This document shows, piece by piece, positions 1 through 64,000 of a DNA stretch of 64,000 nt. This DNA is from Bacillota bacterium (lineage in GTDB: Bacteria > Bacillota > Clostridia > Ch29). The DNA is taken from assembly GCA_013540605.1 (NCBI GenBank), contig JABVCK010000002.1, positions 32,339 through 96,338 of the forward strand. Reading direction: 5' to 3'. Below the pieces are notes generated by a model. The model saw only the letters and a program-made list of their open reading frames with translations, did no database searches and had not been told where the DNA came from. The position numbers and the translations under genes were made by a program. How positions within the stretch are numbered: the first letter of the stretch is position 1; the number at the start of each line of letters is the position of its first letter.

Positions 1-254
1 AGCATCAAGGCGGCAGTAAAGGGGGGAAAGAGCATAATAATACAGACAGATATCGCAAAGACAACCGAAACGGTTACCTGGTTCGGCAAAGCGATACTAA
101 GCGATTCACCGACTATAGCCAGTGTGATAAAAAATATAATTTTCCATATGTCCTTGTCGGCCTGCCAGGTATCTGAGAAAAATACGCCGCAAGCTATTGC
201 CAGCAAAACCGTTATAGCTATTATAAGCTTCACTCTAACAGGAAGTCTGTCCAT
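1..254 (-). CDS. Hypothetical polytopic membrane protein, 5-prime part only (gene runs off window start)
   Basis: Minus-strand ORF starting ATG at 252-254 (MDRLPVRVKLIIAITVLLAIACGVFFSD...), strongly hydrophobic, no stop before window edge. Confidence 0.4.
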   Translation of the reverse strand, partial: MDRLPVRVKLIIAITVLLAIACGVFFSDTWQADKDIWKIIFFITLAIVGESLSIALPNQVTVSVVFAISVCIIMLFPPFTAALM

Positions 255-477
255 ACCCCATTCTCCTTAGGCTTATATAACTCAAATCCAGGCCGGCCCA
301 TAAAACTTAGTGCCAGTTGTGGGCTGCTCCGCCTGCAAGCACCAGAGCCATTAAAGACATAAGAGCCGCTATTACTCTTGCCATGGATATAGCCTCCTTT
401 TCTGCTTCCTCTGCTCTTTCCGCTAATATCAACAGGCTATACCTCTCCGCTAAAATCATGCCGGCCTGAATATTGAA

Positions 478-1122
478 TTATCTGCTCATCAGTTTGGTAA
501 TCCTGCGGTTTACGGCATCCAGAGTTGCTTTGACTATTGCCTCCTTGGTATCTCCCGCAACCACCGAGGAACCAACCAGCATCTGTTCACCGTTCCTGTC
601 AATATATGTAATGGCAACATTGACAACATTACTGCTCGCCATCTTCAGTTCCCTGATATCTTCAACGATAAAGGCCTCTCCGAAGTTCATGAACTCGGAC
701 ACCGCCTGCAAGGCAGACTGCGCCACTATCCTGCCGACGTTCCGGGACGTATTTATACCCTTGCAGCTGCCCGTATAATCCTTGTCCCTGTGAGAAAGCG
801 TCACCTTTACCTCCAGGTCGAGGCCTTTGCTCACCTGTTCCATCGATTTAAACACAAGGCGCAGCTCCTTGGGCAGGGCATTGTCGCAGTTCAGCTGTGC
901 AATGCTTATTATCCTGTGGTCAATGTCTATGCCGAATTTGGCCATGACCGCAGACTGGATATCTCTTACGATTTGTTTGGCGTTTCTTGACTTGTCGGCA
1001 AGGGCGTGGATTTCAATGGCATTACCGTTTCCGTCAAGCTTAACTTTAGAAGAAACAATCCCCTCCACATCGTTTATCAGTTCCTGGAGAATTGTTTCAG
1101 ACACTACAAATTTCTCATCCAT
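478..1122 (-). CDS. Hypothetical protein (weak resemblance to Asp23/Gls24-type stress proteins)
   Basis: 214-aa ORF with coherent coding composition; motif VVSETILQELINDVEGI reminiscent of Asp23 family; no firm family assignment possible by eye. Confidence 0.5.
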   Translation of the reverse strand: MDEKFVVSETILQELINDVEGIVSSKVKLDGNGNAIEIHALADKSRNAKQIVRDIQSAVMAKFGIDIDHRIISIAQLNCDNALPKELRLVFKSMEQVSKGLDLEVKVTLSHRDKDYTGSCKGINTSRNVGRIVAQSALQAVSEFMNFGEAFIVEDIRELKMASSNVVNVAITYIDRNGEQMLVGSSVVAGDTKEAIVKATLDAVNRRITKLMSR

Positions 1123-1201
1123 CTCTTTCCCCCGCTTTAATTCAATTCAATACTCACTTGTTATATTTCGACTTAAACTGCAATATTCCTTTTTTTAACT
1201 G

Positions 1202-1231
1202 TAAAAATAAATCGCCCGGCATATGCCGGGC
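1202..1231 (-). terminator. Rho-independent terminator downstream of hpf
   Basis: Perfect hairpin GCCCGGCATATGCCGGGC (1214-1231) followed on minus strand by a T-run (plus 1202-1213). Confidence 0.7.
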
Positions 1232-1243
1232 AATCTGGCTATT

Positions 1244-1768
1244 TTAAAACTCCGGTTCAATCAAACCGTAATTTCCATCTTTCCTTTTATAAATCACGTT
1301 TACTTCTTCGGTATCCCCGTTCGAAAACACGAAGAAATTGTGTCCAAGGAGCTCCATTTGCAGTATCGCTTCTTCTACAGGCATGGGCTTCATCGCAAAT
1401 CTCTTGGTCTTAACGACCCTTGGTTTCTCATCGTCATTTTCAGTAGATACAATATTCTCAAAAATCAATTTACTTCCACGGAACCTCTTTTCCAGCTTGG
1501 TCTTATGCTTGTTGATCTGGCGCTCCAGTTTGTCGACGGCCTTGTCAATGGATGTGTACATGTCGTCTGTGCATTCTTCACACCGCAGTACCGCACCGTC
1601 AAAGGGAATGGTGATTTCTATGATGTGCCGGTTCTTCTCCACATTTAGGGTTACCTGGGCTTCGGTATCCTTTTGAAACAGCTTGCTCAGTTTGCCCAAT
1701 TTTCTTTCCACCGTGTCCCTCAACGCGTCGGTAACCTCCATGTTTTTCCCGCTCGTAATGATACGCAT
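1244..1768 (-). CDS. hpf: Ribosome hibernation promoting factor, long form (HPF/RaiA/YvyD)
   Basis: 174 aa; N-terminal MxITGKNMEVTDALRDxVEKKLxKL signature of S30AE/sigma-54 modulation family plus C-terminal dimerisation domain; same genomic position as yvyD next to flagellar cluster in Bacillus. Confidence 0.9.
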   Translation of the reverse strand: MRIITSGKNMEVTDALRDTVERKLGKLSKLFQKDTEAQVTLNVEKNRHIIEITIPFDGAVLRCEECTDDMYTSIDKAVDKLERQINKHKTKLEKRFRGSKLIFENIVSTENDDEKPRVVKTKRFAMKPMPVEEAILQMELLGHNFFVFSNGDTEEVNVIYKRKDGNYGLIEPEF

Positions 1769-2149
1769 AAAATCCAGCTCCTTTCGATTTTCAATGTGCG
1801 TTCAAAGCCACTTACAATCCCGTAGTCTACGTTTGGTTTATTTAATTATACGATAGATTTATATATATTATAATCTATTATTTTATTAATATCCTAAAAA
1901 AGGCTTCCTAAACACAGCCAAAGGGTAATGCATTCCATATGTTTCCATGTTAAAGTTAACTTATTTGTGCAATAATAATATTCACATGTGGACATATTAT
2001 ATGTGCATAATGTGGATAACTCTGTTAGTAACTCCTGCTTCTGTGCTGGTTATGTGGAGAATATGCCACAAACCTGTGGATAACCCTTTGCCGAATTGTA
2101 ATCATTATCATTACTTTAATGTCGGCTTTAACTGAAAAAATGTATAATT

Positions 2150-2440
2150 TGTAGAAAACAGAAACTTCAGGCATCCACCTGAAGCTTCAGAGACTGCATA
2201 AAGTTATCCGGCTGACCTGGTCTTTTCCCCCACACTCGCCTGCTGCGGGTCTCGCTACGGTTTAAGCCTTCACTACTCCCCGTCTCCGGTTTAACCCCGG
2301 GCAGGACTTACCTCTAAACCGCACCATGCTCACCGGTATTTTTGCCGGTTTACGTGGGTCGTTTCGCCTGCGGCTGGCATCGACTTTCAACCACAGACCC
2401 GGAAAAACTTCATTATTCACATATACATTATAGCGTTTTT
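2150..2440 (-). ncRNA. Candidate structured ncRNA, proposed raiA-motif RNA
   Basis: GC-rich (about 60 percent) ~290-nt island inside an AT-rich intergenic region, no ORF, same strand and immediately upstream of hpf/raiA; ends in hairpin CTTCAGGTGGATGCCTGAAG plus U-run on minus strand (2149-2183). Confidence 0.45.
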
Positions 2441-2461
2441 ACGGATATTTCTCAAACCTAA

Positions 2462-2944
2462 TTATTTCATTTTATCGATGAAACTCCCTGAAACACCGCT
2501 AACGTTCTGGTTGTAGCCGTTTAAACCCTTCTTCCCCTGCCTGATTTTTTTCAGGCGGTCCTTTATTTCTTCCATATTATTCAACAGCTTCAGGTGGTTT
2601 TCCTTCTCCATCTCCTGTATGTCTTCAATCGTATTTACAATCTGCCTGATCGCTGACCCGAGGGCTTCATTATCAGGATTACCCTCCAGCACATCCTTTA
2701 ATTCCATTGAACCCCTTGCGCTCATAAGCCCTCTTAAATTTGCCAGCTCTGTCTGAAAAGACTGGTCACACCAGCTTATGTAGTCAATTATTTTCTGCTT
2801 CTCCTCCACCAGATTGTTCAATGCGTCTATGTCTTCATTGCCTATTGCATCTTTCTGCATCCTGGTCAGCTGCTTAATCTCCTTAAGCTTGTCCAGTTTC
2901 TCCTCACTGTACCTGATCAGCTTAGACAAATCAGCATTCCCCAT
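2462..2944 (-). CDS. Coiled-coil flagellar protein in the FliT position (FliT/FlgN-like export chaperone candidate)
   Basis: 160 aa, highly charged helical protein directly downstream of fliS, as fliT is in Bacillus. Confidence 0.5.
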   Translation of the reverse strand: MGNADLSKLIRYSEEKLDKLKEIKQLTRMQKDAIGNEDIDALNNLVEEKQKIIDYISWCDQSFQTELANLRGLMSARGSMELKDVLEGNPDNEALGSAIRQIVNTIEDIQEMEKENHLKLLNNMEEIKDRLKKIRQGKKGLNGYNQNVSGVSGSFIDKMK

Positions 2945-2953
2945 AATTTCCCC

Positions 2954-3343
2954 CTACTTCCCGTATTTTAGCTGCCTAACCTGCAGCAGAGCCTTCTCCC
3001 AGGACTCGCGTAAGCCTGCGGCTATATCCAATACCTCTCTTATCTTATTGGGATCCTTTCGAACATTCGCCTGGATAAGATTGCTTCTCATAAAATCGTA
3101 TAAACTATATAGCTGTTGCGACATATCTATATTCATATCCAGAGAAGACATAAGTTCGTTTATTATATCCTGCGCTTTAAGTATTGCATTGTTTGCTTTT
3201 TCCACATCGTTTTGTTCCACAAATATTATTCCCTGTCTCAAATATTTTTCGAGTCCTTTATATACTAAAACTACCAGCTCTTCCGGAGTTACAGTTGTTA
3301 CACAGTTCTGTTTATAACTCTGATAAGGATTTTGCATCGCCAT
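2954..3343 (-). CDS. fliS: Flagellar export chaperone FliS
   Basis: 129 aa, FliS family (…LYKGLEKYLRQG…LMSSLDM…). Confidence 0.9.
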   Translation of the reverse strand: MAMQNPYQSYKQNCVTTVTPEELVVLVYKGLEKYLRQGIIFVEQNDVEKANNAILKAQDIINELMSSLDMNIDMSQQLYSLYDFMRSNLIQANVRKDPNKIREVLDIAAGLRESWEKALLQVRQLKYGK

Positions 3344-3363
3344 AGTAATCTCCCCCTGTCATA

Positions 3364-5205
3364 TCAATTGCCCCAAAACGTAAGCTGCTGGGATAGCCAC
3401 AAGCTCTGGGTATTCATTTCATTCAAGGCTTTTTCCATTGCAGCAAACTGCTTCCAGTATCTGTCCTCTACCCTTTCAAGATAGCTCTCCATACTGTCTA
3501 TCCTCTTGTCCATATCCCTTATCCTTTCGCCGAGGTAGCTGTTATCGTAAATGGTGAAACTGGTGGCGCTCCCTGCCTTCTCCGACAGGCGGCTAATTCC
3601 GCTGTTCACTGCATCGTACAGTCTGACCGCGATGCCTTTCTCGCTGTCTGTCTCGCTGCTCCTGGTAAACAGGTTCATGACACCCTCCAGGTCGCTGTTA
3701 AGGGCTTCCATCAGCTTGCTATCATCTACATGGAGTTTCCCCAACTCCATGTAGTTCTGTGTCTTTATTCCTATGGCATTAAGCGTATTATAGGCAGACC
3801 CGGTTCCCTTCACCTCTTCGTACATCAAGGATCTAAAACCGGATAGGATCCCGCTTAACACAGGATCGTTCCGTAAAAGCCCGCTCCTTGCCTTTTCCTC
3901 CCACAGCTCCACTTCCTTGTCGGTCATGGCATCCTTTTGCTCACTGGTCAGCGGTGCATAGCTCCTGAACCTCTCCTCGTAAAGCTTGCCGGTAATCGTC
4001 TCAATTATTTTATTATACTCGTCTACAAAGCTCTTTATAGCATCAAAGGCCCCCTGTATATCCCTTTGTACGCTCATGCTTATAGTATCGGTCGAGGTGG
4101 CTTTCAGATCGTAATTGATACCGTCTATGGTAAATTTGTTGCTATTTTTGTTTATAACAACACCATTCAATACGATTTCCGAGTTTTGCCCGTAGCTCAC
4201 ATCGCTGTCAATCTGCAGCGCGCCCTCTGCTCCAAAAAGATTCCCCTCAATATTCTCTATGGAAACTTGGGCGCCTATGCCGTAATCCCTGGATTTCACC
4301 ACCATTTTGTCGGTTATGGCATCATAGTAGGCTTCCACCCCGGCATCCAAATTCCTGTTTATATCCCTGATAATGTCAGTCAAAGATTTTCCTGCATCAT
4401 CGCCGTTAAAGTCATAGGAGAACAGCTGCCCGTTTATTTTGAATTCTATGATCCCGCTTTCTCCTGCAAAGGGGCTGTATGTGAATTTTTCTGATATATC
4501 CTTTAATGACGCAACCATGCTTATCTTATAGGAATCGCCGTCACTAAAGCCCATTACACCGAGGGCGTCATTTTCTCCGCTGCCCAGTACTATCTGCGGT
4601 TTGTATTCCCCCGCCGGCTCAAAGGTAAGCCTGCCTTCGCTGACTCCCACATTTATTTGCCCGGGCCCGAAGGCTCCGGATTTATCTATCTGGGACTGTA
4701 TTTCATCCCTTAGTTCTTCGACCGTATTATACACACCCTGTGTCAGGGTAATAGTCTTCTTAACCCCGTCCAGGGTTATACTGAACTCCTTTGATGTATC
4801 GTCAATGGTTATCGGCAAGTCATCCAGAACCGCACCCTCCAAAGCCCTTGAAAGGGTACCGCCGCTTACCTTTGACGCCTGCTCAGCCAGCCTGTTCACC
4901 TTCAGGGTGTAACTGCCCTCCATGGCGCTGGCCCCTGCGGTAACGCTGGCTATGCCATCCTTGCTTAAAACAACGTTGTTTTTCCGGATGGTCGACTGGA
5001 GCCTCATATTTGATACAACGCTCCTAAAGCTCAACAGCAGGGAATTGATGCTCCTGAAATCCTCCTGCTGCCACTGCAGTACCTGCCTGCTCTGGTAGAG
5101 TTTGTCGGCCTTTGCCCTCTCCGCCTTCATAAGAGTGCTGACAAGGCTGTCTATATCCATTCCGGAAGCCAGTCCACCTATCCTTGTTATATTGGCCATA
5201 TCCAT
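3364..5205 (-). CDS. fliD: Flagellar filament cap protein FliD (hook-associated protein 2)
   Basis: 613 aa, N-terminal GLASGMDIDSLVSTLMKAERAKADKL and C-terminal FliD motifs. Confidence 0.9.
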   Translation of the reverse strand: MDMANITRIGGLASGMDIDSLVSTLMKAERAKADKLYQSRQVLQWQQEDFRSINSLLLSFRSVVSNMRLQSTIRKNNVVLSKDGIASVTAGASAMEGSYTLKVNRLAEQASKVSGGTLSRALEGAVLDDLPITIDDTSKEFSITLDGVKKTITLTQGVYNTVEELRDEIQSQIDKSGAFGPGQINVGVSEGRLTFEPAGEYKPQIVLGSGENDALGVMGFSDGDSYKISMVASLKDISEKFTYSPFAGESGIIEFKINGQLFSYDFNGDDAGKSLTDIIRDINRNLDAGVEAYYDAITDKMVVKSRDYGIGAQVSIENIEGNLFGAEGALQIDSDVSYGQNSEIVLNGVVINKNSNKFTIDGINYDLKATSTDTISMSVQRDIQGAFDAIKSFVDEYNKIIETITGKLYEERFRSYAPLTSEQKDAMTDKEVELWEEKARSGLLRNDPVLSGILSGFRSLMYEEVKGTGSAYNTLNAIGIKTQNYMELGKLHVDDSKLMEALNSDLEGVMNLFTRSSETDSEKGIAVRLYDAVNSGISRLSEKAGSATSFTIYDNSYLGERIRDMDKRIDSMESYLERVEDRYWKQFAAMEKALNEMNTQSLWLSQQLTFWGN

Positions 5206-5228
5206 ATACCTCCTTGCCGGCTAGACCG

Positions 5229-5633
5229 TTAAATTTTCCTGTCTACCAAAATACCGGCCAATTCCCACATCTTTGCCACCATGTCAAGTATCTTTTCCGG
5301 TGGTATCTCCCTGATAACCTCATCGGTCTCATCGTTTATAACCTTCACCATTATCTCCTTGGTATCCTCGTGGATAGAAAACTCAAACCTTTTGTCCACA
5401 CCCCTCAGGGCTTTGTTTGCCCTTTCTATAGCCTCTATAAGCTCCTGCTCTCCTATGGATACCCCTTCAGCCTTCACCATCCCAGGATTTGCCCACCTGT
5501 CTTCCTTTGCGGCAGTGTTTTTTTCCGGATTTTTCACCTTTTCATTCTCTATCCTCTTTGCCTGTTCATCCACTGCCTTGACGCTGTCTATTTTCGCAAC
5601 AGGACGGATGTTTCCAACCCCTTCGACCCTCAT
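5229..5633 (-). CDS. flaG: Flagellar protein FlaG
   Basis: 134 aa, FlaG family (…FEFSIHEDTKEIMVKVINDETDEVIREIPPEKILDMVAKM…), RBS GGAGGTG upstream. Confidence 0.85.
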   Translation of the reverse strand: MRVEGVGNIRPVAKIDSVKAVDEQAKRIENEKVKNPEKNTAAKEDRWANPGMVKAEGVSIGEQELIEAIERANKALRGVDKRFEFSIHEDTKEIMVKVINDETDEVIREIPPEKILDMVAKMWELAGILVDRKI

Positions 5634-5645
5634 AACAACACCTCC

Positions 5646-6003
5646 ATAGTTCGTAGTTGGCAGTTTACAGATCGCAGTCGACAGATCGCAGGTGCTAGTT
5701 CACAGTTTTCAGACCACAGATATTAGTTCCCAGTTTACAGTTTTCAGTTGCTGGAGTAAACCTTACAGGTCTTTCCCCTTTAGCGCTGCCCTATGCTCTG
5801 GCAACTGACAACTAGCCACTGGTCACTGGTCACTGGTCACTGGTCACTGGTCACTGGTCACTGGCAACTACGTATAAGGAATGTCCCCAATATATTTCTA
5901 TCTTATTTATCGGTAAAAAACGTTAAAACTTTAGTTTTCAGATCGCAGGTGCTAGCTACTGATCACTGGTCACTGGCAACTACGTATAAGAATGTCCCCA
6001 ATT
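5646..6003. repeat. Heptad-periodic CAG/CACTGGT tract with two copies of a GGGGACA-containing 30-bp motif
   Basis: 7-bp periodicity (…ACAGATC GCAGTCG ACAGATC GCAGGTG…; six tandem CACTGGT); motif CTGGCAACTACGTATAAGGAATGTCCCCAAT at 5860-5890 and 5974-6003. Confidence 0.8.
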
Positions 6004-6029
6004 TAAGAAAAAGCCGGCCTTCGGCCGGC
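6004..6029 (-). terminator. Rho-independent terminator downstream of flagellin
   Basis: Hairpin AGCCGGCCTTCGGCCGGCT followed by T-run on minus strand. Confidence 0.7.
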
Positions 6030-6053
6030 TTATGTTTGACTCTGTCCTCGCTG

Positions 6054-7205
6054 TTAACCCAGAAGCTGGAGTACGCTCTGCGGCAGCATGTTCGCCTGGG
6101 CAAGCATCGCTGTGGCAGCCTGGGTAAGGATGTTGTTCTTGGTGAACTCCATCATTTCGGCAGCCATGTCTACGTCTCTGATTCGGGATTCTGCAGCCTG
6201 CAGGTTTTCAGCAGATGTTCCTAAGTTGTTGATAGTGTATTCCAATCTGTTCTGATATGCACCAAGCTGAGACCTCTGAGCTGATACCTGAGCTATGGCT
6301 TTGTCTATTACAACTATATTCTTATCAAAGCCTGCTCCTGCAGCAGTTATGTTTACTGCTCCAATGTTAGCTACATCGCCTGAAACAGCAGTTCCAGTTC
6401 CGAGGTTTGCTTTATCCATGGCTCCGATACTGATGCCTAATACGGTAGCTTGGTTAGCGCCTATCTGGAAATTCAATTCATCACCGGTAGTTGTGATAGT
6501 TTGTGCATCTAAAGCTAAGCCTGTTGCACTAAGATCCGCATCGGCAGCGAAAGTAAGAGTTAATCCTATAGCGTCAAAATTTAGTGTTGTCCCTGCAGCA
6601 ATAGCCGTTGTATCCGCTACACTTATAGTTTGAGCTATTCCACTATTTGTCCCCTCGACAGTGATGCTATCTGCAGCAATTGTAAAGGTTAATGTCTCAC
6701 CCGTTTTCACCCCTGAAACATCAGCCGTGATACCTGCTGCGGCAAGATCAGCAATAGCATATGTTCCATCTGCAGCTCGGACCCCCAGAGAACCATCTAA
6801 AAGTTTTTTGGTGTTGAACTCAGTTTTACCGGCAATCCTATCAATCTCACTGTTCAACTGATCAAATTCTTTTTGAAGCTCAATCAGGTCGTCATTAGTA
6901 TTAGTTCCATTGTTTGCCTGAACAGCAAGCTCCCTCATCCTTTGAAGCATTGCATGAACTTCGCCCAGTGCGCCTTCAGCAGTTTGGATTAAAGAAATAC
7001 CATCCTGGGCATTTCTTGAGGCCTGGTTCAGACCCCGGATTTGCCCTCTCATTTTTTCAGAGATAGCAAGACCGGCTGCGTCATCTCCTGCCCTGTTGAT
7101 TCTGAAACCGGATGACAGTTTTTCCAGCGATTTTGCTCCTCCTGCATTGTTGATGCCCAGCTGTCTGTGAGTGTTCATGGCCATGATGTTGTGGTTGATT
7201 CTCAT
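6054..7205 (-). CDS. fliC: Flagellin
   Basis: Start moved to internal MRINHNIMAMN (RBS AGGAGG 8 nt upstream); conserved flagellin N- and C-terminal domains (…LSSGFRINRAGDDAAGLAISEKMRGQIRGL… / …QNRLEYTINNL…LAQANMLPQSVLQLL). Confidence 0.95.
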   Translation of the reverse strand: MRINHNIMAMNTHRQLGINNAGGAKSLEKLSSGFRINRAGDDAAGLAISEKMRGQIRGLNQASRNAQDGISLIQTAEGALGEVHAMLQRMRELAVQANNGTNTNDDLIELQKEFDQLNSEIDRIAGKTEFNTKKLLDGSLGVRAADGTYAIADLAAAGITADVSGVKTGETLTFTIAADSITVEGTNSGIAQTISVADTTAIAAGTTLNFDAIGLTLTFAADADLSATGLALDAQTITTTGDELNFQIGANQATVLGISIGAMDKANLGTGTAVSGDVANIGAVNITAAGAGFDKNIVVIDKAIAQVSAQRSQLGAYQNRLEYTINNLGTSAENLQAAESRIRDVDMAAEMMEFTKNNILTQAATAMLAQANMLPQSVLQLLG

Positions 7206-7210
7206 AATAT

Positions 7211-7245
7211 CTCCTCCTTGAATTTGTTTTACGGCGTCCCTGCCG
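7211..7245 (-). promoter_or_regulatory. Flagellin 5-prime leader with putative CsrA sites (GGA-loop hairpin and SD-overlapping site)
   Basis: Hairpin CGGCAGGGACGCCG with GGA in loop (7232-7245) and AAGGAGGAG SD (7211-7219), matching the two-site CsrA architecture of the B. subtilis hag leader. Confidence 0.5.
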
Positions 7246-7311
7246 TTTTTATTGAAGGTTTCATCCCGCATACCCGGCCGCTGTATACAGGTGAAACTTT
7301 CTTACACTAAT

Positions 7312-7340
7312 AATATCGAGAGGTTTACCCTATAACTTTA
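7312..7340 (-). promoter_or_regulatory. Sigma-D (FliA/sigma-28) type promoter for flagellin
   Basis: TAAA (7337-7340) - 15/16 nt - CTCGATAT (7312-7320) on minus strand, matches TAAA-N15-GCCGATAT consensus; overlaps csrA stop as in Bacillus. Confidence 0.55.
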
Positions 7341-7583
7341 GTCATCTTCCGATGTTTTTTTGACTTTTAATATGCTGTCAAGGTCCTTGATCGATATCTC
7401 CTTGTTAACTACAGCCTCCCTGTTCTCCTCCTGTATGGACCTGTACACCTCATGCCTGTGAATGCTCATGTCCTTCGGGGCGGATATTCCCAGCTTTACC
7501 TTGCCATCCTCCACAGAGACAACCTTTATTACTATATCGTCTCCGATAACTATGCTTTCATCTATTTTACGAGTCAGTACCAG
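7338..7583 (-). CDS. csrA: Carbon storage regulator CsrA (flagellin translational repressor)
   Basis: ORF track starts at an upstream ATG, but true start is GTG giving [23 protein letters not shown]… (preceded by GGGGGG SD); classic CsrA N-terminus. Confidence 0.85.
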
Positions 7584-7596
7584 CACGGTATCCCCC

Positions 7597-8040
7597 CTAA
7601 CCTGCATCCTTCAAGGATTGTGCAACGGGATGCTTGAGGTTGTATCTGTCGTCTTCCAGAACGACCTGCTCGGCTTTGTTGTTGGCGGAATTGACAATCA
7701 CGGGAGCCTTGAGGTTGGTGGTCATTTTGCTGATATCCTCCGGTACGACAACAATAGTGAACACCACAACATCCTCAGGCTTTTCTATGCCCAGTTTTTC
7801 CACAACTCCATCGGGGATGTCGAATTCAAAATCATCAAGTATGCAGTAAGGATTCATCACAACAAAGGCCAGATCGGGCCGGTCCACCGCCTGGAGCCAC
7901 TTGAATACTCCTCCGGTATCCTCGTTGTTAATGAGTATATATCTTTTGATTTCTTCGAAGCCAAGCAGGCCTCTACAAAAGCTTATAATATCCTTCTCTT
8001 CAAACTCTATTTCTCCGAAATGCTTCGTATCGATTTTCAT
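7597..8040 (-). CDS. fliW: Flagellar assembly factor FliW (CsrA antagonist)
   Basis: Start at internal [13 protein letters not shown] (RBS AAAGGAAAGGGGA); FliW family. Confidence 0.85.
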
Positions 8041-8060
8041 GATAATCCCCTTTCCTTTGT

Positions 8061-8140
8061 AGATCACAGTTCACAGATCACAGTTCACAGGTACTAGGTC
8101 CTGGATCCTAGGTGCTAGTCACTGGCCACTGACCACTGAT
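8061..8140. repeat. Heptad-periodic CAG/CTGG tract
   Basis: AGATCACAGTTCACAGATCACAGTTCACAGGTACTAGGTCCTGGATCCTAGGTGCTAGTCACTGGCCACTGACCACTG; followed by GGTGTGTCCCC. Confidence 0.75.
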
Positions 8141-8161
8141 AAGCGGTGTGTCCCCTTTCCA

Positions 8162-8728
8162 CTATAGGCTTTTATCTATATTGTTTCCTCTGCATTCAAT
8201 ATCAATATAGGGTTTTTGAAGCAGGTAGATATTGATATCAGGCCTTGTTGCGCTGATGTCCGGAAACTTTAGCACGGGTTCCACCTCCACCTTCCCCATC
8301 TCCCACCTTATGTCTAATCCGCCTTTGAATTCTATATCCGGACTGCTGCGGGGCATTGATACAACCGTCAACTGAACGTTTTTTTCAAGCTTCCTGGCGG
8401 CAATCTCCGGTATCCCGTTGGGGTTTTCCTCTATTTTTGCCAGGAAATTTCCCTCCCGCACTCTAGATGCAATTGCACTAAGGCCCTGTCTGAGTGATTT
8501 CTGCGCAATACCCCGCATCAAAGCATCGGGTGTTTTCAGACCCATCTCGTTAAAACATTGGGTCTGGTCTATCTCCACCTGTACCGGCTCACTGTTCATT
8601 ATGCCTTTAGGATATGTAGATTGCATTTCTACTGCAGGCAGCCGGCTCTCAATGCTCATAAAGGCATCAGTGGTGCTGATGCCTATCCTTCCAAAACTCT
8701 GGCTTATTATCAACTCCAAATATATCAC
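8162..8728 (-). CDS. YviE-like protein of flagellar operon (unknown function)
   Basis: 188 aa ORF between flgL and fliW, the position occupied by yviE in B. subtilis. Confidence 0.55.
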   Translation of the reverse strand: MIYLELIISQSFGRIGISTTDAFMSIESRLPAVEMQSTYPKGIMNSEPVQVEIDQTQCFNEMGLKTPDALMRGIAQKSLRQGLSAIASRVREGNFLAKIEENPNGIPEIAARKLEKNVQLTVVSMPRSSPDIEFKGGLDIRWEMGKVEVEPVLKFPDISATRPDINIYLLQKPYIDIECRGNNIDKSL

Positions 8729-8736
8729 CTTCTATG

Positions 8737-9627
8737 CTATCTTAAAAAGTCTACAAGCGTAGGCTGTATGATTCTGGCGCCAGCTGCCAGGGCTGACCTG
8801 TATACATTCTCCTCACTGGTAAGACGTATAATTACATCAGCCATATCAGCGTCCTCGGTCTGGGACAACAATTTGGTGAAGTTGATGTTCTCGTCCTCCA
8901 GCCTGCTGACTACAAGCTCCATCCTGTTGGTCTTTGCCCCCGCTTCCGCAACCTTTGACAATATATTTTCGATGTGAATATCCAGATCGCCTAAAAGCCC
9001 GCTGACCGTCTGCGCATCTCCTGAGTTAAGGGAACTAATCAAACTCTGCATATCCCCTAAGAGGTCCTTTCCCCCCGGTTTGAATATATCCAATGCCGTT
9101 ATGTTAGTCTGCAAAATATCGCTAACCCCTACCTGGTACAGGATTTGCCCGCCGTCCCCCAGGTAATTGAGATTGTTGTCCGCGTCAAGCTCAACAGGCG
9201 CCTGGTCGGTTTTGTAGCCTGCAAATATATATCTCCCAACATAGGTGCTGTTACCCAGCGATACCAACTGATCCCTCAACTGCACCGCTTCTTCCGCAAG
9301 CTTCTGGCTGTCTTCAGGAGTCAAAACGCCGTTGGCCCCCTGAACCGCCAACTCCCTTGCCCTTTGCAGTACGTCCTTAATCTGCATGAGTGCCGTTTCA
9401 GTGGTATCCAGCCAGGACAGCGCATCATCCGCATTTTTCTTGAACTGTTCATTCGCTTTCAAATCCGCCCTCAATTTCAGGCTCCTGGCGGTCCCTACCG
9501 GATCGTCCGAGGGAACGCGTATCTTCTTGCCGCTGGACATCTCGTCCTGGATTTTCTCCATGCGCCTTAGGCTCATGTTCAGGTTTTTTTGCATGTTGTT
9601 TATAAGCATATTATTGGTAACTCTCAT
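8737..9627 (-). CDS. flgL: Flagellar hook-associated protein 3 FlgL
   Basis: Start at internal MRVTNNMLINNMQ (RBS AGGGAGTGA); flagellin-like N/C termini. Confidence 0.85.
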   Translation of the reverse strand: MRVTNNMLINNMQKNLNMSLRRMEKIQDEMSSGKKIRVPSDDPVGTARSLKLRADLKANEQFKKNADDALSWLDTTETALMQIKDVLQRARELAVQGANGVLTPEDSQKLAEEAVQLRDQLVSLGNSTYVGRYIFAGYKTDQAPVELDADNNLNYLGDGGQILYQVGVSDILQTNITALDIFKPGGKDLLGDMQSLISSLNSGDAQTVSGLLGDLDIHIENILSKVAEAGAKTNRMELVVSRLEDENINFTKLLSQTEDADMADVIIRLTSEENVYRSALAAGARIIQPTLVDFLR

Positions 9628-9635
9628 GTCTACGG

Positions 9636-9680
9636 TCACTCCCTGTTCACTGGCCACTAGTCACTGACCACTGATATCTA
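9636..9680. repeat. Short heptad-periodic CACTGG tract
   Basis: TCACTCCCTGTTCACTGGCCACTAGTCACTGACCACTGATATC between flgK stop and flgL start. Confidence 0.6.
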
Positions 9681-11201
9681 TCTCCCGACAACACCCATTC
9701 TGTTCACTACCACTTCTATCATCTCGTCCATTGTGGTGATCATCCTTGCAGCAGCGTTGTACGAATGCTGGAACTTGATCATGTTTGCCATTTCTTCATC
9801 TATGGATACGCCGGATGTGGACATCCTTGTGATGTCCGTCTGTGTAACCAGTATATCCTGGTTGTCCCTCATCCGTATGGCTTCCTGTCCGTCTACCCCC
9901 AGTGAGGAAACCAGGGATTTTACAAAGTCCTCGGGGGTGCCAAAGGTTGGAAATATCTTGGAGTATCTCAGGTTCGCCAGCTCAAGGCCCTTGGTTGCAT
10001 CCCCCGGAACCGTGTCAAAACTGTCCGCAAAGCATATGCAGTTGAGGTCGTTGAATATCTCCTTTGAAACTGTTATGTTGGCGGCAGTAATCTCGTCCAT
10101 CGTGTTTAATTCCCTCGGAGATCCGGGTATATAAGAATCCATTGTTATATCGCTGGTGAAAAAGTATATCATATCCCCACCGGGTTCTTCATACCCGTCA
10201 TCCACCAGGCCGTACGCCGTGGTGTGTATGGCATTGAACGCAGCGGCAAATTCCCTGGCAAACGTGTTCAGCTGTCTCATATAGTACGGTACGCCCTTAT
10301 ATGTGCCAGGAGATCCGTCGCTGTCCCTCATGTCTATAAGGCCTTTAAGCTCACCGCTCTTGGGGTTGAAGACCATGCCGTCGTCCCATTGTACGTCATA
10401 CAAGCCATTTACATCAACATCGGGATTCTTGGCTGTTCCTCTTTCAACGAGCATAAGCTCGTTATACGTATTGTGGTTTACCATAAGCCTGCCCCCGACA
10501 TTTAGCCTGAAACGCCCGTCGGCATCCTCAAAGACCTTTACATCAGCTATCTTTGACATCTTGTCTACTAAAAGGTCCCTCCTGTCCCTCAAATCGTTGG
10601 CGTTGGAACCGTCGATCTCATATCTCATTATCTGCTGGTTGAGTTCGCTAATCTGTTTGGCATAGGAGTTCAACTCCTTAACCTTTGTTTCAATTGAAAA
10701 GTTAATGTCCGTCTGGATTTTTTGAAACTGACTTGCCATATGATTGAGCGTATTTGTAAATGAAATTGCATTCTCCCTGACCAGAGCCCTCACCGTCAAG
10801 CTGCCCGGATCCTTGGCCAGTTCCTGCAGGGAACTGAAAAAACTGTCAATTACCGTATTCAGCCCCGCATCCGAGGGTTCGTTGAAAACGGCCTCAATCT
10901 GGGAAAGTATATCGCTCCGGGCTTCCCATTCCCCGAGCACCATATTCTCTCCCCAGAACTTCACGTCAAGGAAGCTGTTCCTCAACCTCTCGATCTGCTG
11001 CACGGTAACCCCCGTGCCGAGCATACCGCAGCTCCCTACCGCCTCGGGGGTTGTGGTCTCCAGCACAGCCCTCTGCCTGGAATACCCATCTGTATTGACA
11101 TTGGAAATATTATGCCCGGTTACGTTCATAGCCGCCTGCTGCGCGAACAGGCCCTTGACAACTATACTCAAACCGCTGAATGAAGAACTCATACCAACCA
11201 C
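9678..11201 (-). CDS. flgK: Flagellar hook-associated protein 1 FlgK
   Basis: 507 aa, FlgK N-terminal rod/hook signature (…LFAQQAAMNVTGHNISNVNTDGYSRQ…) and C-terminal ANMIKFQHSYNAAARMI. Confidence 0.9.
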   Translation of the reverse strand: MVGMSSSFSGLSIVVKGLFAQQAAMNVTGHNISNVNTDGYSRQRAVLETTTPEAVGSCGMLGTGVTVQQIERLRNSFLDVKFWGENMVLGEWEARSDILSQIEAVFNEPSDAGLNTVIDSFFSSLQELAKDPGSLTVRALVRENAISFTNTLNHMASQFQKIQTDINFSIETKVKELNSYAKQISELNQQIMRYEIDGSNANDLRDRRDLLVDKMSKIADVKVFEDADGRFRLNVGGRLMVNHNTYNELMLVERGTAKNPDVDVNGLYDVQWDDGMVFNPKSGELKGLIDMRDSDGSPGTYKGVPYYMRQLNTFAREFAAAFNAIHTTAYGLVDDGYEEPGGDMIYFFTSDITMDSYIPGSPRELNTMDEITAANITVSKEIFNDLNCICFADSFDTVPGDATKGLELANLRYSKIFPTFGTPEDFVKSLVSSLGVDGQEAIRMRDNQDILVTQTDITRMSTSGVSIDEEMANMIKFQHSYNAAARMITTMDEMIEVVVNRMGVVGR

Positions 11202-11207
11202 TCCTGC

Positions 11208-11711
11208 CTACACTTTTTGATCGAAGAAGCTTAATCCTTCGCCCTTCTCCTTGTCTCTCCTGCTGTTGTATGTTGTATTGTTGGAATTATCCGTAATAAG
11301 GCCTATGGAAAAATTGATGTACTCAAGGGACTTTTCTATCAGCTCGCTGTTAAGGTCATTCACCTGCTTCAATTCATTTAACGTAGCGGTAACTTCCCCT
11401 TTTATATTCAGAAACCTCTCCTTCAGCTGCCCGTCTACTCCGTCAATTATCAGCTCCATGTTGATTTCCTGGGCATCCATTTCCAGATGCCGGGCCATAT
11501 CCTTAATAAGCTCTTCCCTCTGCTTCTCAAGCTGACCTACGTTTACCACCATCTTTTGCTCAACTCCGGTCATCCTGTCAAGCTCAGAGACCTTCCCCTC
11601 GACAATAATATCCGTTTTGTGCTTTGATATTTCAAGAAGGTCTTTGTATATCCTGTTCTCCTGTTCCAGGATCTCTACCAACGTAATAAGTAAGCCTTCC
11701 ATTTTGATCAT
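11208..11711 (-). CDS. flgN: FlgN-like flagellar export chaperone
   Basis: 167 aa helical protein between flgM and flgK, FlgN position and size. Confidence 0.7.
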   Translation of the reverse strand: MIKMEGLLITLVEILEQENRIYKDLLEISKHKTDIIVEGKVSELDRMTGVEQKMVVNVGQLEKQREELIKDMARHLEMDAQEINMELIIDGVDGQLKERFLNIKGEVTATLNELKQVNDLNSELIEKSLEYINFSIGLITDNSNNTTYNSRRDKEKGEGLSFFDQKV

Positions 11712-11739
11712 CCCCGCATCCCAAAATTCAATTATAGCT

Positions 11740-12042
11740 TTACACCTTTTTATCTATGAACAGCCCGTCAATAATCTTGTCTGCAACCTCTTCGGCGCTT
11801 ACATTGTACTCCCCGGCCCTTATCCGGTTTTTGATATCCGCTACCTTGCCCTCTCTGATCTCGGGCACCTGCGACAATGCCCTGAGAGCCAGCTGAAGGT
11901 CTTTGGCCTCCGCTGACAGCTCAATCCTGTCAGCTTTCCGGACACCCTCAGCGCCTGCAGCCCTTTCTGTTTTCTTCCCCTCAACTCCCTGCTTCCTGTA
12001 TACCCCCAGAATCTTCTCCATATTGCTCCAGTTAATCTTCAT
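11740..12042 (-). CDS. flgM: Anti-sigma-28 factor FlgM
   Basis: 100 aa; C-terminal …VADIKNRIRAGEYNVSAEEVADKIIDG… FlgM signature. Confidence 0.85.
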   Translation of the reverse strand: MKINWSNMEKILGVYRKQGVEGKKTERAAGAEGVRKADRIELSAEAKDLQLALRALSQVPEIREGKVADIKNRIRAGEYNVSAEEVADKIIDGLFIDKKV

Positions 12043-12122
12043 ATCGCACCACCCCGTTCAATCTCCTTCTATACTTCTATATTTGTATCGGCCGTTTTTC
12101 ATAAAAGATTTATACCGTACTA

Positions 12123-12530
12123 TTACTTTTTCCTCCTGTGCGCCATATACATCTCGCTCTTATTCCTCGATGCCGCTGTCTGCTCCTTCACCGTATAGCC
12201 CTTTTTGAGCTCCTTTTCAATATCCGCAGAACACTCGGGGCAAAACCTGCCGGTCCTTATCGGTTTGCCGCACCTCTCGCATTCCAGGAGCATATTTATA
12301 TTATCCCCGCTCAGTTCCAGCTTGCCTTCCCTTAGAAACTGCAGAATCTTGTCCACAGAAATATCAAGGGCCTCAGCTACTTCAAAGGTTGTGCTCCTGG
12401 GATGTTTTTCTATATACTCCCTTACAATTTTATACAACTGCTCATCTTCCTCTATGCAACTACCGCATATGGGTCTGCCGGTGTAAACATACAGCTTCCC
12501 GCATCTCCTGCAATTCCTCAGATTTGACAT
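12123..12530 (-). CDS. YvyF-like zinc-ribbon flagellar operon protein
   Basis: 135 aa, two CxxC pairs (CRRCGK…CGSC; CERCGK…CPEC), position upstream of flgM as yvyF in Bacillus. Confidence 0.75.
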   Translation of the reverse strand: MSNLRNCRRCGKLYVYTGRPICGSCIEEDEQLYKIVREYIEKHPRSTTFEVAEALDISVDKILQFLREGKLELSGDNINMLLECERCGKPIRTGRFCPECSADIEKELKKGYTVKEQTAASRNKSEMYMAHRRKK

Positions 12531-12545
12531 AAACCTACCTCCCCG

Positions 12546-13289
12546 TTAAAGATTAATTCCTGAAGCAAGTGTAAGTACATATACCTTGTCGCAGCCCGCA
12601 TTCTTCAAAACCCTTGCGCATTGGTTTGTTGTAGTTCCCGTAGTATATATATCGTCAACCAGCAGGACATTCTTAATGCCCCTGATGAGATTGGCATCCT
12701 TTATCTCAAAGGCCCCTTCAAGACACTCCATACGCTGCAGCCGGGTCAAGCCGCTGAGTGGAGGTGTGTTTGTTTTCCTCACAAGGGCGTCTACCTGCTT
12801 TATTTTGAGCTCACGGGCAAGGATCCTTCCCAGTAAATGGGCCTGATTATATCCCCTTTGCCTTTGTTTCTTCACATGGAGCGGTATGGGGACTACTGCC
12901 CGGATGGTGCTGTGGTCTTCCAACTCCTTAAGCCTTGCAGCCATCATACGGGCAAAGGGCCTGGCCATGTAGGGTTTGTTGCCGTATTTAAAGGCATAAA
13001 TCCATTCCTTAACCTTCCCATCATAGAGACAGAGCGAAATGGCCCTGTCAAAGGAATATGGAAAACTGCGGCAGCCGCTGCACAATTCTCCCGTCTCCAG
13101 CAGCTTTCCGCAGCGCATGCAGCTCTTATCACCAATGAAGGCTATCTTTCCCATACAGTCGCTGCAGACGCCGAAGCGATCCGCGCCTGCTATTTTCTCT
13201 CCGCAAAAGTAGCAGTTGATACCGTCGGGATAGAGAAGGTCCAAAAAATCCTCCCAAAAATTGACCATGATGGAATTCATACGACCCAC
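12546..13289 (-). CDS. comFC: ComF family protein (ComFC-like phosphoribosyltransferase with double zinc ribbon)
   Basis: 247 aa; N-terminal CxxC…CxxC pairs and C-terminal PRTase motif VLLVDDIYTTGTT. Confidence 0.85.
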   Translation of the reverse strand: MGRMNSIMVNFWEDFLDLLYPDGINCYFCGEKIAGADRFGVCSDCMGKIAFIGDKSCMRCGKLLETGELCSGCRSFPYSFDRAISLCLYDGKVKEWIYAFKYGNKPYMARPFARMMAARLKELEDHSTIRAVVPIPLHVKKQRQRGYNQAHLLGRILARELKIKQVDALVRKTNTPPLSGLTRLQRMECLEGAFEIKDANLIRGIKNVLLVDDIYTTGTTTNQCARVLKNAGCDKVYVLTLASGINL

Positions 13290-13294
13290 CCCCT

Positions 13295-15547
13295 TTATAA
13301 CCTCGAAATATAATCCCTCATCCTTATATCAAGGGCGGAAAACCTCCTTGAGATCCTATTGTTGTCAACCATCCTTCGCAGGTAATCCTCCCTGCCCACG
13401 AGTATCACCAACTGCTTTGCCCGGGTTATTGCGGTATAGAGCAGATTCCTTGTCACAAGCATCGGAGGCCCCCAGAATACCGGCATCACCATCACGGGAA
13501 ACTCGCTTCCCTGGCTCTTGTGTACCGTTACGGCGTAGGCCGGCTCCAGTTCATCCAGCTGGTTGAACCGGTAGCACACCCTTCTGTCGCCGTCAAACAA
13601 TACAACCAGTTCCTGCTCCTCATCGTCAATTTCCGTTATATACCCCATATCGCCGTTAAAAACGCCTTCCCCCTCCTCAGGCTCACCGTTTTCGCCCCCG
13701 GTTTCCCACCTGAGCCCGTAGTTGTTCTTTACCTGCATAACCTTATCCCCAACCCTGAATGTGAAGCTGCCTGCGGTTTTTTCTTTTTTGTGTGCAGCAG
13801 CCGGGTTCAGACAATCCTGCAGGCGTATATTCAGGTTTTCAACCCCCACCGGCCCTTTCCTCATGGGAGAAAGCACCTGTATATCCGTAAGGGGATTATA
13901 TCCGTTATACTCGGGCAGCCGGTTCTTGCACAGGTCAAGGATGGTCGAGACTATCTGCTGCATGTCCTTTCTCTCCAGAAAGAAAAAGTCCCCCTCCCTT
14001 GAATTCGCCACCGGATATTTGCCGTTGTTTATCCTGTGTGCATTTACCACTATTGTACTCTCCCCGGCCTGGCGGAATATCCGCTGGAGCTTAACAAACT
14101 TTACTATCCCACTGCCTATGATATCCTTGAGCACATTGCCGGGCCCTACCGACGGAAGCTGGTCTACGTCCCCGACCATAACCAGCCGCGTACCTGCCTG
14201 TACAGCCTTCAACAGGTGATGCATGAGCAGTATATCAACCATGGATACCTCATCCACTATCAGAACATCACATTCCAGCGGGCTGTCCTCATTCCGCCCG
14301 AAAAAGGAAGCTTGCTCGTTCTCATGATAAGAGAATTCAAGCAGACGGTGAATGGTACAGGCATCCTTATCGCAAGCCTGGGCCATTCTCTTTGCCGCCC
14401 TTCCCGTCGGGGCCGCCAGAATAACTTCCAGGCCGTTTCCCTCCATAATTTCTATAATTGCCTTGATTGTAGTTGTTTTGCCCGTCCCAGGTCCTCCCGT
14501 AACAACCACGACCCCATGGTGCAAAGCCTGGGTTATTGCTTCTTTCTGGACACCGTCCAGTTCAATACGGTGCTTCTCTTCATACAGCCGAATTTCGTCT
14601 TCCACATTCCCGTCAAAACCATCGTATTTCAGGAGGGATAGCTCTGTCAGCTTTGCCGCCACGGCAGCTTCGGCGTAATAAAACGGCATGTAATACACTA
14701 CCTGCTCCCCGTTTATCTGTTCCAATTTCACCTTGCCCGAGATGGCCAGTGAATTCACCGCATCCTCAACGTCGTTCCCATCAACTCCCAAAAGCTCTGC
14801 TGCTCTTTCCACCAGCACCCCCCGTGGTACGAACACATGGCCGGCTCCGGCGAATTCGGCAAGAACATGCCGGGTACCGGCAATCACCCTGCTGGGAGAG
14901 CTGTGCTCCAGCCCCATATTCATCGCAATCCTGTCAGCCCTTTTAAATCCTATACCCTCAATATCCTCGACAAGCCTGTAGGGGTCCTGCTTAATGAGCT
15001 GTATGGTCTCATCCTTGTATTTCTTGTAAATCCTTATGGCAAACGCCGGACTTATATCATAGGTCTGGAGAAAAACCATCACATCCCTCAAACCCCTCTG
15101 TTCCTCAAAGGCCTGAGCAATCTTTTCCGCCTTCTTCTTCCCGATCCCGTCCACCATCGTTAGTTTCATCGGATTATACTGGATTATATCCAATGCATCC
15201 TTCCCCAGTACTTCAACGATCTTTTTCGCGGTCTTCGGACCAATCCCCGGGATTAAACCCGAAGCAAGGTATTTTTCTATACCTTCCGGTGTGGAAGGAG
15301 CAGCTGTCTGAAATTCCTGCACCTGTACCTGTTCGCCGTAGACCGGGTGATAAACCCATTCTCCTCGTACTCTAAGGCTTTCACCTTCTTTAACAAGGGG
15401 CATATATCCCACAAGGGTAATGCTTTCACCTTCGCAGTTAAACCTGGCCACTGCATATCCGTTTTCCTCGTTTCTGTAAACTATACTGCTTATCACGCCT
15501 TCAAATTCAAGCATCCAAATTCCCCCCTGTGCAGGATATTCATTCAA
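13295..15547 (-). CDS. recD2: ATP-dependent RecD2-like DNA helicase (RecD/TraA family)
   Basis: 750 aa; HhH region, Walker A VVTGGPGTGKTT, Walker B VLIVDEVSM, C-terminal helicase motifs VTVHKSQGSEF. Confidence 0.9.
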   Translation of the reverse strand: MNEYPAQGGIWMLEFEGVISSIVYRNEENGYAVARFNCEGESITLVGYMPLVKEGESLRVRGEWVYHPVYGEQVQVQEFQTAAPSTPEGIEKYLASGLIPGIGPKTAKKIVEVLGKDALDIIQYNPMKLTMVDGIGKKKAEKIAQAFEEQRGLRDVMVFLQTYDISPAFAIRIYKKYKDETIQLIKQDPYRLVEDIEGIGFKRADRIAMNMGLEHSSPSRVIAGTRHVLAEFAGAGHVFVPRGVLVERAAELLGVDGNDVEDAVNSLAISGKVKLEQINGEQVVYYMPFYYAEAAVAAKLTELSLLKYDGFDGNVEDEIRLYEEKHRIELDGVQKEAITQALHHGVVVVTGGPGTGKTTTIKAIIEIMEGNGLEVILAAPTGRAAKRMAQACDKDACTIHRLLEFSYHENEQASFFGRNEDSPLECDVLIVDEVSMVDILLMHHLLKAVQAGTRLVMVGDVDQLPSVGPGNVLKDIIGSGIVKFVKLQRIFRQAGESTIVVNAHRINNGKYPVANSREGDFFFLERKDMQQIVSTILDLCKNRLPEYNGYNPLTDIQVLSPMRKGPVGVENLNIRLQDCLNPAAAHKKEKTAGSFTFRVGDKVMQVKNNYGLRWETGGENGEPEEGEGVFNGDMGYITEIDDEEQELVVLFDGDRRVCYRFNQLDELEPAYAVTVHKSQGSEFPVMVMPVFWGPPMLVTRNLLYTAITRAKQLVILVGREDYLRRMVDNNRISRRFSALDIRMRDYISRL

Positions 15548-15553
15548 ATTATA

Positions 15554-16126
15554 TCATAATTTTTTCCTTATTTCCTTGAGTTCATTTAGTATCAGGGCTA
15601 TATCCCCCTTGGTCGCCGGATAGCTGAGGTATCCCCGTAAAGGGCCTGCATCTTCTTCCTTATCTTTCATCATTTTCTGGTGAATAAAGTAGCAGTTGCG
15701 TATATGCTGGTTGATATTCTTTATGCTGTGGTAGCACAGGATTGAACGGTCGTTTTTCAGCGTCAGCCTTGTACCGTCATTATCTCCGTCAACATCCTTG
15801 ATGGCGAAAAAATTGATGTAACCCCGTGAAGCGTCATTTCTTGATACTGTTTTGCGTACCTTAACCGGTAAAAGGATGGTCCGCTGATTAATCGCAACCG
15901 GCACTGCCCTGCTGCACCCCAGCATCTCTCCGTACTTCTTGCGCGCAGCCTGTAAATCGACGGTATGGTCCCTTGCCAGCCGCTTCAGTACAGTTGCTAT
16001 TGTCCTTGGTATCACAATAGGTTCTTCTTCGAGAAAAACAACTTCCGTCGCGTTCCCGTACTGCTTATGATAACAGGGAACAAGGGCCGCTATGTTTTTG
16101 CCGTCAAGTTTTTTTGTTTCGCTCAA
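15554..16126 (-). CDS. ComK-like competence transcription factor (tentative)
   Basis: 190 aa; spacing/pattern similarity to ComK central region (…RAVPVAINQRTILLPVKV…GYINFFAI…); adjacent to comF genes. Confidence 0.4.
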   Translation of the reverse strand: MSETKKLDGKNIAALVPCYHKQYGNATEVVFLEEEPIVIPRTIATVLKRLARDHTVDLQAARKKYGEMLGCSRAVPVAINQRTILLPVKVRKTVSRNDASRGYINFFAIKDVDGDNDGTRLTLKNDRSILCYHSIKNINQHIRNCYFIHQKMMKDKEEDAGPLRGYLSYPATKGDIALILNELKEIRKKL

Positions 16127-16229
16127 CTGAATTCCTCCTATTGTTAATCTAAAACATAATTATGCATGTTATTGTTTTTTGTGAAGGCAAAGGCCGGCTT
16201 TTCGCCGGCCCTTGCCTAATCGGAGACAT

Positions 16230-16457
16230 TTAACCTACGGGGATCTCAGTAATATCCGTAGACACTATCCTTGCGCCGTATATCCCGGTGATATCCCCTC
16301 CGCTGGTCGTAAACACATTCTTCGCCACTATGACATCCATAGCTCCCTGGACCTCAGCCTCAGTTATATCGCTGCGCACGTTGTCAACTGAAATAGTTGA
16401 CCTTCTGCCGGCTGCGTTAACGAATATCATTTCAAGCCTGCTCGCCATAAGACTCAC
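16230..16457 (-). CDS. DUF2922 family small protein
   Basis: 75 aa; …ISVDNVRSDITEAEVQGAMDVIVAKNVFTTSGG… typical of DUF2922, paired with DUF1659. Confidence 0.7.
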   Translation of the reverse strand: MSLMASRLEMIFVNAAGRRSTISVDNVRSDITEAEVQGAMDVIVAKNVFTTSGGDITGIYGARIVSTDITEIPVG

Positions 16458-16490
16458 CTCCCTTCAGAACATTGCGAACATTTCCGGATG

Positions 16491-16660
16491 CCAGATCACA
16501 GATTCTAGATCGCAGTTCGCAGATCGCAGATCGCAGGTGCTAGTTCACAGTTTTCAGATCACAGTTTACAGTTCACAGGTGCTAGGTCCTAGTTACTGAT
16601 CACTGGTAACTGAAAACCGGCAACTGGCCACTAGCCACTGGTCACTGGCAGCTGATCACT
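16491..16660. repeat. Heptad-periodic CAG/CACTGG inverted-repeat tract
   Basis: CCAGATCACAGATTCTAGATCGCAGTTCGCAGATCGCAGATCGCAGGTGCTAGTTCACAG… then …CACTGGTAACTG…CCACTGGTCACTGG; two halves are approximate reverse complements. Confidence 0.8.
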
Positions 16661-16883
16661 AGACATCCACCATTTCCACCTGGTTGATCCTGTCAATGGA
16701 TGCTGCCGGAAACTCCTGAAGGCTAATAAGCGCTACGGCTATATCGTACACATCCTGGTCAGCGGCGCCGGCCTTTATACCCGAATAGGTCCGGGTTGAA
16801 TACTTTGGGTTTCCCTGGTCATCCTGCCCTATCTCCAGCCTGATTCTCAGCCTGGAGTCTACGGGTTGAACCTGTAGAGCCAT
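16659..16883 (-). CDS. DUF1659 family small protein
   Basis: 74 aa; partner of DUF2922 as usually found in Bacilli/Clostridia. Confidence 0.7.
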   Translation of the reverse strand: MALQVQPVDSRLRIRLEIGQDDQGNPKYSTRTYSGIKAGAADQDVYDIAVALISLQEFPAASIDRINQVEMVDV

Positions 16884-16959
16884 TTGCTTTCACCTCCTTT
16901 GCTCTTGCCTAATGTAATTCTAACCTGCGGACAAGTACCGGGTAAAAGGCCGCACCGCA

Positions 16960-17060
16960 CCTTAGCGGCATACATTATGCCGGTTAAACGGACACAAAAA
17001 ATAAAACGAGCGGTGTTAAGGCTCTCTTCTTCCAAAACACCGCCTGTTAAAAGCCGTTCC
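16960..17060 (+). repeat. Copy H1 of ~80-bp hairpin element derived from metK 3-prime end
   Basis: GCGGTGTTAAGGCTCTCTTCTTCCAAAACACCGCCTGTTAAAAGCCGTTCCCTTGCTATTTGCCGAAGGC ~85 percent identical to 32862-32945, which overlaps the true metK stop. Confidence 0.8.
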
Positions 17061-17164
17061 CTTGCTATTTGCCGAAGGCCTGGTTTTTTAGCAAGTCTTA
17101 TCTTAATTTCATCATTAGGTATAGCTAACCCAGTTCATCTATCCTGAGCAAAAACAGCTGAATA

Positions 17165-17483
17165 TATTAAATAACCACCATCCAAGTTTTTCACTCTGTA
17201 ACCGTTTAATTTTAAACACAAACAGAGGGATAAAACACAAACAGACAACACAAACAGAGGGACAGGTAAATAACCACCATCCAAGTTTTTCACTCTGTAA
17301 CCGTTTAATTTGAGCATTCTGGCAGCTATATATCCCCTGACACACAAACACAAACAGAGGGACATGAACACAAACAGAGGGACAGGTACTGTGTTTGACG
17401 GCCCTTGAGTACAGATAGGATACAAGTAGAAAACGAAGGAACATTATAAAGCATGATGGGATCAATAGGACCGTCCCCATGCT
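17165..17483 (+). repeat. Composite repeat R1: duplicated 44-bp unit, ACAAACAGRGGGACA minisatellite, and 112-bp block shared with 31193-31307
   Basis: AATAACCACCATCCAAGTTTTTCACTCTGTAACCGTTTAATTT at 17170 and 17268; CACAAACAGAGGGACA x5; block 17372-17483 matches 31193-31307 with 1-2 mismatches, bounded by GGGACAGG…CCGTCCCC. Confidence 0.85.
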
Positions 17484-17824
17484 GATTCTTCGTCCTCTGA
17501 TCATAAGGCAATTCTATAAAGATTGTAACACTGTGGTTATTTCCATTCAGTCTGCCTGCAAATTTATTTTTAACATACTGATTATGTCTGATACCAGATC
17601 AAAATATTTACCGATGGTGTCAAGAAGCATAAACTACTTGGCGTTTGCAATCTGGTAGGGGGATGAAAGACGTTCGATATCCACCTAAAAAGTTGCTTAC
17701 AGGCCCTTTTACGCTGCTTGTCGCACTGCCTGTGGCAGAACCGCTGGCCGTAACTTTCAGCTTGATATATTTGCCGGTATCATTTTCGGTGATGATACAC
17801 GTCGCGCCAGTCGCGCCAGGTATG

Positions 17825-18196
17825 TTACTGTAGGTCCCGCTGGTGGACAGCGATCTCATCCACTTTTAAAATCTTTATCCCTCCCATCAAAGGAAGAGGT
17901 TTGGCTTCTCCTTTATAAGCGTTGATGATCCCCAGCACCGCCAGGACAATGACCGCCAGGTTGCCAAGCGGAAGAAGCACAAACCAACCGATGAGGGGAA
18001 TAATGGAACCAAGAACATTTACAATCATAGCTGCCAGGAAAAGCACTAGCCCCTGGTTGGCATGGTACATGGCAAATTTTGATTCCCGGGCGGCCAGCAA
18101 AGGGACAAAAAACAGGATATAGGCCAAGATCGCCACAGTTTTATTCTTGTCGATGTCTTCCGGACTGTACCGTATGTTGCTACCCGGCATTTCCAT
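17825..18196 (-). CDS. Small multi-pass membrane protein (DUF4870-like)
   Basis: 123 aa, 3 TM segments, motif …FAMYHANQGLVLFL…IPLIGW…GIINAYKGEAKPLPLMG…. Confidence 0.55.
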   Translation of the reverse strand: MEMPGSNIRYSPEDIDKNKTVAILAYILFFVPLLAARESKFAMYHANQGLVLFLAAMIVNVLGSIIPLIGWFVLLPLGNLAVIVLAVLGIINAYKGEAKPLPLMGGIKILKVDEIAVHQRDLQ

Positions 18197-18245
18197 TCGT
18201 CATCCACTCCTTTTCTTTAATCTTTATTTCAAATATCCTATGACT

Positions 18246-19295
18246 TTATTCTAAACCCCAAATCCCGCCCCACTCCACCACAGCGTAAGGGCTGCGAACT
18301 ACTTTTTCAGGACAGGCGACAGGGTTGCAGGGTTGCCCCCGGTCCTCCTCGATCAAAAACCACAGCCTGGAGATGCTGATCGGCTCCGGCTCCACAATGA
18401 TAGGCATAATATTCTCCAGAATAGCGGTGCCCTGGGGATAAAAAACGTAGTCCTCCCGGCTTGAAAGCTTTTCCTCCCAGTATTCCACAAAATCGGCAGT
18501 TTCCCTGGCATTGAAGCCGTGCAGCTCCATCAGGCTGCGCAGGTCGTTCCTCAGGTTGTTCCCCCTGATTTTATACCCTTCTTCTCTCTGGAAACCCCGG
18601 TCCGGCACCCGCGCTTCATAAAACAGATAATCGTTGCGACCGTTGAGCGAACCGTTAAAGACTTCGGCCCTCCAGCCCTGTTCCCGGTCGTATGCCGGCA
18701 GGGAATCCGTGATATAGCCGCTGGGCTCCAAGCGGACCTGGACAGCCAGATCCCGGTCAGCGTAAATATAGATGTTGGGCTTGTAAACATCCAGGAAACT
18801 GCGGGCCGCATCGCCCAGGTTTTTTTTCAGCCAAGAAAATATCTTGTCAATGTTTTTCAGGCTGTCTACAGCTATCTTGCCCAGGGTTACAGTGACGGTT
18901 ATGGCCGCCAGCACCGGAAGGGTGGCTGTTCCCGTAGCCAGAGTATAAATTATGACGCCGGTCTGCGCTGCGTTGAGGACAACCTCTGTCCAGCCCGCCA
19001 CCTTGCCCACCATTGTGTGTTCTCCGGCAAGCATGCCGATAGTGCCCGACAATGTGTCGTAAATACCTTTGCCCAGGTTGTAGACAGGCCCGCCAGCCAG
19101 CTTGCAGCCGCCGTCAAAAATATCGTCCGCAACCTTCCCTGTCATACCATCCAACCCTAACACGTCGGAAACAACCCCTGCCCGGACCTGTACGGGATCA
19201 AGCGCAGGATGAAGGCAGACTGCCGCTGTCAGCGCCAGAACCGAAATTATGGCGATTACTTTTGTCCTTGTTCCGCTTATGGACCATCTCAACAT
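18246..19295 (-). CDS. Hypothetical secreted/membrane-anchored protein
   Basis: 349 aa, N-terminal signal anchor, Gly-rich region, high GC codon usage unlike flanks. Confidence 0.55.
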   Translation of the reverse strand: MLRWSISGTRTKVIAIISVLALTAAVCLHPALDPVQVRAGVVSDVLGLDGMTGKVADDIFDGGCKLAGGPVYNLGKGIYDTLSGTIGMLAGEHTMVGKVAGWTEVVLNAAQTGVIIYTLATGTATLPVLAAITVTVTLGKIAVDSLKNIDKIFSWLKKNLGDAARSFLDVYKPNIYIYADRDLAVQVRLEPSGYITDSLPAYDREQGWRAEVFNGSLNGRNDYLFYEARVPDRGFQREEGYKIRGNNLRNDLRSLMELHGFNARETADFVEYWEEKLSSREDYVFYPQGTAILENIMPIIVEPEPISISRLWFLIEEDRGQPCNPVACPEKVVRSPYAVVEWGGIWGLE

Positions 19296-19360
19296 TTTGC
19301 CAACCTTCCTTTAACCCCAAAACCTATTAACCCAAATTTTGGCATCCAGACAGCCTTTGC

Positions 19361-20200
19361 TCAATTGCCGCTGCCAGCCGTCCGGCTGCGGTAATAGCCT
19401 GCTTCCTGCTGCAGCTTAAGAATCTCCTGCCGCAAAGCGGCCTCCGGTTCAAGTTCCAGCGCTTTCTCCAGTTCGGCCAGCGTTTCCCGGTAGTCCATGA
19501 CCAGCAGGTGCGCTCTGGCCAGCTGCACATGAGCCAGGGTCAACTGCGGCTCCATTTCCGCCAGCTGGCCGGAATAGTACCGGGCAGCCTTATAATCTTC
19601 CAACCTGAGAGCGCATTCCCCTGCATACAGCCAGCCTTCAACCAGGCCTGGATCCTGTTGCAGGGCCTTTTGCAGGTTGATCAAGGCTTCTTTGTATTCC
19701 CCCTGCTGGTAATAAGCCAGAGCATAATTGAACAGCTCGGAAGCGTTGAACAGCCTGTACTCTTTAACTTCCCCCAGCACACCCGCCGCTTTTTCCGGCT
19801 GTTTCCCCCTCAAATAAACAGAAGAAAGGTTAAGCCTGAGCTGCGGGACATCCGGATGCTGAGCCAATAGCTCTTTGAGCAGCTGCTCCGCGCGGTCCAG
19901 GTCGCCGGCAGCCAGCAGGGAAACACTTTTCTTTACCGCCCTGTCCAGGTTTTGCGGGCCGGATGAAACTCCTGCGGCAGGCGCCGCCAAAGCCAATACA
20001 ACCGGCAGCGCAACCAGCGCCAAGTTGTAGGCCGAACGTTTTCTCCCGTTTTGCGGGCCAAGCTTTCGCCGGACAGGAGGACAGCCCAACACTGCCGCCA
20101 TGGCCCCGGCCGCCAGGCAGACCCCAGCCCAGGCTTCCCAGCCGGATAAAAGGCTATGCAATAAAACGCCGATTACCACCACTATACCTGCAACAACCAT
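19361..20200 (-). CDS. TPR-repeat protein with N-terminal membrane anchor
   Basis: Start moved to MVVAGIVVVIG; multiple TPR units (…ALAYYQQGEYKEALINLQKALQQDP…). Confidence 0.6.
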   Translation of the reverse strand: MVVAGIVVVIGVLLHSLLSGWEAWAGVCLAAGAMAAVLGCPPVRRKLGPQNGRKRSAYNLALVALPVVLALAAPAAGVSSGPQNLDRAVKKSVSLLAAGDLDRAEQLLKELLAQHPDVPQLRLNLSSVYLRGKQPEKAAGVLGEVKEYRLFNASELFNYALAYYQQGEYKEALINLQKALQQDPGLVEGWLYAGECALRLEDYKAARYYSGQLAEMEPQLTLAHVQLARAHLLVMDYRETLAELEKALELEPEAALRQEILKLQQEAGYYRSRTAGSGN

Positions 20201-20201
20201 T

Positions 20202-22652
20202 TTACTCCTGTCCTTTCTCCCTGATTCTTTCAATCTCAGCCAGCGCATGGTTGTACATGCTGAAAGGTTCGTACAAAGGATTGTCCCGGCGGGGGTTGAG
20301 CGCAATCACTTTGCGGAAAGCACGCTCGGCCCTGGCCAGGTCGCCGGTATGCTTGTAAACCATCCCCAGGCAGAAATACCCTTCCACCACATCCGAACGG
20401 CGCTCAAGAAATTGCAAGAAATTTTCTTCAGCCAGGGGATAACAGTCTTGCTTGAGGTAGCCCGCCATTTCATTGTAATTGACTCCCAGCAAGTAGTAGG
20501 GATAAGCCAGATGGGGGTTCAATTCCAGCAGCCGGGCAAAATGCCTGTTGGACTGCTCATAATCCTCAGCCTGCCTGGCTTCCAGGCCCAAAACATAATA
20601 ATAGGCAAGGGCCGGTTCCTGCTTTTTCTTCAGCTCCGCTATAAAGTCTTGCCCTTTCGTCGTTCCCCAGGAAGCTAATTCCTGGTACTCCAGCAAAAAA
20701 CGGTAAAGGTATTCGTCAATCTTTTTTATTTCATCGGGGCCGGCGCCTTCCCTGTCCGCCTCGCGGCAGAGGCCGGCCAGGGCTGCCAGGGCTGCCGGAT
20801 AATCCTGCATTTGCTGGGAGGCTACGGCCTGAAGGTAGAGCAGGGAAGCATCCTGCGCTCCCTGGGCTTTGATGACAGCCAAAGCCCGGGCAGGCTTTTT
20901 GTTTTCCAAAAGGGTATAAGCGTAATCTCCGGCAATCTCCGCATTCCCCGGGTACTTGGCGTGCATGGCCGCCATCAGCTGCTCAGCCTCTCCGGGGTGG
21001 CCGGATTTTACATACATGTATGAAGTGAACAGAGCCGCCCTGATCTCTTCTTCTTTCTCCCACGGCTTGGCGGTAAAATATTTTCGGGCATATTCATACA
21101 TATAGTCGGGGTAAGGAATCCGTTCCGCCAGCAGCGCCGCCTGGTAATAGCTTTCCGGCCCGGGGTTTTGCTCTGCGTATTCCAGCAATTCCGGCAAAAC
21201 CGCGCTTTCGTTCTCATACTCCGCCCTGTTCAAAAGCACATAAAGCTCTCTTCCCTTCAGCAAGGCCTCGAGTCTGGAGACTTCCTGCCGCAAGCCGGCC
21301 AGCCTTTTCTCCCCGGCGCCTGCCAGTCCGGCAAACCTGTCGCTGAATACACCCCGGGCAATGGCCAAATTAAGCGCCTCCCGGGCCTTTTCCTTCTCTC
21401 CCGCCGCCCAAAAGCCGCCTATGGTCCAGAGCCTGGCTTCGGGGAGGGCCGCAGCATTTTTCCCGGCACTATTGGCGGCTGCAGCCGCAAACAAGGTATT
21501 GATATCCGGATCGGTTTCTGCCTGGGAACTGGCCAGTTTAAGCAGCATCCCCTTGAAATAGGGGACATAGGGCGAATCGGGGCAAATTTCCTCCGCCCTG
21601 GTCAAAAATTCCTGGGCTTCTTCAATTTCACCCTTCTCCCGTATTTCCTTGATCCCCGTCAGGTACCCCAGGAAAGCCGAGAGATCCGCTCGGGCTTTGC
21701 GGTATTCCGAAGAGGCCTCCCCGCCTCGGCCCAGGTTCCATAAATTATCCGCCAGGATTATCCTTGCTTCGATGCTTTTCACAACCTGCCCCGGAGCGTC
21801 CAAATAGGGCAAAACGTTAAAGGCGGCAAACACAAGGGCCAAAACGGCTGCTCCGGCTGGGAACCATAAGGACCCGGCTGCCGGCTGCCCGATTTTTTCT
21901 CCAAATTTCTCCCCGTCTTTGGCCAGCATAAGCTGAGCGCTCCCTAATATCAATAAGGCAAGGGCCGTCTTTCCTCCGGCCAAAAACATCTCCAGGACAT
22001 AGCGGGAAAAAAACCCGTAAGGAAGAAGCCCCTTGAGAAGCACTTCAATTAATCGCATAACCTTGAGAAACACAGCTCCTGCCAGGAGATTGGCCAAGAC
22101 CAACAGCAAAAAGACAGGCAGCCTTCGCAGGCAGACCACAGCCAGAGCGGCGGCCGCCCGTCCTGTGCCGCGGGCAGGAACTCCATACAGCAAAAAAGCG
22201 ATTGCAGACATTCCAGCAAACACGGCAAACACAGCCAAAACCAGCAATAACCCGGCGAAGGTCAAGGCCGCCGCCCAACTGTTTACATCGCCCCGCCCGA
22301 TCATCCCGGCCAGATAATAGGTCCAGGCCCGTATGGCCAGCGGTACTGCCGCAACAACAGCGGCAAGTGGCAGCGTTCCCGCAATAAGTGTCGGGAAGGA
22401 AGCGCGGACGGTCTTAAAGCCGGCAAACGCTTTTCTGGAAAAAACAGCAGCCGCCAGCAGCCCCAGCAAAAAAGACGTGCCGGTAAAAAGAACCTGCAGA
22501 CCCATTGGAACAGGCCTTCCCGTCAGATAGAGAATCAGGCTGTTGAAAAGCCAGCCGCCATTCAGGAGAAAGAAGGCCAGCCAGAGCCAGCTCCAGTATC
22601 GGGCTGCGTATTTTGTTTCGGATTCCTTGAGAAGATTCAAATATTCTATCAT
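20202..22652 (-). CDS. Large polytopic membrane protein with C-terminal TPR repeats
   Basis: 816 aa; ~10 predicted TM helices in N-terminal half, TPR-like helical repeats in C-terminal half; ~65 percent GC. Confidence 0.6.
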   Translation of the reverse strand: MIEYLNLLKESETKYAARYWSWLWLAFFLLNGGWLFNSLILYLTGRPVPMGLQVLFTGTSFLLGLLAAAVFSRKAFAGFKTVRASFPTLIAGTLPLAAVVAAVPLAIRAWTYYLAGMIGRGDVNSWAAALTFAGLLLVLAVFAVFAGMSAIAFLLYGVPARGTGRAAAALAVVCLRRLPVFLLLVLANLLAGAVFLKVMRLIEVLLKGLLPYGFFSRYVLEMFLAGGKTALALLILGSAQLMLAKDGEKFGEKIGQPAAGSLWFPAGAAVLALVFAAFNVLPYLDAPGQVVKSIEARIILADNLWNLGRGGEASSEYRKARADLSAFLGYLTGIKEIREKGEIEEAQEFLTRAEEICPDSPYVPYFKGMLLKLASSQAETDPDINTLFAAAAANSAGKNAAALPEARLWTIGGFWAAGEKEKAREALNLAIARGVFSDRFAGLAGAGEKRLAGLRQEVSRLEALLKGRELYVLLNRAEYENESAVLPELLEYAEQNPGPESYYQAALLAERIPYPDYMYEYARKYFTAKPWEKEEEIRAALFTSYMYVKSGHPGEAEQLMAAMHAKYPGNAEIAGDYAYTLLENKKPARALAVIKAQGAQDASLLYLQAVASQQMQDYPAALAALAGLCREADREGAGPDEIKKIDEYLYRFLLEYQELASWGTTKGQDFIAELKKKQEPALAYYYVLGLEARQAEDYEQSNRHFARLLELNPHLAYPYYLLGVNYNEMAGYLKQDCYPLAEENFLQFLERRSDVVEGYFCLGMVYKHTGDLARAERAFRKVIALNPRRDNPLYEPFSMYNHALAEIERIREKGQE

Positions 22653-22718
22653 GCATCACAACAACCCTTCTGTCTTGGAAACGCATTTTGTATGCCAATC
22701 TCGGAGCTTATGCGCCTA

Positions 22719-25700
22719 TTACTGCCTGCTCGAAATGGTTACCGTCCGTGTTGTCCCGTCCCAGTTGATGTCACAATTCAGGTTTTCCGCCACAAACCTT
22801 ACAGGGACGTATGTCCGGGCCCCGATAATTATAGGCGGCACGTCGTTTGTAACCGATGCCCCGTTTACCAGCATCTTTACGCTGTCTACCCACATCTCAA
22901 GCATTGTGCCCTTGCCGGCAACCGTAATTTTTCTCTCGTCCTCTTTCCAGCTGATGCTGCCCCCTAAAGCTTCCACTACGGCCCTTATCGGCAGGATGGT
23001 CCTCCCTTCCTTAATAAGCGGCACTGTTCCTCTTCCCGGATCGATCTCCACCCTGCTGCCGTTTATCGTCATATAGGGATCGCCGATAGTCAGAGCAATA
23101 ATGATGTTTTGGCTTTGCCCGTCGCCGTCATCCCCCCAAGTATTGCCAGGGCTGCTTTCACCGGCATCGCCCGTTGCAGACTCCCCGGTCTCCTCGCCCG
23201 AAGAAGCGGGAAGCTCAAGCTGTATCGCCGGCAGCCTGATCTCCCCAAAAGGAGGCACAAAAAGCCTGCTGCCGCCCGGTTCCTGGCTGCCTGCTGAGGA
23301 TGCTTTTTGCCAGTTGGAAAAGAGCAGTTCTATTTTCTGGTAATAACCGTCGCAGAAAACAGCCTTGAGGGGCAGGTTGCTGCCCGGAGCGATAAATAGC
23401 TGTACTTTGACGTAAATATTCATGATGGGGTCGATCTTTTTGCTCTTTTCCCAGACCTGGCAGGAAATGCCGTTGACCTGTTCCGTCCCTTTCAAGACAA
23501 AAGGAACGTTCTGCAATTCCGGGATATAGTCGTCCAAATCGTAGCGGACGCTTTCTTTCCTGGGAAACTCCTGGTACTGCACAACCTTGGTGCCGGCTGT
23601 TTTATCCCACATTAGGATGGGATCGCGGGCGCCGCTTTCAACCCTTTGCTGCCCGTTCAGGACAGAGAATTTTATGTTGCTGCTGTAGGAAGGGGTGGAG
23701 GCTGCGGCGGAGGGATAGTATTTGACTGTCACTCCGGCAGCGCAGTTTTGCGCGGAAAGGGCCGTGTCGCCCGCCGCCGGGCTTTCCGCCGGCATCTGCC
23801 CTTCCAGCATTATTGCTCCCAGCGTTTTCAGGTAATAGCCGGCCGGGACGGAACCCACCAACGGAACGGTCTTTTCAATTTTGCCGATAAGGCCGCTGCT
23901 TCTTTCCTCCTCGCACGTCTTGGCCTCATTGAAATACTCCAGCTTTTTGCCTTCAACATAAAATTTCACTGATTCAAACACATGGTAGTTTACGGAACGC
24001 CCCCCTGCCAAAGAACTCCGGAACCTGTCCAATGGGGATGTAATCAGGCTCGCCAGGCTGTGCAGGTCCAGTTCCCAGGGGCCTGTGCCGGCAAAAGAGT
24101 ACCCTCTGCCGTAAACGGGTGTAAACTGCAGGCGCCACTCCCTGGACTTCAGCGAATTTTCCGGGCTGGCGCTGTGAGGATAAAGGGCCTCCACTTTAAA
24201 GTGAGCTTCTCCGTTAAAAGGCGGGACCGTCCCCGGGCCACCCAAGACCACGGTACTGTTTGGAGAGCTCAAGCTGTGTGCTTCCTGCAAGTAGCCTCCG
24301 GCAACAGAAACAGTCAGGCCGTCCGCTTCAACTACGGTGCTGTTGATGGTGAAGCCCTCGCTGTCAACCACGGCATATACCCGGTCAAAGGGGCGCAGAT
24401 CAACTCCCTGCAGCTGAAAGGCGCCGCCGGAGCTTTGTGCCTGCAACCTTATGGTATATTCAACAGGGAGCGAAAGATCCTCTTGGTGATGCAGGGGAAT
24501 ATTATTGGACCGTTCTATAAACAGCGAAACAGGCCCGTTGTATGACGAGAGCCCCTGGCCGGAACCACTCACATACCCCTTAACGGTATTTGATAGATAA
24601 TCGGCAACCTCCACGGCAACGTGATTATATGGGAAGCTCGCCTCACGGGGATAGGACCATAAATCGCCGCTCCCGGGAATCTTTACCCTCACCTGGTCAC
24701 CCTTTTTCAAGTCAAAAGACCTGCTGAAAAACCCGGAGTTGTCGGTGGAGGCGACAAGAAGCTTTTCAACCCCGGAATAGCTGGTTACCTTTAACAGGAT
24801 TTCCTGGTTGGCGTACGGTTTTCCCGTCCCTTTTTCAACAATGCTCCCCTGGATTATATCCCGGTAGGCACAAGCCTCGGCAATATCAATATTGTAAGAG
24901 CTGGAGCGCGCTTTGACATAATTGAAAATGGGATATTTATACTCATAAATTGTTTTGCTTTTATCAAAGGATTTGATCTTTACCCTGCCGTAAATTTTTG
25001 CGAAGCCATCGCCTTTAATGCTCAAGTAATCTCCGATTCCGCCTTGGACGCCGGCTTTGGCTTCCAAAAGAACGCCAATCTTGTTGTCCAGAATGACCTT
25101 TCCCTTGCCCAGGATGTCAAAGGCCACCTCGGCAAGCAGGCTGAGCTCTCCCTTTACGTCGGCGGAGAGGGATAATTCCTCGGGCGAAAATTCAAAGCTT
25201 ACCTCTTTGACAACATTAAAGCTCGTAGGCAGGTAATACGAGGTGCTTCCCTGCAATCCCGCTCTGACAGAAGAACTCTGCTTCACAGAATATTCCAGAG
25301 TGATCTTGCCGTCAACTCCCAAGACCAGGAAAAACCCAACCGTGATCTTGCAGCCTTCTGCAGGAACAGTAAAATCATAAAGCGGGATTTTAACATCTTT
25401 TTTCAGCTGGGCGAGCAGCTCTGCCTGCACTTCGGCCCTCTGGGAAGCATAAAAGATAAATTTATAGCCGCTCTCTTCCGTGTATTTGACCTCCACGGCG
25501 GGGGAATCGATATTAAGGCTTCCCTTCAAAGTAACCTCGACACGTTTCCCCTCCTGGTCGTACCCCGGCAGCGTCTGCTTTTCATTAAAATAAAAATTAA
25601 AGCCTGCCCTCTCCGTTGTGCCCGATTTCATCTTGTATGAAGCGATATTAATCCCTTGCGCCAGGTATGTAATATTGGCCTCATTGAGAAATACCGTCTG

Positions 25701-26180
25701 TTCGGGGATGGAGAGCTCCTCCACAAGTTTGTCATCGTCCGCAAGGAGGATGTATAAGATGCCTCCCTCTCCCCTGACAAACTCCAGGGCTATAAGGGAA
25801 GAGGGATCGATATAAATTTTGCCCGGCTCGACCTCAGGCAAAAGAGATGAACTTATTTTCCCGCCGCTGGCATGGTTTTTTATCGCCTGCGCCTGTGCTT
25901 CGCTCAACCAGCTCACACCGGGTTTCAATTTCAGATGGATGTTTTTCAGGGACGCGGGCTGGAGGCCGTTTGACCTGGCCTCCCGGGAGATGTCGGGAAG
26001 GCTAGGCGGGCCGATTTTTTGAAGAAGTTCACCTTCGATGAGGCTTAGTGATTTTGCATCATTTAGGGTAAAAGCATAGGCAGAAAAGCCGGGCATGGTC
26101 CAAGCAATTACCAGGACCGGCAAAAGGAAAAATATGACCAGTTTTTTAACTGAAGTAAGCCTGAACATACTAAAAATCAC
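22719..26180 (-). CDS. Large secreted protein with C-terminal copper-amine-oxidase N-terminal-like (stalk) domain
   Basis: 1153 aa; signal peptide MIFSMFRLTSVKKLVIFFLLPVLVIAWTMPGFSAYA; C-terminal …TINGSRVEIDPGRGTVPLIKEGRTILPIRAVVEALGGSISWKEDERKITV… characteristic of Cu_amine_oxidN1 domains common in Clostridia. Confidence 0.6.
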   Translation of the reverse strand: MIFSMFRLTSVKKLVIFFLLPVLVIAWTMPGFSAYAFTLNDAKSLSLIEGELLQKIGPPSLPDISREARSNGLQPASLKNIHLKLKPGVSWLSEAQAQAIKNHASGGKISSSLLPEVEPGKIYIDPSSLIALEFVRGEGGILYILLADDDKLVEELSIPEQTVFLNEANITYLAQGINIASYKMKSGTTERAGFNFYFNEKQTLPGYDQEGKRVEVTLKGSLNIDSPAVEVKYTEESGYKFIFYASQRAEVQAELLAQLKKDVKIPLYDFTVPAEGCKITVGFFLVLGVDGKITLEYSVKQSSSVRAGLQGSTSYYLPTSFNVVKEVSFEFSPEELSLSADVKGELSLLAEVAFDILGKGKVILDNKIGVLLEAKAGVQGGIGDYLSIKGDGFAKIYGRVKIKSFDKSKTIYEYKYPIFNYVKARSSSYNIDIAEACAYRDIIQGSIVEKGTGKPYANQEILLKVTSYSGVEKLLVASTDNSGFFSRSFDLKKGDQVRVKIPGSGDLWSYPREASFPYNHVAVEVADYLSNTVKGYVSGSGQGLSSYNGPVSLFIERSNNIPLHHQEDLSLPVEYTIRLQAQSSGGAFQLQGVDLRPFDRVYAVVDSEGFTINSTVVEADGLTVSVAGGYLQEAHSLSSPNSTVVLGGPGTVPPFNGEAHFKVEALYPHSASPENSLKSREWRLQFTPVYGRGYSFAGTGPWELDLHSLASLITSPLDRFRSSLAGGRSVNYHVFESVKFYVEGKKLEYFNEAKTCEEERSSGLIGKIEKTVPLVGSVPAGYYLKTLGAIMLEGQMPAESPAAGDTALSAQNCAAGVTVKYYPSAAASTPSYSSNIKFSVLNGQQRVESGARDPILMWDKTAGTKVVQYQEFPRKESVRYDLDDYIPELQNVPFVLKGTEQVNGISCQVWEKSKKIDPIMNIYVKVQLFIAPGSNLPLKAVFCDGYYQKIELLFSNWQKASSAGSQEPGGSRLFVPPFGEIRLPAIQLELPASSGEETGESATGDAGESSPGNTWGDDGDGQSQNIIIALTIGDPYMTINGSRVEIDPGRGTVPLIKEGRTILPIRAVVEALGGSISWKEDERKITVAGKGTMLEMWVDSVKMLVNGASVTNDVPPIIIGARTYVPVRFVAENLNCDINWDGTTRTVTISSRQ

Positions 26181-26202
26181 TTCCTCACATCTTTATTGGC
26201 AA

Positions 26203-26520
26203 TTACTTCTTACCACCCGGCATATTTCCGGACATCTCTTTAAGGCTTTCAGCCATGCCTTCTGGTGCCGGCACCAGGCTGATAGCCAGCGAAGTCGGGT
26301 AGTCTTTGAGTTCCTTGTCCTGCTCACTATTTTTAGTCACACAGACAGTATAAGTGTAGTCGTCTTTTGCTCCCATAATGGTGTATTCATCTGCCTGAGC
26401 CGTCTGTGAGATGATCTGGGAATCCCTAGTTCCATAGCTTGCAGGGAAAAGCCGCTTAGAACTGACAACGCCGTTGAACAGATTGCCAAGCTCCTTTTCC
26501 GTAAAATGACTTATTCTCAT
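26203..26520 (-). CDS. Hypothetical protein, translationally coupled to upstream lipoprotein gene (ATGA overlap)
   Basis: 105 aa ORF overlapping lipoprotein stop by 4 nt. Confidence 0.4.
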   Translation of the reverse strand: MRISHFTEKELGNLFNGVVSSKRLFPASYGTRDSQIISQTAQADEYTIMGAKDDYTYTVCVTKNSEQDKELKDYPTSLAISLVPAPEGMAESLKEMSGNMPGGKK

Positions 26521-27059
26521 TTTACAGGCTGCAAAGAAATGGTTATTATAGTCTGGTACCCCTTCTCGGTGCTTTTGCCCACGTCCATAGTATAGGCGTA
26601 CCCGCTTTTCGTTCCCATTGAAGTAAGGCTTTCGTCGGTTTTCGTGTCCATGTTGACCTGTGCTCCCTCCAAAACTTTTTCATAAAAAGCAATAACCTTT
26701 TTAACTTCGTCCTTGCTGAAAGCCGAAATGGTATATGAGCCTTCCAATTCGATTGCCGAGTAAATGAAGCTTCCTTCATATATAGGGAATTTGTCTGAGG
26801 GATAGCCTTTTGGCAATTCAACGCTTTTATCGGTTGCCACCGACAGGGAGCCGTCCCCGTTTTCGACCGACAGGGAGCCGTCTTTAGTTTTAACCGAAAT
26901 TGAAGTTTGCCCCGATTCTTGCGATTCGGCCGGTTTTTGCGCCTGTGAGGTTGCGCTTTTCATATCCTGCCCGGCTTGCTTGGGTTTATCGCTTGAGCAC
27001 CCCGTAAAAACAAGAGACATTAAGGCTGAGACAATAAAGCAAATAAATATTTTTTTCAT
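26517..27059 (-). CDS. Lipoprotein
   Basis: Start at MKKIFICFIVSALMSLVFTGC (lipobox FTGC); Ser/Gln-rich linker then globular domain. Confidence 0.6.
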   Translation of the reverse strand: MKKIFICFIVSALMSLVFTGCSSDKPKQAGQDMKSATSQAQKPAESQESGQTSISVKTKDGSLSVENGDGSLSVATDKSVELPKGYPSDKFPIYEGSFIYSAIELEGSYTISAFSKDEVKKVIAFYEKVLEGAQVNMDTKTDESLTSMGTKSGYAYTMDVGKSTEKGYQTIITISLQPVK

Positions 27060-27259
27060 GTTAAAACCCCCGTTTTTGTTTAAAATTAGGCTGTTTTTTA
27101 GAAATCCGCCCTGCGTAAATCCCAACCGCGAAATTGAAAAATATACCCAAAAATATTATAATATAAGGATAAAAGGTAAAAATAGTGCCGCAAGTCATCT
27201 TATCAATGACTTGCGGCTAATGATAAAAGCTATTGTTTTTTGCGGCGGAGGAAGCGAAA

Positions 27260-28978
27260 ATGACCGAAACCTTCGTGTATGAATCTTACTATATTGCTTT
27301 TTATCATATTCTTTCCCTGTTTTTGCTGGTCTTTATCAACGCGGTGATTTATCTTAAGGCGGTGAAAAGCTCATTATTGTCCTCGTTTTTTGTGTTGCAG
27401 GGCATACTTGCGCTCTGGATTGTCTCAAAGATTCTGAAAACATTTGCGCCAAATGCGGAGATAAAGTTTTTCTTTGTTGTTTGCCAGTATGCCGGCGTTT
27501 GCTTTCTGGGTCCGGCTTTTATTGTGTTTGCCCATATTTTTGCTAACGGCGTTAAACCTGCCAAAAAGCTTATGCTGCCGTTGTTTATAGTATCAGCTCT
27601 ATGCTTTTTGACAGTTGCGACAAATCCACTGCATTATTTATTTTATACACATTTTGATTTTTGGGGAGACAGCTTCGGGCCGCTTTTTTATTTCCAGCAA
27701 GGATTTAATTATTTGTTGTTTCTCATCGGAGGTATAATATGCGGAAAAAGGTTTTTTGGCCGGTTCAGCGAAAAACGCATTCAGACGATCCTGCTTGCCA
27801 TTGCGATAGCTATACCCATGATTGCCAATCTTCTCTATGTGTTCCGCTTTTTTAAGAAAATTTTCGGTTTTTCGCCGCCGTTTGACATAACGCCCATGTC
27901 CGCGTCTGCATCCCTTATCCTATTTGCCTTTGCCACCTTTAAGTTTCAATTCTTTGACAATCTTAAAATTGCCCGCAGGGTTGCTTTGTCCAATGTCCCG
28001 GAAGGTATCCTGCTTGTAATAGGAGACAGGATTGCAGGTTTTAACGAAACCTTTAATAAAATGGCGGCTGACGGCAAACTTGTTCCCGCAGGCAAAGAAA
28101 GCATCGTCAGGACTTTTGGCAATGCCGCCCGTTTGCATAATCGTCAAAAGCTGTCTGTTGCCTTTGATACGGGCAAGCCTCAGGATTTCATTTATCAAAC
28201 CGGAGTTCGCAGCTACATAAGTGTTATTTGCCGGCCGGTAAGAGATAAATCGTTCAGCGGAGCATTTATACGCTTTATTGATGTTACGGCAAAGCAAGGC
28301 ATTCTGGAAAAGCTGCAGATGAGAAATGACGAATTGCAGTTTGCCAATCAACAATTGACAATTCAAGCCGAACTGAAAAAAAAGCTTGTTGTGGCCAGAA
28401 CGCGCAATTTTATAGCACAGGAAGCCCACGACATATTGGGACATTCAATCATGCTTGCAATTTCCTTATTGGAAATAGCCCGAATGTGCAATACGGCGTC
28501 TCAGGGAATGGAATACATGCATAGAGCAAAAAAAATTTTATCCGACTGTCTGAAGGAAATCAACTCGGTTGCTTCGGCGGAAAACCAAAGCCCTTTGATA
28601 AGGCAAAGCATCGAAGAACGGTTGGAAAAACTTGCTGATGATTTCCGCTCGGCATTTATTGCCGTGGGGATTCACTGCTCCAATTTGAAGCAGGAGATTG
28701 ACATCTCAATAGAAAGCACCCTGTTCAAGCTGTGCCGCGAAGGCATAACCAATGCATTGCGGCATGGGAAGGCAAGCAGGGTAGACATTATTTTGCGAGA
28801 TAAAAACGAGATGATAGAACTGTTTATCATAGACAACGGCTCGGGATGCGGGAAGGTGCAAAAAGGCATGGGCTTAAGCGGCATGGAGCAGCGGGTTTCC
28901 ATGCTGAAAGGCGCCTTTCGCTGCCATACTTTAGACGGTCAGGGATTTTGCGTACAAGCGTCCATCCCTCTTCATTAA
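27260..28978 (+). CDS. Sensor histidine kinase, multi-TM N-terminal sensor + HisKA_3 + HATPase (NarL-partner type)
   Basis: 7-8 TM helices; H-box AQEAHDILGHSIM; N/G boxes (…GITNALRHGKAS… / …DNGSGCGKVQKGMGLSGMEQR…); start moved to ATG at 27260 after GGCGGAGGAAG. Confidence 0.8.
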   Translation: MTETFVYESYYIAFYHILSLFLLVFINAVIYLKAVKSSLLSSFFVLQGILALWIVSKILKTFAPNAEIKFFFVVCQYAGVCFLGPAFIVFAHIFANGVKPAKKLMLPLFIVSALCFLTVATNPLHYLFYTHFDFWGDSFGPLFYFQQGFNYLLFLIGGIICGKRFFGRFSEKRIQTILLAIAIAIPMIANLLYVFRFFKKIFGFSPPFDITPMSASASLILFAFATFKFQFFDNLKIARRVALSNVPEGILLVIGDRIAGFNETFNKMAADGKLVPAGKESIVRTFGNAARLHNRQKLSVAFDTGKPQDFIYQTGVRSYISVICRPVRDKSFSGAFIRFIDVTAKQGILEKLQMRNDELQFANQQLTIQAELKKKLVVARTRNFIAQEAHDILGHSIMLAISLLEIARMCNTASQGMEYMHRAKKILSDCLKEINSVASAENQSPLIRQSIEERLEKLADDFRSAFIAVGIHCSNLKQEIDISIESTLFKLCREGITNALRHGKASRVDIILRDKNEMIELFIIDNGSGCGKVQKGMGLSGMEQRVSMLKGAFRCHTLDGQGFCVQASIPLH

Positions 28979-28981
28979 GCT

Positions 28982-29665
28982 CTATATAATATTGTTTTGC
29001 AGGGCAAACACGGCAATTTGCGTCCTGTCCTTCAAGCCGGTCGCAGTCAAAATGCGCGTTATCCTGTTTTTTATTGAACCTTCGGAATAATTCAGAGCCT
29101 CGCCGATCTCTTTATTGCTTTTTCCGTCTGCCAAAAGCCTGATAATCTTTCTGTCAATCGCGTCGAGACCATATTCGTCGTGCAACTCCTCCAACGCCTC
29201 AAGCTCATTTGCTTTTTTTGAAGCCAACGGCTTAATCTGCTTGCGAACCAGTCCGGCAATTTCATCCTGCATGACAAACAAACCCTCAAAAACGCATTTT
29301 ATAGCCATTATTAGCATTGGGGGCTTAATATCCTTCAAAACATAACCGTTTGCGCCTTTTTTGTATGCTTCCAGCACATTTCTTTCATCTCCGAATGTAG
29401 TGAGCATAACGACCTTTATATGCGGCATTTCTCTTTTTAGGGTTTCCAGTGCAAAAACGCCGTCCCTGAGAGGCATTTTTATGTCGAGAAGCACAATATC
29501 CGGGTTTCTTTTACGGCAAATACCAAGGATTTCCTCCCCATTGCCTGCAAGGCCTACAATTTCCATTTCACTGTCGGATGAAAGAACCATTGAAAGCATT
29601 TCCCGAAGCAGCACCTGGTCATCGGCGATGGCTATTTTAATCATCTTTCCCATCCTTTCCGCCAT
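28982..29665 (-). CDS. Response regulator, NarL/FixJ family (REC + LuxR HTH)
   Basis: 227 aa; MIKIAIADDQVLLREML…DIVLLDIKMP… receiver; C-terminal LTATGLKDRTQIAVFA HTH. Confidence 0.85.
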   Translation of the reverse strand: MAERMGKMIKIAIADDQVLLREMLSMVLSSDSEMEIVGLAGNGEEILGICRKRNPDIVLLDIKMPLRDGVFALETLKREMPHIKVVMLTTFGDERNVLEAYKKGANGYVLKDIKPPMLIMAIKCVFEGLFVMQDEIAGLVRKQIKPLASKKANELEALEELHDEYGLDAIDRKIIRLLADGKSNKEIGEALNYSEGSIKNRITRILTATGLKDRTQIAVFALQNNII

Positions 29666-30776
29666 CCGGCATCAGTTTTTGCATGGCAAGGCGCACCCCT
29701 GCCATCGCTTCCCGGCAGTTTTCTATCAAAGCCGGCAGTTTTTCCTGCTTATTGCAAAAGGACACCGCTTCAAGATCTGAAAGCAGTTTTTCAATCTTGG
29801 CTCCGACCGCTTCCTTTATTTCTTTTGCGGCTTTTGCTTTCTGTTCTTCTTCCACAAGTTTTTCGGCGGTATCCAAAAAAGTCTTAAGCTGAATGTTCAG
29901 TTTTTCAAGTTCGGCATTTTTATCCGCCAGTTCTTTTTCAAGCAGCGATTTTTCCGTTATGTCGTGAAAATTCAGTACTGTAGCCTGAATGCTTCCCTTT
30001 TTATCCTTTACCTGGGTTGTGCCGCATTGGTAGTGCTTTATGCCATTGGAAAAGGAAAGCGCAATTTCTTCATGCCGCACCATGCCGTTCTTTTCGGCGC
30101 ACTTTTTTGAAACGGTCATTGCCTTCAGGCTTTCAAGGAACTCATTTATCGTCAAACCCTCATGCAGAAATGGCCATGTTTTTTTTGCCTGCACGTTGGC
30201 ATCAATAAGTTTCCCGCTTTTTTCGAATATCAGCACCATGTCGTCAAGCTCCTGCATGAAACTGTCGATTGACACGTGCGAAAGCTCCGCAAACAGGCTG
30301 CATCTTGACCAAATCAGAAACATGCTGAAAACGCAGAAATCCAGCACAGGCAGATAATCAGCCAATACGCCGGACCTGTTTTTCCATAGGTAAAAAACAC
30401 ACATAATGTGTATCAGGAAAACCAGGCCAAACATGCCGCATTGTCTGGGACCGCACCCTCCGCGATACATGCCGAAAAAAACGCATAACAGCGGGACAGC
30501 GGCCAACATGGCAATAAACCGCCGCAAATCCAGGTACATGTCCTGAAATTCAAGCGTAGGAGAAACAAGCGCCAATAACCCCATAACCGGCAGGCATAAC
30601 AACCCGAGCAAAGTAATAATAATTACCCAGAATAAAAAGCTTTTCCCAACTTTTATAAATCCATATGCGCATAAAAAGGCTCCAAACACGATGCAGGCAA
30701 TTGTGATTGCAATCAGAAGCATGGCATATGGGGAATAAGCGGCATAATAGTCTATCATCCTCACTCCTCCAGCCAC
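29637..30776 (-). CDS. Membrane sensor protein with PAS-like domain and degenerate His-less HisKA_3-like coiled coil, no ATPase domain
   Basis: 379 aa; 5-6 TM helices, PAS-like region, then EEEQKAKAAKEIKEAVGAKIEKLL where kinases have ERxRIARELHDxxGQ; overlaps RR gene by 29 nt. Confidence 0.55.
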   Translation of the reverse strand: MAGGVRMIDYYAAYSPYAMLLIAITIACIVFGAFLCAYGFIKVGKSFLFWVIIITLLGLLCLPVMGLLALVSPTLEFQDMYLDLRRFIAMLAAVPLLCVFFGMYRGGCGPRQCGMFGLVFLIHIMCVFYLWKNRSGVLADYLPVLDFCVFSMFLIWSRCSLFAELSHVSIDSFMQELDDMVLIFEKSGKLIDANVQAKKTWPFLHEGLTINEFLESLKAMTVSKKCAEKNGMVRHEEIALSFSNGIKHYQCGTTQVKDKKGSIQATVLNFHDITEKSLLEKELADKNAELEKLNIQLKTFLDTAEKLVEEEQKAKAAKEIKEAVGAKIEKLLSDLEAVSFCNKQEKLPALIENCREAMAGVRLAMQKLMPDGGKDGKDD

Positions 30777-31102
30777 AGTTTAAATTCTTCCAGCCTCATA
30801 CCGCCGTTCAAGCACAATTCCCGTTTCTTCCTTGCTTCGTCAGACCACTCATAAAAAGCTTCTTTGTTATTTTTCTGTACTTTATCCATGCAAAGCGTTT
30901 CTTGTATGCCTTGCTGTACGCCTTCAAAGCCAGATTTCCTTCCTTCTTTTTCTCCCATAGGCGGAGCGCCCCCATTTCCTTGCAGGTACGCCCAGCGCTG
31001 TCAAAAGGTCTATCACAGTATCCCGTATTATCGATTACTTTTAAAACCATTATATATAAGTGTTAACAAGAAAACCAGCATGGAATAGAATGTCATTATG
31101 GA

Positions 31103-31307
31103 CTATAGAATATAATTATTGATATCAAACAGGGGGACAAACAGGGGGACAGGACAAACACAGACAAACAGGGGGACAGGTACTGTGTTTGGACAAACAG
31201 GGGGACAGGTACTGTGTTTGACGGCCCTTGAGTACAGATAGGATACAAGTAGAAAACGAAGGAACGTTATAAAGCATGATGGGATCAATAGGACCGTCCC
31301 CATGCTT
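31103..31307 (+). repeat. Composite repeat R2: CAAACAGGGGGACA minisatellite plus 115-bp block shared with 17372-17483
   Basis: CAAACAGGGGGACAAACAGGGGGACAGGACAAACACAGACAAACAGGGGGACAGGTACTGTGTTTGGACAAACAGGGGGACAGGTACTGTGTTTGACGG…CCGTCCCC. Confidence 0.85.
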
Positions 31308-31334
31308 CCCCCATGCTTCTATGCTTCCTTGCGT

Positions 31335-32345
31335 TTAAAAACTGTCTGGCGGAAAAGCATATCTACATTCGTTAAAGTTAGCAAGTCTGTGTATGCAATT
31401 ATCAATGGCCGTTTGCAGCTTCTTTGTCTGCTTTACACCTTTTTCATACCAGATATTTTTCACAACCAACGTTTTCGCCTTGCGGTCACGTATTACCTCA
31501 ACTCTGCCGATAAAGCGGTCGCCGTACAGCAGCGGTAGGACATAGTAGCCGTATTTACGCTGTGCTTCAGGCGTGTAGATTTCCCATTTGTAGTCAAAAT
31601 CAAACAGTGCCTTGATAAGCCGCCTGTCCCAAAGTATATTATCAAGCGGAGCAATTAGCTCACAACGGGCTTTTAGTTCAGGTTCCTGCAGGACTGTTTC
31701 GAGTAATCCCCGGTCGGTCGAAAGGCAATACAGCTTGTCCTTAATGCCATCAACCGTAATTTCAAGGATTTTTTCTTCTGCAAGCAACTGCCTGAAAATC
31801 TCGTTTCGCTCGGCAGATTTCAATCCCCAGATATTTAGCCACGCATCGGAAGACTTGTTCCACAGTAGTCCCACTCCACCAATTCGGCGCAGCACACGCC
31901 ATTTTTGGTGATCAAGCTCATCGGGATACGGCTCCGGTGTGTTCAACAGTTCAACAGCAATACAGTTCTCTGCAAGGTCGTAATACTTTATTGTCCCTTT
32001 CTTGTGGTGCACCACCAAATCACCACGGAAATACATGGTTTCCAGGGCGGCACGGGAGAGCTTTGTATCACTCCAATACCATTTAACCCTATCATTAAAC
32101 CCAATATCAGCTGACGAAACAGCACCCTTTTTGCGAATGATATTCTTGATTTCCTCGCATACGGCATCGACCTCGCAGTGACTTCTGCCGCCGGTTTTAT
32201 ATGCTTCACGATACCGCCTGAAATAAGGCCAGTCTGAGGTTTCTATAATCGCAAGGTTTTTATCGAAGTAGTCGAGTAGTGTTCTGTCCTCGTATAAAAG
32301 TGAATACAGCCTTATTATATTCTCTACGTTAACAAAAAAACACTG
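31335..32345 (-). pseudogene. YcaQ/AlkZ-family winged-helix DNA glycosylase homolog, N-terminally truncated (no start codon in first ~100 codons after upstream stop)
   Basis: Reading frame open from stop at 32346-32348 to 31335 (…SDWPYFRRYREAYKTGG…YGYYVLPLLYGDRFIGRVEVIRDRK…) but first ATG is MYFRGD at 32036; YcaQ family normally ~400 aa. Confidence 0.5.
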
Positions 32346-32524
32346 TCATTCAATCCTTTTTGTAAAGAACAAAAGGCGTCAGGCTGTAATAATACTTCAA
32401 CAATTGGTTAGCATAATCCACTAGTTGATTATAAAGACAGGAGTGACGGGGGGACGGAGTCGCCATAACTTTGTACATATAAACCTCGTATGGTATAATA
32501 TAATCACTGTAGGAGGCGTTAAGG

Positions 32525-32848
32525 ATGGATAATGATGAATTATTTATTGCAATGAAAGATATGTTTGAAAAGAAGGTTGACGAAGTTAAGCAGCATACAG
32601 AGTTGTTAATTGAAAAGCTGCAAGACGATATCAAAGCAATTGCTGAAGGCCATAGCGTTTTCGATAGAAAAATTGACAATTTGCAGAGTGATTTGATTGA
32701 AACTAAACAAGAGCTCAAGTTAGAAATAAATGGATTGAAAGTAGAAATAAATGGATTTAAAAAAGATATGGCTATAGTTAAGGATTATGTTATAGGCGTC
32801 GATGCAAGGCTAAACGAACATGAAGTAGCCTTAAAAAAAGCAAAATAG
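32525..32848 (+). CDS. Small coiled-coil protein of unknown function
   Basis: 107 aa, heptad-rich (…KQELKLEINGLKVEINGFKKDMAIVKDYV…), occupies position of missing ycaQ N-terminus on opposite strand. Confidence 0.45.
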   Translation: MDNDELFIAMKDMFEKKVDEVKQHTELLIEKLQDDIKAIAEGHSVFDRKIDNLQSDLIETKQELKLEINGLKVEINGFKKDMAIVKDYVIGVDARLNEHEVALKKAK

Positions 32849-32861
32849 GTAATAGGAAGGA

Positions 32862-32945
32862 AAACTAACCAGGCGGTGTTAAGGCTCTATTCTGCCAAAA
32901 CACCGCCTGTTAAAAACCGTTTCCTTGCTATTCTCCGAAGGCTTG
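32862..32945 (+). repeat. Copy H2 of hairpin element, overlapping true metK stop
   Basis: GGCGGTGTTAAGGCTCTATTCTGCCAAAACACCGCCTGTTAAAAACCGTTTCCTTGCTATTCTCCGAAGGC; last 18 nt encode metK …AFGE*. Confidence 0.8.
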
Positions 32946-34118
32946 CTTCCTCAGTGTCTCCACCTTGTCCAGCCTCTCCCACGGAAGGTCAAGGTCGTTC
33001 CTGCCGAAATGCCCGTAAGCTGCGACCTTTTTATAGATTGGCTTCCTCAAATCAAGATCCCTTATTATCGCCGCCGGACGCAGGTCGAAATTAGCGTTGA
33101 TCAGTTTGATTATTTCCTCCTCCGGGATTTTTGACGTACCGAAGGTGTCCACCATTACGGATACGGGTCTTGCCACTCCGATGGCATACGCCACCTGCAC
33201 TTCGCATTTGTCGGCAATACCGGCAGCCACTATGTTCTTCGCAACATACCTGGCTGCATAGGAGGCGGAACGGTCCACCTTGGTCGGGTCTTTACCGGAA
33301 AAGGCACCGCCGCCATGACGGGCGTAGCCCCCGTAGGTATCCACTATTATTTTCCTTCCCGTAAGCCCCGAATCTCCCTGGGGCCCGCCTACCACAAACC
33401 TGCCGGTCGGGTTTATATAATATTTGGTATTCCCGTCGAGCAGCTCCGCAGGAATCACTTCCTTTATAACCTTTTCGATGATGTCTTTCCTTATGGTTTC
33501 CTGGTCCACATCGGGATGATGCTGAGTTGAGACCACCACAGTATCCACCCTCAGAGGCTTATCCCCATCATACTCCACCGTAACCTGGGACTTTCCATCG
33601 GGCCTGAGATATGGAATGATGTCCTTCTTCCTGACTTCCGCGAGCCTTCTCGTAAGACCGTGGGCCAGATAAATCGGCAGCGGCATGAATACGTCGGTAT
33701 CATTGCAGGCAAAACCGAACATCATACCCTGGTCTCCCGCTCCGATAGCCTCCACCTGGCTGTCCATGTCCCCCTGTTTTGCTTCAAGGGCTTTATCAAC
33801 GCCCATTGCTATATCCGGCGATTGCTCGTCAATGGAAGTAATGACGGCACAGGTATCACAGTCAAAACCGTATTTGGCCCTCGTATAGCCTATCTCTTCG
33901 ACTGTTTGTCTTACTATCTTGGGAATATCCACATAACATTTTGTTGTAATCTCGCCCATTACCAGCACAAGCCCTGTGGTCACCGATGTCTCACAGGCAA
34001 CCCTGGCATCCGGGTCCTCTTTAAGAATCGCGTCCAGCACCGCGTCAGAAATCTGGTCGCAGATTTTATCCGGATGACCCTCTGTTACCGATTCCGATGT
34101 AAATAGTTTCCTTGCCAT
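32928..34118 (-). CDS. metK: S-adenosylmethionine synthetase
   Basis: Start at [25 protein letters not shown]; hallmark motifs GGGAFSGKD, …DTYGG…. Confidence 0.95.
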
Positions 34119-34157
34119 TCTATTAAACCCCTCCTTTAAGGTATGGGGACACACCTC

Positions 34158-34253
34158 GTGCTAGTTCGTAGTTGGTAGTTCGTAGCTCGCAGGTGCTAGG
34201 TACTAGGTCCTAGGTGCTGGTCACTGACAACTGGCAACTATAATGTCCCCAAT
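34158..34253. repeat. Heptad-periodic TAG/CTGG tract plus GGGGACA motif inside the metK leader
   Basis: CTAGTTCGTAGTTGGTAGTTCGTAGCTCGCAGGTGCTAGGTACTAGGTCCTAGGTGCTGGTCACTGACAACTGGCAACTATAATGTCCCCAAT, located between the riboswitch terminator and the metK start codon. Confidence 0.75.
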
Positions 34254-34304
34254 CTGTTATTATTACCCGTCTTCTCCATAATAATAAAACGGTTGATTTC
34301 AGGT

Positions 34305-34465
34305 GCGAAACAGCAAAAAACCCCTTTCTGCAGGAAAGGAGGCAGCTTCACCACCTTATCTTACAGAATTATCAATTCTGTGGGAATTGGCACCGCTGCG
34401 CAAACTCGCCGGTTGCCGGGTTTCATAGGGCCCTTCTCCCTCCACCTCTCTTGATAAGGATTGTA
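34305..34465 (-). promoter_or_regulatory. SAM-I (S-box) riboswitch with intrinsic terminator, leader of metK
   Basis: Minus-strand sequence CTTATCAAGAGAGGTGGAGGGA…GGGCCCTATGAAACCCGGCAACC…GGTGCCAATTCC…AGATAAG matches S-box consensus; followed by hairpin CCTTTCCTGCAGAAAGG GG and U-run. Confidence 0.9.
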
Positions 34466-34520
34466 TTAAATTTCCGATTTAAAATGTTATCACAGAGGTA
34501 AATATATGTCAACGCAATTT

Positions 34521-35015
34521 TCAGTTCAAAACGCCATAACTTATCAATAGTATTATTAAACCCGCCACCGCATTGCCAAGAAATATTGCAGGCAACGCAT
34601 GGAGAAGCCTTATATTGAGCAGGGAAGCGGCCAGGCTCCCTGTCCAAACCCCCGTGGAAGGCAAAGGAACCGCTACGAACAGAAACAGGCCGAGGGCGTA
34701 ATACTTCTTTATTTTTCCACTCCTCTTCATCGTCCTGTCCACTATTCTGTCCATCAACTTTTTAAAAGACCCTGTTCTCTTTACAGAATTGAAAAGGGGC
34801 CTGAACGTCAGGAGTATTAAAGGAGAAGGTACCATGCTGCCCAGCAGAGCCAGTATATACGCATGCACGGGGTGCAGTCCTAAAGATATCCCTACAGGAA
34901 TAGCTCCCCGAAGCTCTATAAATGGAAGGGTTGCCACCGACATGACGGTTGCTTCCCTTCCCAAAAATGCGATTATCTGTCCTACGACCTCTTTCATCTG
35001 TGCAGTAACCTCCAA
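34521..35015 (-). CDS. Small multidrug-export-like membrane protein (COG2426 family)
   Basis: 164 aa, 4 TM helices, …IELRGAIPVGISLGLHP… and …YYALGLFLFVAVPLPSTGVWTGSL… typical of this family. Confidence 0.6.
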   Translation of the reverse strand: MEVTAQMKEVVGQIIAFLGREATVMSVATLPFIELRGAIPVGISLGLHPVHAYILALLGSMVPSPLILLTFRPLFNSVKRTGSFKKLMDRIVDRTMKRSGKIKKYYALGLFLFVAVPLPSTGVWTGSLAASLLNIRLLHALPAIFLGNAVAGLIILLISYGVLN

Positions 35016-35115
35016 ACAAACATAACACTATGATTATATCATGTTCGCATATATTTGGAAATTTTGATGCGCTGCAAAAGTAAAATAGGCACCGCACATA
35101 TTGTGCGATGCCTGA

Positions 35116-35200
35116 TGGTGGAGGGAGCTGGATTTGAACCAGCGAAGGCTGAGCCAACAGATTTACAGTCTGCCCCCTTTGGCCACTTGGGTATCCCTCC
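35116..35200 (-). tRNA. tRNA-Tyr (GTA)
   Basis: GGAGGGATACCCAAGTGGCCAAAGGGGCAGACTGTAAATCTG…long variable arm…GGTTCAAATCCAGCTCCCTCCACCA; encoded CCA. Confidence 0.85.
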
Positions 35201-35316
35201 ATAATGGTGCCGGCGATGTTATAAACCGCATAGATAATATAACATTTGCCCCGCACTCCTGTCAACACATATATTCAGAAAATTTACTGCCAGTATGACC
35301 ATATTTTTATACAGGC

Positions 35317-36042
35317 CTATTTAAAGATTCTGCCAAGCTCCGCGGATAGCCCTTCAAAAATGTAAGATTGCACGACTTCGGATTTTCTGTAAGTGGTATA
35401 ACCGCTGATGTTCTTGTCTTCAAAAAGGTAAACGGTAACTTCCCTGTTTATGGGGTTCACAATCCAGTATTCCCTGACATCGCACGACATGTAAAGATCA
35501 AGCTTTTTTATCAGATCCTTGCTCCGCGTACCCTCGGATAATATTTCCACCACAAGCGCCGGGACACCCTTGTAATAGTCGTTTTCATCCAGCTTTTCCT
35601 CGAGGTCGCATATGACCATGATATCAGGCTGAACAACATTTATATCCTCCGGGTCTCTCCTGAGCGTGATATCATAGGGAGCAACCATGGGAGTGCACTT
35701 TTTCCCCTGAAACCAGTTGTAAAAAATACCAAAGAGTTCGGTCAAAGCTACCTGGTGCGCGGTTTTAGGCGAGGCCAGCAGGTATATTTCACCGTCAATG
35801 TATTCGTATCTTTCCTCGGAATTTTTGGTCAGTTCCAGAAATTCCTCATAGGATGCCCTTCTGCCGCCCAAACCGTATTCTTGCGCCTTTTCCATCACCC
35901 TACCCTGGCCTGACGCCGCATCTCTTATGGCTGTCAATCTTGCTATTTCCATACCGTTTCTTGTAATTATAATATCTTCATACGCCGCAAGCACGAGGTA
36001 CTTTCCGAAGTTGTTCTGCAGTTCCGTTGAGTTGACTTTCAT
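35317..36042 (-). CDS. Uma2-family (DUF820) putative endonuclease with N-terminal Phd/YefM-like extension
   Basis: 241 aa; C-terminal Uma2 motifs (…PDIMVICDLE…VPALVVEILSEGTRSKDLIKKLDLY…); N-terminal MKVNSTELQNNFGKYLVLAAYEDIIITRNGMEIARL resembles antitoxin fold. Confidence 0.6.
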   Translation of the reverse strand: MKVNSTELQNNFGKYLVLAAYEDIIITRNGMEIARLTAIRDAASGQGRVMEKAQEYGLGGRRASYEEFLELTKNSEERYEYIDGEIYLLASPKTAHQVALTELFGIFYNWFQGKKCTPMVAPYDITLRRDPEDINVVQPDIMVICDLEEKLDENDYYKGVPALVVEILSEGTRSKDLIKKLDLYMSCDVREYWIVNPINREVTVYLFEDKNISGYTTYRKSEVVQSYIFEGLSAELGRIFK

Positions 36043-36166
36043 AAACAGAACCTCCTTTAGCTATTATAGCTATATTAGCTATAATAATTATATGCCGCGG
36101 AAAAGGCGGTGTCAAGAAGCAGTCGATAAAAAATACGACAGGGGAAGTTCTCTCCTGTCGCATTTA

Positions 36167-36242
36167 TGGAGCTGGTGATGGGAGTCGAACCCGCAACCTG
36201 CTGATTACAAATCAGCTGCTCTGCCAATTGAGCTACACCAGC
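36167..36242 (-). tRNA. tRNA-Thr (TGT)
   Basis: GCTGGTGTAGCTCAATTGGCAGAGCAGCTGATTTGTAATCAGCAGGTTGCGGGTTCGACTCCCATCACCAGCTCCA. Confidence 0.85.
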
Positions 36243-36245
36243 ATA

Positions 36246-36321
36246 TGGTGGGCACAACTGGGCTCGAACCAGTGACCCCCTGCGTGTGGAGCAGGTGCTC
36301 TCCCAGCTGAGCTATGCGCCC
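36246..36321 (-). tRNA. tRNA-Val (CAC), with unusual C at position 33
   Basis: GGGCGCATAGCTCAGCTGGGAGAGCACCTGCTCCACACGCAGGGGGTCACTGGTTCGAGCCCAGTTGTGCCCACCA; cloverleaf folds, anticodon loop TCCACAC. Confidence 0.65.
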
Positions 36322-36329
36322 AATAATAA

Positions 36330-36404
36330 TGGTGACCCCTAGGGGACTCGAACCCCTGTTACCGCCGTGAAAGGGCGGTGTCTTAACCGCTTGACCAAGG
36401 GGCC
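36330..36404 (-). tRNA. tRNA-Glu (TTC)
   Basis: GGCCCCTTGGTCAAGCGGTTAAGACACCGCCCTTTCACGGCGGTAACAGGGGTTCGAGTCCCCTAGGGGTCACCA. Confidence 0.85.
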
Positions 36405-36410
36405 AGATTA

Positions 36411-36487
36411 TGGTCGGGGCGAAGGGATTTGAACCCCCGACCCCATGGTCCCAAACCATGTGCGCTACCAAACTGCGCTACGCCCCG
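36411..36487 (-). tRNA. tRNA-Pro (TGG)
   Basis: CGGGGCGTAGCGCAGTTTGGTAGCGCACATGGTTTGGGACCATGGGGTCGGGGGTTCAAATCCCTTCGCCCCGACCA. Confidence 0.85.
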
Positions 36488-36702
36488 ACTTCTCTAGCGT
36501 CACTTTTATATTATACATAATGGGTTTTGCGTTTTCAATAGTAATTTTTGTTTTTCTACCATAGTATTTCAGGTCAAGCACCCTGAACATGTAACAATAA
36601 TGTAACACCGCTGTAACTATATATACGCCTTTTTTATGTATAATTGTTTTGTACAGAAACTTAAACGCAATTTTTCCGTCCAATAATGTAAGAGGACACA
36701 CC

Positions 36703-36850
36703 ATCTATCAGTTATCGGTTGCCAGTTGTCAGACATCATAGATCAGATGCCAGAGATCAGTTCCCGGTTGTCAGTTTCTAGTACCTGCGAACTGCGATCT
36801 GCGGCCTATGATCTGTAAGCTACGAACTGCCAACTACGAACTTCACTTTG
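36703..36850. repeat. Heptad-periodic CAG/CTG inverted tract
   Basis: CAGTTATCGGTTGCCAGTTGTCAGACATCATAGATCAGATGCCAGAGATCAG… then CCTGCGAACTGCGATCTGCGGCCTATGATCTGTAAGCTACGAACTGCCAACTACGAAC. Confidence 0.8.
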
Positions 36851-36862
36851 GGAGGGAAAGTT

Positions 36863-39685
36863 TTGAAAAAAATCGTATCAGTATTGACAGCATTTATTCT
36901 ATGCATTTCGATTTTTCCTATTCAGGCCTTTGCCGGCTTACAGGAAAGCGGAATAATACACCGGGAAATCCACCAAACACAGATTGCCCAAAATGTTACA
37001 TATAAAAATATCGTTCAGTTCACCAATAATGGATGGCAAAACATCCATATAATAGAGGCCGATATTTCAGGAAAATACACCGGCCTTAAGGTTCTGACGC
37101 CGCAGGAGGGCATTGGAAACGGTTCCACATTGATGGATATGGTACATGATAAGGAAATTATTGCAGCTATTAACGGAGATTTCTTTATTTCGGGACAGAT
37201 TTACTCTCCGATAGGTCCGGTTGTTGAGAACGGGGAAATGCAAAGCAGCCCAACCTACCGGATGGATGAGCTTTCGGTTTTTTCCCTTGATGAAAATAAT
37301 GTGCCTATGCTTGATTACTGGAGCTGGGACATTAAGCTAAGGGTTAACGGCAGCGGATTTCCTATATCTGCCATTAACAAAACCAGCTTCGACTATCTCT
37401 ACCCTGTTATTTATACCAAGGACTGGGGTGTCAAGCCTCCTTCCGTTACATTCCCGGATATTCTGTACTTTGTTATTGAAAGGGACACGGTAAGGGAAGT
37501 ACTGGCCGGCCCGCAGGAAGGGATGGAGATACCCGCTGATGGAATGGTGCTGATGGTTAGGGGCGAAAGGGCGGCAGAGATTCAGCAGTACCTCGTACCC
37601 GGCTCTTCCGTCGGCCTGGAAATCATCAGCCGGCCCGATTACTCCAGGCTTAATCTTGCTATAGGCGGAGGGAGCATACTGGTTAAGGACGGGAGTATTT
37701 ACCCCTTTACCCATAGAATCGACGGTTATCATCCGAGAACAGCCCTTGGGTTTTCAAAGGACGGCAGAAAAATGTTCGCCGTCACTGTTGATGGCAGAAC
37801 CCAATCCTCTGCAGGTATGACCCAGGAGCAGCTGGCGCAGTTCATGATTGAAATCGGAGCCTACAATGCGCTTAACCTGGACGGCGGAGGGTCTTCCACA
37901 ATGCTGGCGCGTAAGCTGGGAGAAGAAGACCTTTCCCTTGTGAACACCCCGTCGGACGGGTCCATGCGGCGGATTTCAAACGGCCTTGGCATTGAGAGCA
38001 CTGCCCCCCGCGGGCCTCTAAAATATATATTCCTTGAGACCGCCGACAGCAATGTCTTTGCGGGTACAGGCCGTACCATAAACGTCAAGGGTTATGACAG
38101 CAATTATAACCCTGTCAGTATAGATGAGAGAAAAGTAGATTTTGAAGTTTCCGGGGTGTCGGGCGGCTTCTCGGGCAGCGTATTTTACCCGGAAACAGCG
38201 GGAAACGCCACTGTCACGGCGAAATATATGGGAAAGACGGCAAGCATAAGTCTTAAAGTTCTTGATGCTCCGGCCGAGCTCATCCTTCCCTATGAGGAAA
38301 TAAAAACAGACACGTTAAAATCTCTTAGTTTTCCGATCTATGGCAGGAGCCTGTCCGGTTTTAAAGCATTGATGGAAAACAGGGATGTACTGCTTATCAG
38401 CACAATGGGAAGGTTTGAGGGTCAGACCTTCAACAGCGGCAGTACCGAAGGCACCGGTAAGATTATGGTAGCGTACGGCCAGCTTTCTTACGAAATACCG
38501 CTGTCTGTGGGATACAAACGCACTGTTGTGGATAACTTCGAGATGCCAAACGGCAGCTTCACTTCCTATCCTGCATCGGTTCAGGGACATTATGCGCTGG
38601 ATACGGCAAATTCCACAAGCGGGCGCTCCAGCGGACGGCTTGCCTATGATTTTACCGGAGAAAGTGCTACCGCTGCGTCCTACCTGGTATTCAACGGAGA
38701 CGGCATAAGGCTTGACACCGTTCCGCAAAGGATTGGGGTGAAAGTTTACAACTCAAAGGAGAACAATCACTGGATACGGATGCTTGTTGAGGATGCCAAC
38801 GGCAAGAGCGCAACCTTGGATCTGGCCCGGAAGCTGGATTGGAAAGGCTTCAAGTTCATCGATGCGGCCGTTCCAAAGGACCTAACGCCGCCTGTATATA
38901 TAAAAAGGCTGTATGTGGTGGAGACCAACCCGATAATGCATGACAGCGGCACGGTGCTGTTTGATGACCTTACTGCAATGTACTCCTTCGCTCCCCAGGG
39001 TCCCATTGCCGAACCCAAAGGCGAAAGGATTTATGACCCTTCAAGGACCGAAACAGCACCGGCGGAGTGGAAATTCTCGTTTTCACTCTTCGGAAGCACA
39101 ACTATTGACAAACTCCTCGATATTCACCTGGTCAGCAGGATGAAAGCCCTTGCCGCGGAGGCCGGTGACCTTTCAGTATTCGCAGGAAGCATCGGTGAGG
39201 ACAGCCTGTCCGGGCTTAAAGTCCCGACTCTGGCAACACAGCCGGGGTACGCAGAAGCCAAATATGGGGATATAACATTCCTCAAGCTGGATAATTCCAC
39301 GGGAGGCCTCAGGTCTTATTCACCACAGCAGTGGTACTGGCTTAAGGAAAGGCTGCAGCAGGTATACAGGGGCAGCTTGTTCCTGGTCCTGCCGAAGCCG
39401 GTCTGGGATAAAGGTGGATTTACCGATATCAAGGAAGCGGAACTGCTCCAGCAGTACCTTTCCGAACTGGTATCGGACAAAGATATCAACGTCTATGTTT
39501 TGTACGGCCAGGCATCCGGAGTGGAATACGATGTGAGGGACGGTGTGAAATACATCGGGATAAGCGGCACCGGACAGCTGGACAAGAATTACTCGATTTT
39601 TGATGATTTCAACTACCTGAAATTCTATATAGACGAACAGGGCGGTATAAAATACCAGGTACTCCCGCTTTACAGAAAGCCGTAG
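36863..39685 (+). CDS. Large secreted phosphodiester glycosidase-family (DUF2233/NAGPA-like) protein with Ig-like domains
   Basis: Start TTG after GGGAGGG RBS; signal peptide LKKIVSVLTAFILCISIFPIQAFA; …ALNLDGGGSSTM… motif of phosphodiester glycosidase family. Confidence 0.75.
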   Translation: MKKIVSVLTAFILCISIFPIQAFAGLQESGIIHREIHQTQIAQNVTYKNIVQFTNNGWQNIHIIEADISGKYTGLKVLTPQEGIGNGSTLMDMVHDKEIIAAINGDFFISGQIYSPIGPVVENGEMQSSPTYRMDELSVFSLDENNVPMLDYWSWDIKLRVNGSGFPISAINKTSFDYLYPVIYTKDWGVKPPSVTFPDILYFVIERDTVREVLAGPQEGMEIPADGMVLMVRGERAAEIQQYLVPGSSVGLEIISRPDYSRLNLAIGGGSILVKDGSIYPFTHRIDGYHPRTALGFSKDGRKMFAVTVDGRTQSSAGMTQEQLAQFMIEIGAYNALNLDGGGSSTMLARKLGEEDLSLVNTPSDGSMRRISNGLGIESTAPRGPLKYIFLETADSNVFAGTGRTINVKGYDSNYNPVSIDERKVDFEVSGVSGGFSGSVFYPETAGNATVTAKYMGKTASISLKVLDAPAELILPYEEIKTDTLKSLSFPIYGRSLSGFKALMENRDVLLISTMGRFEGQTFNSGSTEGTGKIMVAYGQLSYEIPLSVGYKRTVVDNFEMPNGSFTSYPASVQGHYALDTANSTSGRSSGRLAYDFTGESATAASYLVFNGDGIRLDTVPQRIGVKVYNSKENNHWIRMLVEDANGKSATLDLARKLDWKGFKFIDAAVPKDLTPPVYIKRLYVVETNPIMHDSGTVLFDDLTAMYSFAPQGPIAEPKGERIYDPSRTETAPAEWKFSFSLFGSTTIDKLLDIHLVSRMKALAAEAGDLSVFAGSIGEDSLSGLKVPTLATQPGYAEAKYGDITFLKLDNSTGGLRSYSPQQWYWLKERLQQVYRGSLFLVLPKPVWDKGGFTDIKEAELLQQYLSELVSDKDINVYVLYGQASGVEYDVRDGVKYIGISGTGQLDKNYSIFDDFNYLKFYIDEQGGIKYQVLPLYRKP

Positions 39686-39687
39686 GC

Positions 39688-40326
39688 CTATTGGGTATAC
39701 GCTTCGATCAGGGAATCTATCTTTTTCTGTTCCTGATCCGTGACCTTTTTCCGGAGGATCGTAAACATGGCTTTGTTTTCCTCCCAGGTTACGCCATCTT
39801 CGAGCATGGATTTTATCTGCAGCAGTTCGTCCATGCTGCAGCGGCTGAGGATCTTAAGCAGCCAGAGCTTGTCCTGCCATGAAAGGCCGGACAGGGCTTT
39901 AATCACATTGCTCCCTGAGAGCAGCATCTTTGAGTTTCCCTGCCTGCCGGTTTCGGACACCTGGTGTGTCTCACCGGAATCGGGCAGGGGCTCATCCCTT
40001 TCACCAATCTCCGGATCCTGAGCATAAAAGATTTCCCTGGCACCCAGGCCCTCTTCGGCTTGTGCATAAGCACTTTTGCCGGATGTTTGGGCAGCATAGA
40101 CTTCCAGGAGTATCTCCTCAAATTCTTTATTAATGATATTTTTCGGTTCCTCTGTTTTTGATGTTATTGTTTTAGGGGTATATATATAAAAGGTAAAGCA
40201 TATATCTTTTGTCTCAGGGGGGCGCCGTGGTATAACCGGAAAGCTGTGTAAAAATAATATGTAATGAACCATTGCTGCTAATATAATTACCAGATGCAGA
40301 CGTTTCCCTCGGAACATTATTATCAT
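39688..40326 (-). CDS. Hypothetical membrane-anchored protein
   Basis: 212 aa ORF, N-terminal hydrophobic anchor, acidic/helical C-terminus. Confidence 0.45.
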   Translation of the reverse strand: MIIMFRGKRLHLVIILAAMVHYILFLHSFPVIPRRPPETKDICFTFYIYTPKTITSKTEEPKNIINKEFEEILLEVYAAQTSGKSAYAQAEEGLGAREIFYAQDPEIGERDEPLPDSGETHQVSETGRQGNSKMLLSGSNVIKALSGLSWQDKLWLLKILSRCSMDELLQIKSMLEDGVTWEENKAMFTILRKKVTDQEQKKIDSLIEAYTQ

Positions 40327-40384
40327 CCTTCGACTTCAACTTCAGTTTATTATAAACCCCTTGAAACCGTTTTTATACCAACCA

Positions 40385-40630
40385 GCATTCAGTTGCCAGT
40401 TATCATATGACAGATGACAGACGTCAGTCGGCAATTGGCAGTTGGCAGTTGGCAGACATCAGCGAAGTCCTAGGAAAAGAAAAGCCCAGAAAACTTCACC
40501 CTTGCACCTGCGATCTGCCCACTGCGATCTGCGGTCTATGATCTGGTACCTGTGAACTGTGAACTGTAAACTACGAACTACCAACTACGAACTACGGACT
40601 ACGAACCAACTCTGTAATCTGCGAACAAGA
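40385..40630. repeat. Heptad-periodic CAG/CTG inverted tract (two blocks)
   Basis: CAGTTGCCAGTTATCATATGACAGATGACAGACGTCAGTCGGCAATTGGCAGTTGGCAGTTGGCAGACATCAG … CACCTGCGATCTGCCCACTGCGATCTGCGGTCTATGATCTGGTACCTGTGAACTGTGAACTGTAAACTACGAACTACCAACTACGAACTACGGACTACGAAC. Confidence 0.8.
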
Positions 40631-40653
40631 AACTGTATCGAGGGTGATCAGCT

Positions 40654-40839
40654 GTGGATAAAAGGATTGAGAAACTAAAAGTGGAAATAGAAAATTGCAG
40701 GAGAAAGCTTCAGGAAGAGTTGGACAAGCAGGACTTCCAGGCTTCCTATGATATTATTCTGAATACAAGCCGGGAGTTGGACAGGCTTATAGTTGAGTAT
40801 GAGCAGCTAACAAAAATAGACCGTTACCGGTCTATTTAG
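40654..40839 (+). CDS. Spo0E-family sporulation regulatory protein (aspartyl-phosphate phosphatase-like)
   Basis: 61 aa, GTG start; …[15 protein letters not shown]…[15 protein letters not shown]… Spo0E-like pattern. Confidence 0.6.
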
Positions 40840-41272
40840 CATCCACCAATGCAAACATCAACTCACCCGAAACGGCAACCTGTCCGTTAACAGTAGCCTG
40901 GGCGTTTGCCTTTCCTATTCCCCTTTTCATGGCAATCATCTCTACCTCAAGCAGCAACTGGTCTCCGGGCACCACCTGCCTGCGAATCCTCAGCCTGTCA
41001 ATCCCGGTAAACAACGCCAGTTTGCCCTTGTACTCCTCTTTGGAAAGGACGGCAACCGCTCCTACCTGGGCCATCGCCTCAACTATCAAGACTCCGGGCA
41101 TAATGGGATTACCCGGGAAGTGTCCCTGAAAAAACGGTTCATTAACAGTAACATTCTTGATACCCACTGCCCTTTTACCCTCTTCTATCTCAAGAATGGT
41201 ATCCACCAGCAGGAAAGGATACCGGTGGGGTATAATACCCTGTATCTCAATATTGTTCAGCATATGCAGCAC
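40832..41272 (-). CDS. fabZ: 3-hydroxyacyl-ACP dehydratase FabZ
   Basis: 146 aa; [11 protein letters not shown]…[20 protein letters not shown] hot-dog signature. Confidence 0.95.
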
Positions 41273-41277
41273 ACCTC

Positions 41278-41679
41278 TTATTCATCAAGTTTTTCATCAG
41301 CTGTCCGTGCCGCAGATTGGGAAGCGTCCCCTATCGCATGCACCAGCTGTTCGTACAGCATCCTGGAAATTCCCAGCCCTTCACCGGAGGAGGCCTTCTT
41401 TGCCAGCTCTTCATCCAGCATGGATTGAAATATCTTCTCCCCATAGCTTTCAGGTATCAGCCCTTCCCGCCAGACCGTAGAGCGCATCCTTTCAAATACC
41501 ATGCCCACAAATACCGCTTCCAGGTCGCGGCAGGCTTCTTTGAGTTTTTCCTTATCTTTTTCGGTTTTTACCCTATCCAGGATTTTGCTGAATTCTTCCC
41601 CTTCACTGGCTTTCGCTTTCTGATACGCATCCCTTATTATACCCATTTCATAGACGTTAGTATTATCAATCTTCAACAA
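41278..41679 (-). CDS. Flagellar rod-binding protein (FlgJ N-terminal domain-like)
   Basis: 133 aa; …[16 protein letters not shown]…[18 protein letters not shown]…[10 protein letters not shown]… rod-binding family. Confidence 0.7.
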
Positions 41680-41682
41680 TTA

Positions 41683-42477
41683 TCACCTTCTCAGGTTGTT
41701 TGCCATCTGGAGCATCTCATCAACCGTCTGAATGGATTTTGAATTGATTTCATAGGCCCTCTGGGCAGTAATCAGTTTAACCATTTCCTCAACCACCTGT
41801 ACGTTCGAGGACTCCAGGTATCCCTGCATTATCAGGCCGTTTACGCCGGGTTCCTCTGCCTCAACGGGCTCCCCGGAAGCGCTGGTCATCTTGTATAGGT
41901 TCCTGCCTATGCTTTCAAGCCCCGCAGGATTTGGGAACCTAATCATATCAATAAGTCCGATTTCGTCAAGGGTATCATCGTTCCTTCTCACCGTAAGCAT
42001 GCCGTTCTCATCAACGTTGATCTCCTTGATTTCTGCTCCAAGCTCCGCATCCGCCCCTTCAACCTGCAGAAAATACCCGTCGGAGGTGACTATTGAAGCC
42101 TCGTCTCCGTCTATGCTGAGCTTAAAGCTCCCATCCCTGGTATAAAACAGGTTGTCATTCTGGTCCCTTACGACAAAGAAGCCTTCGCCATCGATTGCAA
42201 GGTCCATAGGATTACCTGTGTGCTGCATGTTTCCTCCCAAAAAAGTCTTCACGATAGCCGATGGCCTCACGCCATGCCCGACCTGCAGGTTTACGGGCCT
42301 TCCCTGCCCATCCACCACATGGGCCCTGAATATGGTTTCATAGAGCAAATCCTTGAATTCTGCCCTTTCCTTTTTATACGCGGTAGTATTCACGTTTGCC
42401 AGGTTATTTGAAATGGTGTCTACATTAAGCTGCTGTGCCGTCATTCCTGAACTTGCAGTCCAAAGCGCTCTCATCAT
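41683..42477 (-). CDS. flgG: Flagellar basal-body rod protein FlgG
   Basis: 264 aa; MMRALWTASSGMTAQQLNVDTISNNLANVNTTAYKK…; C-terminal LESSNVQVVEEMVKLITAQRAYEINSKSI. Confidence 0.9.
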   Translation of the reverse strand: MMRALWTASSGMTAQQLNVDTISNNLANVNTTAYKKERAEFKDLLYETIFRAHVVDGQGRPVNLQVGHGVRPSAIVKTFLGGNMQHTGNPMDLAIDGEGFFVVRDQNDNLFYTRDGSFKLSIDGDEASIVTSDGYFLQVEGADAELGAEIKEINVDENGMLTVRRNDDTLDEIGLIDMIRFPNPAGLESIGRNLYKMTSASGEPVEAEEPGVNGLIMQGYLESSNVQVVEEMVKLITAQRAYEINSKSIQTVDEMLQMANNLRR

Positions 42478-42497
42478 ATGGATTCATCCCCTAACTA

Positions 42498-43535
42498 TTA
42501 TACTTTTCCTACTTCGTTCACTGCCTTGCCTATCATCTCGTCAAAGGCCATTACCACCCTTTGGTTGGTTTCATACGCTCTGAAGGCGGTCATCATGTTT
42601 ACCATTTCCTTTACCGCGTTTACGTTTGAACTCTCAAGGAAGCCCTGCAGGATTTCTCCATCGGGCTGTTTCATCTGTGCGTCTTCCCTTGCCCTGTATA
42701 GGTTGTCCCCTACTTTAACCGCCTGTTTGGGATCTTCAAAGGCTGCCAGCCTCAGAGTGTCCACATAATCACCTTCAACGTAAATCTCTCCGTTCCCAAG
42801 CACCTCCATGCTGCTGCCGCCTATCCAGATCTCTCCTCTTTCCCCGATCACCCTATGGCCATCCTTCGATGTGAGGAAGCCCTCGGCGTCAATTATAAGC
42901 GAGCCATCCCTCGTATACCTTTCCTCCCCATCGACTTCCAGCACAAAGAACCCTTCACCTTTAATTGCAAAATCGGTAGGGCTGCCGGTTTCTTTGAAAT
43001 TTCCCTGGACAAAGGCTGTCACCACCTCATTGACTGCCGCTCCACCGTTCAGCGTTCCTATCACTTTGGACCCTGAATACATCTTCAGCGTGTCAACCAT
43101 CCGGCCGTTCGCCCAGACTGTTCCGCTGCCGTCCACATGAAGCCCTTCCATGCTCCATGCCTGGATCCTGCCGTTGTTCCCGAGGATGTAATTGCCTGAC
43201 GACGTTATCAGATAACCCTCTTCATTAACCGCCAGTTCCGCACTGGCGCTGAAGCTCTTACCCCTCGGAGTATCGATTATGAAGTATGTGCCGTCTGTTT
43301 CTATCCTCAGCCTTTCGCCGGTATTCTCATATCTGACGCCTTTGAACGGTTGGGGAGCCTGTCCCATTGAACCGTCGTTCATCCTGGAAATCAATACCTC
43401 CAGGAAAGGTCCCGTTACCACCATATCCCTCTTGTACGCATTGGTATCTACATTTGCAACATTGTTTGCGAGCACATCTATCCTCTTGACTTCAGTTGCC
43501 ATCGACGTGGCGGATGTATATAGTCCCCTGATCAA
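42498..43535 (-). CDS. Flagellar basal-body rod protein (FlgF/FlhO-like, with central insertion)
   Basis: 345 aa; N-terminal MIRGLYTSATSMATEVKRIDVLANNVANVDTNAYKRD; C-terminal LESSNVNAVKEMVNMMTAFRAYETNQRV. Confidence 0.85.
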   Translation of the reverse strand: MIRGLYTSATSMATEVKRIDVLANNVANVDTNAYKRDMVVTGPFLEVLISRMNDGSMGQAPQPFKGVRYENTGERLRIETDGTYFIIDTPRGKSFSASAELAVNEEGYLITSSGNYILGNNGRIQAWSMEGLHVDGSGTVWANGRMVDTLKMYSGSKVIGTLNGGAAVNEVVTAFVQGNFKETGSPTDFAIKGEGFFVLEVDGEERYTRDGSLIIDAEGFLTSKDGHRVIGERGEIWIGGSSMEVLGNGEIYVEGDYVDTLRLAAFEDPKQAVKVGDNLYRAREDAQMKQPDGEILQGFLESSNVNAVKEMVNMMTAFRAYETNQRVVMAFDEMIGKAVNEVGKV

Positions 43536-43666
43536 ATTGAATCACCTCTATTAATATATCGACACCGTTTTCCCGCGACTTTATACTCAATTCACCGGTG
43601 CATGCCATGCCCGGATTCACTGCAAAAAAATTGTAAGGTGCCAGGAGTTCTGACACCATGAATGGC

Positions 43667-44692
43667 TTAACTGGATCTGCCTTTTGTCGTTATCAGGTTG
43701 CTTTCAAGGATGTCCATGGATTCCAGCGCCTTCCCCGTACCTATTGCGACACAGGACACCGCATCCTCCGCAACCTTGACCGGGATGCCGAGCCTGTGGC
43801 TGAGAAGCATATCCAGACCATAGAGGAGCGATCCCCCGCCGGTCATTACAATACCCCTGTCGCTGATATCGGATGCCAGCTCGGGTGGGGTTCTTTCGAT
43901 AACCGAATGTATACTGTCTACAATCGCTGAAGTAGCTTCCTCAAGGGCCTCCAGCATTTCCTCCGAACTGATTATATGATTTTTGGGAAGTCCTGTAACA
44001 AGGTTCCTGCCCCTGACCTCCATGGTTATGTTCTCTTCCCTGGGATAAGCAGTACCTATGCTGATCTTCATGTCCTCGGCAGTTCTTTCCCCTATCAATA
44101 AATTATACTTTTTCCTCATATACCTCACTATCGCCTCATCGAACTTATCTCCGGCGATTTTTATTGAAGCGCTGACCACTATGCCTCCAAGGGATATTAC
44201 AGCTATGTCAGTGGTTCCTCCACCTATATCCACAATCATGTTCCCGGTTGGTTTAGAAATATCAAGTCCTGCTCCTATTGCCGCCGCTACCGGTTCCTCT
44301 ATCAGGTAGGTTTTCCGGGCTCCGGCCTGGTTGGTTGCATCAATTACCGCCCTCTTTTCTACCTGGGTTACACCGCTGGGAACACAGACTATTATTCTCG
44401 GTTTAAATATCTTCCTGCTGCCGCAAACTTTGCTGATAAAATACTTGAGCATTCTCTCGGTCACGTCGTAGTTCGATATTACGCCTTCCCTAAGAGGTCT
44501 GACAGCCACGATATTGCCGGGGGTTCTTCCAAGCATCTGCCTGGCCTCTTCTCCCACTGCAAGTATCTTATCTGTGTTCTTATCAATAGCAACAACGGAA
44601 GGTTCTTTCAGCAAAATGCCCTTATTCTTCACATAAACCAAAACACTTGCAGTACCTAAGTCAATACCAATATCAGTAATCAACCCCAACAT
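43667..44692 (-). CDS. mbl: Rod-shape determining actin homolog MreB/Mbl
   Basis: 341 aa; DIGIDLGTASVLVY…, …NMIVDIGGGTTDIAVISLGG… actin-fold phosphate motifs. Confidence 0.9.
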   Translation of the reverse strand: MLGLITDIGIDLGTASVLVYVKNKGILLKEPSVVAIDKNTDKILAVGEEARQMLGRTPGNIVAVRPLREGVISNYDVTERMLKYFISKVCGSRKIFKPRIIVCVPSGVTQVEKRAVIDATNQAGARKTYLIEEPVAAAIGAGLDISKPTGNMIVDIGGGTTDIAVISLGGIVVSASIKIAGDKFDEAIVRYMRKKYNLLIGERTAEDMKISIGTAYPREENITMEVRGRNLVTGLPKNHIISSEEMLEALEEATSAIVDSIHSVIERTPPELASDISDRGIVMTGGGSLLYGLDMLLSHRLGIPVKVAEDAVSCVAIGTGKALESMDILESNLITTKGRSS

Positions 44693-44837
44693 TCGTTTCC
44701 CTCTCTTCCCCCGTTTTTCATTGGTGTTTTGCCCGTTAACATTTATTAGATAAGTTCTATATAATACTCTAAAATCCTCTTTTTTCTCTCTTCTTTTTAC
44801 TTGTATAGCGATTTTTCACATTAGTTGGTAATTTACG

Positions 44838-45116
44838 CTAAAGGTGTGTCCCCTGACTTTTTCTAATGGATACCCTCTTGTACTTTTCCTTGGTTGCTTT
44901 TCCTCCCCTTATGTGCCTCTCTGCTTTGTTGTATTCCAATACCCTCTTTACTTTATCTGAAAGTGAAGCATTTACCCTTGGAAGCCTTTCTGTCACATCC
45001 TTGTGGATTGTACTTTTGCTTACCCCAAAAACCTTCGCGGTTTCTCTTACCGTTGACTTTGTATCCATTATGTAATTAGCCGCATCAATTACCCGCTCCT
45101 GTATGTAATCCTTCAA
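44838..45116 (-). CDS. spoIIID: Sporulation transcriptional regulator SpoIIID
   Basis: Start at TTG giving MKDYIQERVIDAANYIMDTKSTVRETAKVFGVSKSTIHKDVTERLP…; near-identical pattern to B. subtilis SpoIIID. Confidence 0.9.
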   Translation of the reverse strand: MKDYIQERVIDAANYIMDTKSTVRETAKVFGVSKSTIHKDVTERLPRVNASLSDKVKRVLEYNKAERHIRGGKATKEKYKRVSIRKSQGTHL

Positions 45117-45242
45117 ATCGCGCAACCCCCTTTTCAGTGTCTTTCTATATCATCTATATGCTGTTCATTTCTGATATAGAAGGATTTTAGTCGTATATAT
45201 TCGTTAAGTACGGTATAATGGTTCTAAAAGGGGGTATCTGAA

Positions 45243-47309
45243 ATGGCAACAGCTAATGACAAAAACTGCAGAGCGAGGAAGGTAAGCACATCCTGTACCC
45301 TTGACTGCTGGGATGCCTGCTCTATTATTGCAGACGTGGACGGTAACAGAATTGTGTCTATAGCCGGCAATCCAGACAATCATGTAACAGGAGTTTTTTT
45401 GTGCTCAAAGGGCAAGAAACACATAGAAATGCTCAACAGCCCCGAACGGCTGCGCAAGCCTATGTATAGAACCGCGGAGGGATGGACGGATATTGACTGG
45501 GATATGGCCCTTGATTTGGTCGCAGACAAGCTGCAAGCCCTGCGCTCCCGGTACCCTACCACAGCCCTGCTGCACTGTTATGACTGCGGAAACGGAGGGC
45601 TGCTCAAGGGTATCGACAGGAGGTTCTTCAATGCCTTCGGAGGTGCCACCGTACCGAAGGGGAGCCTCTGCTGGGGAGCCGGTATCGCCGCACAGAAATA
45701 TGACTTCGGCGATTCCCTGAGCCACGACCCGGATGATCTGCAAAATTCAAGGACCATCCTTATCTGGAGCAGAAACCCCGCTGATACCGGCGTACACCTT
45801 ATACCGTTTATTCAAAAAGCTGCGAAAAACGGCGCATACATTGTGGTTATAGACCCGCTGGAGACTGCCACCGTCAAATACGCACACCAACATATATCAC
45901 CAAAACCCGGTACCGATGGGGCTCTGGCTTTGGCAATGGCAAACGTAATCATCTCGGAAAACCTTGCGGATGATGCATACGTAGCAAAACACGTCATCGG
46001 ATTTGACAGGTTCAGCGAATATGTGAAGGAATTCACCCCCGGTATGGCTTCCGGGATTACGGGCATACCGGCTGAGGCGATAGTGTCCCTGGCGAGAAGA
46101 TACGGGACGCAAAAACCCTCATGCATACTGCTGGGTTACGGTCTTCAGAGATACAGCAACGGCGGAAACACCGTCCGCGCCATCGATGCCCTGGGCGCAA
46201 TCACGGGGAACATAGGCATTCCCGGAGGCGGAGTGAACTATGCCAATAAAAGGATCGGAAAGTATATAGATGACAGCGTCATAGATGGTGAAAGCCTGAG
46301 AAAGAATTTCAGGGAATACCCCCGCCCGCGCATGGCAAGTTTTATTGAAAACGCCGGTGACCCGCCGGTAAAAATGGTTTTCACGGCAAGGGCAAACCCG
46401 GCTACCCAGGCCATGGACAGCAACCGCCTGGCAAAGGCCTTTTCAAAGGTGGACTTCAAGGTAACAATGGACCTTTTTATGACCGATACCGCCCGCCTAT
46501 CCGACCTGGTGCTGCCGTGCAGGCATTTCCTTGAAGATGAGGATATCATCTATACCTCCATGGGACACAGCTACATAAACTACTGCAACAGAGTTGTAGA
46601 ACCCGACCCGTGGGTTCCCTCGGAGCTGTGGATATTCAACGAATTAGCCGGCAGGCTCGATCTGGAGGGGTTTCCCATACAGGATGAAAGGTGGTGGCTG
46701 GAAAGGGCCATACTTCCCCTTACCCGGCAAAAGGGTATAACCCTTGATGACCTGAAAAACGGGCCGGTACAGCTGCCCGGTATCTCTCCGGTAGCGTGGG
46801 ACAGCTTCGAATTTAAAACACCAAGCGGCAAAATAGAGCTTTACTCCGAAAGGGCCCTGGCAGACGGACATAGTCCCATACCGGTATTTAGGAATATAAA
46901 CCCAAAGCCCACCGGCAGATACCCTTATCATTTTCTGACGCCGCACCACAGGGATTCGCTCCACTCACAGCATTTTGTGCTGGCGGATGGCGGGGCGAGG
47001 CCGGTTGCTTACATAAACCCCGCCATGGCAACGGCTGAGGGTATTGAAGACGGCTCAAAGGCCCTTGTCTCCACCGAAGCGGGGAACCTGCTCTGCAGGG
47101 TGAAGGTAGACAAAAACATTAGGGAAGGCATTGTAATGGTATACGAAGGCTGGTGGATACAAAAATCCGGAGGAGTGAACCAGCTGATACCGGAACGGGA
47201 AACCGACATGGGCACCCAGGCAGCCTATAACGACTGCATGTGCAATATATCAAGGGGACTATATCAAGGGGACGGTTCTCTTGATATATATCAGCGTAAC
47301 TGCCAGTGA
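45243..47309 (+). CDS. Molybdopterin (bis-MGD) oxidoreductase family protein
   Basis: 688 aa; N-terminal Cys cluster CTLDCWDACS…C (4Fe-4S Mo/W-bisMGD type), molybdopterin oxidoreductase and C-terminal MopB-barrel regions. Confidence 0.8.
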   Translation: MATANDKNCRARKVSTSCTLDCWDACSIIADVDGNRIVSIAGNPDNHVTGVFLCSKGKKHIEMLNSPERLRKPMYRTAEGWTDIDWDMALDLVADKLQALRSRYPTTALLHCYDCGNGGLLKGIDRRFFNAFGGATVPKGSLCWGAGIAAQKYDFGDSLSHDPDDLQNSRTILIWSRNPADTGVHLIPFIQKAAKNGAYIVVIDPLETATVKYAHQHISPKPGTDGALALAMANVIISENLADDAYVAKHVIGFDRFSEYVKEFTPGMASGITGIPAEAIVSLARRYGTQKPSCILLGYGLQRYSNGGNTVRAIDALGAITGNIGIPGGGVNYANKRIGKYIDDSVIDGESLRKNFREYPRPRMASFIENAGDPPVKMVFTARANPATQAMDSNRLAKAFSKVDFKVTMDLFMTDTARLSDLVLPCRHFLEDEDIIYTSMGHSYINYCNRVVEPDPWVPSELWIFNELAGRLDLEGFPIQDERWWLERAILPLTRQKGITLDDLKNGPVQLPGISPVAWDSFEFKTPSGKIELYSERALADGHSPIPVFRNINPKPTGRYPYHFLTPHHRDSLHSQHFVLADGGARPVAYINPAMATAEGIEDGSKALVSTEAGNLLCRVKVDKNIREGIVMVYEGWWIQKSGGVNQLIPERETDMGTQAAYNDCMCNISRGLYQGDGSLDIYQRNCQ

Positions 47310-47325
47310 CTAGAGTGGGCTACAA

Positions 47326-48327
47326 TTAATAAATCTCCTGTATCTTTTTGATTTTCACCCCTGTATAATAGTGTTTCAGAATTTCATCATATTTATATCC
47401 CTTCTGGGCCATCCCGTCGGCGCCGTACTGGCTCATCCCAACACCATGGCCGTACCCGATGGTTGTTATCTTAACCCCGTCGTCCTCCCTTTCAATTTTG
47501 AAATTGGTGGAGTTAAGGCTGAGGGCCGCCCTCACCTCCCTGCCGCTCAGTACCTTATTGCCTATCTGGACGCTGATCACCTTGCCTCCCTGGCTCACAT
47601 CCAGCACCTTAATCCCTCCGGGTATATCCTTCGCGTCAAGGCTGAGCCCATTAACCTTCGCCTTTAGCGCCTTAATAAAATCGCTCACCTTCATATCAAC
47701 CGTGGAAACCAGCTTTGGAGAGTGCTTCTCGTAAGGGCTTGCCACGCTGCGCAGATATGGTACCTTTGAGGAAAAAACCTCTTCGGAATTCTCGGTGAAA
47801 CCGCCGCTTGTCGAGTGGAAAAGCGGATCTATCGGTTCGTCGTTGTACACAAGAATCAAGCCCCGCGTGTCCTCAACCGCCTTAGAAACCCTGTCAAAAT
47901 ACTTCCTATACCCAAACATGCCAAACTGCTTCTTCAGGTTGTTTCTGAACTGTTCCTCAGAAATCCAAGCCTGGCAGTGGGTCGAATCAGTGCAGACATC
48001 AACGTCCGGATGGTCTATGTTTGGTTTTCCTCCCAGGAGTTCCATCCTTTTAACCGTATAGGTCCTTGCTGCAATTGCCTGTGCCTTGAGCGCCTCTATA
48101 TGAAAGCTGGCAGGCATCTCTGCCGCAACGACGCCCTTTATGTATTCCTCGAGATCCACCTTCTTTATCATCTTATCCTGATGCATATAAAGGGTCACCT
48201 CAATGGGCTGCTCGTCTATGTACCCTTTTTCGGGCTTGGAGAACATATCGCATCCCTGGGTAATAAACACAGGCAGAAGTATAGTTATAAAAAAAATGAA
48301 AACGATTACGTATACTATTGTTTTCAA
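47326..48327 (-). CDS. spoIID: Stage II sporulation protein D (SpoIID lytic transglycosylase)
   Basis: 333 aa; N-terminal TM; …YIKGVVAAEMPASFHIEALKAQAIAARTY…YGHGVGMSQYGA…. Confidence 0.9.
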   Translation of the reverse strand: MKTIVYVIVFIFFITILLPVFITQGCDMFSKPEKGYIDEQPIEVTLYMHQDKMIKKVDLEEYIKGVVAAEMPASFHIEALKAQAIAARTYTVKRMELLGGKPNIDHPDVDVCTDSTHCQAWISEEQFRNNLKKQFGMFGYRKYFDRVSKAVEDTRGLILVYNDEPIDPLFHSTSGGFTENSEEVFSSKVPYLRSVASPYEKHSPKLVSTVDMKVSDFIKALKAKVNGLSLDAKDIPGGIKVLDVSQGGKVISVQIGNKVLSGREVRAALSLNSTNFKIEREDDGVKITTIGYGHGVGMSQYGADGMAQKGYKYDEILKHYYTGVKIKKIQEIY

Positions 48328-48449
48328 CCCCCACTGCCCCCCTTCTGTATAGGTCCTCCTAAAATTCTATTTATATTCTGAATTAAATATTACACCGTAT
48401 TTTTTGCTATTTTATGGACATAATACCGAATGGAGGTGATAAATAGGAT

Positions 48450-49259
48450 ATGAGTCTCAGGAAAAGATTTGACAGGGAAAAATTTTTGGCTGTCATCAAC
48501 AGGGATAGCTTTTATTTAGTATTATTTCTGTGTTTGGTGTTGCTGGCTACCACAGCCATCTGGGTGACAAGGAACAATCTGAGGTTCTTCAGTGAAAACG
48601 ACATGTACCCCGGGGAAGGCGAGATACTTGAGGACTACCAGATTGAAGAGCTTCCGGATGCTGAAGAGGAGCAGGCAGTCAGAACGGGGACCGGTGAAAC
48701 GGCTCAAGAGGATGCTAAGCCTCTGGATGGCGCCGGCGAGAACACCGGAAAGACAGCAGAACAGGAAAGTGCGAATAAAACCACAGGGAGCACAGGGCAG
48801 CAGGATCCTATAACAACTTCACAGCCCCAAAATTCCGCTGCTGCGCAGGAGCGAATGATAATGCCCCTGGTGGGAAAGGTGATTGTAGACTTTGGCAAAG
48901 ACAGCCTGGTCTATTCAAAAACACTGGAGCAGTGGACCACACACTACGGTATTGACATTGCAGCAAAGGTAGGAACCCCTGTAAAGGCAGTCTTGTCAGG
49001 AACAGTAACAAAGATAGAAACTGACCCCCTGCTGGGTATCATGATAACCATTGACCATGGCGGCGGTCTTCAAACACGTTATGCAAACCTCCAGAATAAC
49101 AACATGGTCAAAGAAGGTCAGTACGTCGAGAAGGGGAAAGTAATAAGCGGCGTGGGGACCAGCGCGGAGTTTGAAATAGGTGATGAGCCCCACCTGCACT
49201 TTGAGGTTCTAAAAAACGGCGAGCACCAGAACCCCAAGCTCTATTTGCCAAATATGTAA
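48450..49259 (+). CDS. spoIIQ: M23/LytM-family peptidase with N-terminal TM anchor, SpoIIQ-like
   Basis: 269 aa; TM FYLVLFLCLVLLATTAIWV; M23 domain with intact HxxxD (HYGIDIA) and HxH (HLHFEV); divergent from spoIID as spoIIQ commonly is in Clostridia. Confidence 0.55.
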   Translation: MSLRKRFDREKFLAVINRDSFYLVLFLCLVLLATTAIWVTRNNLRFFSENDMYPGEGEILEDYQIEELPDAEEEQAVRTGTGETAQEDAKPLDGAGENTGKTAEQESANKTTGSTGQQDPITTSQPQNSAAAQERMIMPLVGKVIVDFGKDSLVYSKTLEQWTTHYGIDIAAKVGTPVKAVLSGTVTKIETDPLLGIMITIDHGGGLQTRYANLQNNNMVKEGQYVEKGKVISGVGTSAEFEIGDEPHLHFEVLKNGEHQNPKLYLPNM

Positions 49260-49263
49260 ATTT

Positions 49264-49291
49264 TGTAGCCCACCCTTAAGGGTGGGCTACA
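49264..49291. terminator. Bidirectional intrinsic terminator between spoIIQ-like and murA
   Basis: Perfect palindrome TGTAGCCCACCC TTAA GGGTGGGCTACA flanked by T-runs on both strands. Confidence 0.75.
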
Positions 49292-49313
49292 AAATTACAA
49301 AATTCATGTCCCA

Positions 49314-50564
49314 TTAGATTCTGTATACTTTGGCTCCAAGGTTTTGGAATTTCTTTTCAATGTCTATATAGCCCCTGTCTATATGGTGTGTCTCATTGAT
49401 TTCAGTAATGCCGTCAGCCACAAGTCCGGCAAGTATCAAAGCCGCACCGGCCCTCAGGTCGGTGGCCTTCACCCTGGCTCCGGTGAGCTTCGGTACCCCC
49501 TGTATCACCGCGCTTCTGCCATCTATTTTAATATTGGCACCCATTCTTCTCAACTCATTGACATGCATAAACCTATTATCGAAAACAGTTTCTATGAATA
49601 CGCTTGTTCCCTGAGCCACGCTCGTCAGGGCCATCATCTGGGCCTGCATGTCCGTCGGAAAACCGGGGTAGGGCAGTGTTTTAATATCAATGGAATTGAC
49701 CCTTTCCGGGGCGTAAACCCTCAACCCGCTGGGCACCTCCTCTACAAACACGCCTGCTTCCCTGAGTTTTGCTATTACCGGCATGAGATGGTTCGTTACT
49801 ATGTTCTCTACTATAATATCTCCGTTTGTTATTGCCCCCGCAACCATATAGGTACCCGCTTCTATCCTATCCGGAATGACCGTGTGGTTGGCCCCTGTGA
49901 GCTCATCCACACCCTCTATCTTGATTGTGTCGGTACCGGCGCCCTTGACGTTCCCTCCCATTTTATTGATAAAGTTGGCCAAGTCAACTATTTCCGGTTC
50001 CTCCGCAGCGTTTTCTATTACTGTTCTTCCATCGGCAAGGGCCGCAGCCATCATGATGTTCTCGGTAGCTCCAACGCTGGGAAAATCCAGGTATATCCTC
50101 TCACCACGGAGTCTATCCGCCCTCGCTTCGATATACCCATGGCCAAAGTTGATCTCCGCTCCCATGGCGCTGAACCCTTTAAGGTGCAAATCGATGGGCC
50201 TTGTTCCGATTGCGCATCCTCCCGGGAGCGATATCCTCGCTTCTCCCATCCTGGCAAGCATGGGTCCGATAACCAAAAATGAAGCCCGCATACGTCTAAC
50301 CAGCTCATACGGGGCTTCATAATTGTCGATGTCCCTCGAGTTAACCTCTATCCTGCCGCTCGAGATCCTCTTTATATCCGCCCCCAGTGAAACCAGAACC
50401 TCACACATAACCTCCACGTCGTCAAGCATTGGTACGTCATCCAGAATGCACTTATCGTTTGATAGAAGGCTGGCCGCAATAATGGGAAGCACGGCATTCT
50501 TCGCACCGCTTATTCTGACAGTTCCCCTAAGGGGAGAGCTGTTTTCTACTATAATTCTTGGCAA
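49314..50564 (-). CDS. murA: UDP-N-acetylglucosamine 1-carboxyvinyltransferase MurA
   Basis: 416 aa; …[21 protein letters not shown]…[14 protein letters not shown]…. Confidence 0.95.
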
Positions 50565-50611
50565 TTTATATCCTCCGTTCCTGACACTTTATATCCTTCG
50601 TTCCTGATACA

Positions 50612-51391
50612 TTAATATTCAACAGATATTATTGGTGAGCCCAGCCATATATAAGTTTTATCTTCATATGAATTATACCGCATTGCAATGTTCATATTTA
50701 TCTTATTCCGTCCCATCTCAATGTGCCTCCCTATCCTTGGCGTATAGGCGGAAACGCTGACCATTCCGTCATATATAGCCCTCTCAACCTCTGTGGCCTC
50801 CACGCTGTCCAATACTGAAGCGATAATTTCATCCTTATCTTTATCGGGAACCTCATCCTCGTACCTTCCTATGATACAGGACGTTACCCTGGCCCCCTTT
50901 ATAAATTTATTGACAGCCCTTTCCATAACCTTTTCAATCACTGCAAGGCTTTCATACTGTCCGCCGGTGGAAACGTCCAATACAATATCCGTCTCACTTC
51001 CCCCGCTGCTTTCCTCCACGTTTGAAAAGTCCATTGAGTTCACTATGATAACCACCGTATATCCCAGCAGGTTCTGCCCAATCAGAGAAATCTGGTTATA
51101 GTCGTCGCTGTAGTTCTCTATCTTCTCGCTTGTTTCATAATCGACTTCCATTTCATATGCAAGGGACTTTACTATGCTTCTGGCTTCTTCCCCGTTTAAG
51201 AACATCCCCTCTTGGGCTGAATAGACATTGATATTGGCTTCCACTGCTTGTGCGCCCGAAACCCTGAATGCCTCTTCCAGGGTGCTGTCATCCAGCCTGT
51301 AGTAATTGAAAACGTTTCTTGCGGGTATAAATAATAAAAGAGCGCCGGATAGTATGATTATTAAATAAAACAAATTCCTGTTCTTTCCCAA
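50612..51391 (-). CDS. YwmB-like protein (TATA-box-binding-like fold family, DUF1779)
   Basis: Start TTG after GGGAGG; signal anchor; position between atpC and murA as ywmB in Bacillus. Confidence 0.55.
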   Translation of the reverse strand: MGKNRNLFYLIIILSGALLLFIPARNVFNYYRLDDSTLEEAFRVSGAQAVEANINVYSAQEGMFLNGEEARSIVKSLAYEMEVDYETSEKIENYSDDYNQISLIGQNLLGYTVVIIVNSMDFSNVEESSGGSETDIVLDVSTGGQYESLAVIEKVMERAVNKFIKGARVTSCIIGRYEDEVPDKDKDEIIASVLDSVEATEVERAIYDGMVSVSAYTPRIGRHIEMGRNKINMNIAMRYNSYEDKTYIWLGSPIISVEY

Positions 51392-51600
51392 CGATACAAC
51401 CTCCCGAATTAGTATGCTTTCTGAAGTGTTGCCAAAATCCGGCGGTTGTATACCCAAACCTGCGCCTTGCTTTACATCCCTTTATTCATAGTATTTGAAA
51501 AACAAACATATCCGTATACTCTTTTTGTTTTTGTAAAACTTGCCTCAATGGGCATCTAAGTTAAAATGATACTACTTTTTTGAAAAATATCAATAGGCTT

Positions 51601-51870
51601 TTATGTGTTGGCAGAAGTTTCCGCTGAGCTTACGATGATCGTGACCGCCTCAGGTTTTACTTCCATAAAACCCTGGGATAAAACAGCTTCTTTCTGTTCG
51701 TTGTCTTCGGTTCTAATCTTCAGCACCCCGGGCAGAAGAGAAGTAACAAGGGGCGTGTGGTCATAGAATACACTCAGGTACCCCTCCGAGCCCCGAAGGG
51801 TTATACCGGCTGCCTTGCCTTCAAAGAAAACCTTTTCCGGAGTTACTACTCTTACATCAATAGGCTTCAA
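51601..51870 (-). CDS. atpC: F1 ATP synthase epsilon subunit, N-terminal beta-sandwich only (C-terminal helical domain absent)
   Basis: 89 aa; …VVTPEKVFFEGKAAGITLRGSEGYLSVFYDHTPLVTSL…; stop after ~89 residues where typical epsilon has ~135. Confidence 0.8.
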   Translation of the reverse strand: MKPIDVRVVTPEKVFFEGKAAGITLRGSEGYLSVFYDHTPLVTSLLPGVLKIRTEDNEQKEAVLSQGFMEVKPEAVTIIVSSAETSANT

Positions 51871-51871
51871 G

Positions 51872-56219
<4,348 letters not shown>

Positions 56220-56223
<4 letters not shown>

Positions 56224-56717
56224 GATACCCTTCCCACCTCATCAATAAACTCCCTTACCATACGGCGGTTTTCACTGCTGTCAAGGTTTTGCCTTATCAG
56301 TTTTGATGCGGACCCTATAGCCGCTCCTACTATATATTCTTTGGCTTCGGAGATTGCCTTTTCCCTTTCAAGCTCAATCTCCTTCCTGGCCCTCCGGATT
56401 ATGGCCTCCGCTTCCTCCCTGGCTTCCTTCAATATTTCAGCCTTGCGCTTTTCCGCCCTTTCCGCCGCATCTCTGAAGGCCCTTTCGGCTTCCCTTTCAA
56501 TATCCCTGACCCTTTCCGCATATGTTTGCTTCAGCTGGTCTGCCTGCCTGTTCTTTTCCTCCGCTTCCCGCAGCGCGCCCTCAATCTTCTTCCTGCGCTC
56601 CCTCATAAAATCCGAAACCCGCCTGAACAATAGTTTCCTGAGTAAAACGAAGAGCAGCAGGGTGTTCAACAGCTGAAAGACCATGTTTATATCAATGCCG
56701 ACCAGTTCTGCTCTCAT
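56220..56717 (-). CDS. atpF: ATP synthase Fo b subunit
   Basis: 165 aa; N-terminal TM then long charged coiled coil. Confidence 0.85.
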
Positions 56718-56741
56718 AGTCTTATCCTCCCCGAATTGCAG

Positions 56742-57029
<288 letters not shown>

Positions 57030-57033
57030 TTAA

Positions 57034-58539
<1,506 letters not shown>

Positions 58540-58550
<11 letters not shown>

Positions 58551-58902
58551 GAATATTATTTACCAGTATCACTAATTTAATTAATAATAATCCGATTATG
58601 GTTCCCACTATATTTATGTGGTCTTTAACTATCGATAGATACAGCACTCCTCCTGTCAAAAAATACCTGAACGCATACCGGTAAGCAGCATATGCAGCAG
58701 CCCTTCTTGGCTCCATCCTGACCGCCCTTTCCAGAGTCAGGGAGAGCAGCCTGAAATTCAGGACAGAAAAAAGCACCCCAAGGGTGAGGCCGGCGAACAT
58801 ACCTGTGAAATCCGGTAATACCAAAGCCAGGGGTGCTGCCAGTATATAAAGGATGAACACCTTTGCTGTGATGCTCCTGTTCAGATCACGGGTGTACGGC
58901 AT
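58540..58902 (-). CDS. atpI: ATP synthase protein I (AtpI)
   Basis: 120 aa, 4 TM, upstream of atpB. Confidence 0.7.
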
Positions 58903-58908
58903 TAAGGG

Positions 58909-59136
58909 TCACTTCCTTTTGGTTTCCCTGTATGCTATATGATACAGGTTCCTGAAGGCCGACAGGACGCCTATTATGCTGAAAATCAACAGGAAAATGC
59001 TGTTGGTGCCCACCGCTTTGTCAATGTACCTGCCCACAATGACTCCAAAGATAATGGGCAAGGCCATCGACAGGCCCAACTGGGTTATCAGCGCAATGTA
59101 CTTAAGGGCTCCCATGTCCCTTCCCATAGCCTTCAC
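58909..59136 (-). CDS. AtpZ/AtpR-type small membrane protein of ATP synthase operons
   Basis: 75 aa, two TM helices, …LGLSMALPIIFGVIVGRYIDKAVGTNSIFLLIFSIIGVLSAF…. Confidence 0.65.
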   Translation of the reverse strand: MKAMGRDMGALKYIALITQLGLSMALPIIFGVIVGRYIDKAVGTNSIFLLIFSIIGVLSAFRNLYHIAYRETKRK

Positions 59137-59199
59137 CTCAATACTTCTTAGTTTATCCCTAATATTACCTTTTATTATACAATATTATGTATATATTAC

Positions 59200-59335
59200 A
59201 TATGGGACAATGGGACAATGGGGACGGTTCTCTTTGTCCCACTATTATGTTAACCAAGTGGGACAAGGCACCTGTCCCCGTGTCCCGCCGCCCCCCGCCC
59301 GTGTCCCGCCCCTGTCCCGCCCACCAAAAATCAAA
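59200..59335. repeat. GGGACA/TGTCCC-rich repeat region upstream of histidine kinase gene
   Basis: ATGGGACAATGGGACAATGGGGACGG…TGTCCCAC…GTGGGACAAGGCACCTGTCCCCGTGTCCCGCCGCCCCCCGCCCGTGTCCCGCCCCTGTCCCGCCC; contains inverted repeat GGGACAAGGCACCTGTCCC. Confidence 0.75.
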
Positions 59336-59430
59336 AGAGTTTTCTTGCCCTTTTATTAATAAAGTCGAAATTTGTGATAAAATAATTATAATTAACAGAT
59401 GTGCCTGCTTCAGTATAGGGGTTAGGGGGA

Positions 59431-61815
59431 ATGCAGGTGAGGTATTCAATTGTATATAAAATTATCAGTATATTCTTAATTCTGGGAATAATACCCATGC
59501 TAATTTTGAACTACACTTTCACCGTAGACAGCCGTAAGGCCAGCCAGGCATTAATCAGGGAGAGCCTTGAGAAGCTGGTTAAGGAAAAGAGCCAGGTCCT
59601 GGACCTGACCTTCAGGCATATTGAAAAGGAAGCGGAAAACCTCGGGACATGGATGGAGCATTATCTTTCCGCAGGCATCTCCGGGAAAGAAATGTCCGAA
59701 ATCAGGGATCAGTATTCCAGGGATCCAAGGGGGGTCTTAACCAGAGAGGCATACTATGAAAATCTTAAGCTTGTGGGTAAGAGCAGCGATATCTCCAACC
59801 TGTTCCTGCCGAGAAATAAAATTCTGAATGAAGAAATCATGAACGAAATTGCCGCCAGCCATAGAATGGAGAAATATTTCAAAAAAGTCCGGGATGAGAA
59901 CCCACCCGTTGAATGGATATATGTCATTACAAAAAACAACATGATAAGAATTTACCCTTTTACCAGTGTCGGTACATTCGAGCCGGACCACACTTTCGAG
60001 AATGACATATACTATTACATTGCAACCGAAAAACACAACCCGCTGAAAAAAGCCGTCTGGACCAAGCCGTATTTCGACTGGTGCGGAAAAGGATGGATGG
60101 TTACCTGTTCCTATCCATTATATCTAAACGATGAATTCGCCGGTGTGGTTTCCATAGATGTTACCCTGGACGCGATAAGCAAGACCATTGCGGATTTCCA
60201 TATTGCAGAATCCGGGTTCGCCTTTTTGCTGGACAAGGAAGGCAGCGTAATATACCATCCTAAGTATATCCCCCCGGCGGATTATAAAGGCCAGACCCTG
60301 TATACCAATCTATTGAAAGATACCGAAAATGATGAATACCGCCGTATTTTGCAGCATATGATCAGCGGCAAAAGCGGCTACGACGAATACATAGATAGCA
60401 GGAACGGCATCAACATAAAGAAAGCCGTCGCCTATACAGGCATTGATAGTATCGGCTGGTCGATGGGGATTGAGGTTGATTCAAACGCTTATATCGGAAA
60501 CTTCAGGCAGGTTACCAGCAACCTGATCAGCCCGTTTATTTTTATCATTCCCATTATCATGGTGCTCGGCATAATTCTCTTCCACAGTGTATCAGCTCCC
60601 ATAGTCAAACTGGCAAACGATATTGATAGCATATCCAGGGGGCACTTCGGGCAAACCGTCAAAACAAATTCAAGAGACGAGATAGGCGCGCTGGCCGGCG
60701 CATTCAACAAGATGTCCGTTACCATAAAAAACTATACCGACGACCTGATTAAGGGGAAAAGGCAGATGGAAACGATATTTAACAGTATAACCGGTATACT
60801 TTTTATCAGGGACGGCAGCTACAATATAAAGATCGTAAACAGGGAAGGGGTAGAATACATCAGGCGGTACGACAAGGATCACCTGAACGGGAAATGCTAC
60901 GAAGTTTTTGCCGACAGGACAGAACCGTGCGAGAACTGCCCTGCGGACAGTACGATCAGTACATCGGAAGAAGCCAGCTCGGACATAGTATTGAACAACA
61001 GGGTTTACCGCGTCAGCAGCTACCCCGTATTCGATTATGGAAACAGGATAACTGAAATTGTGGTATTCAGGAAAGATATTACGGACGAACTTATGATAAA
61101 GAAGAAACTCGCCCAGTCGGAAAAACTTGCGGAGATAGGACAGATTACAGCAGGGGTCACCCACGAACTGAAAAATCCCATAACCGTGATTAAGGGAGCG
61201 CATTATCTGCTGACGACAATGGTCTCTGAAACTGACCTTGAACATGGGGTTAAGGACGAGATAACTGAATTGCTCGACCGTATCGGTGACAGCATCAGGC
61301 ATTCCGAGAAAACAATCTCCAACCTGCTGGATTTCTCCAGGCAGTCGGTAAAAACGGTTGAAAAGGTCAACATCGTGAGGATTATTGAACAGATACTAAT
61401 CCTTGAAAAAAACAATTTCATACACAATAATGTCGAAGTGGAAACAGAATTTGAAAACGACAATATTTGCATATACAGCAACCTTGATTCACTGAAGCAT
61501 ATTTTCCTGAATCTGGTGGCCAATGCCGTTCAGGCAATGCCTCACGGCGGGAGACTGTCCATAAGGGCAAAGAGATGCCCGGATGCCGTTAAAGAAAAAG
61601 TCATGGTCCAGATTGAGGACACGGGCTGCGGTATCCCGGAGGATCTTCAGACCAGGATATTTGATCCATTTATAACTACAAAGGACTCCGGAAAGGGTTC
61701 AGGTCTTGGATTATGGATTGTAAAAAACGAGATTAACCGGCATAATGGCGAAATAATGCTGGACAGTATGCCAGGGAAAGGCAGCTGTTTTACGATAATC
61801 TTTCCGGTCAGGTAA
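59431..61815 (+). CDS. Sensor histidine kinase: TM - periplasmic Cache-like domain - TM - HAMP - PAS - HisKA - HATPase (NtrB-type)
   Basis: 794 aa; extracytoplasmic region with Cache hallmarks (…WTKPYFDWCGKGWMVTCSYPL…GVVSIDVTL…); H-box GVTHELKNPITVIKG; N/G boxes …LVANAVQAMPHGG… / …IEDTGCGIP…GKGSGLGL…. Confidence 0.85.
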   Translation: MQVRYSIVYKIISIFLILGIIPMLILNYTFTVDSRKASQALIRESLEKLVKEKSQVLDLTFRHIEKEAENLGTWMEHYLSAGISGKEMSEIRDQYSRDPRGVLTREAYYENLKLVGKSSDISNLFLPRNKILNEEIMNEIAASHRMEKYFKKVRDENPPVEWIYVITKNNMIRIYPFTSVGTFEPDHTFENDIYYYIATEKHNPLKKAVWTKPYFDWCGKGWMVTCSYPLYLNDEFAGVVSIDVTLDAISKTIADFHIAESGFAFLLDKEGSVIYHPKYIPPADYKGQTLYTNLLKDTENDEYRRILQHMISGKSGYDEYIDSRNGINIKKAVAYTGIDSIGWSMGIEVDSNAYIGNFRQVTSNLISPFIFIIPIIMVLGIILFHSVSAPIVKLANDIDSISRGHFGQTVKTNSRDEIGALAGAFNKMSVTIKNYTDDLIKGKRQMETIFNSITGILFIRDGSYNIKIVNREGVEYIRRYDKDHLNGKCYEVFADRTEPCENCPADSTISTSEEASSDIVLNNRVYRVSSYPVFDYGNRITEIVVFRKDITDELMIKKKLAQSEKLAEIGQITAGVTHELKNPITVIKGAHYLLTTMVSETDLEHGVKDEITELLDRIGDSIRHSEKTISNLLDFSRQSVKTVEKVNIVRIIEQILILEKNNFIHNNVEVETEFENDNICIYSNLDSLKHIFLNLVANAVQAMPHGGRLSIRAKRCPDAVKEKVMVQIEDTGCGIPEDLQTRIFDPFITTKDSGKGSGLGLWIVKNEINRHNGEIMLDSMPGKGSCFTIIFPVR

Positions 61816-61842
61816 CTTCAATCAAGGCAGGGGGTATTTCAA

Positions 61843-63186
61843 GTGGGAAGAATGCGTATTCTGATGGTGGATGATGATCAGAATTTCCTGGATGTCTACA
61901 GCAAGATATTAAGGCGCAGCAAGTATATGGTAGAATGCTGTACCGACGCCGATAGAGGCATGAAATTGCTCCAAGAAAGCGATATCGACCTGGTTGTTAC
62001 GGATATGGTAATGCCCGGTATGAACGGACTGGAATTTATAACCCGGATTAAAGAACTATGTCCTTTAATCCCGGTCATTGTAATAACCGGCCAGGGTACA
62101 ATTGAAAATGCAGTAGAAGCGATGAAAATAGGGGCTTTCTCCTATCTCGTCAAACCGGTGAATATAGATGAGCTGCTGCTGGAAACATCCAAGGCGGCGG
62201 AATTCCTGCGGATATGCAGGGACAATGCGCTGCTCAAGGATGAGATTGCCGGTAATGACGATTACTTTATCGGGGACAGCGATAAAATCCTAGAGCTCAA
62301 AAAAATCATTCCCGTAGTTGCAGCCTCCGACTCAACAGTGCTGATTACAGGCGAAAGCGGTACCGGCAAGGAACTGGTGGCAAAGCTGATCCACCAGAAG
62401 AGCGGCCGGAAGGATAGGCCGATGGTAAAAGTAAACTGCGCAAGCTTTGCCAGAACTATATTGGAGAGCGAGCTATTCGGGCATGAAAGGGGAGCTTTTA
62501 CAGGGGCAAACTATACAAAGAAAGGCAGATTCGAAATGGCTGACGGCAGCACTCTTTTCCTGGATGAAATAGGTGATATTTCTCCGAACATACAGGTAAA
62601 GCTTCTCAGGGTGCTGCAGGAGAAGGAGTTTGAAAGGGTGGGAGGTACAAGGCCCATATCCGCTGATTTTCGCCTTATATGCGCTACAAACAGGGATCTG
62701 AAAGAAGAAATCGCTAAAGGAAGGTTTAGGGAAGACCTCTATTACAGGCTGAACGTCATTCCGCTCCATCTTCCGCCATTATCTGAACGCGCGGAGGATA
62801 TCCCTGCGTTAATCCAGTATTTTTCCCGGAAATTTGCAGAGGAAATGGGAAAGGAAAAGGTCAGCTTAACCAGGGAAGCGCTGCATGCGATGGTGAGTTA
62901 CCGGTGGCCGGGAAACATCAGGGAACTGAAAAACATTATAGAAAGGTTAACGGTTTTCTCAAAGGGCTTTCCGTTCGGCGTCAAAGACCTGCCCGGTGAG
63001 ATAATAAACGGCGCTGACGGTAAAAGAGATATTAAACTCCTTAAATATGCCAAAGAGGAATTTGAGAGGGCCTTTATTAAGGAAGCACTGGAGAAGAATG
63101 AATGGAATATTACAAAAGCTGCAGAAAAGATAGGAATAGCAAGAAAGAATCTGCAGGACAAGATTAAAAAATACGGGCTAAAATAG
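61843..63186 (+). CDS. Sigma-54-dependent response regulator (NtrC family: REC + AAA+ + Fis-type HTH)
   Basis: 447 aa; receiver …ILMVDDD…DLVVTDMVMPGMNG…; Walker A GESGTGKE, GAFTGA motif, ESELFGHE; C-terminal HTH …ITKAAEKIGIARKNLQDKIKKYGL. Confidence 0.9.
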   Translation: MGRMRILMVDDDQNFLDVYSKILRRSKYMVECCTDADRGMKLLQESDIDLVVTDMVMPGMNGLEFITRIKELCPLIPVIVITGQGTIENAVEAMKIGAFSYLVKPVNIDELLLETSKAAEFLRICRDNALLKDEIAGNDDYFIGDSDKILELKKIIPVVAASDSTVLITGESGTGKELVAKLIHQKSGRKDRPMVKVNCASFARTILESELFGHERGAFTGANYTKKGRFEMADGSTLFLDEIGDISPNIQVKLLRVLQEKEFERVGGTRPISADFRLICATNRDLKEEIAKGRFREDLYYRLNVIPLHLPPLSERAEDIPALIQYFSRKFAEEMGKEKVSLTREALHAMVSYRWPGNIRELKNIIERLTVFSKGFPFGVKDLPGEIINGADGKRDIKLLKYAKEEFERAFIKEALEKNEWNITKAAEKIGIARKNLQDKIKKYGLK

Positions 63187-63286
63187 CTGGGGACTTCATG
63201 CTAGAACCTTTTGATAAAAGGGTGCGGTCGAAGGGTTACGCTGTCAAAAATGCAAATGTGCTGCATCTCAGAATATTCTCAATACC

Positions 63287-63309
63287 AAATGCTACTTTTC
63301 GTAGCATTT
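63287..63309 (+). promoter_or_regulatory. Perfect 9-bp inverted repeat, candidate enhancer (UAS) for the NtrC-type regulator
   Basis: AAATGCTAC TTTTC GTAGCATTT about 75 bp upstream of the -24/-12 element; additional TGCTGCAT repeats at 63262 and 63351. Confidence 0.45.
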
Positions 63310-63369
63310 TCTTATTTTTTTTGTATCAACAGCTGCTCCAAAAAGCCTTAAATGCTGCATTTCCGGTTA

Positions 63370-63385
63370 TGGCACAGCATTTGCT
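63370..63385 (+). promoter_or_regulatory. Sigma-54 (-24/-12) promoter
   Basis: TGGCAC AGCAT TTGCT matches TGGCAC-N5-TTGCW exactly; ~95 nt upstream of the isochorismatase-family start codon. Confidence 0.7.
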
Positions 63386-63483
63386 CTTTAAGAGAAATAC
63401 CGGAGACACGATGGAAATCGCATCGGAAAGGGGGGTGGCAGAGAAAAAACTCCGGGTCAAAAAATTATTCTGAAAGGAGAGAG

Positions 63484-64000
63484 ATGCTTATGCCAACAGG
63501 AAACAAATACGTATCCTTTTACTATGAAACCGGAAGCGGTATGCAGGAAATCGAGGTGAACCACCGGAAGACCGCTCTACTGATTGTGGACATGCAAAAT
63601 GAATTTGTTTTACGGGACTACGGCGAAGCGCTGGCATTCAAACAGAGAGGCGAATGGGAAAGGTGGATTCCGTTCCATGACAGGCTTGATGATGTTGTGA
63701 TTCCAAATACCAAAAAGCTGCTGGACTTTTTCAGAAAAAATGGCCTTGAAGTTACCTACGGCAGAATAGCGTGTCTAAAAAAGGACGGCAAGGACAGGTG
63801 CCTGGTTCAGAAAAAGCCGGGATGGAATGAAATGCTGCTGCCGGTAGAATCCTATGGAGCCCAGATTATAGACGAATTAAAGCCCATGCCGGATGAGATT
63901 GTCGTGAATAAAACCACCGACAGCGTGCTCACGGGAACCAATTATGCCCAGCTGATAAGAAACATGGGAATCGAGACCGTTATTGTAACCGGTATAGTCA
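63484..64000 (+). CDS. Isochorismatase-family cysteine hydrolase (partial, runs off window end)
   Basis: ATG after AAAGGAGAGAG; …KTALLIVDMQNEF… isochorismatase hydrolase signature. Confidence 0.75.
   Translation, partial: MLMPTGNKYVSFYYETGSGMQEIEVNHRKTALLIVDMQNEFVLRDYGEALAFKQRGEWERWIPFHDRLDDVVIPNTKKLLDFFRKNGLEVTYGRIACLKKDGKDRCLVQKKPGWNEMLLPVESYGAQIIDELKPMPDEIVVNKTTDSVLTGTNYAQLIRNMGIETVIVTGIV

Follow-up and report, generated by a model that had tools for sequence, protein, structure and literature searches.

RNAs of the raiA motif family occur in Bacillota or Actinomycetota, where they lie upstream of raiA/hpf in 66% of cases and downstream of comFC in 74% (PMC10861870), and flagellar genes on their 5' side have already been noted (Weinberg 2017). 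Knock-outs in two Clostridia gave sporulation, aggregation and growth-transition phenotypes, both being complemented in trans (PMC10861870, PMC11706538), and in C. difficile, where the RNA is named ModT, a link to c-di-GMP was shown (PMC11706538). Furthermore, KhpA/KhpB bind raiA RNA in vitro with a Kd of about 2 uM (PMC12968392). Hence the function of this RNA, described as still unknown in an earlier interpretation of the present locus made from the DNA letters alone (the sequence-only reading), calls for a more nuanced description, knock-out phenotypes, the c-di-GMP link and KhpA/KhpB binding now being published.

The locus lies in a window of 64 kb, by which we mean the whole stretch of DNA that was analysed. 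On this window cmscan with the Rfam raiA model RF03072 gave a match at 2203-2407 on the minus strand, with 183.8 bits for a gathering score of 101.3 and an E-value of 7.5e-47 computed over the whole 64 kb. The match covers model positions 1-209 of 209 and is not truncated, so that the probable raiA-motif RNA proposed by the sequence-only reading is borne out by a covariance model. No competing family was found: when 1700-2520 was scanned against Rfam at E <= 1, raiA alone was returned, and 6S, SRP, tmRNA and RNase P gave nothing at the locus either at the gathering score or at E <= 1. Of the 18 closest loci, 15 gave an Rfam match to raiA 5' of hpf, with scores of 176-192 bits, among which the 183.8 bits of the window copy are mid-range, and an identical sequence is present in two independent assemblies, an NCBI MAG and a Logan assembly. 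The core at 2203..2407 (minus strand, 205 nt) is, by the RF03072 match and a check of its helices, of the subtype that lacks P2 and has P8. Taking together its identity and its gene structure, 2455-2150 on the minus strand is almost certainly a raiA-motif RNA gene. It is an ordinary, complete copy of a known and widespread clostridial RNA, which the sequence-only reading had named correctly, and in itself it adds little that is new.

In 100-nt windows the GC content is 52-58% across 2150-2400 and 23-33% in the flanking spacer, with 57% given by cmscan for the match itself; the GC island reported earlier is therefore real, although its figure of ~60 percent was slightly high. The segment had also been described as free of any ORF, which is correct in substance, but the ORF list does contain one mechanical 52-aa ORF with a GTG start at 2262..2420 (minus strand), inside the RNA. 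In the aligned frame a stop occurs within 9 codons in seven of the eight closest relatives, L010 and L012 stop within ~30 codons, and several relatives have no start codon. A small protein gene was rejected, given the stops in 8/8 closest relatives and substitutions that track helix pairing.

The secondary structure was tested on an alignment of 16 sequences, in which pairs were compared with slid partners and covariation with 500 shuffles. Paired cells amount to 96.4%, whereas slid partners give 28-45%; changes on both sides are seen at 19 pairs, and the covariation score was equalled by 0 of 500 shuffles. In the window RNA all pairs of P1a/b/c, P3a/b, P4-P8 and PK1 form; the two exceptions are the outermost U1-C205 and U4-U202 where P1a opens, which leaves P1a with seven of its nine pairs. 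P1a covaries, while P1b (CUG/CAG), P1c (UGGU/ACCA) and the two P1 bulges, GU at 2397..2398 between P1a and P1b on the 5' strand and GGU at 2215..2217 on the 3' strand, are invariant in the 16 sequences; the GU bulge is listed among the conserved features of the family (PMC12968392). The arm appears to continue beyond the Rfam model. Indeed, the 5' flank GAA at 2408..2410 (..GAAG) pairs with the 3' flank UUU at 2200..2202 as G.U, A-U and A-U, and among relatives these flanks covary as GAAG/CUUC, AAAG/CUUU and GAAA/UUUC. Covariation in the clade thus supports a P1 longer than in the current model, for a helix that the authors of the cryo-EM study single out as likely functional (PMC12968392). 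This extension is all that was taken from a minimum-free-energy fold computed on the whole transcript as a single sequence (z = -2.6), which is not the native fold, pseudoknots being beyond such a method.

Between P1c and P3a the GAAA at 2385..2388 (G20 A21 A22 A23, invariant) has the sequence of the tetraloop-like GAA(A) turn, whose G20 A21 A22 join these helices in subtypes without P2 (PMC12968392); its contact in three dimensions is predicted for the window RNA. The P3a-P3b hairpin follows at 2358..2384; its internal loop (AU / GAAA) is asymmetric and A-rich, and P3a (GUCG/CGAC, its first pair being G-C or A-U) and P3b (GCC/GGC) are 100% paired in the 16 sequences. Its apical loop provides the 5' arm of PK1, GCCGCA at 2369..2374, and the 3' arm is UGCGGU at 2318..2323 on the strand between P5 and P6; the 6 bp are again 100% paired, with one pair alternating between A-U and G-C and another between U-G and C-G. 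The single-stranded linker of 10 nt, UUAGAGGUAA at 2308..2317, between PK1 and P6, keeps UUAG and UAA in all 16 sequences, with positions 5-7 varying in the clade, and it corresponds to the proposed docking site of KhpA/KhpB (PMC12968392). Because of this variation a regular expression for the linker failed in the closest relatives, and the linker was read from the alignment instead; linker and core expressions were both replaced by the Rfam model and an nhmmer profile, the core expression having matched only 17 loci. P4, P5 and P6 with 5 bp each, P7 with 4 bp and P8a/b/c all form in the window RNA, compensatory changes are seen in P5, P6, P7 and P8a, and P8a and P8b are 100% paired in the 16 sequences. 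The P8 arm at 2250..2278 carries the E-loop strands GAGUA (2278-2274) and GAGA (2253-2250). The multi-stem form is that of 68% of raiA members.

PK2 is where the window copy departs from the family. Its 3' strand is the 8-nt linker GGGAAAAG at 2222..2229, between P4 and P1c, which in the family makes two Watson-Crick pairs with the strand between P5 and P6. U82-A183 forms, but G83 faces A182 (window position 2226), giving G.A for the usual G-C, and no compensating change is present at G83; the length of the linker and the flanking G and A residues are kept. Of 35 species-level copies, 31 have C and 4 have A here, the same A being found independently in three other species (L013, L018 and L037). 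A sequencing error was ruled out by the agreement of the two assemblies. The exchange would weaken one of the defining tertiary contacts, and the window raiA thus provides a natural allele on which the importance of that contact can readily be tested.

Signals for transcription frame the RNA on both sides. A sigma-A-type promoter, TTGAGA-17-TATAAT, has 11 of 12 consensus matches: the -35 hexamer TTGAGA at 2450..2455 begins 7 nt past the stop of a flgN/fliT-like ORF, and the -10 hexamer TATAAT at 2427..2432 would place the transcription start at ~2420-2422. The promoter (2455-2427) reaches ~15 nt past the right boundary of 2440 drawn by the sequence-only reading. In 15 of 15 relatives a TATAAT-type -10 box, often TGnTATAAT, stands 9-20 nt ahead of the model start. 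On the other side a 12-bp hairpin with the loop GGAU, GAAGCUUCAGGU-GGAU-GCCUGAAGUUUC at 2188..2161 (minus strand), is followed by UGUUUUCU, and its folding energy is -17.9 kcal/mol, with z = -2.97 relative to shuffles; the U-run UGUUUUCUACA at 2150..2160, the predicted end of a long isoform, is interrupted. The hairpin itself upholds the terminator announced earlier, but with such a U-run the word clean was generous. L008 and L010 have equivalent hairpins, and several relatives have none, with a bare U-run after P1. From these signals two transcripts are predicted, one of ~218 nt ending just past P1 and one of ~270 nt keeping the terminator hairpin, in place of the single transcript of 200-250 nt suggested before; by likeness to ModT(S) of C. 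difficile (PMC11706538) one would look for the end of the short isoform near 2200..2202. As far as such signals go, the promoter, the terminator and the -10 box kept in relatives are consistent with the independent transcription that had been claimed.

The origin and the role of the transcript can be read in other ways, which the neighbourhood helps to weigh. Only 54 nt separate the stop of the flgN/fliT-like ORF (2462) from the RNA, no minus-strand terminator was found in this gap, and the gene just 5' of raiA is usually on the same strand, flagellar genes being often found upstream (Weinberg 2017); hence the RNA might be the 3' end of a late flagellar operon (fliD-fliS-flgN-like), freed by processing, with 2188-2161 as the operon terminator. 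However, the 11/12 promoter lies inside that very gap, the -10 box is kept in all relatives while the surrounding sequence is not, and the family as a whole adjoins many different upstream genes, with the 74% for comFC cited above (PMC10861870), so that we find this origin quite unlikely. The two routes are not exclusive, and promoter-driven synthesis and read-through from fliS could add up. Downstream, the next gene on the same strand is hpf at 1244..1768 (minus strand; Pfam Ribosomal_S30AE and S30AE_C, NCBIfam TIGR00741). A cis-regulatory leader or riboswitch of hpf, in which a ligand would gate read-through at 2188-2161, could draw on this arrangement, on the terminator that follows a structured domain, on the Rfam type label of RF03072, which is still 'Cis-reg; riboswitch', and on the ligand-induced conformational change that the C. 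difficile authors left possible (PMC11706538). Against it, 434 nt lie between the end of the RNA model and the hpf ATG, and a conserved block TTGGAT-18-TATAAT with an invariant -10 is found ~100 nt ahead of hpf in the closest relatives, placing the promoter of hpf 300 nt downstream of the raiA gene. The sequence-only reading was thus right about the strand and the order of the two genes, but 'directly' or 'immediately' upstream does not describe a spacer with conserved regulatory blocks of its own. Moreover, in Lutispora-type loci the gap widens to ~0.9-1 kb and holds an extra 93-aa gene, the terminator hairpin stands apart from P1 and has no alternative pairing with the aptamer-like core, the relatives with only a U-run after P1 lack a hairpin to be gated, no small-molecule binding was seen in vitro (Weinberg 2017), and the published deletions were complemented in trans (PMC10861870, PMC11706538). 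No expression platform is coupled to the raiA fold, and the cis-regulatory features tested here were absent. We therefore discard a cis-leader of hpf on the grounds of spacing, the gene's own promoter and the published complementation, and regard a leader role as very improbable; the preferred reading remains an independently transcribed raiA RNA.

That this RNA is decaying or non-functional could be argued from PK2, where A2226 leaves the G.A opposite an uncompensated G83 at a position that is C in most copies. Yet all other conserved nucleotides and helices are intact, the score is mid-range among those of the relatives, the promoter and the terminator are likewise preserved, and the A recurs independently in the three other species. 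Furthermore, the cryo-EM structures show PK2 as a stack of four layers, two of them already non-canonical G.A pairs (PMC12968392), for which reason a third may be tolerated; we accordingly give decay hardly any weight. A functional RNA leaves its mechanism to be considered. If it behaves as its orthologues do, it would be abundant, stable and trans-acting, and would fold into a rigid pyramid with P3, P4, PK1 and PK2 as its core. Binding surfaces would then be offered by the long P1 arm, by the E-loop and by the exposed UUAGnnGUAA strand, and the RNA would contribute to the timing with which growing cells enter stationary phase (sporulation, aggregation), c-di-GMP levels being the route in C. 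difficile. The mechanism we prefer, by analogy and with evenly divided confidence, is that of an RNA core of a ribonucleoprotein which would act on proteins such as KhpA-KhpB by binding or titrating them, and not one of mRNA pairing or of metabolite sensing in cis. RNA-bait pull-downs enriching KhpA and KhpB have been cited in this context, but the binding measured is only micromolar and possibly non-specific (PMC12968392), and C. difficile KhpB pull-downs that failed to recover ModT (PMC11706538) speak against this mechanism. With the same identity, the RNA might instead be a ribozyme or a trans-acting sensor of a ligand such as c-di-GMP or a growth-phase metabolite. Both ideas were raised by the Breaker and Faber groups (PMC10861870, PMC11706538), a large, rigid, pseudoknotted core with ~50 near-invariant nucleotides is typical of catalytic or ligand-binding RNAs, and in vivo DMS reactivity shifts with growth phase (PMC11706538). 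In addition, three genes downstream in the window's organism lies the gene for an HD-GYP-type protein (a family of c-di-GMP phosphodiesterases), a neighbour that is however a single observation. Since no report describes cleavage or a ligand, early in vitro tests showed no small-molecule binding (Weinberg 2017), the fold is unlike known c-di-GMP riboswitches (PMC12968392) and Grad-seq places the RNA in a protein-sized complex, we hold a ribozyme or sensor to be unlikely and keep the ribonucleoprotein core as the working mechanism.

An array of co-oriented DnaA boxes was also observed upstream of hpf, at 1987-2083, between the raiA RNA and hpf. Of 80 species-level loci 60 keep it, and its conservation does not depend on the RNA. 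That the boxes might belong to the RNA gene was rejected, since their spacing from hpf stays the same where the gap between RNA and hpf is three times as long, and since lineages without any raiA RNA within 5 kb also carry the cluster. Literature searches for a link of DnaA to hpf or yvyD gave nothing relevant, and the array, a by-product of this analysis, may be new. The chances are about even that DnaA targets hpf widely in Clostridia and Tissierellia, a role not described before and independent of the RNA. If DnaA does bind the array, replication control would be linked to ribosome hibernation, which may outweigh the RNA finding in importance. One could also imagine the RNA, the array and hpf as one growth-arrest module, in which DnaA at 1987-2083 would report replication status, thereby set hpf transcription and perhaps influence read-through of a leaky terminator; an RNA still unexplained would then be tied to the decision between replication and ribosome hibernation. 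We consider such a functional coupling involving the RNA distinctly improbable, and hpf as a DnaA target much more likely.

Compared with described systems, the window RNA is closest to C. acetobutylicum raiA, for which a cryo-EM structure exists. Both are of the subtype that lacks P2 and carries the P8 E-loop arm, their lengths are 205 nt and 204 nt respectively, and they share the helices P1a/b/c, P3a/b, P4, P5, P6, a 4-bp P7 and the P8 E-loop as well as PK1, the GU and GGU bulges, GAAA at 20-23 and a UUAGAxGUAA-type linker. The differences are the PK2 G.A in place of the family G-C, the linker positions 5-7, which read AGG in the window where the three solved RNAs have UUAGA(C/A)GUAA (PMC12968392), the P1 of the window clade, longer than RF03072 by 3-4 covarying pairs, and a separate terminator hairpin, reported to be lacking in the C. 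acetobutylicum gene (PMC11706538). As regards the neighbourhood, the window shares with the family hpf/raiA downstream on the same strand and comFC further upstream, but about 10 kb of late flagellar genes (yvyF-flgN-flgK-flgL-flagellin-flaG-fliD-fliS) separate its ComF-family gene at 12546-13289 from the RNA.

The likeness to 6S-type housekeeping ncRNAs is one of mode only, in that both are independent, abundant, stable, growth-phase-linked, trans-acting and found in protein-sized complexes, as far as raiA orthologues tell. 6S RNA is an open-promoter mimic with a long interrupted helix, whereas raiA is a compact pseudoknotted pyramid, and the two share no similarity of sequence or structure. 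With riboswitches raiA shares a highly conserved, pseudoknotted, aptamer-like fold 5' of a same-strand gene, but differs from them in having no coupled expression platform, an ORF hundreds of nucleotides away behind its own promoter, and complementation in trans.

The gene architecture is most like that of C. difficile ModT (Lence 2024). In both, a single sigma-A-type promoter lies directly upstream, the core is closed by P1 with a terminator hairpin a few tens of nucleotides further on, and the GC content is well above that of the surrounding DNA; the isoforms are of 215 and 260 nt in C. difficile (PMC11706538) and predicted at about 218 and 270 nt in the window. Unlike C. difficile, the window organism is of an uncultured, digester-type lineage of Clostridia near Lutisporaceae. 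Its relatives are Clostridia as well, and the nearest cultured one in the search was Lutispora thermophila (69% Hpf identity), Hpf identity is at most 87% in all species-representative genomes, and the exact Hpf is found in the MAG GCA_030017455.1. An annotation as raiA/ModT RNA gene is appropriate for the locus, the Rfam model finding the copy unaided, and the copy has a modest value as one more case in the search for the biochemical function of this RNA. It suggests that an architecture with a long and a short isoform, here a predicted one, is also seen outside the pathogens studied so far.

The minus strand was read from 2470 to 2140; in 100-nt windows across 2150-2400 the GC content is 52-58%, compared to 23-33% in the flanks. 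The GC-rich island noticed in the sequence-only reading is present, but its composition is nearer 57% than the ~60% given there. Its proposed identity as a raiA-motif RNA was examined with the Rfam model and proved correct. Indeed, RF03072 (raiA) covers 2203-2407 (-) over 209/209 model positions at 183.8 bits (E = 7.5e-47; gathering score 101.3), a decisive full-length match, and no other family was returned for 1700-2520 in a permissive scan at E <= 1. The island had also been described as lacking an ORF, and the only one found is a mechanical ORF of 52 aa, which is interrupted by stop codons in all eight of the closest relatives. An NCBI MAG contig (GCA_030017455.1) carries the same RNA without a single base difference, and a Logan contig (SRR6186653) contains 200 nt of it, all identical to the window copy. 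Both contigs also encode the identical Hpf, the ribosome hibernation factor, and the RNA is therefore a real sequence of a real organism. The nearest species-representative genomes are uncultured Clostridia MAGs with 83-87% Hpf identity, several of them with anaerobic-digester-style isolate names, and the closest cultured relative is Lutispora thermophila (69% Hpf identity). The family to which the window locus belongs has been described, curated and solved structurally, and the standard model detects the locus, which is in this sense already known.

The architecture of raiA RNAs has been defined from four cryo-EM structures by He et al. (PMC12968392), and it was written helix by helix onto the window sequence. 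P1a, the GU bulge, P1b, the GGU bulge and P1c are all found, GAAA occupies RNA positions 20-23, and P3a and P3b flank an asymmetric A-rich loop. P4, P5, P6, a 4-bp P7 and P8 form, the E-loop strands of P8 being GAGUA and GAGA, and the 6-bp pseudoknot PK1 is present, as is the exposed 10-nt linker, which reads UUAGAGGUAA. P2 is absent, hence the RNA belongs to the C. acetobutylicum subtype. When the window RNA was aligned with 15 relatives, standard pairs filled 96.4% of cells compared to 28-45% with the 3' partners slid by 1-3 columns, in a MAFFT alignment that is not structure-fitted. The structure used was read off the window RNA, and this choice in itself gives an advantage to the unslid register. 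Both-sided changes occur at 19 pairs of this 16-sequence alignment, the covariation score observed was reached by 0 of 500 shuffles, and compensatory changes are seen in P1a, P3a, PK1, P5, P6, P7 and P8a. Furthermore, among the relatives of alignment A2, the bases just outside the Rfam model pair and covary (GAAG/CUUC, AAAG/CUUU, GAAA/UUUC). Thus P1, which extends in the window through 2408-2410 with 2200-2202 (-), is longer by 3-4 pairs in this clade than in the model, and the transcript must include those flanking bases.

With the second pair of the pseudoknot PK2 set aside, all family features that could be tested were found; in that pair, G83 faces A182. This G83.A182 (window 2226, -) replaces the usual G-C with no compensating change of the partner G. 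Of 35 species-level copies, 31 have C at the equivalent of 2226, and the window, L013, L018 and L037 are the 4 with A. The 8-nt linker of PK2 reads GGGAAAAG in the window compared to GGUCAAAG in close relatives. The solved structures show PK2 as a stack of four layers, two of them already G.A pairs (PMC12968392), and the change may be tolerated for this reason.

A promoter-like TTGAGA-17-TATAAT (11/12 match) lies at 2455..2427 (-), 7 nt past the stop codon of the preceding ORF. Every relative displays, within otherwise unconserved sequence and 9-20 nt ahead of the RNA, a -10 box of the TATAAT type that is often TGnTATAAT. A one-mismatch DnaA box (TTATTCACA, 2413-2421, +) overlaps the predicted RNA start; it is not conserved in the relatives, which have a shorter leader, and is probably due to chance. 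At the other end, the intrinsic terminator called beforehand corresponds to a 12-pair hairpin at 2188..2161 (-) of -17.9 kcal/mol (z = -2.97 against shuffles), followed by UGUUUUCU. This separate hairpin is shared by the window and the hpf loci L008 and L010 of relatives, and in L004, L005, L007 and L009 a U-run directly follows P1, which may itself act as the terminator stem. From an inferred start near 2420, two RNAs are predicted, one of ~218 nt that stops past P1 and one of ~270 nt that stops at the hairpin. In C. difficile, the raiA RNA ModT is transcribed from one sigma-A promoter, and of its isoforms of 215 nt and 260 nt the long one is the more stable (PMC11706538).

The gene that follows the RNA on the minus strand of the window is a long-form hpf at 1244..1768 (-), with Pfam Ribosomal_S30AE and C-terminal domains and an NCBIfam TIGR00741 match above cut-off. 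The RNA is therefore upstream of hpf as had been stated, but not directly so, as a 434-nt spacer with its own organisation lies between them. The closest relatives align well over this spacer, which contains, 5' to 3', a TTGACA-containing distal block, five or six DnaA boxes and a promoter-like block. The latter, at 1867-1896 (-) and ~100 nt before the ATG, is TTGGAT-18-TATAAT in relatives with an invariant -10; the window has TAGGAT (1896-1891) and TATAAT (1872-1867) with the same 18-nt spacing, and a consensus promoter scan missed the block because its -35 hexamer is weak. The distal block (2090-2131, -), just 5' of the DnaA boxes, reads GTTAAAGTTGACATTAAAGTAATGATAATGA...ATTCGACA in relatives and TTAAAGCCGACATTAAAG... 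in the window and contains two T(T/C)GACATT(A/G)A(A)G-like words ~34 nt apart; it could act as a distal promoter, its TTGACA followed by an over-long spacer, or be bound by a regulator. In Lutispora-type loci the RNA and hpf lie 0.8-1 kb apart with an additional ORF between them, a four-cysteine zinc ribbon of 93 aa (4068-4349 in L016, L. thermophila, and the equivalent region of L013-L021), and a conserved stretch that directly follows the RNA there and appears to be structured gave no Rfam match.

The DnaA-box array itself (1987-2083, -) is co-oriented with hpf and placed between the RNA terminator and the hpf promoter. Four hpf-oriented boxes within one mismatch of TTATCCACA are found at 2002-2083 (TTATCCACA twice, TTCTCCACA and TTATGCACA), and a fifth, weaker one (ATGTCCACA, 1987-1995) has two mismatches. 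Elsewhere in the 64-kb window there is at most one box per 120 nt, and four boxes were reached by 0 of 300 block shuffles. Within 600 nt upstream of hpf, at least three boxes per 120 nt occur in 60 of 80 species-level loci and at least four in 55, whereas among 155 other segments, which amount to 629 kb, only one has such a cluster. Of 284 boxes, 233 share the orientation of hpf. Given that the distance between the cluster and hpf remains ~200-480 nt with the RNA at either 0.4 or 1 kb (L004-L065 and others), and that it is present in Tissierellaceae/Tissierellales, Gudongella, Soehngenia and Brassicibacter loci having no raiA RNA within 5 kb, the array belongs to hpf and not to the RNA. It may be that hpf is a DnaA-controlled gene or that the array titrates DnaA; no paper linking DnaA boxes to hpf or yvyD was found in the literature searched, the coverage of which is incomplete.

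Rfam labels the family 'Cis-reg; riboswitch', and the RNA could accordingly be read as a cis leader of hpf. However, hpf has its own conserved promoter block, the gap is variable, and published raiA and modT deletions were complemented in trans (PMC10861870, PMC11706538). This reading was therefore rejected, and the label is out of date in light of the spacer layout, the Lutispora-type gap and the trans complementation. Deletion of the raiA RNA lowers sporulation and aggregation or delays stationary-phase entry (PMC10861870, PMC11706538), the C. difficile sporulation defect running through raised c-di-GMP (PMC11706538), and can be complemented by orthologues from other families. Since the conserved surfaces (the P1 arm, the E-loop and the exposed linker) are all intact in the window RNA, the same role is expected for it.

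As to mechanism, raiA RNA sediments with protein-sized complexes, and KhpA-KhpB binds four different raiA RNAs at ~2 uM in vitro (PMC12968392). The RNA would form the core of a ribonucleoprotein and bind or titrate proteins as cells pass from growth to stationary phase, a mechanism which we prefer with about even confidence. Caution is warranted because C. difficile KhpB pull-downs did not recover the RNA (PMC11706538), the measured affinity is weak, and the RNA could also be a ribozyme or a ligand sensor instead of a protein-binding scaffold, which seems rather unlikely to us.

Among the 18 closest loci, Rfam places the RNA upstream of hpf in 15, and a sequence profile found it in 38 of 83 loci. 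L011 (78% Hpf identity) and L025 (Lutispora saccharofermentans) keep the DnaA-box cluster and show no raiA RNA by profile in the 5 kb upstream of hpf, L011 being Rfam-negative as well; the RNA gene may be elsewhere in these genomes or lost. Directly downstream of hpf, a 214-aa protein (478-1122, -) has no Pfam or NCBIfam match and is followed by a 50-aa ORF (307-459, -), and gene calls exist for both on each of the three contigs from this organism. A group II intron (D1-D4 domains) directly follows hpf in two close relatives, L006 (5664-5983) and L005 (5664-5714), and the window lacks it. A MASE9/HD-GYP (HD_5) protein (1-254, -) begins three genes past the RNA, runs off the left edge and is whole in L002 (2149-3423). 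HD-GYP domains act as phosphodiesterases on c-di-GMP. In C. difficile, the levels of this nucleotide are affected by ModT (PMC11706538). Upstream of recD2 and comFC, a 190-aa ORF (15554-16126, -) gives a sub-threshold ComK match (E ~1e-3, 19.4 bits, cut-off 22.3) and may be a competence regulator adjoining the comF gene. A SAM riboswitch (S box; 34353-34460, -; 90.8 bits) and a five-tRNA gene cluster (35119-36487, -) are ordinary and unrelated to the finding.

In the raiA family, comFC is found upstream in 74% and hpf downstream in 66% of genomes (PMC10861870), and flagellar genes upstream of raiA RNAs were noted already in 2017 (Weinberg 2017). The minus strand of the window reads recD2, a ComF-family gene (12546-13289), yvyF, flgN, flgK, flgL, a DUF6470 gene, flagellin, flaG, fliD, fliS, a FlgN/FliT-like gene (2462-2944), the RNA, hpf, the 214-aa protein and the start of the MASE9/HD-GYP protein. 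This is the usual comFC ... RNA ... hpf setting with a late flagellar block inserted, and the comF-yvyF-flgM ... fliD-fliS-fliT-yvyD region of B. subtilis has the same order without the RNA.

Follow-up and report, generated by a model that had tools for sequence, protein, structure and literature searches.

Heptad-periodic intergenic arrays in a Clostridia-class genome, a local variant of bacterial heptanucleotide repeats

The 64,000-nt stretch of DNA analysed here (the window) comes from the MAG of an uncultured lineage in the class Clostridia; by MetK, the closest genus with a name is Caldicoprobacter (82-83%). It contains eight intergenic arrays in a 7-nt register, which are a local variant of the heptanucleotide repeats of bacteria and not a conserved regulatory site. 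On balance, they are probably copies of a lineage-restricted REP/MITE-like foldback element, variable in length by slippage and carried as passive cargo in mRNA leaders. Turnover of copies among related genomes is fast, and array length changes by whole units. An initial annotation of the window had proposed a REP/MITE-like element, a binding array for a DNA-bending protein, or a cruciform-forming regulatory structure; insertion polymorphism, ends and modules shared between non-homologous loci, and slippage favor the first of these.

At each of the listed sites in the 64-kb window, Tandem Repeats Finder detected an array of period 7 or 14. A custom scan of the + strand, for chains of at least four phased units with one skipped unit tolerated, resolved the sites into arms of 4-15 phased [C/T]AG heptads followed by 5-14 phased CT[A/G] heptads (Table 1). 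The strict 7-bp register first described at seven sites is borne out by both methods. The rest of the 64 kb has no further [CT]AG or CT[AG] runs of at least four phased units; 20 mononucleotide shuffles gave means of 0.2 and 0.45 such runs, respectively. Altogether, a site has from 5 to ~27 units. The first site, originally delimited as 5646-6003, is an array as described, but not a single element: it consists of two (5646-5888 and 5932-5999) split by a promoter-like site, so that the seven listed sites and this separate mini-copy make eight. The same tracts are carried by an independent NCBI MAG and by a Logan assembly, which rules out an assembly artefact. Rfam, at its gathering thresholds, has no match within the elements (its matches in the window are raiA, the SAM riboswitch, and tRNAs), and a phage origin was rejected, the family pattern having no match in a viral contig collection.

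Table 1. Positions of the heptad elements, adjoining features, and phased-unit runs in the window.
Feature	Position	Strand	Detail
Element A, long form, flaG leader	5646..5888	-	12 nt before flaG ATG at 5633
Promoter-like site TTTACC-17-TATATT	5889..5917	-	directly upstream of element A; consensus match only
Element A2, truncated mini-copy	5932..5999	-	GGGGACA, CGTAGTTGCCAGTG, 3 units, CTAGCACCTGCGATCTG
Element B, DUF6470-fliW spacer	8058..8155	-	ends 14 nt before fliW ATG at 8043
Element C, flgK-flgL intercistronic spacer	9640..9680	-	short array, 5 CAGTG-type units, fills spacer
Element D, DUF1659-DUF2922 intercistronic spacer	16490..16663	-	fills spacer; ends 32 nt before DUF2922 ATG
Element E, metK leader	34145..34250	-	ends GGGGACA (34250-34244), TGTCCCC (34151-34145)
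SAM-I riboswitch aptamer	34353..34460	-	90.8 bits vs gathering score 44.4; terminator 34341-34321
Element F	36696..36842	+ (sense)	upstream of 940-aa NAGPA-domain protein; ends 22 nt before TTG start at 36863
Element G, divergent spacer	40381..40625	+ (sense)	upstream of Spo0E-like gene (40654-40839)
Possibly related end	47246..47315	+	hairpin, loop GGGACGGTTCT, then three units ATCAGCG TAACTGC CAGTGAC
[CT]AG run	5647-5747	+ (scan)	15 units
[CT]AG run	5932-5955	+ (scan)	4 units
[CT]AG run	8060-8118	+ (scan)	8 units
[CT]AG run	16492-16592	+ (scan)	15 units
[CT]AG run	34162-34213	+ (scan)	8 units
[CT]AG run	36709-36781	+ (scan)	8 units
[CT]AG run	40383-40462	+ (scan)	10 units
CT[AG] run	5791-5870	+ (scan)	12 units
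CT[AG] run	5952-5982	+ (scan)	5 units
CT[AG] run	8094-8138	+ (scan)	7 units
CT[AG] run	9643-9680	+ (scan)	6 units
CT[AG] run	16582-16661	+ (scan)	11 units
CT[AG] run	34196-34240	+ (scan)	7 units
CT[AG] run	36778-36836	+ (scan)	9 units
CT[AG] run	40508-40601	+ (scan)	14 units

Judged by their sequences, the window sites belong to a single family, with modules and end motifs in common. Every copy is one array in one 7-nt register, and at seven of the eight sites the unit types follow a fixed order: R-Y-CAG-T-K, then CTAG, then H-CT-R-Y-G-A. The units of the 3′ arm, in which 5-6 of 7 positions are constrained, carry an AACTG core; exact TAACTGA occurs once or twice in two long forms from outside the window (L155 and L081). 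Copies often open with GGGGACA (5′) and close with TGTCCCC (3′): E and L155 have both motifs and A has CGTAGTTGSCAGT ends, while B, C, D, and G are missing one or both. The outermost units, CGTAGTTG and CAACTACG, contain GTAG and are complementary over 12 of 13 nt at site A, with the heptad array as the body between them. The 3′ end GTGTGTCCCCATACCTTAAAG is found in element E and in L155, and as its reverse complement in L045. The long form also holds a conserved, foldable core of ~130 nt, common to element A, L155 (upstream of a glycosyltransferase gene), L081, and L045 (upstream of a YetF gene). Element A itself, read in gene-sense order, has GGGGACA (5888-5882), ~11 ACCAGTG-type units (5870-5791), the conserved non-heptad core around CATAGGG..GGGGAAAG (5795-5771), and units of AACTG, CTGCGAT, and CTACGAA types (5747-5646).

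Similarity between copies is a mosaic of 24-40 nt blocks, with no whole-element identity: a 32-nt block is common to A and D, ~40 nt to A and the mini-copy A2, and 24-nt blocks to E and G and to F and G. The similarity beyond low complexity that had been noted between sites is real, and so is the example given for it (TAGTTCGTAGTTGGTAGTTCGTAG at 34162, with its reverse complement CTACGAACTACCAACTACGAACTA at 40571). Copies are found outside the window as well, and the periodicity persists when these are added to the alignment, two points on which the initial annotation had made the interest of the family depend.

Less can be said for the further suggestion of a long imperfect palindrome at each site, which is true only in a loose sense. 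The CAG/CTG core pairs, but the outer arms are different unit types (R-Y-CAG-T-K in the 5′ arm, H-CT-R-Y-G-A in the 3′ arm) with no complementarity beyond this core, so most copies make poor hairpins. Folding energies were calculated for both strands of 11 copies and compared to those of 100 dinucleotide shuffles. Sense-strand z-scores ranged from +0.7 to -3.2, with most copies folding no better than their shuffles, which tells against a cruciform-forming structure; the antisense fold was equally or more stable in 9 of the 11, and the MFE difference between strands was nil for 3 of the 11. These energies do not support a selected sense-strand RNA hairpin in the outer arms. A regular fold is given only by the inner core of the long form, represented by four sequences, too few for covariation.

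All eight window sites are in non-coding spacers between predicted genes, and none of 27 composite arrays at high-GC loci falls within a coding-like ORF. The placement of all copies in promoter or leader regions, as first proposed, is confirmed in the form of leader or intercistronic DNA. Seven of the eight end 10-32 nt before a start codon and are followed by a normal Shine-Dalgarno sequence; the exception, A2, has the flagellin terminator (6031-6011) on one side and the flaG promoter-like site on the other. This promoter-like site would place element A within a 5′ UTR; the same 5889..5917 stretch, read by eye, has a SigD-like match (TAAAG-N15-CCGATAAA). Elements C and D are intercistronic, the first unit of D being the DUF1659 stop codon TAG. 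Element E follows the SAM-riboswitch terminator and precedes the metK ribosome-binding site, which puts it inside the metK leader transcript. GGGGACA was considered as a transcription start signal, and rejected since in element E it is downstream of the riboswitch terminator. The flanked genes are functionally unrelated, including flaG, fliW, flgL, metK, and genes for DUF2922, NAGPA-domain, and Spo0E-like proteins.

Orientation follows the genes. All eight window copies are in sense orientation relative to the genes beside them, and a family-wide tally, including loci from relatives, is ~15 sense vs. 2-3 antisense, among the latter one between nadD-like and HD genes (L067) and one in a flgL-DUF6470 spacer (L163). 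Since only 64 kb and fragments of the lineage are at hand, genome-wide copy number and orientation are an extrapolation from these. Within the window, orientation flips with gene strand while GC skew is negative throughout, remaining so past the orientation switch; orientation by replication was rejected on this ground, with just two copies on the plus strand. The sense strand has one run of at least four T vs. seven runs of at least four A, and no ATG in elements A-E. A C/A-rich sense strand as the cause of the bias was dropped, base composition being balanced.

The elements were also compared between relatives. At site A, the window has three more ACCAGTG units than a conspecific MAG, the sole difference between the two over 440 nt; site E is identical in both. 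In L163, whose MetK is 92% identical, four of the five comparable window sites (B, D, E, and G) are empty: DUF6470 and fliW overlap at the B site, the D and G sites are array-free spacers of 28 and 97 nt, and the metK leader is without element E, as it is in L165 and L166. Conversely, L163 has arrays in its mreB-flgF and flgL-DUF6470 spacers, both empty in the window. Only element C is common to both, and two of its units in L163 are flipped from CAGTG to CACTG. Presence/absence polymorphism at orthologous sites, a mark of MITEs, comes to four sites empty in L163, two empty in the window, and one common. The more distant relatives L165 (MetK 87%) and L166 (83%), each compared over 12 kb of syntenic DNA, are free of arrays.

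A history of this kind would be expected if new copies arise by insertion, whether through a trans-acting enzyme or by recombination between copies, and if arrays lengthen and shorten by slipped-strand mispairing. The CASTG core is quasi-palindromic, and a single G/C flip there could turn a direct unit into an inverted one. The element would be co-transcribed within 5′ UTR or intercistronic RNA, and may be tolerated there because promoter and ribosome-binding site are left unharmed. The sense bias could come from selection against the opposite orientation, which would bring U-tracts into the leader, along with hairpins at least as stable, although this selection-based reason rests on small differences. 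Any effect on expression would be a by-product, through mRNA folding, stability, or translation, rather than conserved gene-specific control.

If there is an enzyme, a RayT-like HUH Y1 transposase is the sole candidate with any hint in its favor. Neither E. coli RayT nor a Y1_Tnp protein (from L168), used as phmmer queries, had a homologue in the window or among ~1 Mb of fetched loci, and no transposase or autonomous partner was found there. In the relatives L168, L170, and L171, what flanks the RayT-like genes is a hairpin with the GGGACGGTTCT loop, the loop also seen at 47246..47315 of the window, and not a heptad array. No array of comparable composite structure lies in the 20-kb surroundings of two RayT-like genes from other Firmicutes, where there is just one four-unit CTR run (in L170) at chance level. 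When filled and empty versions of sites E, D, B, and G are aligned, no clear target-site duplication is seen; the sole hint of one is GGAAAGGGGA, which flanks element B on both sides. It should also be said that in situ expansion with gene conversion could yield much of the same mosaic similarity, and that a functional leader element would likewise show sense bias and nearness to ribosome-binding sites.

Such a functional element, acting in RNA, is the first alternative to the foldback reading. The sense repeats (CAG-N4, then CUR-N4) could be multivalent leader sites for an RNA-binding protein or the ribosome, and by analogy such an array would set translation or stability across a dispersed regulon. 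Position inside transcripts, close ahead of start codons, is what this would predict, as is a sense bias that tracks gene strand and not replication, and the absence of ATG from the sense strand of A-E would suit a leader. Triplet arrays of this sort have a precedent in the (G/U)AG triplets of TRAP, and in earlier work the spacing for HutP is reportedly also that of NAG triplets with 4-nt spacers. Each HutP protein surface binds three XAG motifs (PMC2425495), and translational control has been proposed for forward heptamers directly before start codons in Beggiatoaceae (MacGregor 2015, PMC4679880). We nevertheless consider an RNA-level array unlikely. No gene retains the element: four of five comparable sites are empty at 92% MetK identity, and all at 87 and 83%. 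The genes concerned would make a functionally unrelated regulon, unit number ranges from 5 to ~27 and differs even between conspecific genomes, antisense copies occur (L067 and the L163 flgL-DUF6470 spacer), and no candidate binding protein was found.

As a second alternative, the arrays might be read as double-stranded DNA: cooperative heptad sites for a small helix-wrapping protein, like omega/ParB of pSM19035, which by analogy would serve as a roadblock, silencer, or nucleoid-organizing site. The omega heptad consensus is WATCACW, and on the + strand elements B and D read GATCACA GTTCACA GATCGCA, close to it. The general architecture fits too, in that pSM19035 parS/operator sites are contiguous 7-bp repeats, at least four per array, in both orientations (PMC9499535), and the 5-6 constrained positions in 3′-arm units might reflect protein contacts, but constraint within units is expected anyway of young slippage products. 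This reading seems very improbable. Location inside transcription units, downstream of promoters and between cistrons rather than over promoters, together with an orientation that tracks transcription, is a poor fit to a DNA-binding array; the units are heterogeneous, with an ATCAC-like core in a minority of arrays and GATCACA/GTTCACA in B and D only; and sites turn over rapidly. No ribbon-helix-helix gene was identified in the parts of the window that were searched.

Pure in situ expansion, each array having slipped from a chance seed with neither movement nor function, would account for the unit-number difference between conspecific genomes and the mosaic similarity, and heptanucleotide repeats have been ascribed to slippage in work cited in PMC4679880 and PMC4692102, but it is equally doubtful, since independent seeds would not share a fixed unit order at seven of eight sites or GGGGACA.../...TGTCCCCATACCTTAAAG ends, and the same 130-nt non-repetitive core at non-homologous loci of different genomes would go unexplained.

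The foldback element preferred here is not without relatives in the literature. The initial annotation knew of no described repeat family with this structure, but intergenic heptanucleotide arrays have been described in Calothrix/Nostoc, Xanthomonas, Beggiatoaceae, and Geobacter, some as inverted pairs with the potential to fold and some directly before start codons, with units such as TAACTGA (Beggiatoaceae), MTYCTGA (Geobacter), and GGGAATC-type (Xanthomonas/Nostoc); their function is unknown (PMC4679880, PMC4692102, PMC2700814). According to work cited in two of these papers (PMC4679880, PMC4692102), heptanucleotides are the most abundant class of long simple-sequence repeat in many bacteria. 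Literature searches on the exact repeat strings, and on heptamer repeats in Firmicutes, found nothing relevant. Like this LSSR/STRR class, the window arrays have head-to-tail 7-nt units beyond chance, are restricted to non-coding DNA, and vary in unit number between relatives; they differ in their Clostridia host, in having different, mixed units in fixed order with defined ends, in the conserved non-repeat core of the long form, and in an orientation bias tied to the downstream gene. The strict STRR units of heterocystous cyanobacteria are CCCCAGT, TTGGTCA, and CAACAGT, and the first and last of these, found in Calothrix, contain CAGT. The units here (R-Y-CAG-T-K and H-CT-R-Y-G-A, in a Clostridia-class host) are not strict STRRs.

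The TAACTGA repeats of Beggiatoaceae are similar in lying just before start codons, mostly in forward orientation, upstream of unrelated genes, and in sharing the AACTG core (PMC4679880). They occur as 2-6 copies of one exact unit, in 169 direct vs. 1 indirect sets, and over the expected ribosome-binding site (PMC4679880), whereas the window arrays are degenerate and composite, have up to ~27 units, and are followed by a normal Shine-Dalgarno sequence. REP/BIME and TIR families (associated with RAYT and TIRYT) resemble the window elements in being abundant, small, extragenic, transcribed, often in inverted pairs, and variable between genomes (PMC3733652), and perhaps also in the GTAG of the outer units (CGTAGTTG...CAACTACG). 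A GGGGWSAS motif is reported for TIRs beside TIRYT genes (Di Nocera 2013, PMC3733652), and the end motif GGGGACAC conforms to it. A REP is a lone hairpin of 20-40 bp, in most cases placed downstream of a gene or between two convergent ones (PMC3733652). By contrast, the window elements are heptad arrays of 40-245 nt, mostly upstream of genes, and no flanked RAYT gene was found. Pneumococcal BOX and the Neisseria Correia/nemis elements are likewise non-autonomous, modular intergenic elements with variable numbers of sub-units; they are co-transcribed with their neighbors, fold in RNA, and have local effects on expression. The window elements differ from these in their 7-nt sub-unit, in having no target duplication or promoter/IHF modules that could be seen, and in a mostly weak fold.

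Arrays with 7-nt period are read by proteins on DNA (omega/ParB; PMC9499535) and, as XAG triplets, on RNA (HutP; PMC2425495). The need of pSM19035 omega/ParB operators for at least four contiguous heptads, direct and inverted, is matched here in architecture (PMC9499535). The HutP site has two sets of three XAG motifs around a terminator, beside hutP and the hut genes (PMC2425495); the window elements have up to 15 NAG units, no terminator between the arms, and flagellar, metK, and sporulation genes as neighbors. More generally, omega/ParB and HutP/TRAP have a few dedicated sites beside their cognate genes, in contrast to these many dispersed, fast-changing elements, for which no cognate protein was identified.

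Heptad foldbacks with YAG-then-CTR polarity are also found in Acidobacteriota, Gemmatimonadota, Chloroflexota, Proteobacteria, and Bacillota, and in many metagenome contigs; outside the window family, among the matches listed, this order occurs 40 times and its reverse 7. It is a speculative idea, and rather a long shot, that the window family is the local form of cross-phylum foldbacks made by one process and co-opted as sense leader modules. If so, the process behind the common order could be, for example, an HUH/RayT-type enzyme that uses single-stranded hairpins as its substrate, or a conserved nucleic-acid-binding factor, and the Clostridia copies would be sense-oriented leader modules tuning translation or mRNA stability of many genes. 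To our knowledge nobody has a reason for the period of seven, or a role for heptanucleotide repeats, after more than 30 years. The elements described here offer new handles on these questions: fixed unit order, defined ends, gene-tied polarity, gain and loss between syntenic genomes, and cross-phylum arm order. Should mRNA folding or translation respond to them, flagellar, sporulation, and methionine-cycle genes would be open to rapid changes in expression, one gene at a time.

Even if purely selfish, the elements remain a practical problem for assembly and for motif reading: they could be mistaken for regulatory motifs, and they break short-read assemblies, with two contigs of relatives stopping just upstream of a gene that has an element in the window.

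The heptad repeats form eight elements (A, A2, B-G; table below). A phased-chain scan of the whole 64 kb (at least four [CT]AG or CT[AG] trinucleotides at 7-nt spacing) finds chains in these eight places only, against 0.2-0.45 chains in shuffled sequence, and Tandem Repeats Finder detects arrays of period 7 or 14 wherever the initial annotation had described a 7-bp register. Its flanking-gene assignments agree with the gene neighbours, and the similarity it saw beyond low complexity is borne out by identical 24-40 nt blocks in the pairs A/D, A/A2, E/G, and F/G. The tract it gave at 5646-6003 is two elements, A and A2, rather than one. Both a Logan assembly and an independent NCBI MAG contain the same tracts, which excludes an assembly artefact.

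Coordinates of heptad elements and other features
Feature	Sequence	Positions	Strand	Context
Element A	window	5646-5888	minus	flaG
Element A2	window	5932-5999	minus	truncated copy
Element B	window	8058-8155	minus	fliW
Element C	window	9640-9680	minus	flgK-flgL spacer
Element D	window	16490-16663	minus	DUF1659-DUF2922 spacer
Element E	window	34145-34250	minus	metK
Element F	window	36696-36842	plus	NAGPA-domain protein gene adjoining tRNA cluster
Element G	window	40381-40625	plus	Spo0E-like gene
SAM-I riboswitch	window	34460-34353		metK leader
Riboswitch terminator	window	34341-34321		metK leader
GGGACGGTTCT-loop hairpins	window	47246-47290, 59202-59245		variable stems, conserved loop
GGGACGGTTCT-loop hairpins	L168	1290-1320, 2165-2195		RayT-like gene
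GGGACGGTTCT-loop hairpins	L170	9925-9950, 11495-11560		RayT-like gene
GGGACGGTTCT-loop hairpins	L171	9940-9960, 10790-10815		RayT-like gene
CCCGTGTCCCG tandem repeat	window	59277-59322		adjoins GGGACGGTTCT hairpin
GGGGACATTCCGCGGCAAGGAATAC..GCGTAGCAGCGGTGTGTCCCCATACC module	L045	1-120
GGGGACATTCCGCGGCAAGGAATAC..GCGTAGCAGCGGTGTGTCCCCATACC module	L155	960-1045
88-nt direct repeats	window	16998-17085, 32861-32948		bounds of 15.9-kb block
114-nt repeat	window	17370-17483, 31193-31306		near ends of block
ACAAACAG(A/G)GGGACAGGTACTGTGTTTG repeats	window	17214-17396, 31126-31220		near ends of block
Hibernation factor gene	window	1244-1768		Ribosomal_S30AE family
raiA RNA motif	window	2203-2407	minus	5' of hibernation factor gene
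Five-tRNA gene cluster	window	35119-36487
Uma2-domain protein gene	window	35317-36042	minus	adjoins tRNA cluster
Internal repeats	window	56754-57783
TGTGGATAA	window	40653-40661		start of Spo0E-like ORF

Written in the direction of the neighbouring gene, seven of the eight copies keep a single 7-nt register throughout, with a fixed order of unit types: R-Y-CAG-T-K first (ACCAGTG, GCCAGTT), CTAG next (one to four units; CCTAGGA, ACTAGCA), and H-CT-R-Y-G-A last (CCTGCGA, ACTGTGA, ACTACGA), with A at position 7 in 62 of 68 of these 3' units. A further 10-32 nt with a normal Shine-Dalgarno sequence leads to the start codon. GGGGACA stands 5-10 nt 5' of the array in A, A2, B, and E, with AGGACAC at the corresponding place in F; E also ends in TGTCCCC. 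The elements make up 1.6% of the window and hold 19 of its 32 CTAG tetranucleotides. In this reading a pyrimidine is found both before YAG and after CTR, and because the two arm types can pair only at CAG/CUG, the element has a polarity. That complementarity is what stands of the long imperfect palindrome proposed initially; a strong fold does not, as 11 copies gain only 0-3 sd in folding energy over shuffles, and the antisense strand folds equally well or better. Sense-strand composition is balanced, with A-runs at the places of antisense T-runs, and there is no ATG on the sense strand of A-E.

The elements sit within transcription units. E lies 3' of the SAM-I riboswitch and its terminator and 5' of the metK ribosome-binding site; C and D occupy intercistronic spacers, the first unit of D being the upstream gene's stop codon; and A is preceded by a promoter-like site. 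All eight copies (six on the minus strand, two on the plus) read in the same direction as the genes they flank. Local gene effects aside, GC skew is negative throughout the window, so that orientation appears to track the gene and not replication, a distinction made by two copies only. In related loci, arrays are sense-oriented in L045, L063, L155, L037, the second L081 array, and two L163 arrays, and antisense in L067 (between nadD-like and HD genes) and the L163 flgL-DUF6470 spacer, while one L081 copy adjoins the 3' end of a convergent gene. With gene calls in the metagenome loci made partly by our own ORF heuristics, the tally is about 15 sense vs. 2-3 antisense, a bias that holds but is not absolute.

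The elements come from an uncultured MAG of class Clostridia, closest by MetK to Caldicoprobacter among named genera; 64 kb of its genome plus fragments were covered. Relatives were ranked by MetK homologues with the common order metK...DUF1659-DUF2922...flgK-flgL-DUF6470-fliW-csrA-flagellin. In a conspecific MAG (MetK about 100%), site E is identical and three ACCAGTG units are the sole difference at site A. At 92% (L163), four sites (B, D, E, G) carry no element: in the metK leader the ribosome-binding site follows the riboswitch terminator directly, and 28 nt separate DUF1659 from DUF2922. Site C is occupied there, with two units changed from CAGTG to CACTG, and arrays occupy the mreB-flgF and flgL-DUF6470 spacers, both empty in the window. 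Two further relatives (L165, 87%; L166, 83%) have no arrays in 12 kb. This gain and loss of sites points to mobile or fast-expanding repeat DNA rather than a conserved control element.

The best-supported explanation is a lineage-restricted REP/MITE-like foldback element built of heptad units. Periodicity, kinship of the copies, location, orientation bias, site turnover, and changes in unit number are observed directly. From these patterns we infer that the element may enter transcribed spacers by insertion or copying, change length by slippage, and be part of mRNA leaders with a possible effect on expression, selection removing the more harmful orientation. The main alternative, a binding array in leader RNA, would account for position and polarity but leaves the turnover unexplained, and we consider it unlikely. 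Less probable again is an array for DNA binding resembling the omega/ParB heptads, which would suit the architecture but not where the elements lie. Intergenic heptanucleotide repeats are known but unexplained (PMC4679880, PMC4692102, PMC2700814), and REP/BIME and TIR families are known as well (PMC3733652); no publication describing an ordered and polar composite of heptads in leaders of Firmicutes was found, a weak negative given that most subscription journals lay outside the search.

Copies are not restricted to the window, a restriction the initial annotation had given as grounds for refutation: among the metagenome matches listed, the family occurs on several contigs of Ga0067045 and on others. 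Four long-form copies (A, L155, L081, L045) have in common a conserved core of about 130 nt, and their flanking genes, where identifiable, all differ (flaG, glycosyltransferase, YetF gene). Pure slippage in situ is contradicted by such shared non-repetitive modules, and is as improbable as a DNA-binding array. The predicted core fold stacks 5-bp CAGUU/AACUG helices, with 2x2 internal loops between them and a CAUAGGG...CCCUAG apex (four sequences, too few for covariation). E and L155 share the 3' end GTGTGTCCCCATACCTTAAAG, whose reverse complement occurs in L045 within a 60-nt tandem module. Tandem copies of a module of about 60 nt, GGGGACATTCCGCGGCAAGGAATAC..GCGTAGCAGCGGTGTGTCCCCATACC, adjoin heptad elements; having the same GGGGACA/TGTCCCC ends without internal heptads, it may be an "empty" form of the element.

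The architecture itself is more widespread. A scan of a genome collection that lacks the source genome finds such heptad arrays, with TCAGGT and ACCTGA arms, in Acidobacteriota (24 of 41 loci), Gemmatimonadota, Chloroflexota, Proteobacteria, and others, and more than 119 metagenome contigs (34-71% GC) carry CGTAGTT/AACTACG arrays. Leaving out the window family, a YAG array precedes a CTR array in 14 cases vs. 5 in reverse order in the genome scan, and in 26 vs. 2 among the metagenome matches listed, both being biased samples because loci were picked by pattern. In high-GC loci, arrays occupy intergenic spacers of every gene arrangement.

Mobilisation by a Y1/RayT transposase is a lead, not a finding. 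The element end motif GGGGACAC fits GGGGWSAS, a motif reported from inverted repeats on either side of RAYT-like (TIRYT) Y1 transposase genes (PMC3733652). In a 94% relative (L168), a 261-aa Y1_Tnp gene directly follows metK; its protein family is widespread in Firmicutes and annotated RayT. Hairpins with loop GGGACGGTTCT flank the RayT-like gene in three Firmicute loci (there and in L170 and L171), so the window holds two solo REP-like copies of that family, the first with three heptads immediately 3'. Against the lead, no Y1 gene was found in the window or fetched loci, nor any composite array comparable to the window elements near the RayT-like genes, where a single CTR chain of four units in L170 is at chance level. 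An 11-nt C-rich tandem repeat, CCCGTGTCCCG, is present in about 4 copies beside the second window hairpin.

Of two short-read Logan contigs from relatives, L002 begins inside an element just 5' of flaG, and L168 begins 36 nt 5' of metK with no element sequence visible; both places bear elements in the window, and heptad elements may break assemblies. In L163, L165, and L166, DUF1659-DUF2922 comes immediately after metK, while about 15.9 kb separates them in the window. Direct repeats of 88 nt (85% identical) bound this block; close to both of its ends lie a 114-nt repeat (98% identical) and tandem and dispersed copies of ACAAACAG(A/G)GGGACAGGTACTGTGTTTG. It has the look of an integrated island or a mobile element. 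The raiA motif scores 183.8 bits. The 241-aa protein with a Uma2 putative restriction endonuclease domain has a weak, sub-threshold Phd/YefM antitoxin-like match at its N-terminus (27.4 bits vs. a cutoff of 29.8). Four internal repeats of about 250-290 nt (62-76% identity) are apparently repeated domains of one gene. Just after element G, TGTGGATAA, which we take to be a perfect DnaA-box 9-mer, overlaps the Spo0E-like ORF start, probably by coincidence.

Follow-up and report, generated by a model that had tools for sequence, protein, structure and literature searches.

We analyzed a 64-kb stretch of DNA (the window) from a Bacillota bacterium, in which about 16 kb lie between metK and DUF1659. 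The features of this region are collected in Table 1. Genes that elsewhere neighbor metK lie at one end, metK itself, preceded by a heptamer array and a SAM-I riboswitch, lies at the other, and between them are two pairs of direct repeats, a nine-gene module of about 13 kb and several gene remnants.

Table 1. Features of the metK-RecD2 region, in window coordinates
Feature	Position	Strand	Remarks
RecD2	13295-15547	-	displaced native metK neighbor
ComK-like gene	15554-16126	-	displaced native metK neighbor
DUF2922	16230-16457	-	displaced native metK neighbor
DUF1659	16659-16883	-	displaced native metK neighbor
Outer repeat, left copy	16998-17085	-	orphan metK-like 3' end, terminator hairpin, U tract
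Two exact 45-bp repeats	17168-17212 and 17267-17311		separated by partial units from the 5' end of the inner repeat
Left array	17213-17369	+	partial, 5'-anchored inner-repeat copies (ACAAACAGAGGGACAGG...)
Inner repeat, left copy	17370-17483	+	114 nt; self-comparison and BLAST
79-aa ORF	17620-17859	-	only weak partial domain matches
DUF4870 gene	17825-18196	-	structural half
Structural half of module	17864-26425	-	53% GC
o349	18246-19295	-	structural half
TPR protein, 279 aa	19361-20200	-	structural half
Membrane-TPR protein, 816 aa	20202-22652	-	structural half
Cu_amine_oxidN1 protein, 1153 aa	22719-26180	-	structural half
Second lipoprotein gene copy	within 26203-26520	-	structural half; 5'-truncated
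Regulatory half of module	26514-30799	-	44% GC
Lipoprotein o202	26517-27125	-	regulatory half
7TM histidine kinase	27233-28978	+	regulatory half
LuxR-type response regulator	28982-29665	-	regulatory half
Membrane/PAS-like protein o379	29637-30776	-	regulatory half
DUF6076 pseudogene	30761-31050	-	frameshifted, N-terminally truncated
Right array	31126-31192	+	partial, 5'-anchored inner-repeat copies
Inner repeat, right copy	31193-31306	+	114 nt; followed by CCCCATGCTTC twice
AlkZ-like DNA glycosylase gene	31335-32345	-	~30 N-terminal residues and start codon missing
107-aa coiled-coil ORF	32525-32848	+	31.8% GC
Outer repeat, right copy	32861-32948	-	true metK 3' end and hairpin
metK (396 aa)	32928-34118	-	stop codon 32928-32930
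Heptamer array	34158-34238		upstream of metK
SAM-I riboswitch	34353-34460		upstream of metK

Comparison of gene order identifies the segment as an insertion. Thirteen loci, drawn from a range of Bacillota, place RecD2 0.08 to 2.2 kb downstream of metK, some with DUF1659 and DUF2922 in between, while in the window the two genes keep this orientation at a distance of 17.4 kb, so the segment of ~16 kb was inserted. Direct adjacency of DUF1659 and metK, which the first-pass annotation suggested looking for in related genomes, is found in L025 (metK, a 246-bp gap, DUF1659, DUF2922, RecD2), and in distant relatives metK adjoins DUF1659 or RecD2. No empty site was found in same-species contigs or close relatives, the nearest comparators sharing 47 to 54% identity in RecD2. 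At least seven datasets contain contigs that cover either a junction or some interior stretch of the segment, and the junctions among them all agree with the window; the island has become fixed, and strains vary only in the arrays beside the inner repeats and in one insertion sequence, which carries DDE_Tnp_1 and lies at 32365 in two variant contigs (L085 and L087). The metK-RecD2 spacer of four other loci (L005, L008, L010 and L030) holds about 2 kb of different accessory genes, so the spacer may be variable in general, with more than one mechanism adding DNA to it.

The outer repeats tie the segment to the end of metK. Their copies share 85% identity over 88 nt, with mismatches to either side of an identical 21-nt stretch (76 nt at 89.5%, E 7e-22, in a self-BLAST of the window), and the 36-nt hairpin pattern within them occurs exactly twice in 64 kb against 0 expected. 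The right copy spans the last codons and stop codon of metK (...LRKQAFGE-stop). The left copy, which the first-pass annotation placed at 16960-17060, is real at about the ~85% likeness claimed, but its position is that given in Table 1, and the remnant of an AFG(E/K)-stop coding end reported within it is confirmed: 10 orphan codons, ...DLLKNQAFGK-stop, occupy 17065-17097, cut off from any longer frame by a TAA just upstream. This copy lies ~115 bp upstream (minus strand) of the DUF1659 start codon and is unchanged in the same-species contigs L001 to L003, the last of which terminates within the 21-nt stretch common to both outer copies. Folding predicts the same hairpin from both copies (z = -4.9 for the right one); the left has kept its U tract, and the right combines a stronger stem with a poor U tract. 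As no metK ending in QAFGE-stop or QAFGK-stop was present among the 80 other metK loci compared, the orphan end points to a metK from the same lineage or from a close relative of it. Flanking direct repeats containing part of the target gene, as in attL and attR, are thus present and include the last metK codons and stop, and the duplication has the geometry of integration at the 3' end of a gene: a short metK-like coding end lies on the far side, where it meets the better terminator and native downstream DNA. Heptamer arrays also adjoin both ends of the segment but are generic to this genome; like the variable arrays beside the inner repeats and the 45-bp repeat, they had gone unremarked in the first-pass annotation.

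Each copy of either repeat pair, read on the minus strand, stands just 3' of a gene and runs from a hairpin into a T-rich run, and both pairs could on this ground be ordinary terminator modules that recur by descent or convergence and have no bearing on the arrival of the segment. We consider this highly improbable: the outer copy includes a coding remnant and a stop codon that a terminator does not need, no other long repeats of this sort occur in 64 kb (the two pairs match at 98% over 114 nt and at 85 to 89% over 76 to 88 nt), and a simple terminator scan calls neither pair.

The inner pair, described at first as two near-identical direct repeats of 112 to 115 bp, is borne out as two 114-nt copies with 98% identity, extended by the adjacent arrays to a match of 154 nt at 89% in the window self-BLAST. 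The segment of 13.8 kb that they bracket contains exactly the module and two gene wrecks. Every unit of the left array carries the left-copy variant CAGAGGGAC, and every unit of the right array carries the right-copy variant CAGGGGGAC. Copy number and layout of the 45-bp repeat and left array region vary in L001 and L002, the right array has fewer units in L004, and two further contigs (L088 and L089) run through the left inner repeat or stop in it. A metagenome scan found the 22-nt core of the repeat at this locus only; it turned up neither in species-representative genomes nor in viral contigs, and BLAST of the 241-nt repeat region against plasmids and phages gave no match. Compared with Rfam covariance models, 16400-17700 and 30900-33000 matched nothing at an E of 1 or below, and the 114-nt repeat folds no better than its shuffles.

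Some 100 bp separate two inverted termini of the inner repeat, GGGGACAGGTAC... and ...AGGACCGTCCCC, and their recurrence elsewhere makes another origin of the pair possible. A 62-bp unit of the window (59220-59281) is bounded by both terminus types, as are a 105-bp unit with perfect inverted repeats of 22 to 28 bp in a Peptococcaceae MAG (L098) and a 540-bp unit in Virgibacillus (L056); a Lachnospiraceae genome (L063) has them in palindrome arrays, and 1.76 Mb contain the 11-mer GGGACGGTTCT 10 times where ~0.8 are expected. The 114-nt repeats could accordingly be two copies of a small MITE-like element with inverted GGGGAC(A)GGT termini, either forming a composite mobilized in trans or having merely inserted at the two sides of the segment, in which case the pair would be uninformative on Campbell-type integration. 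MITE-bounded composite units are known from the MITE-flanked integrons of Acinetobacter, which resemble the window in having near-identical, noncoding direct repeats with inverted termini around a cargo. The window differs from them in that no target-site duplication is visible around the segment between the inner repeats, the immediate outside flanks are common to both copies (8 nt to one side, 5 nt to the other), as they would not be after independent insertions, and a cognate transposase is neither present nor known. The confinement of the 22-nt core to this locus, the lack of plasmid and phage matches and the unrelated interiors of the units bounded by these termini also count against such an element, and we find this origin unlikely.

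The module inside the inner repeats is horizontally mobile, foreign content. Its gene set occurs in unrelated neighborhoods in Desulforamulus hydrothermalis (L091 and L092), in L094 to L096, in L097 and in L098, and its DNA is 82 to 89% identical to contigs of other organisms, against best identities of 80% for metK and 54% for RecD2 among the flank proteins at the 80 species-representative metK loci kept. Module proteins are 81 to 90% identical to those of D. hydrothermalis, and the proteins of the structural half show identities of 80 to 92%. The DNA of that half is 88.8% identical to L094 and L096, 82 to 86% to D. hydrothermalis (L091) and only 75 to 77% to L097. The regulatory half, by contrast, is 88.4% identical in DNA to L097, with the same gene order, inverted kinase included, and shares only 33 to 43% protein identity with its L094 counterparts. 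Because 17864-26425 matches L094 and 26514-30799 matches L097, with the reciprocal matches much weaker, sequence comparison marks the module as a chimera of two variants, each ~88% identical to its match in DNA. Gene set and order are those of the modules in D. hydrothermalis and L094 to L097; the chimerism and the leftover truncated lipoprotein gene set the window copy apart. Family libraries added nothing beyond domain names for the module proteins.

Since they belong to this conserved module, the histidine kinase and response regulator are not the orphan two-component system of the first-pass annotation. The compositional contrast that it described was likewise overstated: windowed GC of the 18.2-26.2-kb interval is 50 to 56% (1-kb windows; 53.0% over 17864-26425), which refutes the ~60 to 67% claimed, and ~40% for 26.2-31 kb was an imprecise figure for a value of 43.9% over 26.4-30.8 kb. 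With flanks averaging 48.1% (sd 2.9, range 41.9 to 54.6, 2-kb windows), the contrast of the segment is modest.

Around the module lie the remains of other genes. The 79-aa ORF is probably a fragment of a repeat-containing surface protein. The DUF6076 pseudogene (PF19553, E 3.7e-8 for the merged translation) adjoins the module. L097 likewise retains the last codons of this gene, upstream of its o379 homologue and next to a type IV coupling protein fragment (PF02534, at a marginal E of 3.6e-4); together these links connect the module to mobile DNA. Outside the inner repeats, the AlkZ-like gene (PF06224, profile positions 34 to 329) keeps an open frame that lacks a start codon, and the 107-aa coiled-coil ORF, the most AT-rich gene of the region, matched no informative family.

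Pfam scans found no integrase or transposase domain in any sizeable ORF from 15.5 to 63 kb or in the small ORFs near the ends of the segment, in agreement with the first-pass annotation, and neither the segment nor the 64-kb window holds an integrase, excisionase, transposase or conjugation gene. An integrative conjugative element would be expected to carry relaxase, coupling protein and type IV secretion genes; none is in the window, the sole traces being the DUF6076 wreck and the fragment in L097. Phage structural or replication genes, as expected of a prophage, were not seen either: nine ORFs of the region had no meaningful PHROGs match, and comparison of the DNA with phage records and viral contigs gave none. 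As no mobility gene survives, "decayed or non-autonomous" was the right description.

The segment is best read as a fairly ordinary decayed genomic island, acquired horizontally. That a single element is framed by two repeat pairs, as first proposed, does not hold; we see a mosaic of at least three layers, namely an outer one with wrecked genes, the 13.8 kb within the 114-nt repeats and the two-variant module inside. Somewhat better than even, in our estimate, is the chance that the ~16 kb are a decayed island with nested layers, assembled in at least three steps that began with entry at the metK 3' end. First, a foreign element bringing its own metK-like end would have recombined within the last codons and terminator hairpin of metK, leaving metK with a working 3' end and hairpin and placing an orphan metK-like end on the far side, joined to the original U tract and native flank; the truncated AlkZ-like gene, the AT-rich 107-aa ORF and repeat debris would be the wreckage of this layer. 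The 13.8-kb segment may then have arrived as a second integration, most simply as circular DNA recombining with a resident 114-nt copy, and would have brought the horizontally circulating nine-gene envelope and signaling module with the DUF6076 wreck at one end. In a third step, the structural genes of one variant would have been swapped for those of another, with the truncated lipoprotein duplicate left at the joint, and later all mobility genes would have been lost as the island became fixed. The first-pass claim of integration at the metK 3' end thus stands as to insertion, foreign cargo and scar geometry; from the outer scar we infer that an integrase or other site-specific recombinase acted at these junctions.

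The case against the island reading lies in the outer copies, which differ at 13 of 88 positions scattered throughout and have no long identical core, the longest identical run being 21 nt, and also in the modest GC contrast, the absence of a mobility gene from 64 kb, the failure to find an empty site in the same species or a close relative, the other accessory genes of the spacer and the terminus features of the inner repeat. The 15% divergence would suit an origin without site-specific integration, in which homologous or illegitimate recombination filled the metK-RecD2 spacer piecemeal and the orphan end is the remnant of a deleted second metK or of a replaced native one. Different accessory genes in the spacers of other lineages, among them a 2.2-kb set with a sigma factor-like ORF in L005, fit such a course, as do illegitimate joints at the truncated AlkZ gene, the lipoprotein duplicate, the altered end of DUF4870 and the surface-protein fragment. 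The duplication, however, consists of the last 10 codons and the terminator only and ends exactly as a 3'-end recombination site would, a point at which random deletion would have had to halt, and the genome's own heptamer arrays and the SAM riboswitch upstream suggest that the present metK is native. Piecemeal filling is, in our judgment, an unlikely course of events.

Entry at the end of metK has parallels among known islands. ICESt3 inserts at the 3' end of fda. SGI1 is described as inserting at the 3' end of trmE (PMC8409611), and dusA-specific islands as another case of insertion at the end of a housekeeping gene (PMC4482086). The window segment shares with such gene-end islands the position directly at the 3' end of a conserved gene, the orphan gene end at the far junction, the foreign cargo and direct repeats that include the last codons, by which the gene stays intact; it differs in lacking integrase, excisionase and transfer genes and in having outer copies only 85 to 89% alike. 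A keyword query of the literature, which is no survey, returned no case of metK as an attachment site. Tandem SGI1 arrays have been described as island accretion at one site (PMC2297512), and like them the window has more than one layer of direct repeats, with DNA of mixed origin stacked at one place. Its two repeat pairs are, however, unrelated in sequence, so the layers would have used different attachment sites.

The inner repeat may have a wider meaning. It is distinctly improbable, but conceivable, that it represents a family of small elements, so far undescribed, which have inverted GGGGAC(A)GGT termini and bracket and move blocks of genes, a family that may be present in at least four Firmicute lineages, represented by this MAG, the Peptococcaceae MAG, the Lachnospiraceae genome and Virgibacillus. 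If so, each element would give rise to nested, end-anchored partial copies next to itself, differing from strain to strain, and would serve as a portable recombination site for blocks such as the 13-kb module.

We read the ~16-kb segment between metK and the DUF1659 gene, with confidence a little better than even, as a genomic island, nested and decayed, that sits at the metK 3' end and carries a chimeric envelope and signaling module in horizontal circulation. That the segment was inserted, as the first-pass annotation had proposed, is borne out by synteny. A metK scan of species-representative genomes listed 80 loci (best identity, 80%), and in 13 of these, from Clostridia, Tissierellia-like metagenome-assembled genomes (MAGs), and others, RecD2 begins 0.08 to 2.2 kb past metK on the same strand; the comparators are distant, with RecD2 identities of 47 to 54%. 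One locus (L025) has the order metK, a 246-bp gap, DUF1659, DUF2922, and RecD2, and another (L005) has metK, small accessory genes (2.2 kb), DUF1659, and a ComK-like gene. The metK-RecD2 distance in the window is 17.4 kb with gene orientation unchanged, so the segment was inserted into a gene neighborhood that is old and widely retained. Strong compositional foreignness is ruled out by windowed GC content: the 18- to 26-kb part, earlier put at about 60 to 67%, measures 50 to 56% in 1-kb windows (53.0% overall), with 43.9% at 26.4 to 30.8 kb and a flank mean of 48.1% (standard deviation, 2.9; up to 54.6%).

Positions of features in the window and in comparison contigs
Feature	Position (nt)	Strand	Remark
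raiA RNA motif	2203-2407	-	full-length, 184 bits; flagellar-gene flank
Heptamer arrays	5681-5864, 8061-8090, 40425-40606		intergenic spacers
Heptamer arrays	16492-16660, 34158-34238		intergenic spacers; rejected as third boundary pair
Outer repeat, left	16998-17085		orphan end
Outer repeat, right	32861-32948		metK end
metK stop codon	32928-32930	-	within right outer copy
Inner repeat, left	17370-17483
Inner repeat, right	31193-31306
BLAST query	31100-31340		241 nt; repeat and arrays
Module, L094-like part	17864-26425
Module, L097-like part	26514-30799
Histidine kinase	27233-28978	+
IS insertion point	32365		in two other samples
Uma2-family gene	35317-36042
Uma2 gene with flanking tRNAs	35116-36487		just upstream of metK region
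NAGPA-domain protein	36848-39685
GGGGACGGTTCT/GGGGACAGGT units	47246-47290, 59200-59322
62-bp unit	59220-59281
c-subunit-like DNA	~56743-56993
ATP-synt_C protein	57034-57870	-	278 aa
IS, contig L085	1-2068
Histidine kinase, contig L094	512-2269
GGGGACGGTTCT/GGGGACAGGT units, contig L098	4960-5100
GGGGACGGTTCT/GGGGACAGGT units, contig L063	2440-2615
GGGGACGGTTCT/GGGGACAGGT units, contig L056	7205-7745

The outer repeat pair is real, with 85% identity across 88 nt (89.5% across 76 nt by self-BLAST of the window; E = 7e-22), but its left copy had been placed 25 to 40 nt too far left. A 36-nt pattern of its hairpin occurs exactly twice in the 64 kb, where none is expected. The right copy covers the metK stop codon and the terminal codons ...LRKQAFGE, and the left copy holds ten codons, ...DLLKNQAFGK, and a stop. 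Because an in-frame TAA precedes these ten codons, the left copy is an orphan gene end, and the proposed duplication of the target end stands, with orphan ...QAFGK opposite metK ...QAFGE. No QAFG(E/K)-stop ending is found among the 80 other metK loci listed from species-representative genomes; the source of the orphan end is therefore a metK of the present lineage or of a close relative, as would be expected for an element that circulates among relatives with a copy of its own target.

The metK-attached copy has a strong stem (z = -4.9) and a poor U tract, and the U tract is retained in the orphan copy, which runs on into the native DUF1659 flank. Such a split would follow from a crossover within the hairpin, which contains the identical 21-nt stretch of the two copies. 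This geometry fits integration at the metK 3' end, a mode of entry that we infer from the scars only. Against integration, the 13 differences between the copies are distributed across all 88 nt, and no integrase or transposase domain occurs in any tested ORF from 15.5 to 63 kb; the earlier description of the segment as decayed or nonautonomous holds. The outer scar may instead reflect a single crossover by short homology or a second metK copy since deleted. Contig L003, from a slightly diverged strain, begins at window position 17052, exactly within the shared 21-nt stretch; its first base is that of the metK-side copy, which is too little to tell whether it is an empty site.

The segment is nested, and its module is chimeric, so the idea of a single element does not hold. 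The inner pair of direct repeats was confirmed, at 98% identity across 114 nt. Beside each inner copy lie arrays of partial copies with a common start (ACAAACAG...) and varying stop points. Their unit number and layout vary by strain, and in every strain seen the left-side units are all CAGAGGGAC and the right-side units all CAGGGGGAC; array growth was therefore local and later than the divergence of the two inner copies. Since the outside flanks are common to both inner copies, a single locus duplicated in the manner of Campbell-type integration is a better fit than two independent insertions. The main rival reading of the inner pair is based on the inverted termini of the repeat (GGGGACAGGTAC... 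and ...GGACCGTCCCC). The same two terminus types bound the 62-bp unit of the window, a unit of 105 bp in L098 (another module carrier) whose inverted repeats are perfect, and a 540-bp unit of Virgibacillus (L056), and palindrome arrays of these types occur in a Lachnospiraceae genome (L063). The 11-mer GGGACGGTTCT occurs 10 times in 1.76 Mb, versus ~0.8 expected.

Searches of public collections show no sign that the 114-nt repeat is dispersed. A 22-nt core pattern had 0 matches in species-representative genomes and 0 in viral contigs, and in metagenome contigs it returned the same locus only (L004). The 241-nt BLAST query matched no plasmid or phage record, and exact look-up of spurious ORFs across the repeat found only the source MAG's own annotation. 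Rfam gave no family for either repeat region, and the 114-nt repeat folds no better than shuffles. Viral contigs lack the palindromic forms of the GGGAC motif, and plasmids lack the L056 and L063 elements; neither a family match nor a cognate enzyme was found for the GGGAC-terminated units.

Short GGGGACGGTTCT/GGGGACAGGT units, a motif common to at least four Firmicute lineages, lie at two places in the window: at the extreme 3' terminus of a molybdopterin oxidoreductase ORF (47246) and upstream of a Cache histidine kinase and sigma-54 activator pair (59.2 kb). The sequence just outside a terminus is often tandemly repeated (TATATCAAGGGGAC twice, ATGGGACA twice, CCGTTTTT three times).

Within the inner pair, homologues of ORF o349 reach 87% identity in Desulforamulus hydrothermalis, a member of the Peptococcaceae according to NCBI, and 82% in metagenome contigs. 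Around them recurs a gene set of a response regulator, a 7TM histidine kinase, a 173- to 180-aa lipoprotein, a 1,000- to 1,150-aa Cu_amine_oxidN1 protein, an 816-aa membrane-TPR protein, a 279-aa TPR protein, o349, and a DUF4870 protein; the kinase is present in L094 to L096 and L097, all module carriers, and missing from the D. hydrothermalis copy. The genes flanking the module are unrelated between organisms. A second variant, in L097, has exactly the window arrangement, with an extra PAS-like gene (o379) and an inverted kinase, so the two-component system, earlier called orphan, belongs to the module. The kinase lies on the strand opposite to the regulator in the window, L097, and L102 (a further comparison contig) and is codirectional with it in L094 to L096; the two variants thus differ by a single-gene inversion. 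In L102, the o379-regulator-kinase trio precedes other genes, so the module is modular in itself.

The window copy is a chimera. DNA of its first part is 88.8% identical to L094 and only 75 to 77% to L097; the second part is 88.4% identical to L097, with proteins merely 33 to 43% identical to their L094 counterparts. The joint has an L097-type lipoprotein gene in full (o202; 98% identical as protein) and, after it, the 3'-terminal 230 nt of its L094-type counterpart (o105). The nine-gene envelope and signaling module circulates among Peptococcaceae-like lineages, with recombination between its variants. In the Paenibacillaceae loci L038, L045, L053, L066, L068, and L072, homologues of the window NAGPA-domain protein lie ~5 to 10 kb past metK, in a row with a Cu_amine_oxidN1 protein, a histidine kinase (no kinase match in L066), and a LuxR-type regulator, at identities of 24 to 36%. 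This likeness is probably a coincidence of common families, though the same families lie near metK in the window.

Gene wrecks border the module. Toward the right inner repeat lies a frameshifted and truncated DUF6076 gene (Pfam E = 3.7e-8), whose terminal codons are also kept before the o379 homologue in L097, beside a marginal type IV coupling protein fragment; together, these remnants hint weakly at a link to conjugative elements. The DUF6076 wreck, followed as a lead to an intact parent element, gave only other fragmentary contexts, all without recombinases. Toward the left inner repeat is a 79-aa fragment resembling a piece of a surface-protein gene. Outside the inner pair, on the metK side, are a very AT-rich 107-aa ORF (31.8% GC) and an AlkZ-like gene missing its start codon and first ~30 residues. 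At this truncated start, two other samples carry an IS of ~2.07 kb (L085) with a 633-aa DDE_Tnp_1 transposase and inverted ends CCCGAGTTTAACAG. PHROGs and NCBIfam gave nothing useful for the small and uncharacterized ORFs, and keyword searches of the literature on metK as an attachment site, DUF6076, and GGGAC motifs yielded nothing relevant.

Same-species contigs (99 to 100% identical) from at least seven datasets each hold one junction or interior piece of the segment. DUF1659 is joined to the orphan end and left array in L001 to L003, L088 and L089 join the module to the left inner repeat, L004 carries both the right inner repeat and o379, and L086 spans the right inner repeat, the AlkZ-like gene, the 107-aa ORF, and metK. 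Assemblies break within or next to the inner repeat. Among these contigs there is no empty site or excised joint, as all end in repeats or match the window, and only the IS and the short arrays vary by strain. The island is fixed, with no sign of current mobility.

Other features of the window are recorded here in their own right. Of the heptamer arrays (CACAGTT, CACTGGT, TCGCAGA, AACTACG, CAGTTGG, and similar units), one separates the SAM riboswitch from the metK start and another occupies the spacer of DUF1659 and DUF2922; two were considered as a third boundary pair and rejected, as three further intergenic sites of the window have similar arrays. These arrays resemble the cyanobacterial heptamer STRR repeats, but the source here is a Firmicute MAG. 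The ATP synthase operon encodes a protein with three tandem ATP-synt_C domains (three Pfam stretches); its c-subunit DNA repeats are ~70% identical among themselves, and nearby DNA is ~70% identical to them, at the DNA level only. A gene for a putative endonuclease of the Uma2 family, Phd/YefM-like at its N terminus, is flanked by tRNA-Tyr and a four-tRNA cluster (Thr, Val, Glu, and Pro).

Decayed genomic islands are already well known as a kind of object, and the GGGAC-terminated repeats are the only part of this region that might yield something new. The nine-gene module may merit study of its own. If the integration reading is true, the case could help programs that search for islands, as these usually require an integrase and would overlook it, and the metK 3' end would join the list of gene ends that serve as entry points. 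The segment offers a worked example of how layers of foreign DNA build up at a chromosomal spot beside an essential gene, with all mobility genes lost afterward.

What the first reader, a model, noticed from the sequence alone, without database searches (positions are those of the whole stretch)
17165..17483. Composite repeat: 44-bp duplicated unit, ACAAACAGRGGGACA minisatellite and a ~100-bp module with GGGGACAGG…CCGTCCCC inverted ends
Both R copies consist of short tandem CAAACAG(A/G)GGGACA units. They run into a conserved ~100-bp module: GGGGACAGGTACTGTGTTTGACGGCCCTTGAGTACAGATAGGATACAAGTAGAAAACGAAGGAACNTTATAAAGCATGATGGGATCAATAGGACCGTCCCC. Its termini are inverted (GGGGACNG / CNGTCCCC), like a MITE or a structured small RNA. 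R1 additionally has a 44-bp unit repeated twice, 98 bp apart. The two ~100-bp modules differ by a single base, which implies recent copying or gene conversion.
Basis: seen in the sequence. Interest (0 to 1): 0.55.

Follow-up and report, generated by a model that had tools for sequence, protein, structure and literature searches.

The report
Unstable hairpin repeats in a genomic island
The composite repeat is real: it is two copies of a pair of facing DNA hairpins from a small repeat family scattered between genes, each trailed by unstable partial self-duplications, sitting in a foreign DNA island; it is most likely non-coding "junk-like" repeat DNA, not a gene.

Summary
A 114-nt block at 17370-17483 recurs at 31193-31306 with 2 mismatches. 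The unit CAAACAGRGGGACA occurs four times at each site and essentially nowhere else. A 45-nt unit is duplicated at R1.

The "100-bp module with inverted ends" is two convergent hairpins whose loops carry GGGGAC(A)GGT. The "minisatellite" is a run of partial copies of the left hairpin. Each copy starts at the foot of the 5' arm and stops at a variable point. Hairpins with the same loop motif, different stems and the same 5' reiterations lie at 47.2 kb and 59.2-59.3 kb. The left hairpin core also occurs in two other, apparently distantly related bacterial contigs.

The arrays differ between near-identical strains, so they are hypervariable. Both copies lie in a ~15.8-kb accessory segment inserted in the 3' end of metK. 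Four related lineages lack this segment, and it carries no integrase.

There is no Rfam hit, no significant fold of the whole module, no target-site duplication, and no phage or plasmid match.

Best reading: members of a REP/REPIN-like palindromic repeat family with hairpin-anchored tandem duplications, kept alike by gene conversion or recent copying. It is a new variant of a known kind, of moderate interest.

The parts
17168..17212 (.). 45-nt unit, copy 1 (R1)
   Evidence: 100% identical to 17267-17311. It is single-copy in strain L001 and truncated in L002.
17213..17266 (+). Partial copies of the left hairpin 5' arm (ACACAAACAGAGGGATAA / ACACAAACAGAC / ACACAAACAGAGGGACAGGTA), lying between the two 45-nt units
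   Evidence: This block is absent from L001 and L002, so it is a strain-specific 99-bp tandem duplication.
17267..17311 (.). 45-nt unit, copy 2 (R1)
17341..17370 (+). R1 proximal partial copies of the left hairpin 5' arm
   Evidence: All R1 units carry CAGAGGG.
17371..17397 (+). R1 left hairpin CAAACAG-AGGGACAGGTA-CTGTGTTTG (loop motif GGGACAGGT)
   Evidence: The 27-nt core is identical in L004 and 24 of 25 in L005.
17398..17449 (.). R1 spacer between the two hairpins (function unknown; contains ATAGGATAC, which is also kept in L004)
17450..17483 (-). R1 right hairpin, read on the minus strand: AGCATG-GGGACGGTCCTATTGATCCCAT-CATGCT
   Evidence: the R2 copy folds at -7.6 kcal/mol, z -3.0.
31126..31193 (+). 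R2 array: partial copies of the left hairpin, plus one full extra hairpin at 31165-31191
   Evidence: All R2 units carry CAGGGGG. The array is shorter in L006.
31194..31220 (+). R2 left hairpin CAAACAG-GGGGACAGGTA-CTGTGTTTG
31221..31272 (.). R2 spacer
31273..31307 (-). R2 right hairpin (minus strand) AAGCATG-GGGACGGTCCTATTGATCCCAT-CATGCTT
31308..31326 (-). R2 partial copies of the right hairpin 5' arm (minus strand AAGCATAG / AAGCATGGGGG)
   Evidence: L024 has one more unit.
16998..17085 (-). 88-nt repeat D8a: displaced copy of the last codons and terminator of metK, next to DUF1659
   Evidence: family D8, 85%.
32861..32948 (-). 88-nt repeat D8b: 3' end and terminator contiguous with metK
17086..32860 (.). 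About 15.8-kb accessory segment (island) holding both R1 and R2. It is absent between metK and DUF1659 in four related lineages.
47246..47288 (+). Family member: TATATCAAGGGGAC partial copy followed by hairpin TATATCAAG-GGGACGGTTCT-CTTGATATA
   Evidence: z -4.7. L020 and L019 have a full 41-nt tandem copy here.
59203..59241 (+). Family member: GGGACAAT x2 followed by hairpin TGGGACAA-TGGGGACGGTTCTCT-TTGTCCCA
   Evidence: z -3.9.
59260..59322 (-). Family member on the minus strand: CGGGACAxGG partial copies followed by hairpin GGGACA-CGGGGACAGGTGCCT-TGTCCC. With the previous element it forms a convergent doublet.
   Evidence: the doublet 59203-59292 folds at -22.9 kcal/mol, z -4.5.

Best explanation
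R1 and R2 are two copies of a doublet of convergent small palindromic elements. They are REP/REPIN-like, but the conserved motif, GGGGAC(A)GGT, sits in the hairpin loop and the stems differ from locus to locus. The doublet is the '100-bp module with inverted ends'.

The 'minisatellite' is a by-product of these hairpins. It consists of tandem partial duplications that always begin at the foot of the hairpin's 5' arm and end at a variable point. They are made locally from the neighbouring full hairpin. They change quickly, so near-identical strains differ.

Shown here: the repeat anatomy, the existence of the family, the local origin of the partial copies, the differences between strains, and the location inside an accessory island in the 3' end of metK.

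Inferred: the duplications arise when the extruded hairpin stalls or is nicked during replication, and synthesis restarts at its foot. The family spreads, or is kept, through a factor that reads the loop on one strand. The two module copies are kept alike by gene conversion or a recent duplication. No gene product is made from the element.
For: Anatomy of the repeat.

Hairpin family.
- GGGAC[A]GGT lies at 8 independent places in the window. Six of these are flanked by a stem of at least 6 bp, against a background probability of 0.128 for random positions under the same scan, giving a binomial P of about 1e-4.
- The stems are all different but paired (98% of cells).
- The same motif occurs four times (two independent sites) in 37 kb from four related lineages, and none has a stem.
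- As DNA, the individual hairpins at 47.2 kb and 59.2 kb, the right hairpin, and the 59.2-kb doublet fold better than shuffles (z -3 to -4.7).

5'-side reiteration. It is seen at the left hairpin, the right hairpin (R2), 47.2 kb, 59.2 kb (+), 59.3 kb (-) and L004, always on the 5' side as defined by the motif, whichever strand the element is on.

Local origin of the partial copies. All R1 units have CAGAGGG, all R2 units have CAGGGGG, and the L017 units have CATGGG.

Hypervariability. The arrays differ between assemblies whose flanks are 99-100% identical, at R1, R2 left, R2 right and 47.2 kb.

Conservation. The 27-nt left hairpin is identical in an unrelated Clostridia MAG (L004) and near-identical in a metagenome contig (L005), which carries a second hairpin with loop GGGGACGGTGTA beside it. 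In L017 the hairpin is kept while the spacer next to it has diverged beyond easy alignment.

Not a gene or known RNA.
Against: - The whole genome is not available, so the family rests on 5-6 loci in 64 kb plus 3 hairpins elsewhere.
- The hairpins used for the pairing count were picked by a stem-requiring scan, so one search is partly circular.
- Under a maximal-order Markov model the bare motif is hardly enriched (7 observed against 5.7 expected for GGGACGGT).
- The left hairpin is thermodynamically weak (-3.7 kcal/mol, z -1.5).
- Classical REPs carry their conserved tag (GTAG or CGTC) at the foot and have 2-5-nt loops (PMC3733652). Here the conserved part is an 11-22-nt loop.
- No RAYT or other transposase is in the window.
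- Some differences between strains could be short-read assembly errors, because most contigs end inside these repeats.
- The mechanism of duplication is inference only.
Confidence: 0.5

Rival explanations
1. The two 114-nt blocks are attachment-site repeats (attL/attR or arm-type binding-site clusters) left by site-specific integration. In one version a 13.8-kb element is bounded by R1 and R2. In another, R1 and R2 are the recombinase-binding arms of the metK island, and the CAAACAGRGGGACA units are arm-type sites.
For: The repeats are direct and flank 13.8 kb. Both lie in an island inserted in the 3' end of metK that has its own 88-nt flanking repeat. R1 sits about 80 bp from the island edge, and does so in the more distant L017 as well. 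Gene fragments (DUF6076, AlkZ-like) lie next to R2.
Against: There is no integrase, recombinase or excisionase anywhere in the segment. R2 is 1.55 kb from the other island edge. No assembly shows an empty R site. Unit number and spacing change between strains, which is unlike functional arm sites. Hairpins of the same kind occur in core regions far from the island (47.2 kb and 59.2 kb).
Confidence: 0.13
2. The hairpins act at the RNA level. They would be 3'-UTR or 5'-UTR stem-loops whose conserved loop is bound by a protein or pairs with another RNA, for example as mRNA stabilisers, terminators or a decoy. The module would then be a small transcript or UTR element.
For: A conserved loop with covarying stems is the classical signature of a single-stranded recognition element. 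In L005 the two hairpins fill the whole gap between convergent genes. At 47.2 kb the element lies between convergent genes. The right hairpin lies 29 nt after the AlkZ-like stop, in sense orientation.
Against: There is no Rfam family and no promoter or terminator pattern at the module. The module fold is not significant. Orientation relative to neighbouring genes is not consistent. The one internal difference between R1 and R2 hits the only good -10-like hexamer (TATAAT to TATAAC on the minus strand). DNA-level duplications anchored at the hairpin foot are not explained by an RNA role.
Confidence: 0.17
3. The module is a classical cut-and-paste MITE with terminal inverted repeats (C)AAACAGGGGGACAGGTACT / AGGACCGTCCCCATGCTT, mobilised by a DDE transposase encoded elsewhere.
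For: The ends are inverted, the size is about 115 bp, there are two nearly identical copies, and it lies in non-coding DNA next to pseudogenes.
Against: The flanks show no target-site duplication (R1 GGACATGAAC / GATTCTTCGT; R2 CTGTGTTTGG / TCCCCCATGC). The inverted repeat is only about 13 of 20. Single hairpins of the family occur alone (47.2 kb). There is no third copy in the window and none in phage or plasmid collections. Only the 27-nt hairpin, not the module, is shared with L005, and L004 shares about 50 nt.
Confidence: 0.08
4. The unit arrays are functional protein-binding iterons. They would be operators for the adjacent two-component regulator or a sporulation factor, or origin iterons next to a nick-site hairpin.
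For: Direct repeats lie next to a hairpin with a conserved loop, which is the layout of rolling-circle and CRESS-type origins (own knowledge). A LuxR-type regulator and kinase lie 1.5-4 kb from R2.
Against: Spacing is irregular (12, 27 and 29 nt in R2; 32, 100 and 20 nt in R1) and copy number differs between strains. There is no Rep or initiator gene. The units are simply truncated copies of the hairpin.
Confidence: 0.05

Closest known systems
REP elements and REPIN/BIME doublets (repetitive extragenic palindromes, mobilised by RAYT transposases)
   Same: These are short imperfect palindromes scattered in intergenic DNA, often as convergent pairs that can fold into one long hairpin (59203-59292, z -4.5). 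They are polymorphic between strains, and the families contain sub-types with different stems.
   Different: Classical REPs have a conserved GTAG or CGTC tag at the foot, 6-13-bp stems and mostly 2-5-nt loops, and the survey of tagged REPs does not mention Firmicutes (PMC3733652). Here the conserved motif lies in a loop of about 11-22 nt, the stems vary from locus to locus, no RAYT was seen, and each hairpin carries foot-anchored partial duplications.
Bacterial minisatellites / VNTR loci (e.g. MIRU-type)
   Same: They are head-to-tail repeats in intergenic DNA whose copy number differs between close strains.
   Different: The units here are not full repeats of fixed length. They share a fixed start and have variable ends, and they are always attached to one side of a hairpin.
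MITEs (for example Correia/NEMIS, RUP, BOX)
   Same: It is a non-coding element of about 100 bp with inverted ends, present in more than one copy.
   Different: There is no target-site duplication, the terminal repeat is weak, there are only two copies in the window, and its two ends are independent family members with different stems.
Replication-origin or nick-site hairpins of HUH-endonuclease systems (rolling-circle plasmids, IS200/IS605, CRESS viruses)
   Same: A hairpin with a conserved loop and a variable stem has direct repeats beside it. Duplications with a fixed start are what a strand-specific nick followed by displacement synthesis would give (inference).
   Different: There is no Rep or TnpA gene nearby, there are many chromosomal sites, and the loop motif matches none of the nick sequences I know (own knowledge). 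Nothing here shows that nicking occurs.

Membership tests
REP / REPIN | Short (20-40 nt) imperfect palindrome able to form a stem-loop | tested here: met
   The hairpins are 27-35 nt with stems of 6-10 bp.
REP / REPIN | Many interspersed extragenic copies sharing a consensus | tested here: inconclusive
   There are 5-6 loci in 64 kb, all but one doubtful case (39.5 kb) extragenic. The genome-wide count could not be obtained, and one related 21-mer gave single hits only in the public collections.
REP / REPIN | Conserved unpaired GTAG or CGTC tag at the foot of the stem | tested here: not met
   The conserved motif GGGGAC(A)GGT lies in the loop and the feet differ between loci. The feature is defined in PMC3733652.
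REP / REPIN | Inverted doublets (head-to-head or tail-to-tail) | tested here: met
   The module (left hairpin on +, right hairpin on -) and the 59203-59322 pair are both doublets.
REP / REPIN | RAYT (Y1 HUH transposase) gene in the genome, flanked by the repeats | not testable with these tools
   None was found among the ORFs scanned against Pfam (roughly half of the ORFs of at least 90 aa, so several were not scanned).
MITE | Terminal inverted repeats | tested here: inconclusive
   About 13 of 20 positions match, with one indel.
MITE | Target-site duplication flanking each copy | tested here: not met
   The flanks of R1 and R2 share no direct repeat.
MITE | Multiple dispersed copies and a related autonomous element | tested here: not met
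   There are two copies in the window, none in phages or plasmids, and no transposase with matching ends. The IS seen in L023 has unrelated ends.
Known small RNA / cis-regulatory RNA families (Rfam 15) | Match to a covariance model | tested here: not met
   Nothing was found at gathering score in the window or at E<=10 over R2. Only chance microRNA-like hits appear at 59.2 kb.
Structured small RNA (generic) | Fold more stable than shuffled sequence, with promoter and terminator | tested here: not met
   z is -1.42 on + and -0.35 on -, and no flanking signals were found.
Integrative-element att repeats | Direct repeats bounding a segment absent from relatives | tested here: met
   This holds for the 88-nt D8 pair around 17086-32860. 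For the R1/R2 pair no empty site was seen.
Integrative-element att repeats | Integrase or recombinase gene inside, next to an att site | tested here: not met
   The Pfam scans of the island's ORFs found none.
Minisatellite / VNTR | Tandem units with copy-number differences between strains | tested here: met
   The caveat is that these are short-read assemblies.
Origin iterons | Regularly spaced repeats beside an initiator gene | tested here: not met
   The spacing is irregular and there is no initiator gene.

The most novel reading that the evidence does not exclude
The hairpins may be substrates of a strand-specific enzyme that reads the GGGGAC(A)GGT loop on single-stranded DNA, for example an HUH-type or other nicking or recombining protein encoded elsewhere. 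This would define a REP-like element class in Clostridia in which the loop, not a foot tag, is the recognition element. Enzyme action at the hairpin foot would leave the fixed-start, variable-end duplications. The 27-nt left hairpin, identical across genera, would be its most mobile or most constrained member.
Probability: 0.15. Interest if true: 0.65.

Novelty: new variant of a known kind. Interest (0 to 1): 0.36.

Why it matters
If the reading is right, this uncultured Firmicute (and at least two other Clostridia) carries a palindromic repeat family built differently from the classical REPs of Proteobacteria. The loop is conserved, the stems are free to vary, and each hairpin has one-sided duplications anchored at its foot.

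Such loci are natural strain markers, because they differ between assemblies whose flanks are 99-100% identical. They also break short-read assemblies: most related contigs end inside them. They could offer a handle on how hairpins provoke duplications in vivo.

For annotation, it means the region should not be called an sRNA gene or a transposon. It also flags a ~15.8-kb degenerate island in the 3' end of metK.

Tried and rejected
- tRNA, tmRNA or a known RNA: none found near either site.
- Protein-coding: only spurious ORFs cross the repeats.
- Phage or plasmid origin: blastn of R1 found nothing, and a viral-contig scan for the 21-mer found nothing.
- A 13.8-kb mobile element bounded by R1 and R2: it has no mobility genes.
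- DGR template/variable repeat pair: there is no reverse transcriptase, and the blocks differ at only two positions.
- Sigma-70 promoter in the module: the spacings do not fit, and the L004 homologue has a different spacing.
- Intrinsic terminator: the scan found none.
- Restriction-site avoidance of GGGAC: the word is not depleted.
- CsrA-type GGA-loop decoy, SpoIIID, WalR or PhoP boxes, KOPS, dif and parS: compared from memory only, and none fits the motif or the variable spacing.
- Footprint of a loop-targeting insertion element (as IS1397 targets REP loops): considered, but not testable here.
These collections evidently lack the samples that hold this organism, so the count is uninformative.
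- Out-of-window sampling of the same genome yielded only about 2 kb.
- Literature: nothing was found on DUF6076 or on REP/RAYT in Firmicutes.

Full report
**1. Observation**

The repeat finder gives a 114-nt direct repeat, 17370-17483 and 31193-31306, at 98% identity, and a 45-nt exact repeat, 17168-17212 and 17267-17311. A pairwise alignment shows that the two 114-nt blocks differ at two positions, both A in R1 and G in R2.

CAAACAGRGGGACA with up to 2 mismatches occurs 9 times against 0.95 expected. Four matches are in each locus and one is a stray. Sensitive blastn of R1 against the window finds no third module.

**2. What the module is made of**

The left end is an imperfect palindrome, CAAACAG-(A/G)GGGACAGGTA-CTGTGTTTG. 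The right end, read on the minus strand, is a second palindrome, AAGCATG-GGGACGGTCCTATTGATCCCAT-CATGCTT. Both carry GGGGAC(A)GGT in the loop.

Scanning the window for this motif found the same design elsewhere:
- 47260-47288, TATATCAAG-GGGACGGTTCT-CTTGATATA
- 59211-59241, TGGGACAA-TGGGGACGGTTCTCT-TTGTCCCA
- minus strand 59286-59260, GGGACA-CGGGGACAGGTGCCT-TGTCCC
- a doubtful case inside a gene at 39.5 kb

Of 8 independent places with GGGAC[A]GGT, 6 have a flanking stem of at least 6 bp. Only 12.8% of random positions do under the same scan, which gives a binomial P of about 1e-4. In 37 kb from four related lineages the motif occurs four times (two independent sites), never with a stem.

The stems are all different yet paired. 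This count is partly circular, because the members were chosen by a scan that required a stem. As DNA, the individual hairpins at 47.2 kb and 59.2 kb and the right hairpin fold better than shuffles. The left hairpin is weak. The 59.2-kb pair folds into one long hairpin with z -4.5.

**3. What the 'minisatellite' is**

Read on the strand where the loop is GGGGAC(A)GGT, every array is a series of copies that start at the foot of the 5' arm and stop after a variable length, followed by the full hairpin.
- R2: CAAACAGGGGGA | CAAACAGGGGGACAGGA | CAAACACAGA | CAAACAGGGGGACAGGTACTGTGTTTGGA | full.
- 47.2 kb: TATATCAAGGGGAC | full.
- 59.2 kb: GGGACAAT | GGGACAAT | full.
- 59.3 kb on the minus strand, and the right hairpin of R2 (AAGCATAG | AAGCATGGGGG | full), show the same thing on the other strand.
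- L004 has CAAACAG | full.

The reiteration is on the motif-defined 5' side in all six independent elements, whichever genomic strand they are on. A mechanism that depended only on fork direction would not give this.

The partial copies carry the local variant of their own hairpin: CAGAGGG throughout R1, CAGGGGG throughout R2, and CATGGG in L017. They were therefore made in place.

**4. Hypervariability**

Assemblies from other samples have flanks 99-100% identical to the window but differ inside the arrays.
- The R1 locus is rearranged in L001 and L002. There the 45-nt unit is single or truncated.
- The R2 left array is shorter in L006.
- The R2 right unit is present three times in L024 against twice in the window.
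- At 47.2 kb, L020 and L019 have a full 41-nt tandem copy where the window has 14 nt.
- The 59-kb locus is identical in L018.

Most related contigs end inside the repeats. This fits a multi-copy sequence, but it also means that some differences could be assembly errors.

**5. Genomic setting**

The window is core chromosome of an uncultured Firmicute, named 'Firmicutes bacterium', locus tag HPY66, by one source. It carries flagellar genes, recD2, metK, tRNAs, mreB, spoIID, murA and the atp operon.

In four related lineages metK is followed directly by DUF1659, about 110-180 bp downstream depending on the gene call. In the window about 15.8 kb lies between them. This segment is bounded by an 88-nt, 85%-identical direct repeat that comprises the last codons and the terminator of metK.

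The segment encodes TPR proteins, a copper-amine-oxidase-N-domain protein, a kinase/regulator pair, a frameshifted AlkZ-like gene and a truncated DUF6076 fragment. It encodes no recombinase. In other populations an IS sits at position 32365.

R1 lies about 80 bp inside one edge, and is in that position in the more distant L017 as well. R2 lies 1.55 kb from the other edge, next to the truncation point of DUF6076.

The module copies are far more alike (98%) than the island's own flanking repeats (85%). In L017 the hairpin is kept while the adjacent spacer has diverged.

**6. Outside this organism**

The 21-mer AACAGRGGGACAGGTACTGTG gave one hit in the genome collection. That is L004, a Clostridia MAG, where the hairpin lies upstream of a tRNA-Val promoter and about 50 nt of the module, including ATAGGATAC, is shared.

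It gave two hits in metagenomes. L006 is the R2 locus itself. L005 is another bacterium, in which this hairpin and a second one with loop GGGGACGGTGTA fill the gap between convergent genes. Nothing was found in viral contigs, phage records or plasmids.

**7. Explanation**

The best-supported reading is a REP/REPIN-like family of small palindromic elements with locally generated, unstable, foot-anchored tandem duplications.

The mechanism is inferred. Either the extruded hairpin stalls synthesis and the nascent strand restarts at the foot after copying a variable stretch, or a loop-reading factor nicks one strand at the foot. The constant 5'-side polarity favours a strand- or sequence-specific component.

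The rivals are listed with their tests: att or arm sites of the island, RNA-level hairpins, a classical MITE, and iterons. None is excluded outright. The RNA rival is the strongest, because a conserved loop with free stems is also what a protein-bound RNA hairpin looks like.

**8. Comparison and novelty**

Against the published definition of REPs (PMC3733652; PMC12306157), this family meets the palindrome, extragenic and doublet criteria. It fails the foot-tag criterion and has much longer loops. RAYT association could not be tested.

It is not filed as a REP member. It is described as REP-like in behaviour, and I rate it a new variant of a known kind. Interest is moderate: it is a real and somewhat unusual repeat architecture and a useful strain marker, but probably non-functional DNA.

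Noticed in passing
window 5647-5883, 8053-8144, 16478-16681, 34162-34213, 36702-36856, 40397-40607: Intergenic arrays with a strict 7-nt period. The left half is made of [C/T]AGNNNN units and the right half of CT[G/A]NNNN units, so each array is a long imperfect dyad. This is a second, unrelated repeat family that fills many intergenic gaps.
   Followed up: no
window 17086-32860 (repeats 16998-17085 and 32861-32948): A roughly 15.8-kb accessory segment is inserted in the 3' end of metK. It is flanked by an 88-nt 85% direct repeat that duplicates the last metK codons and the terminator. It is absent in four related lineages and has no integrase.
   Followed up: yes
window 30761-31050 and 31335-32330: There are two decayed genes. 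One is a DUF6076 fragment that is frameshifted and lacks its first ~67 profile positions, ending right beside R2. The other is an AlkZ-like glycosylase split by a frameshift near 32036.
   Followed up: partly
L023 1-2068 and L025 1-165 (junction at window 32365): In other populations of the same organism an insertion sequence encoding a 633-aa DDE_Tnp_1 transposase sits at window position 32365, replacing the AlkZ-like side of the alignment.
   Followed up: partly
window 45243-47309: The molybdopterin oxidoreductase ORF runs through the 47.2-kb hairpin element. Its called length therefore changes with the repeat copy number: 688 aa here and 675 aa in L019.
   Followed up: partly
window 56742-57870: The atp operon has a single c-subunit gene (95 aa) followed by a fused gene with three c-subunit repeats (278 aa). 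It shows up as four diverged 249-292-nt repeats (families D4 and D6).
   Followed up: no
window 50565-50614: A 23-nt tandem duplication (TTTATATCCTCCGTTCCTGACAC x2.2) covers the ribosome-binding region just upstream of murA on the minus strand.
   Followed up: no
window 2203-2407, 34353-34460, 35116-36487: There is a raiA RNA (184 bits), a SAM riboswitch upstream of metK (91 bits) and a cluster of five tRNA genes.
   Followed up: no
window 32441-32465: GGAGTGACGGGGGGACGGAGTCGCC is a short GTGAC/GTCGC stem around GGGGGGACGGA, inside the island near metK. It may be a diverged relative of the hairpin family.
   Followed up: no
L004 3245-3320 (minus strand of the locus): A tRNA-Val(CAC) gene with a good extended -10 promoter lies about 70 nt from the conserved hairpin, in an otherwise unrelated Clostridia MAG.
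   Followed up: no
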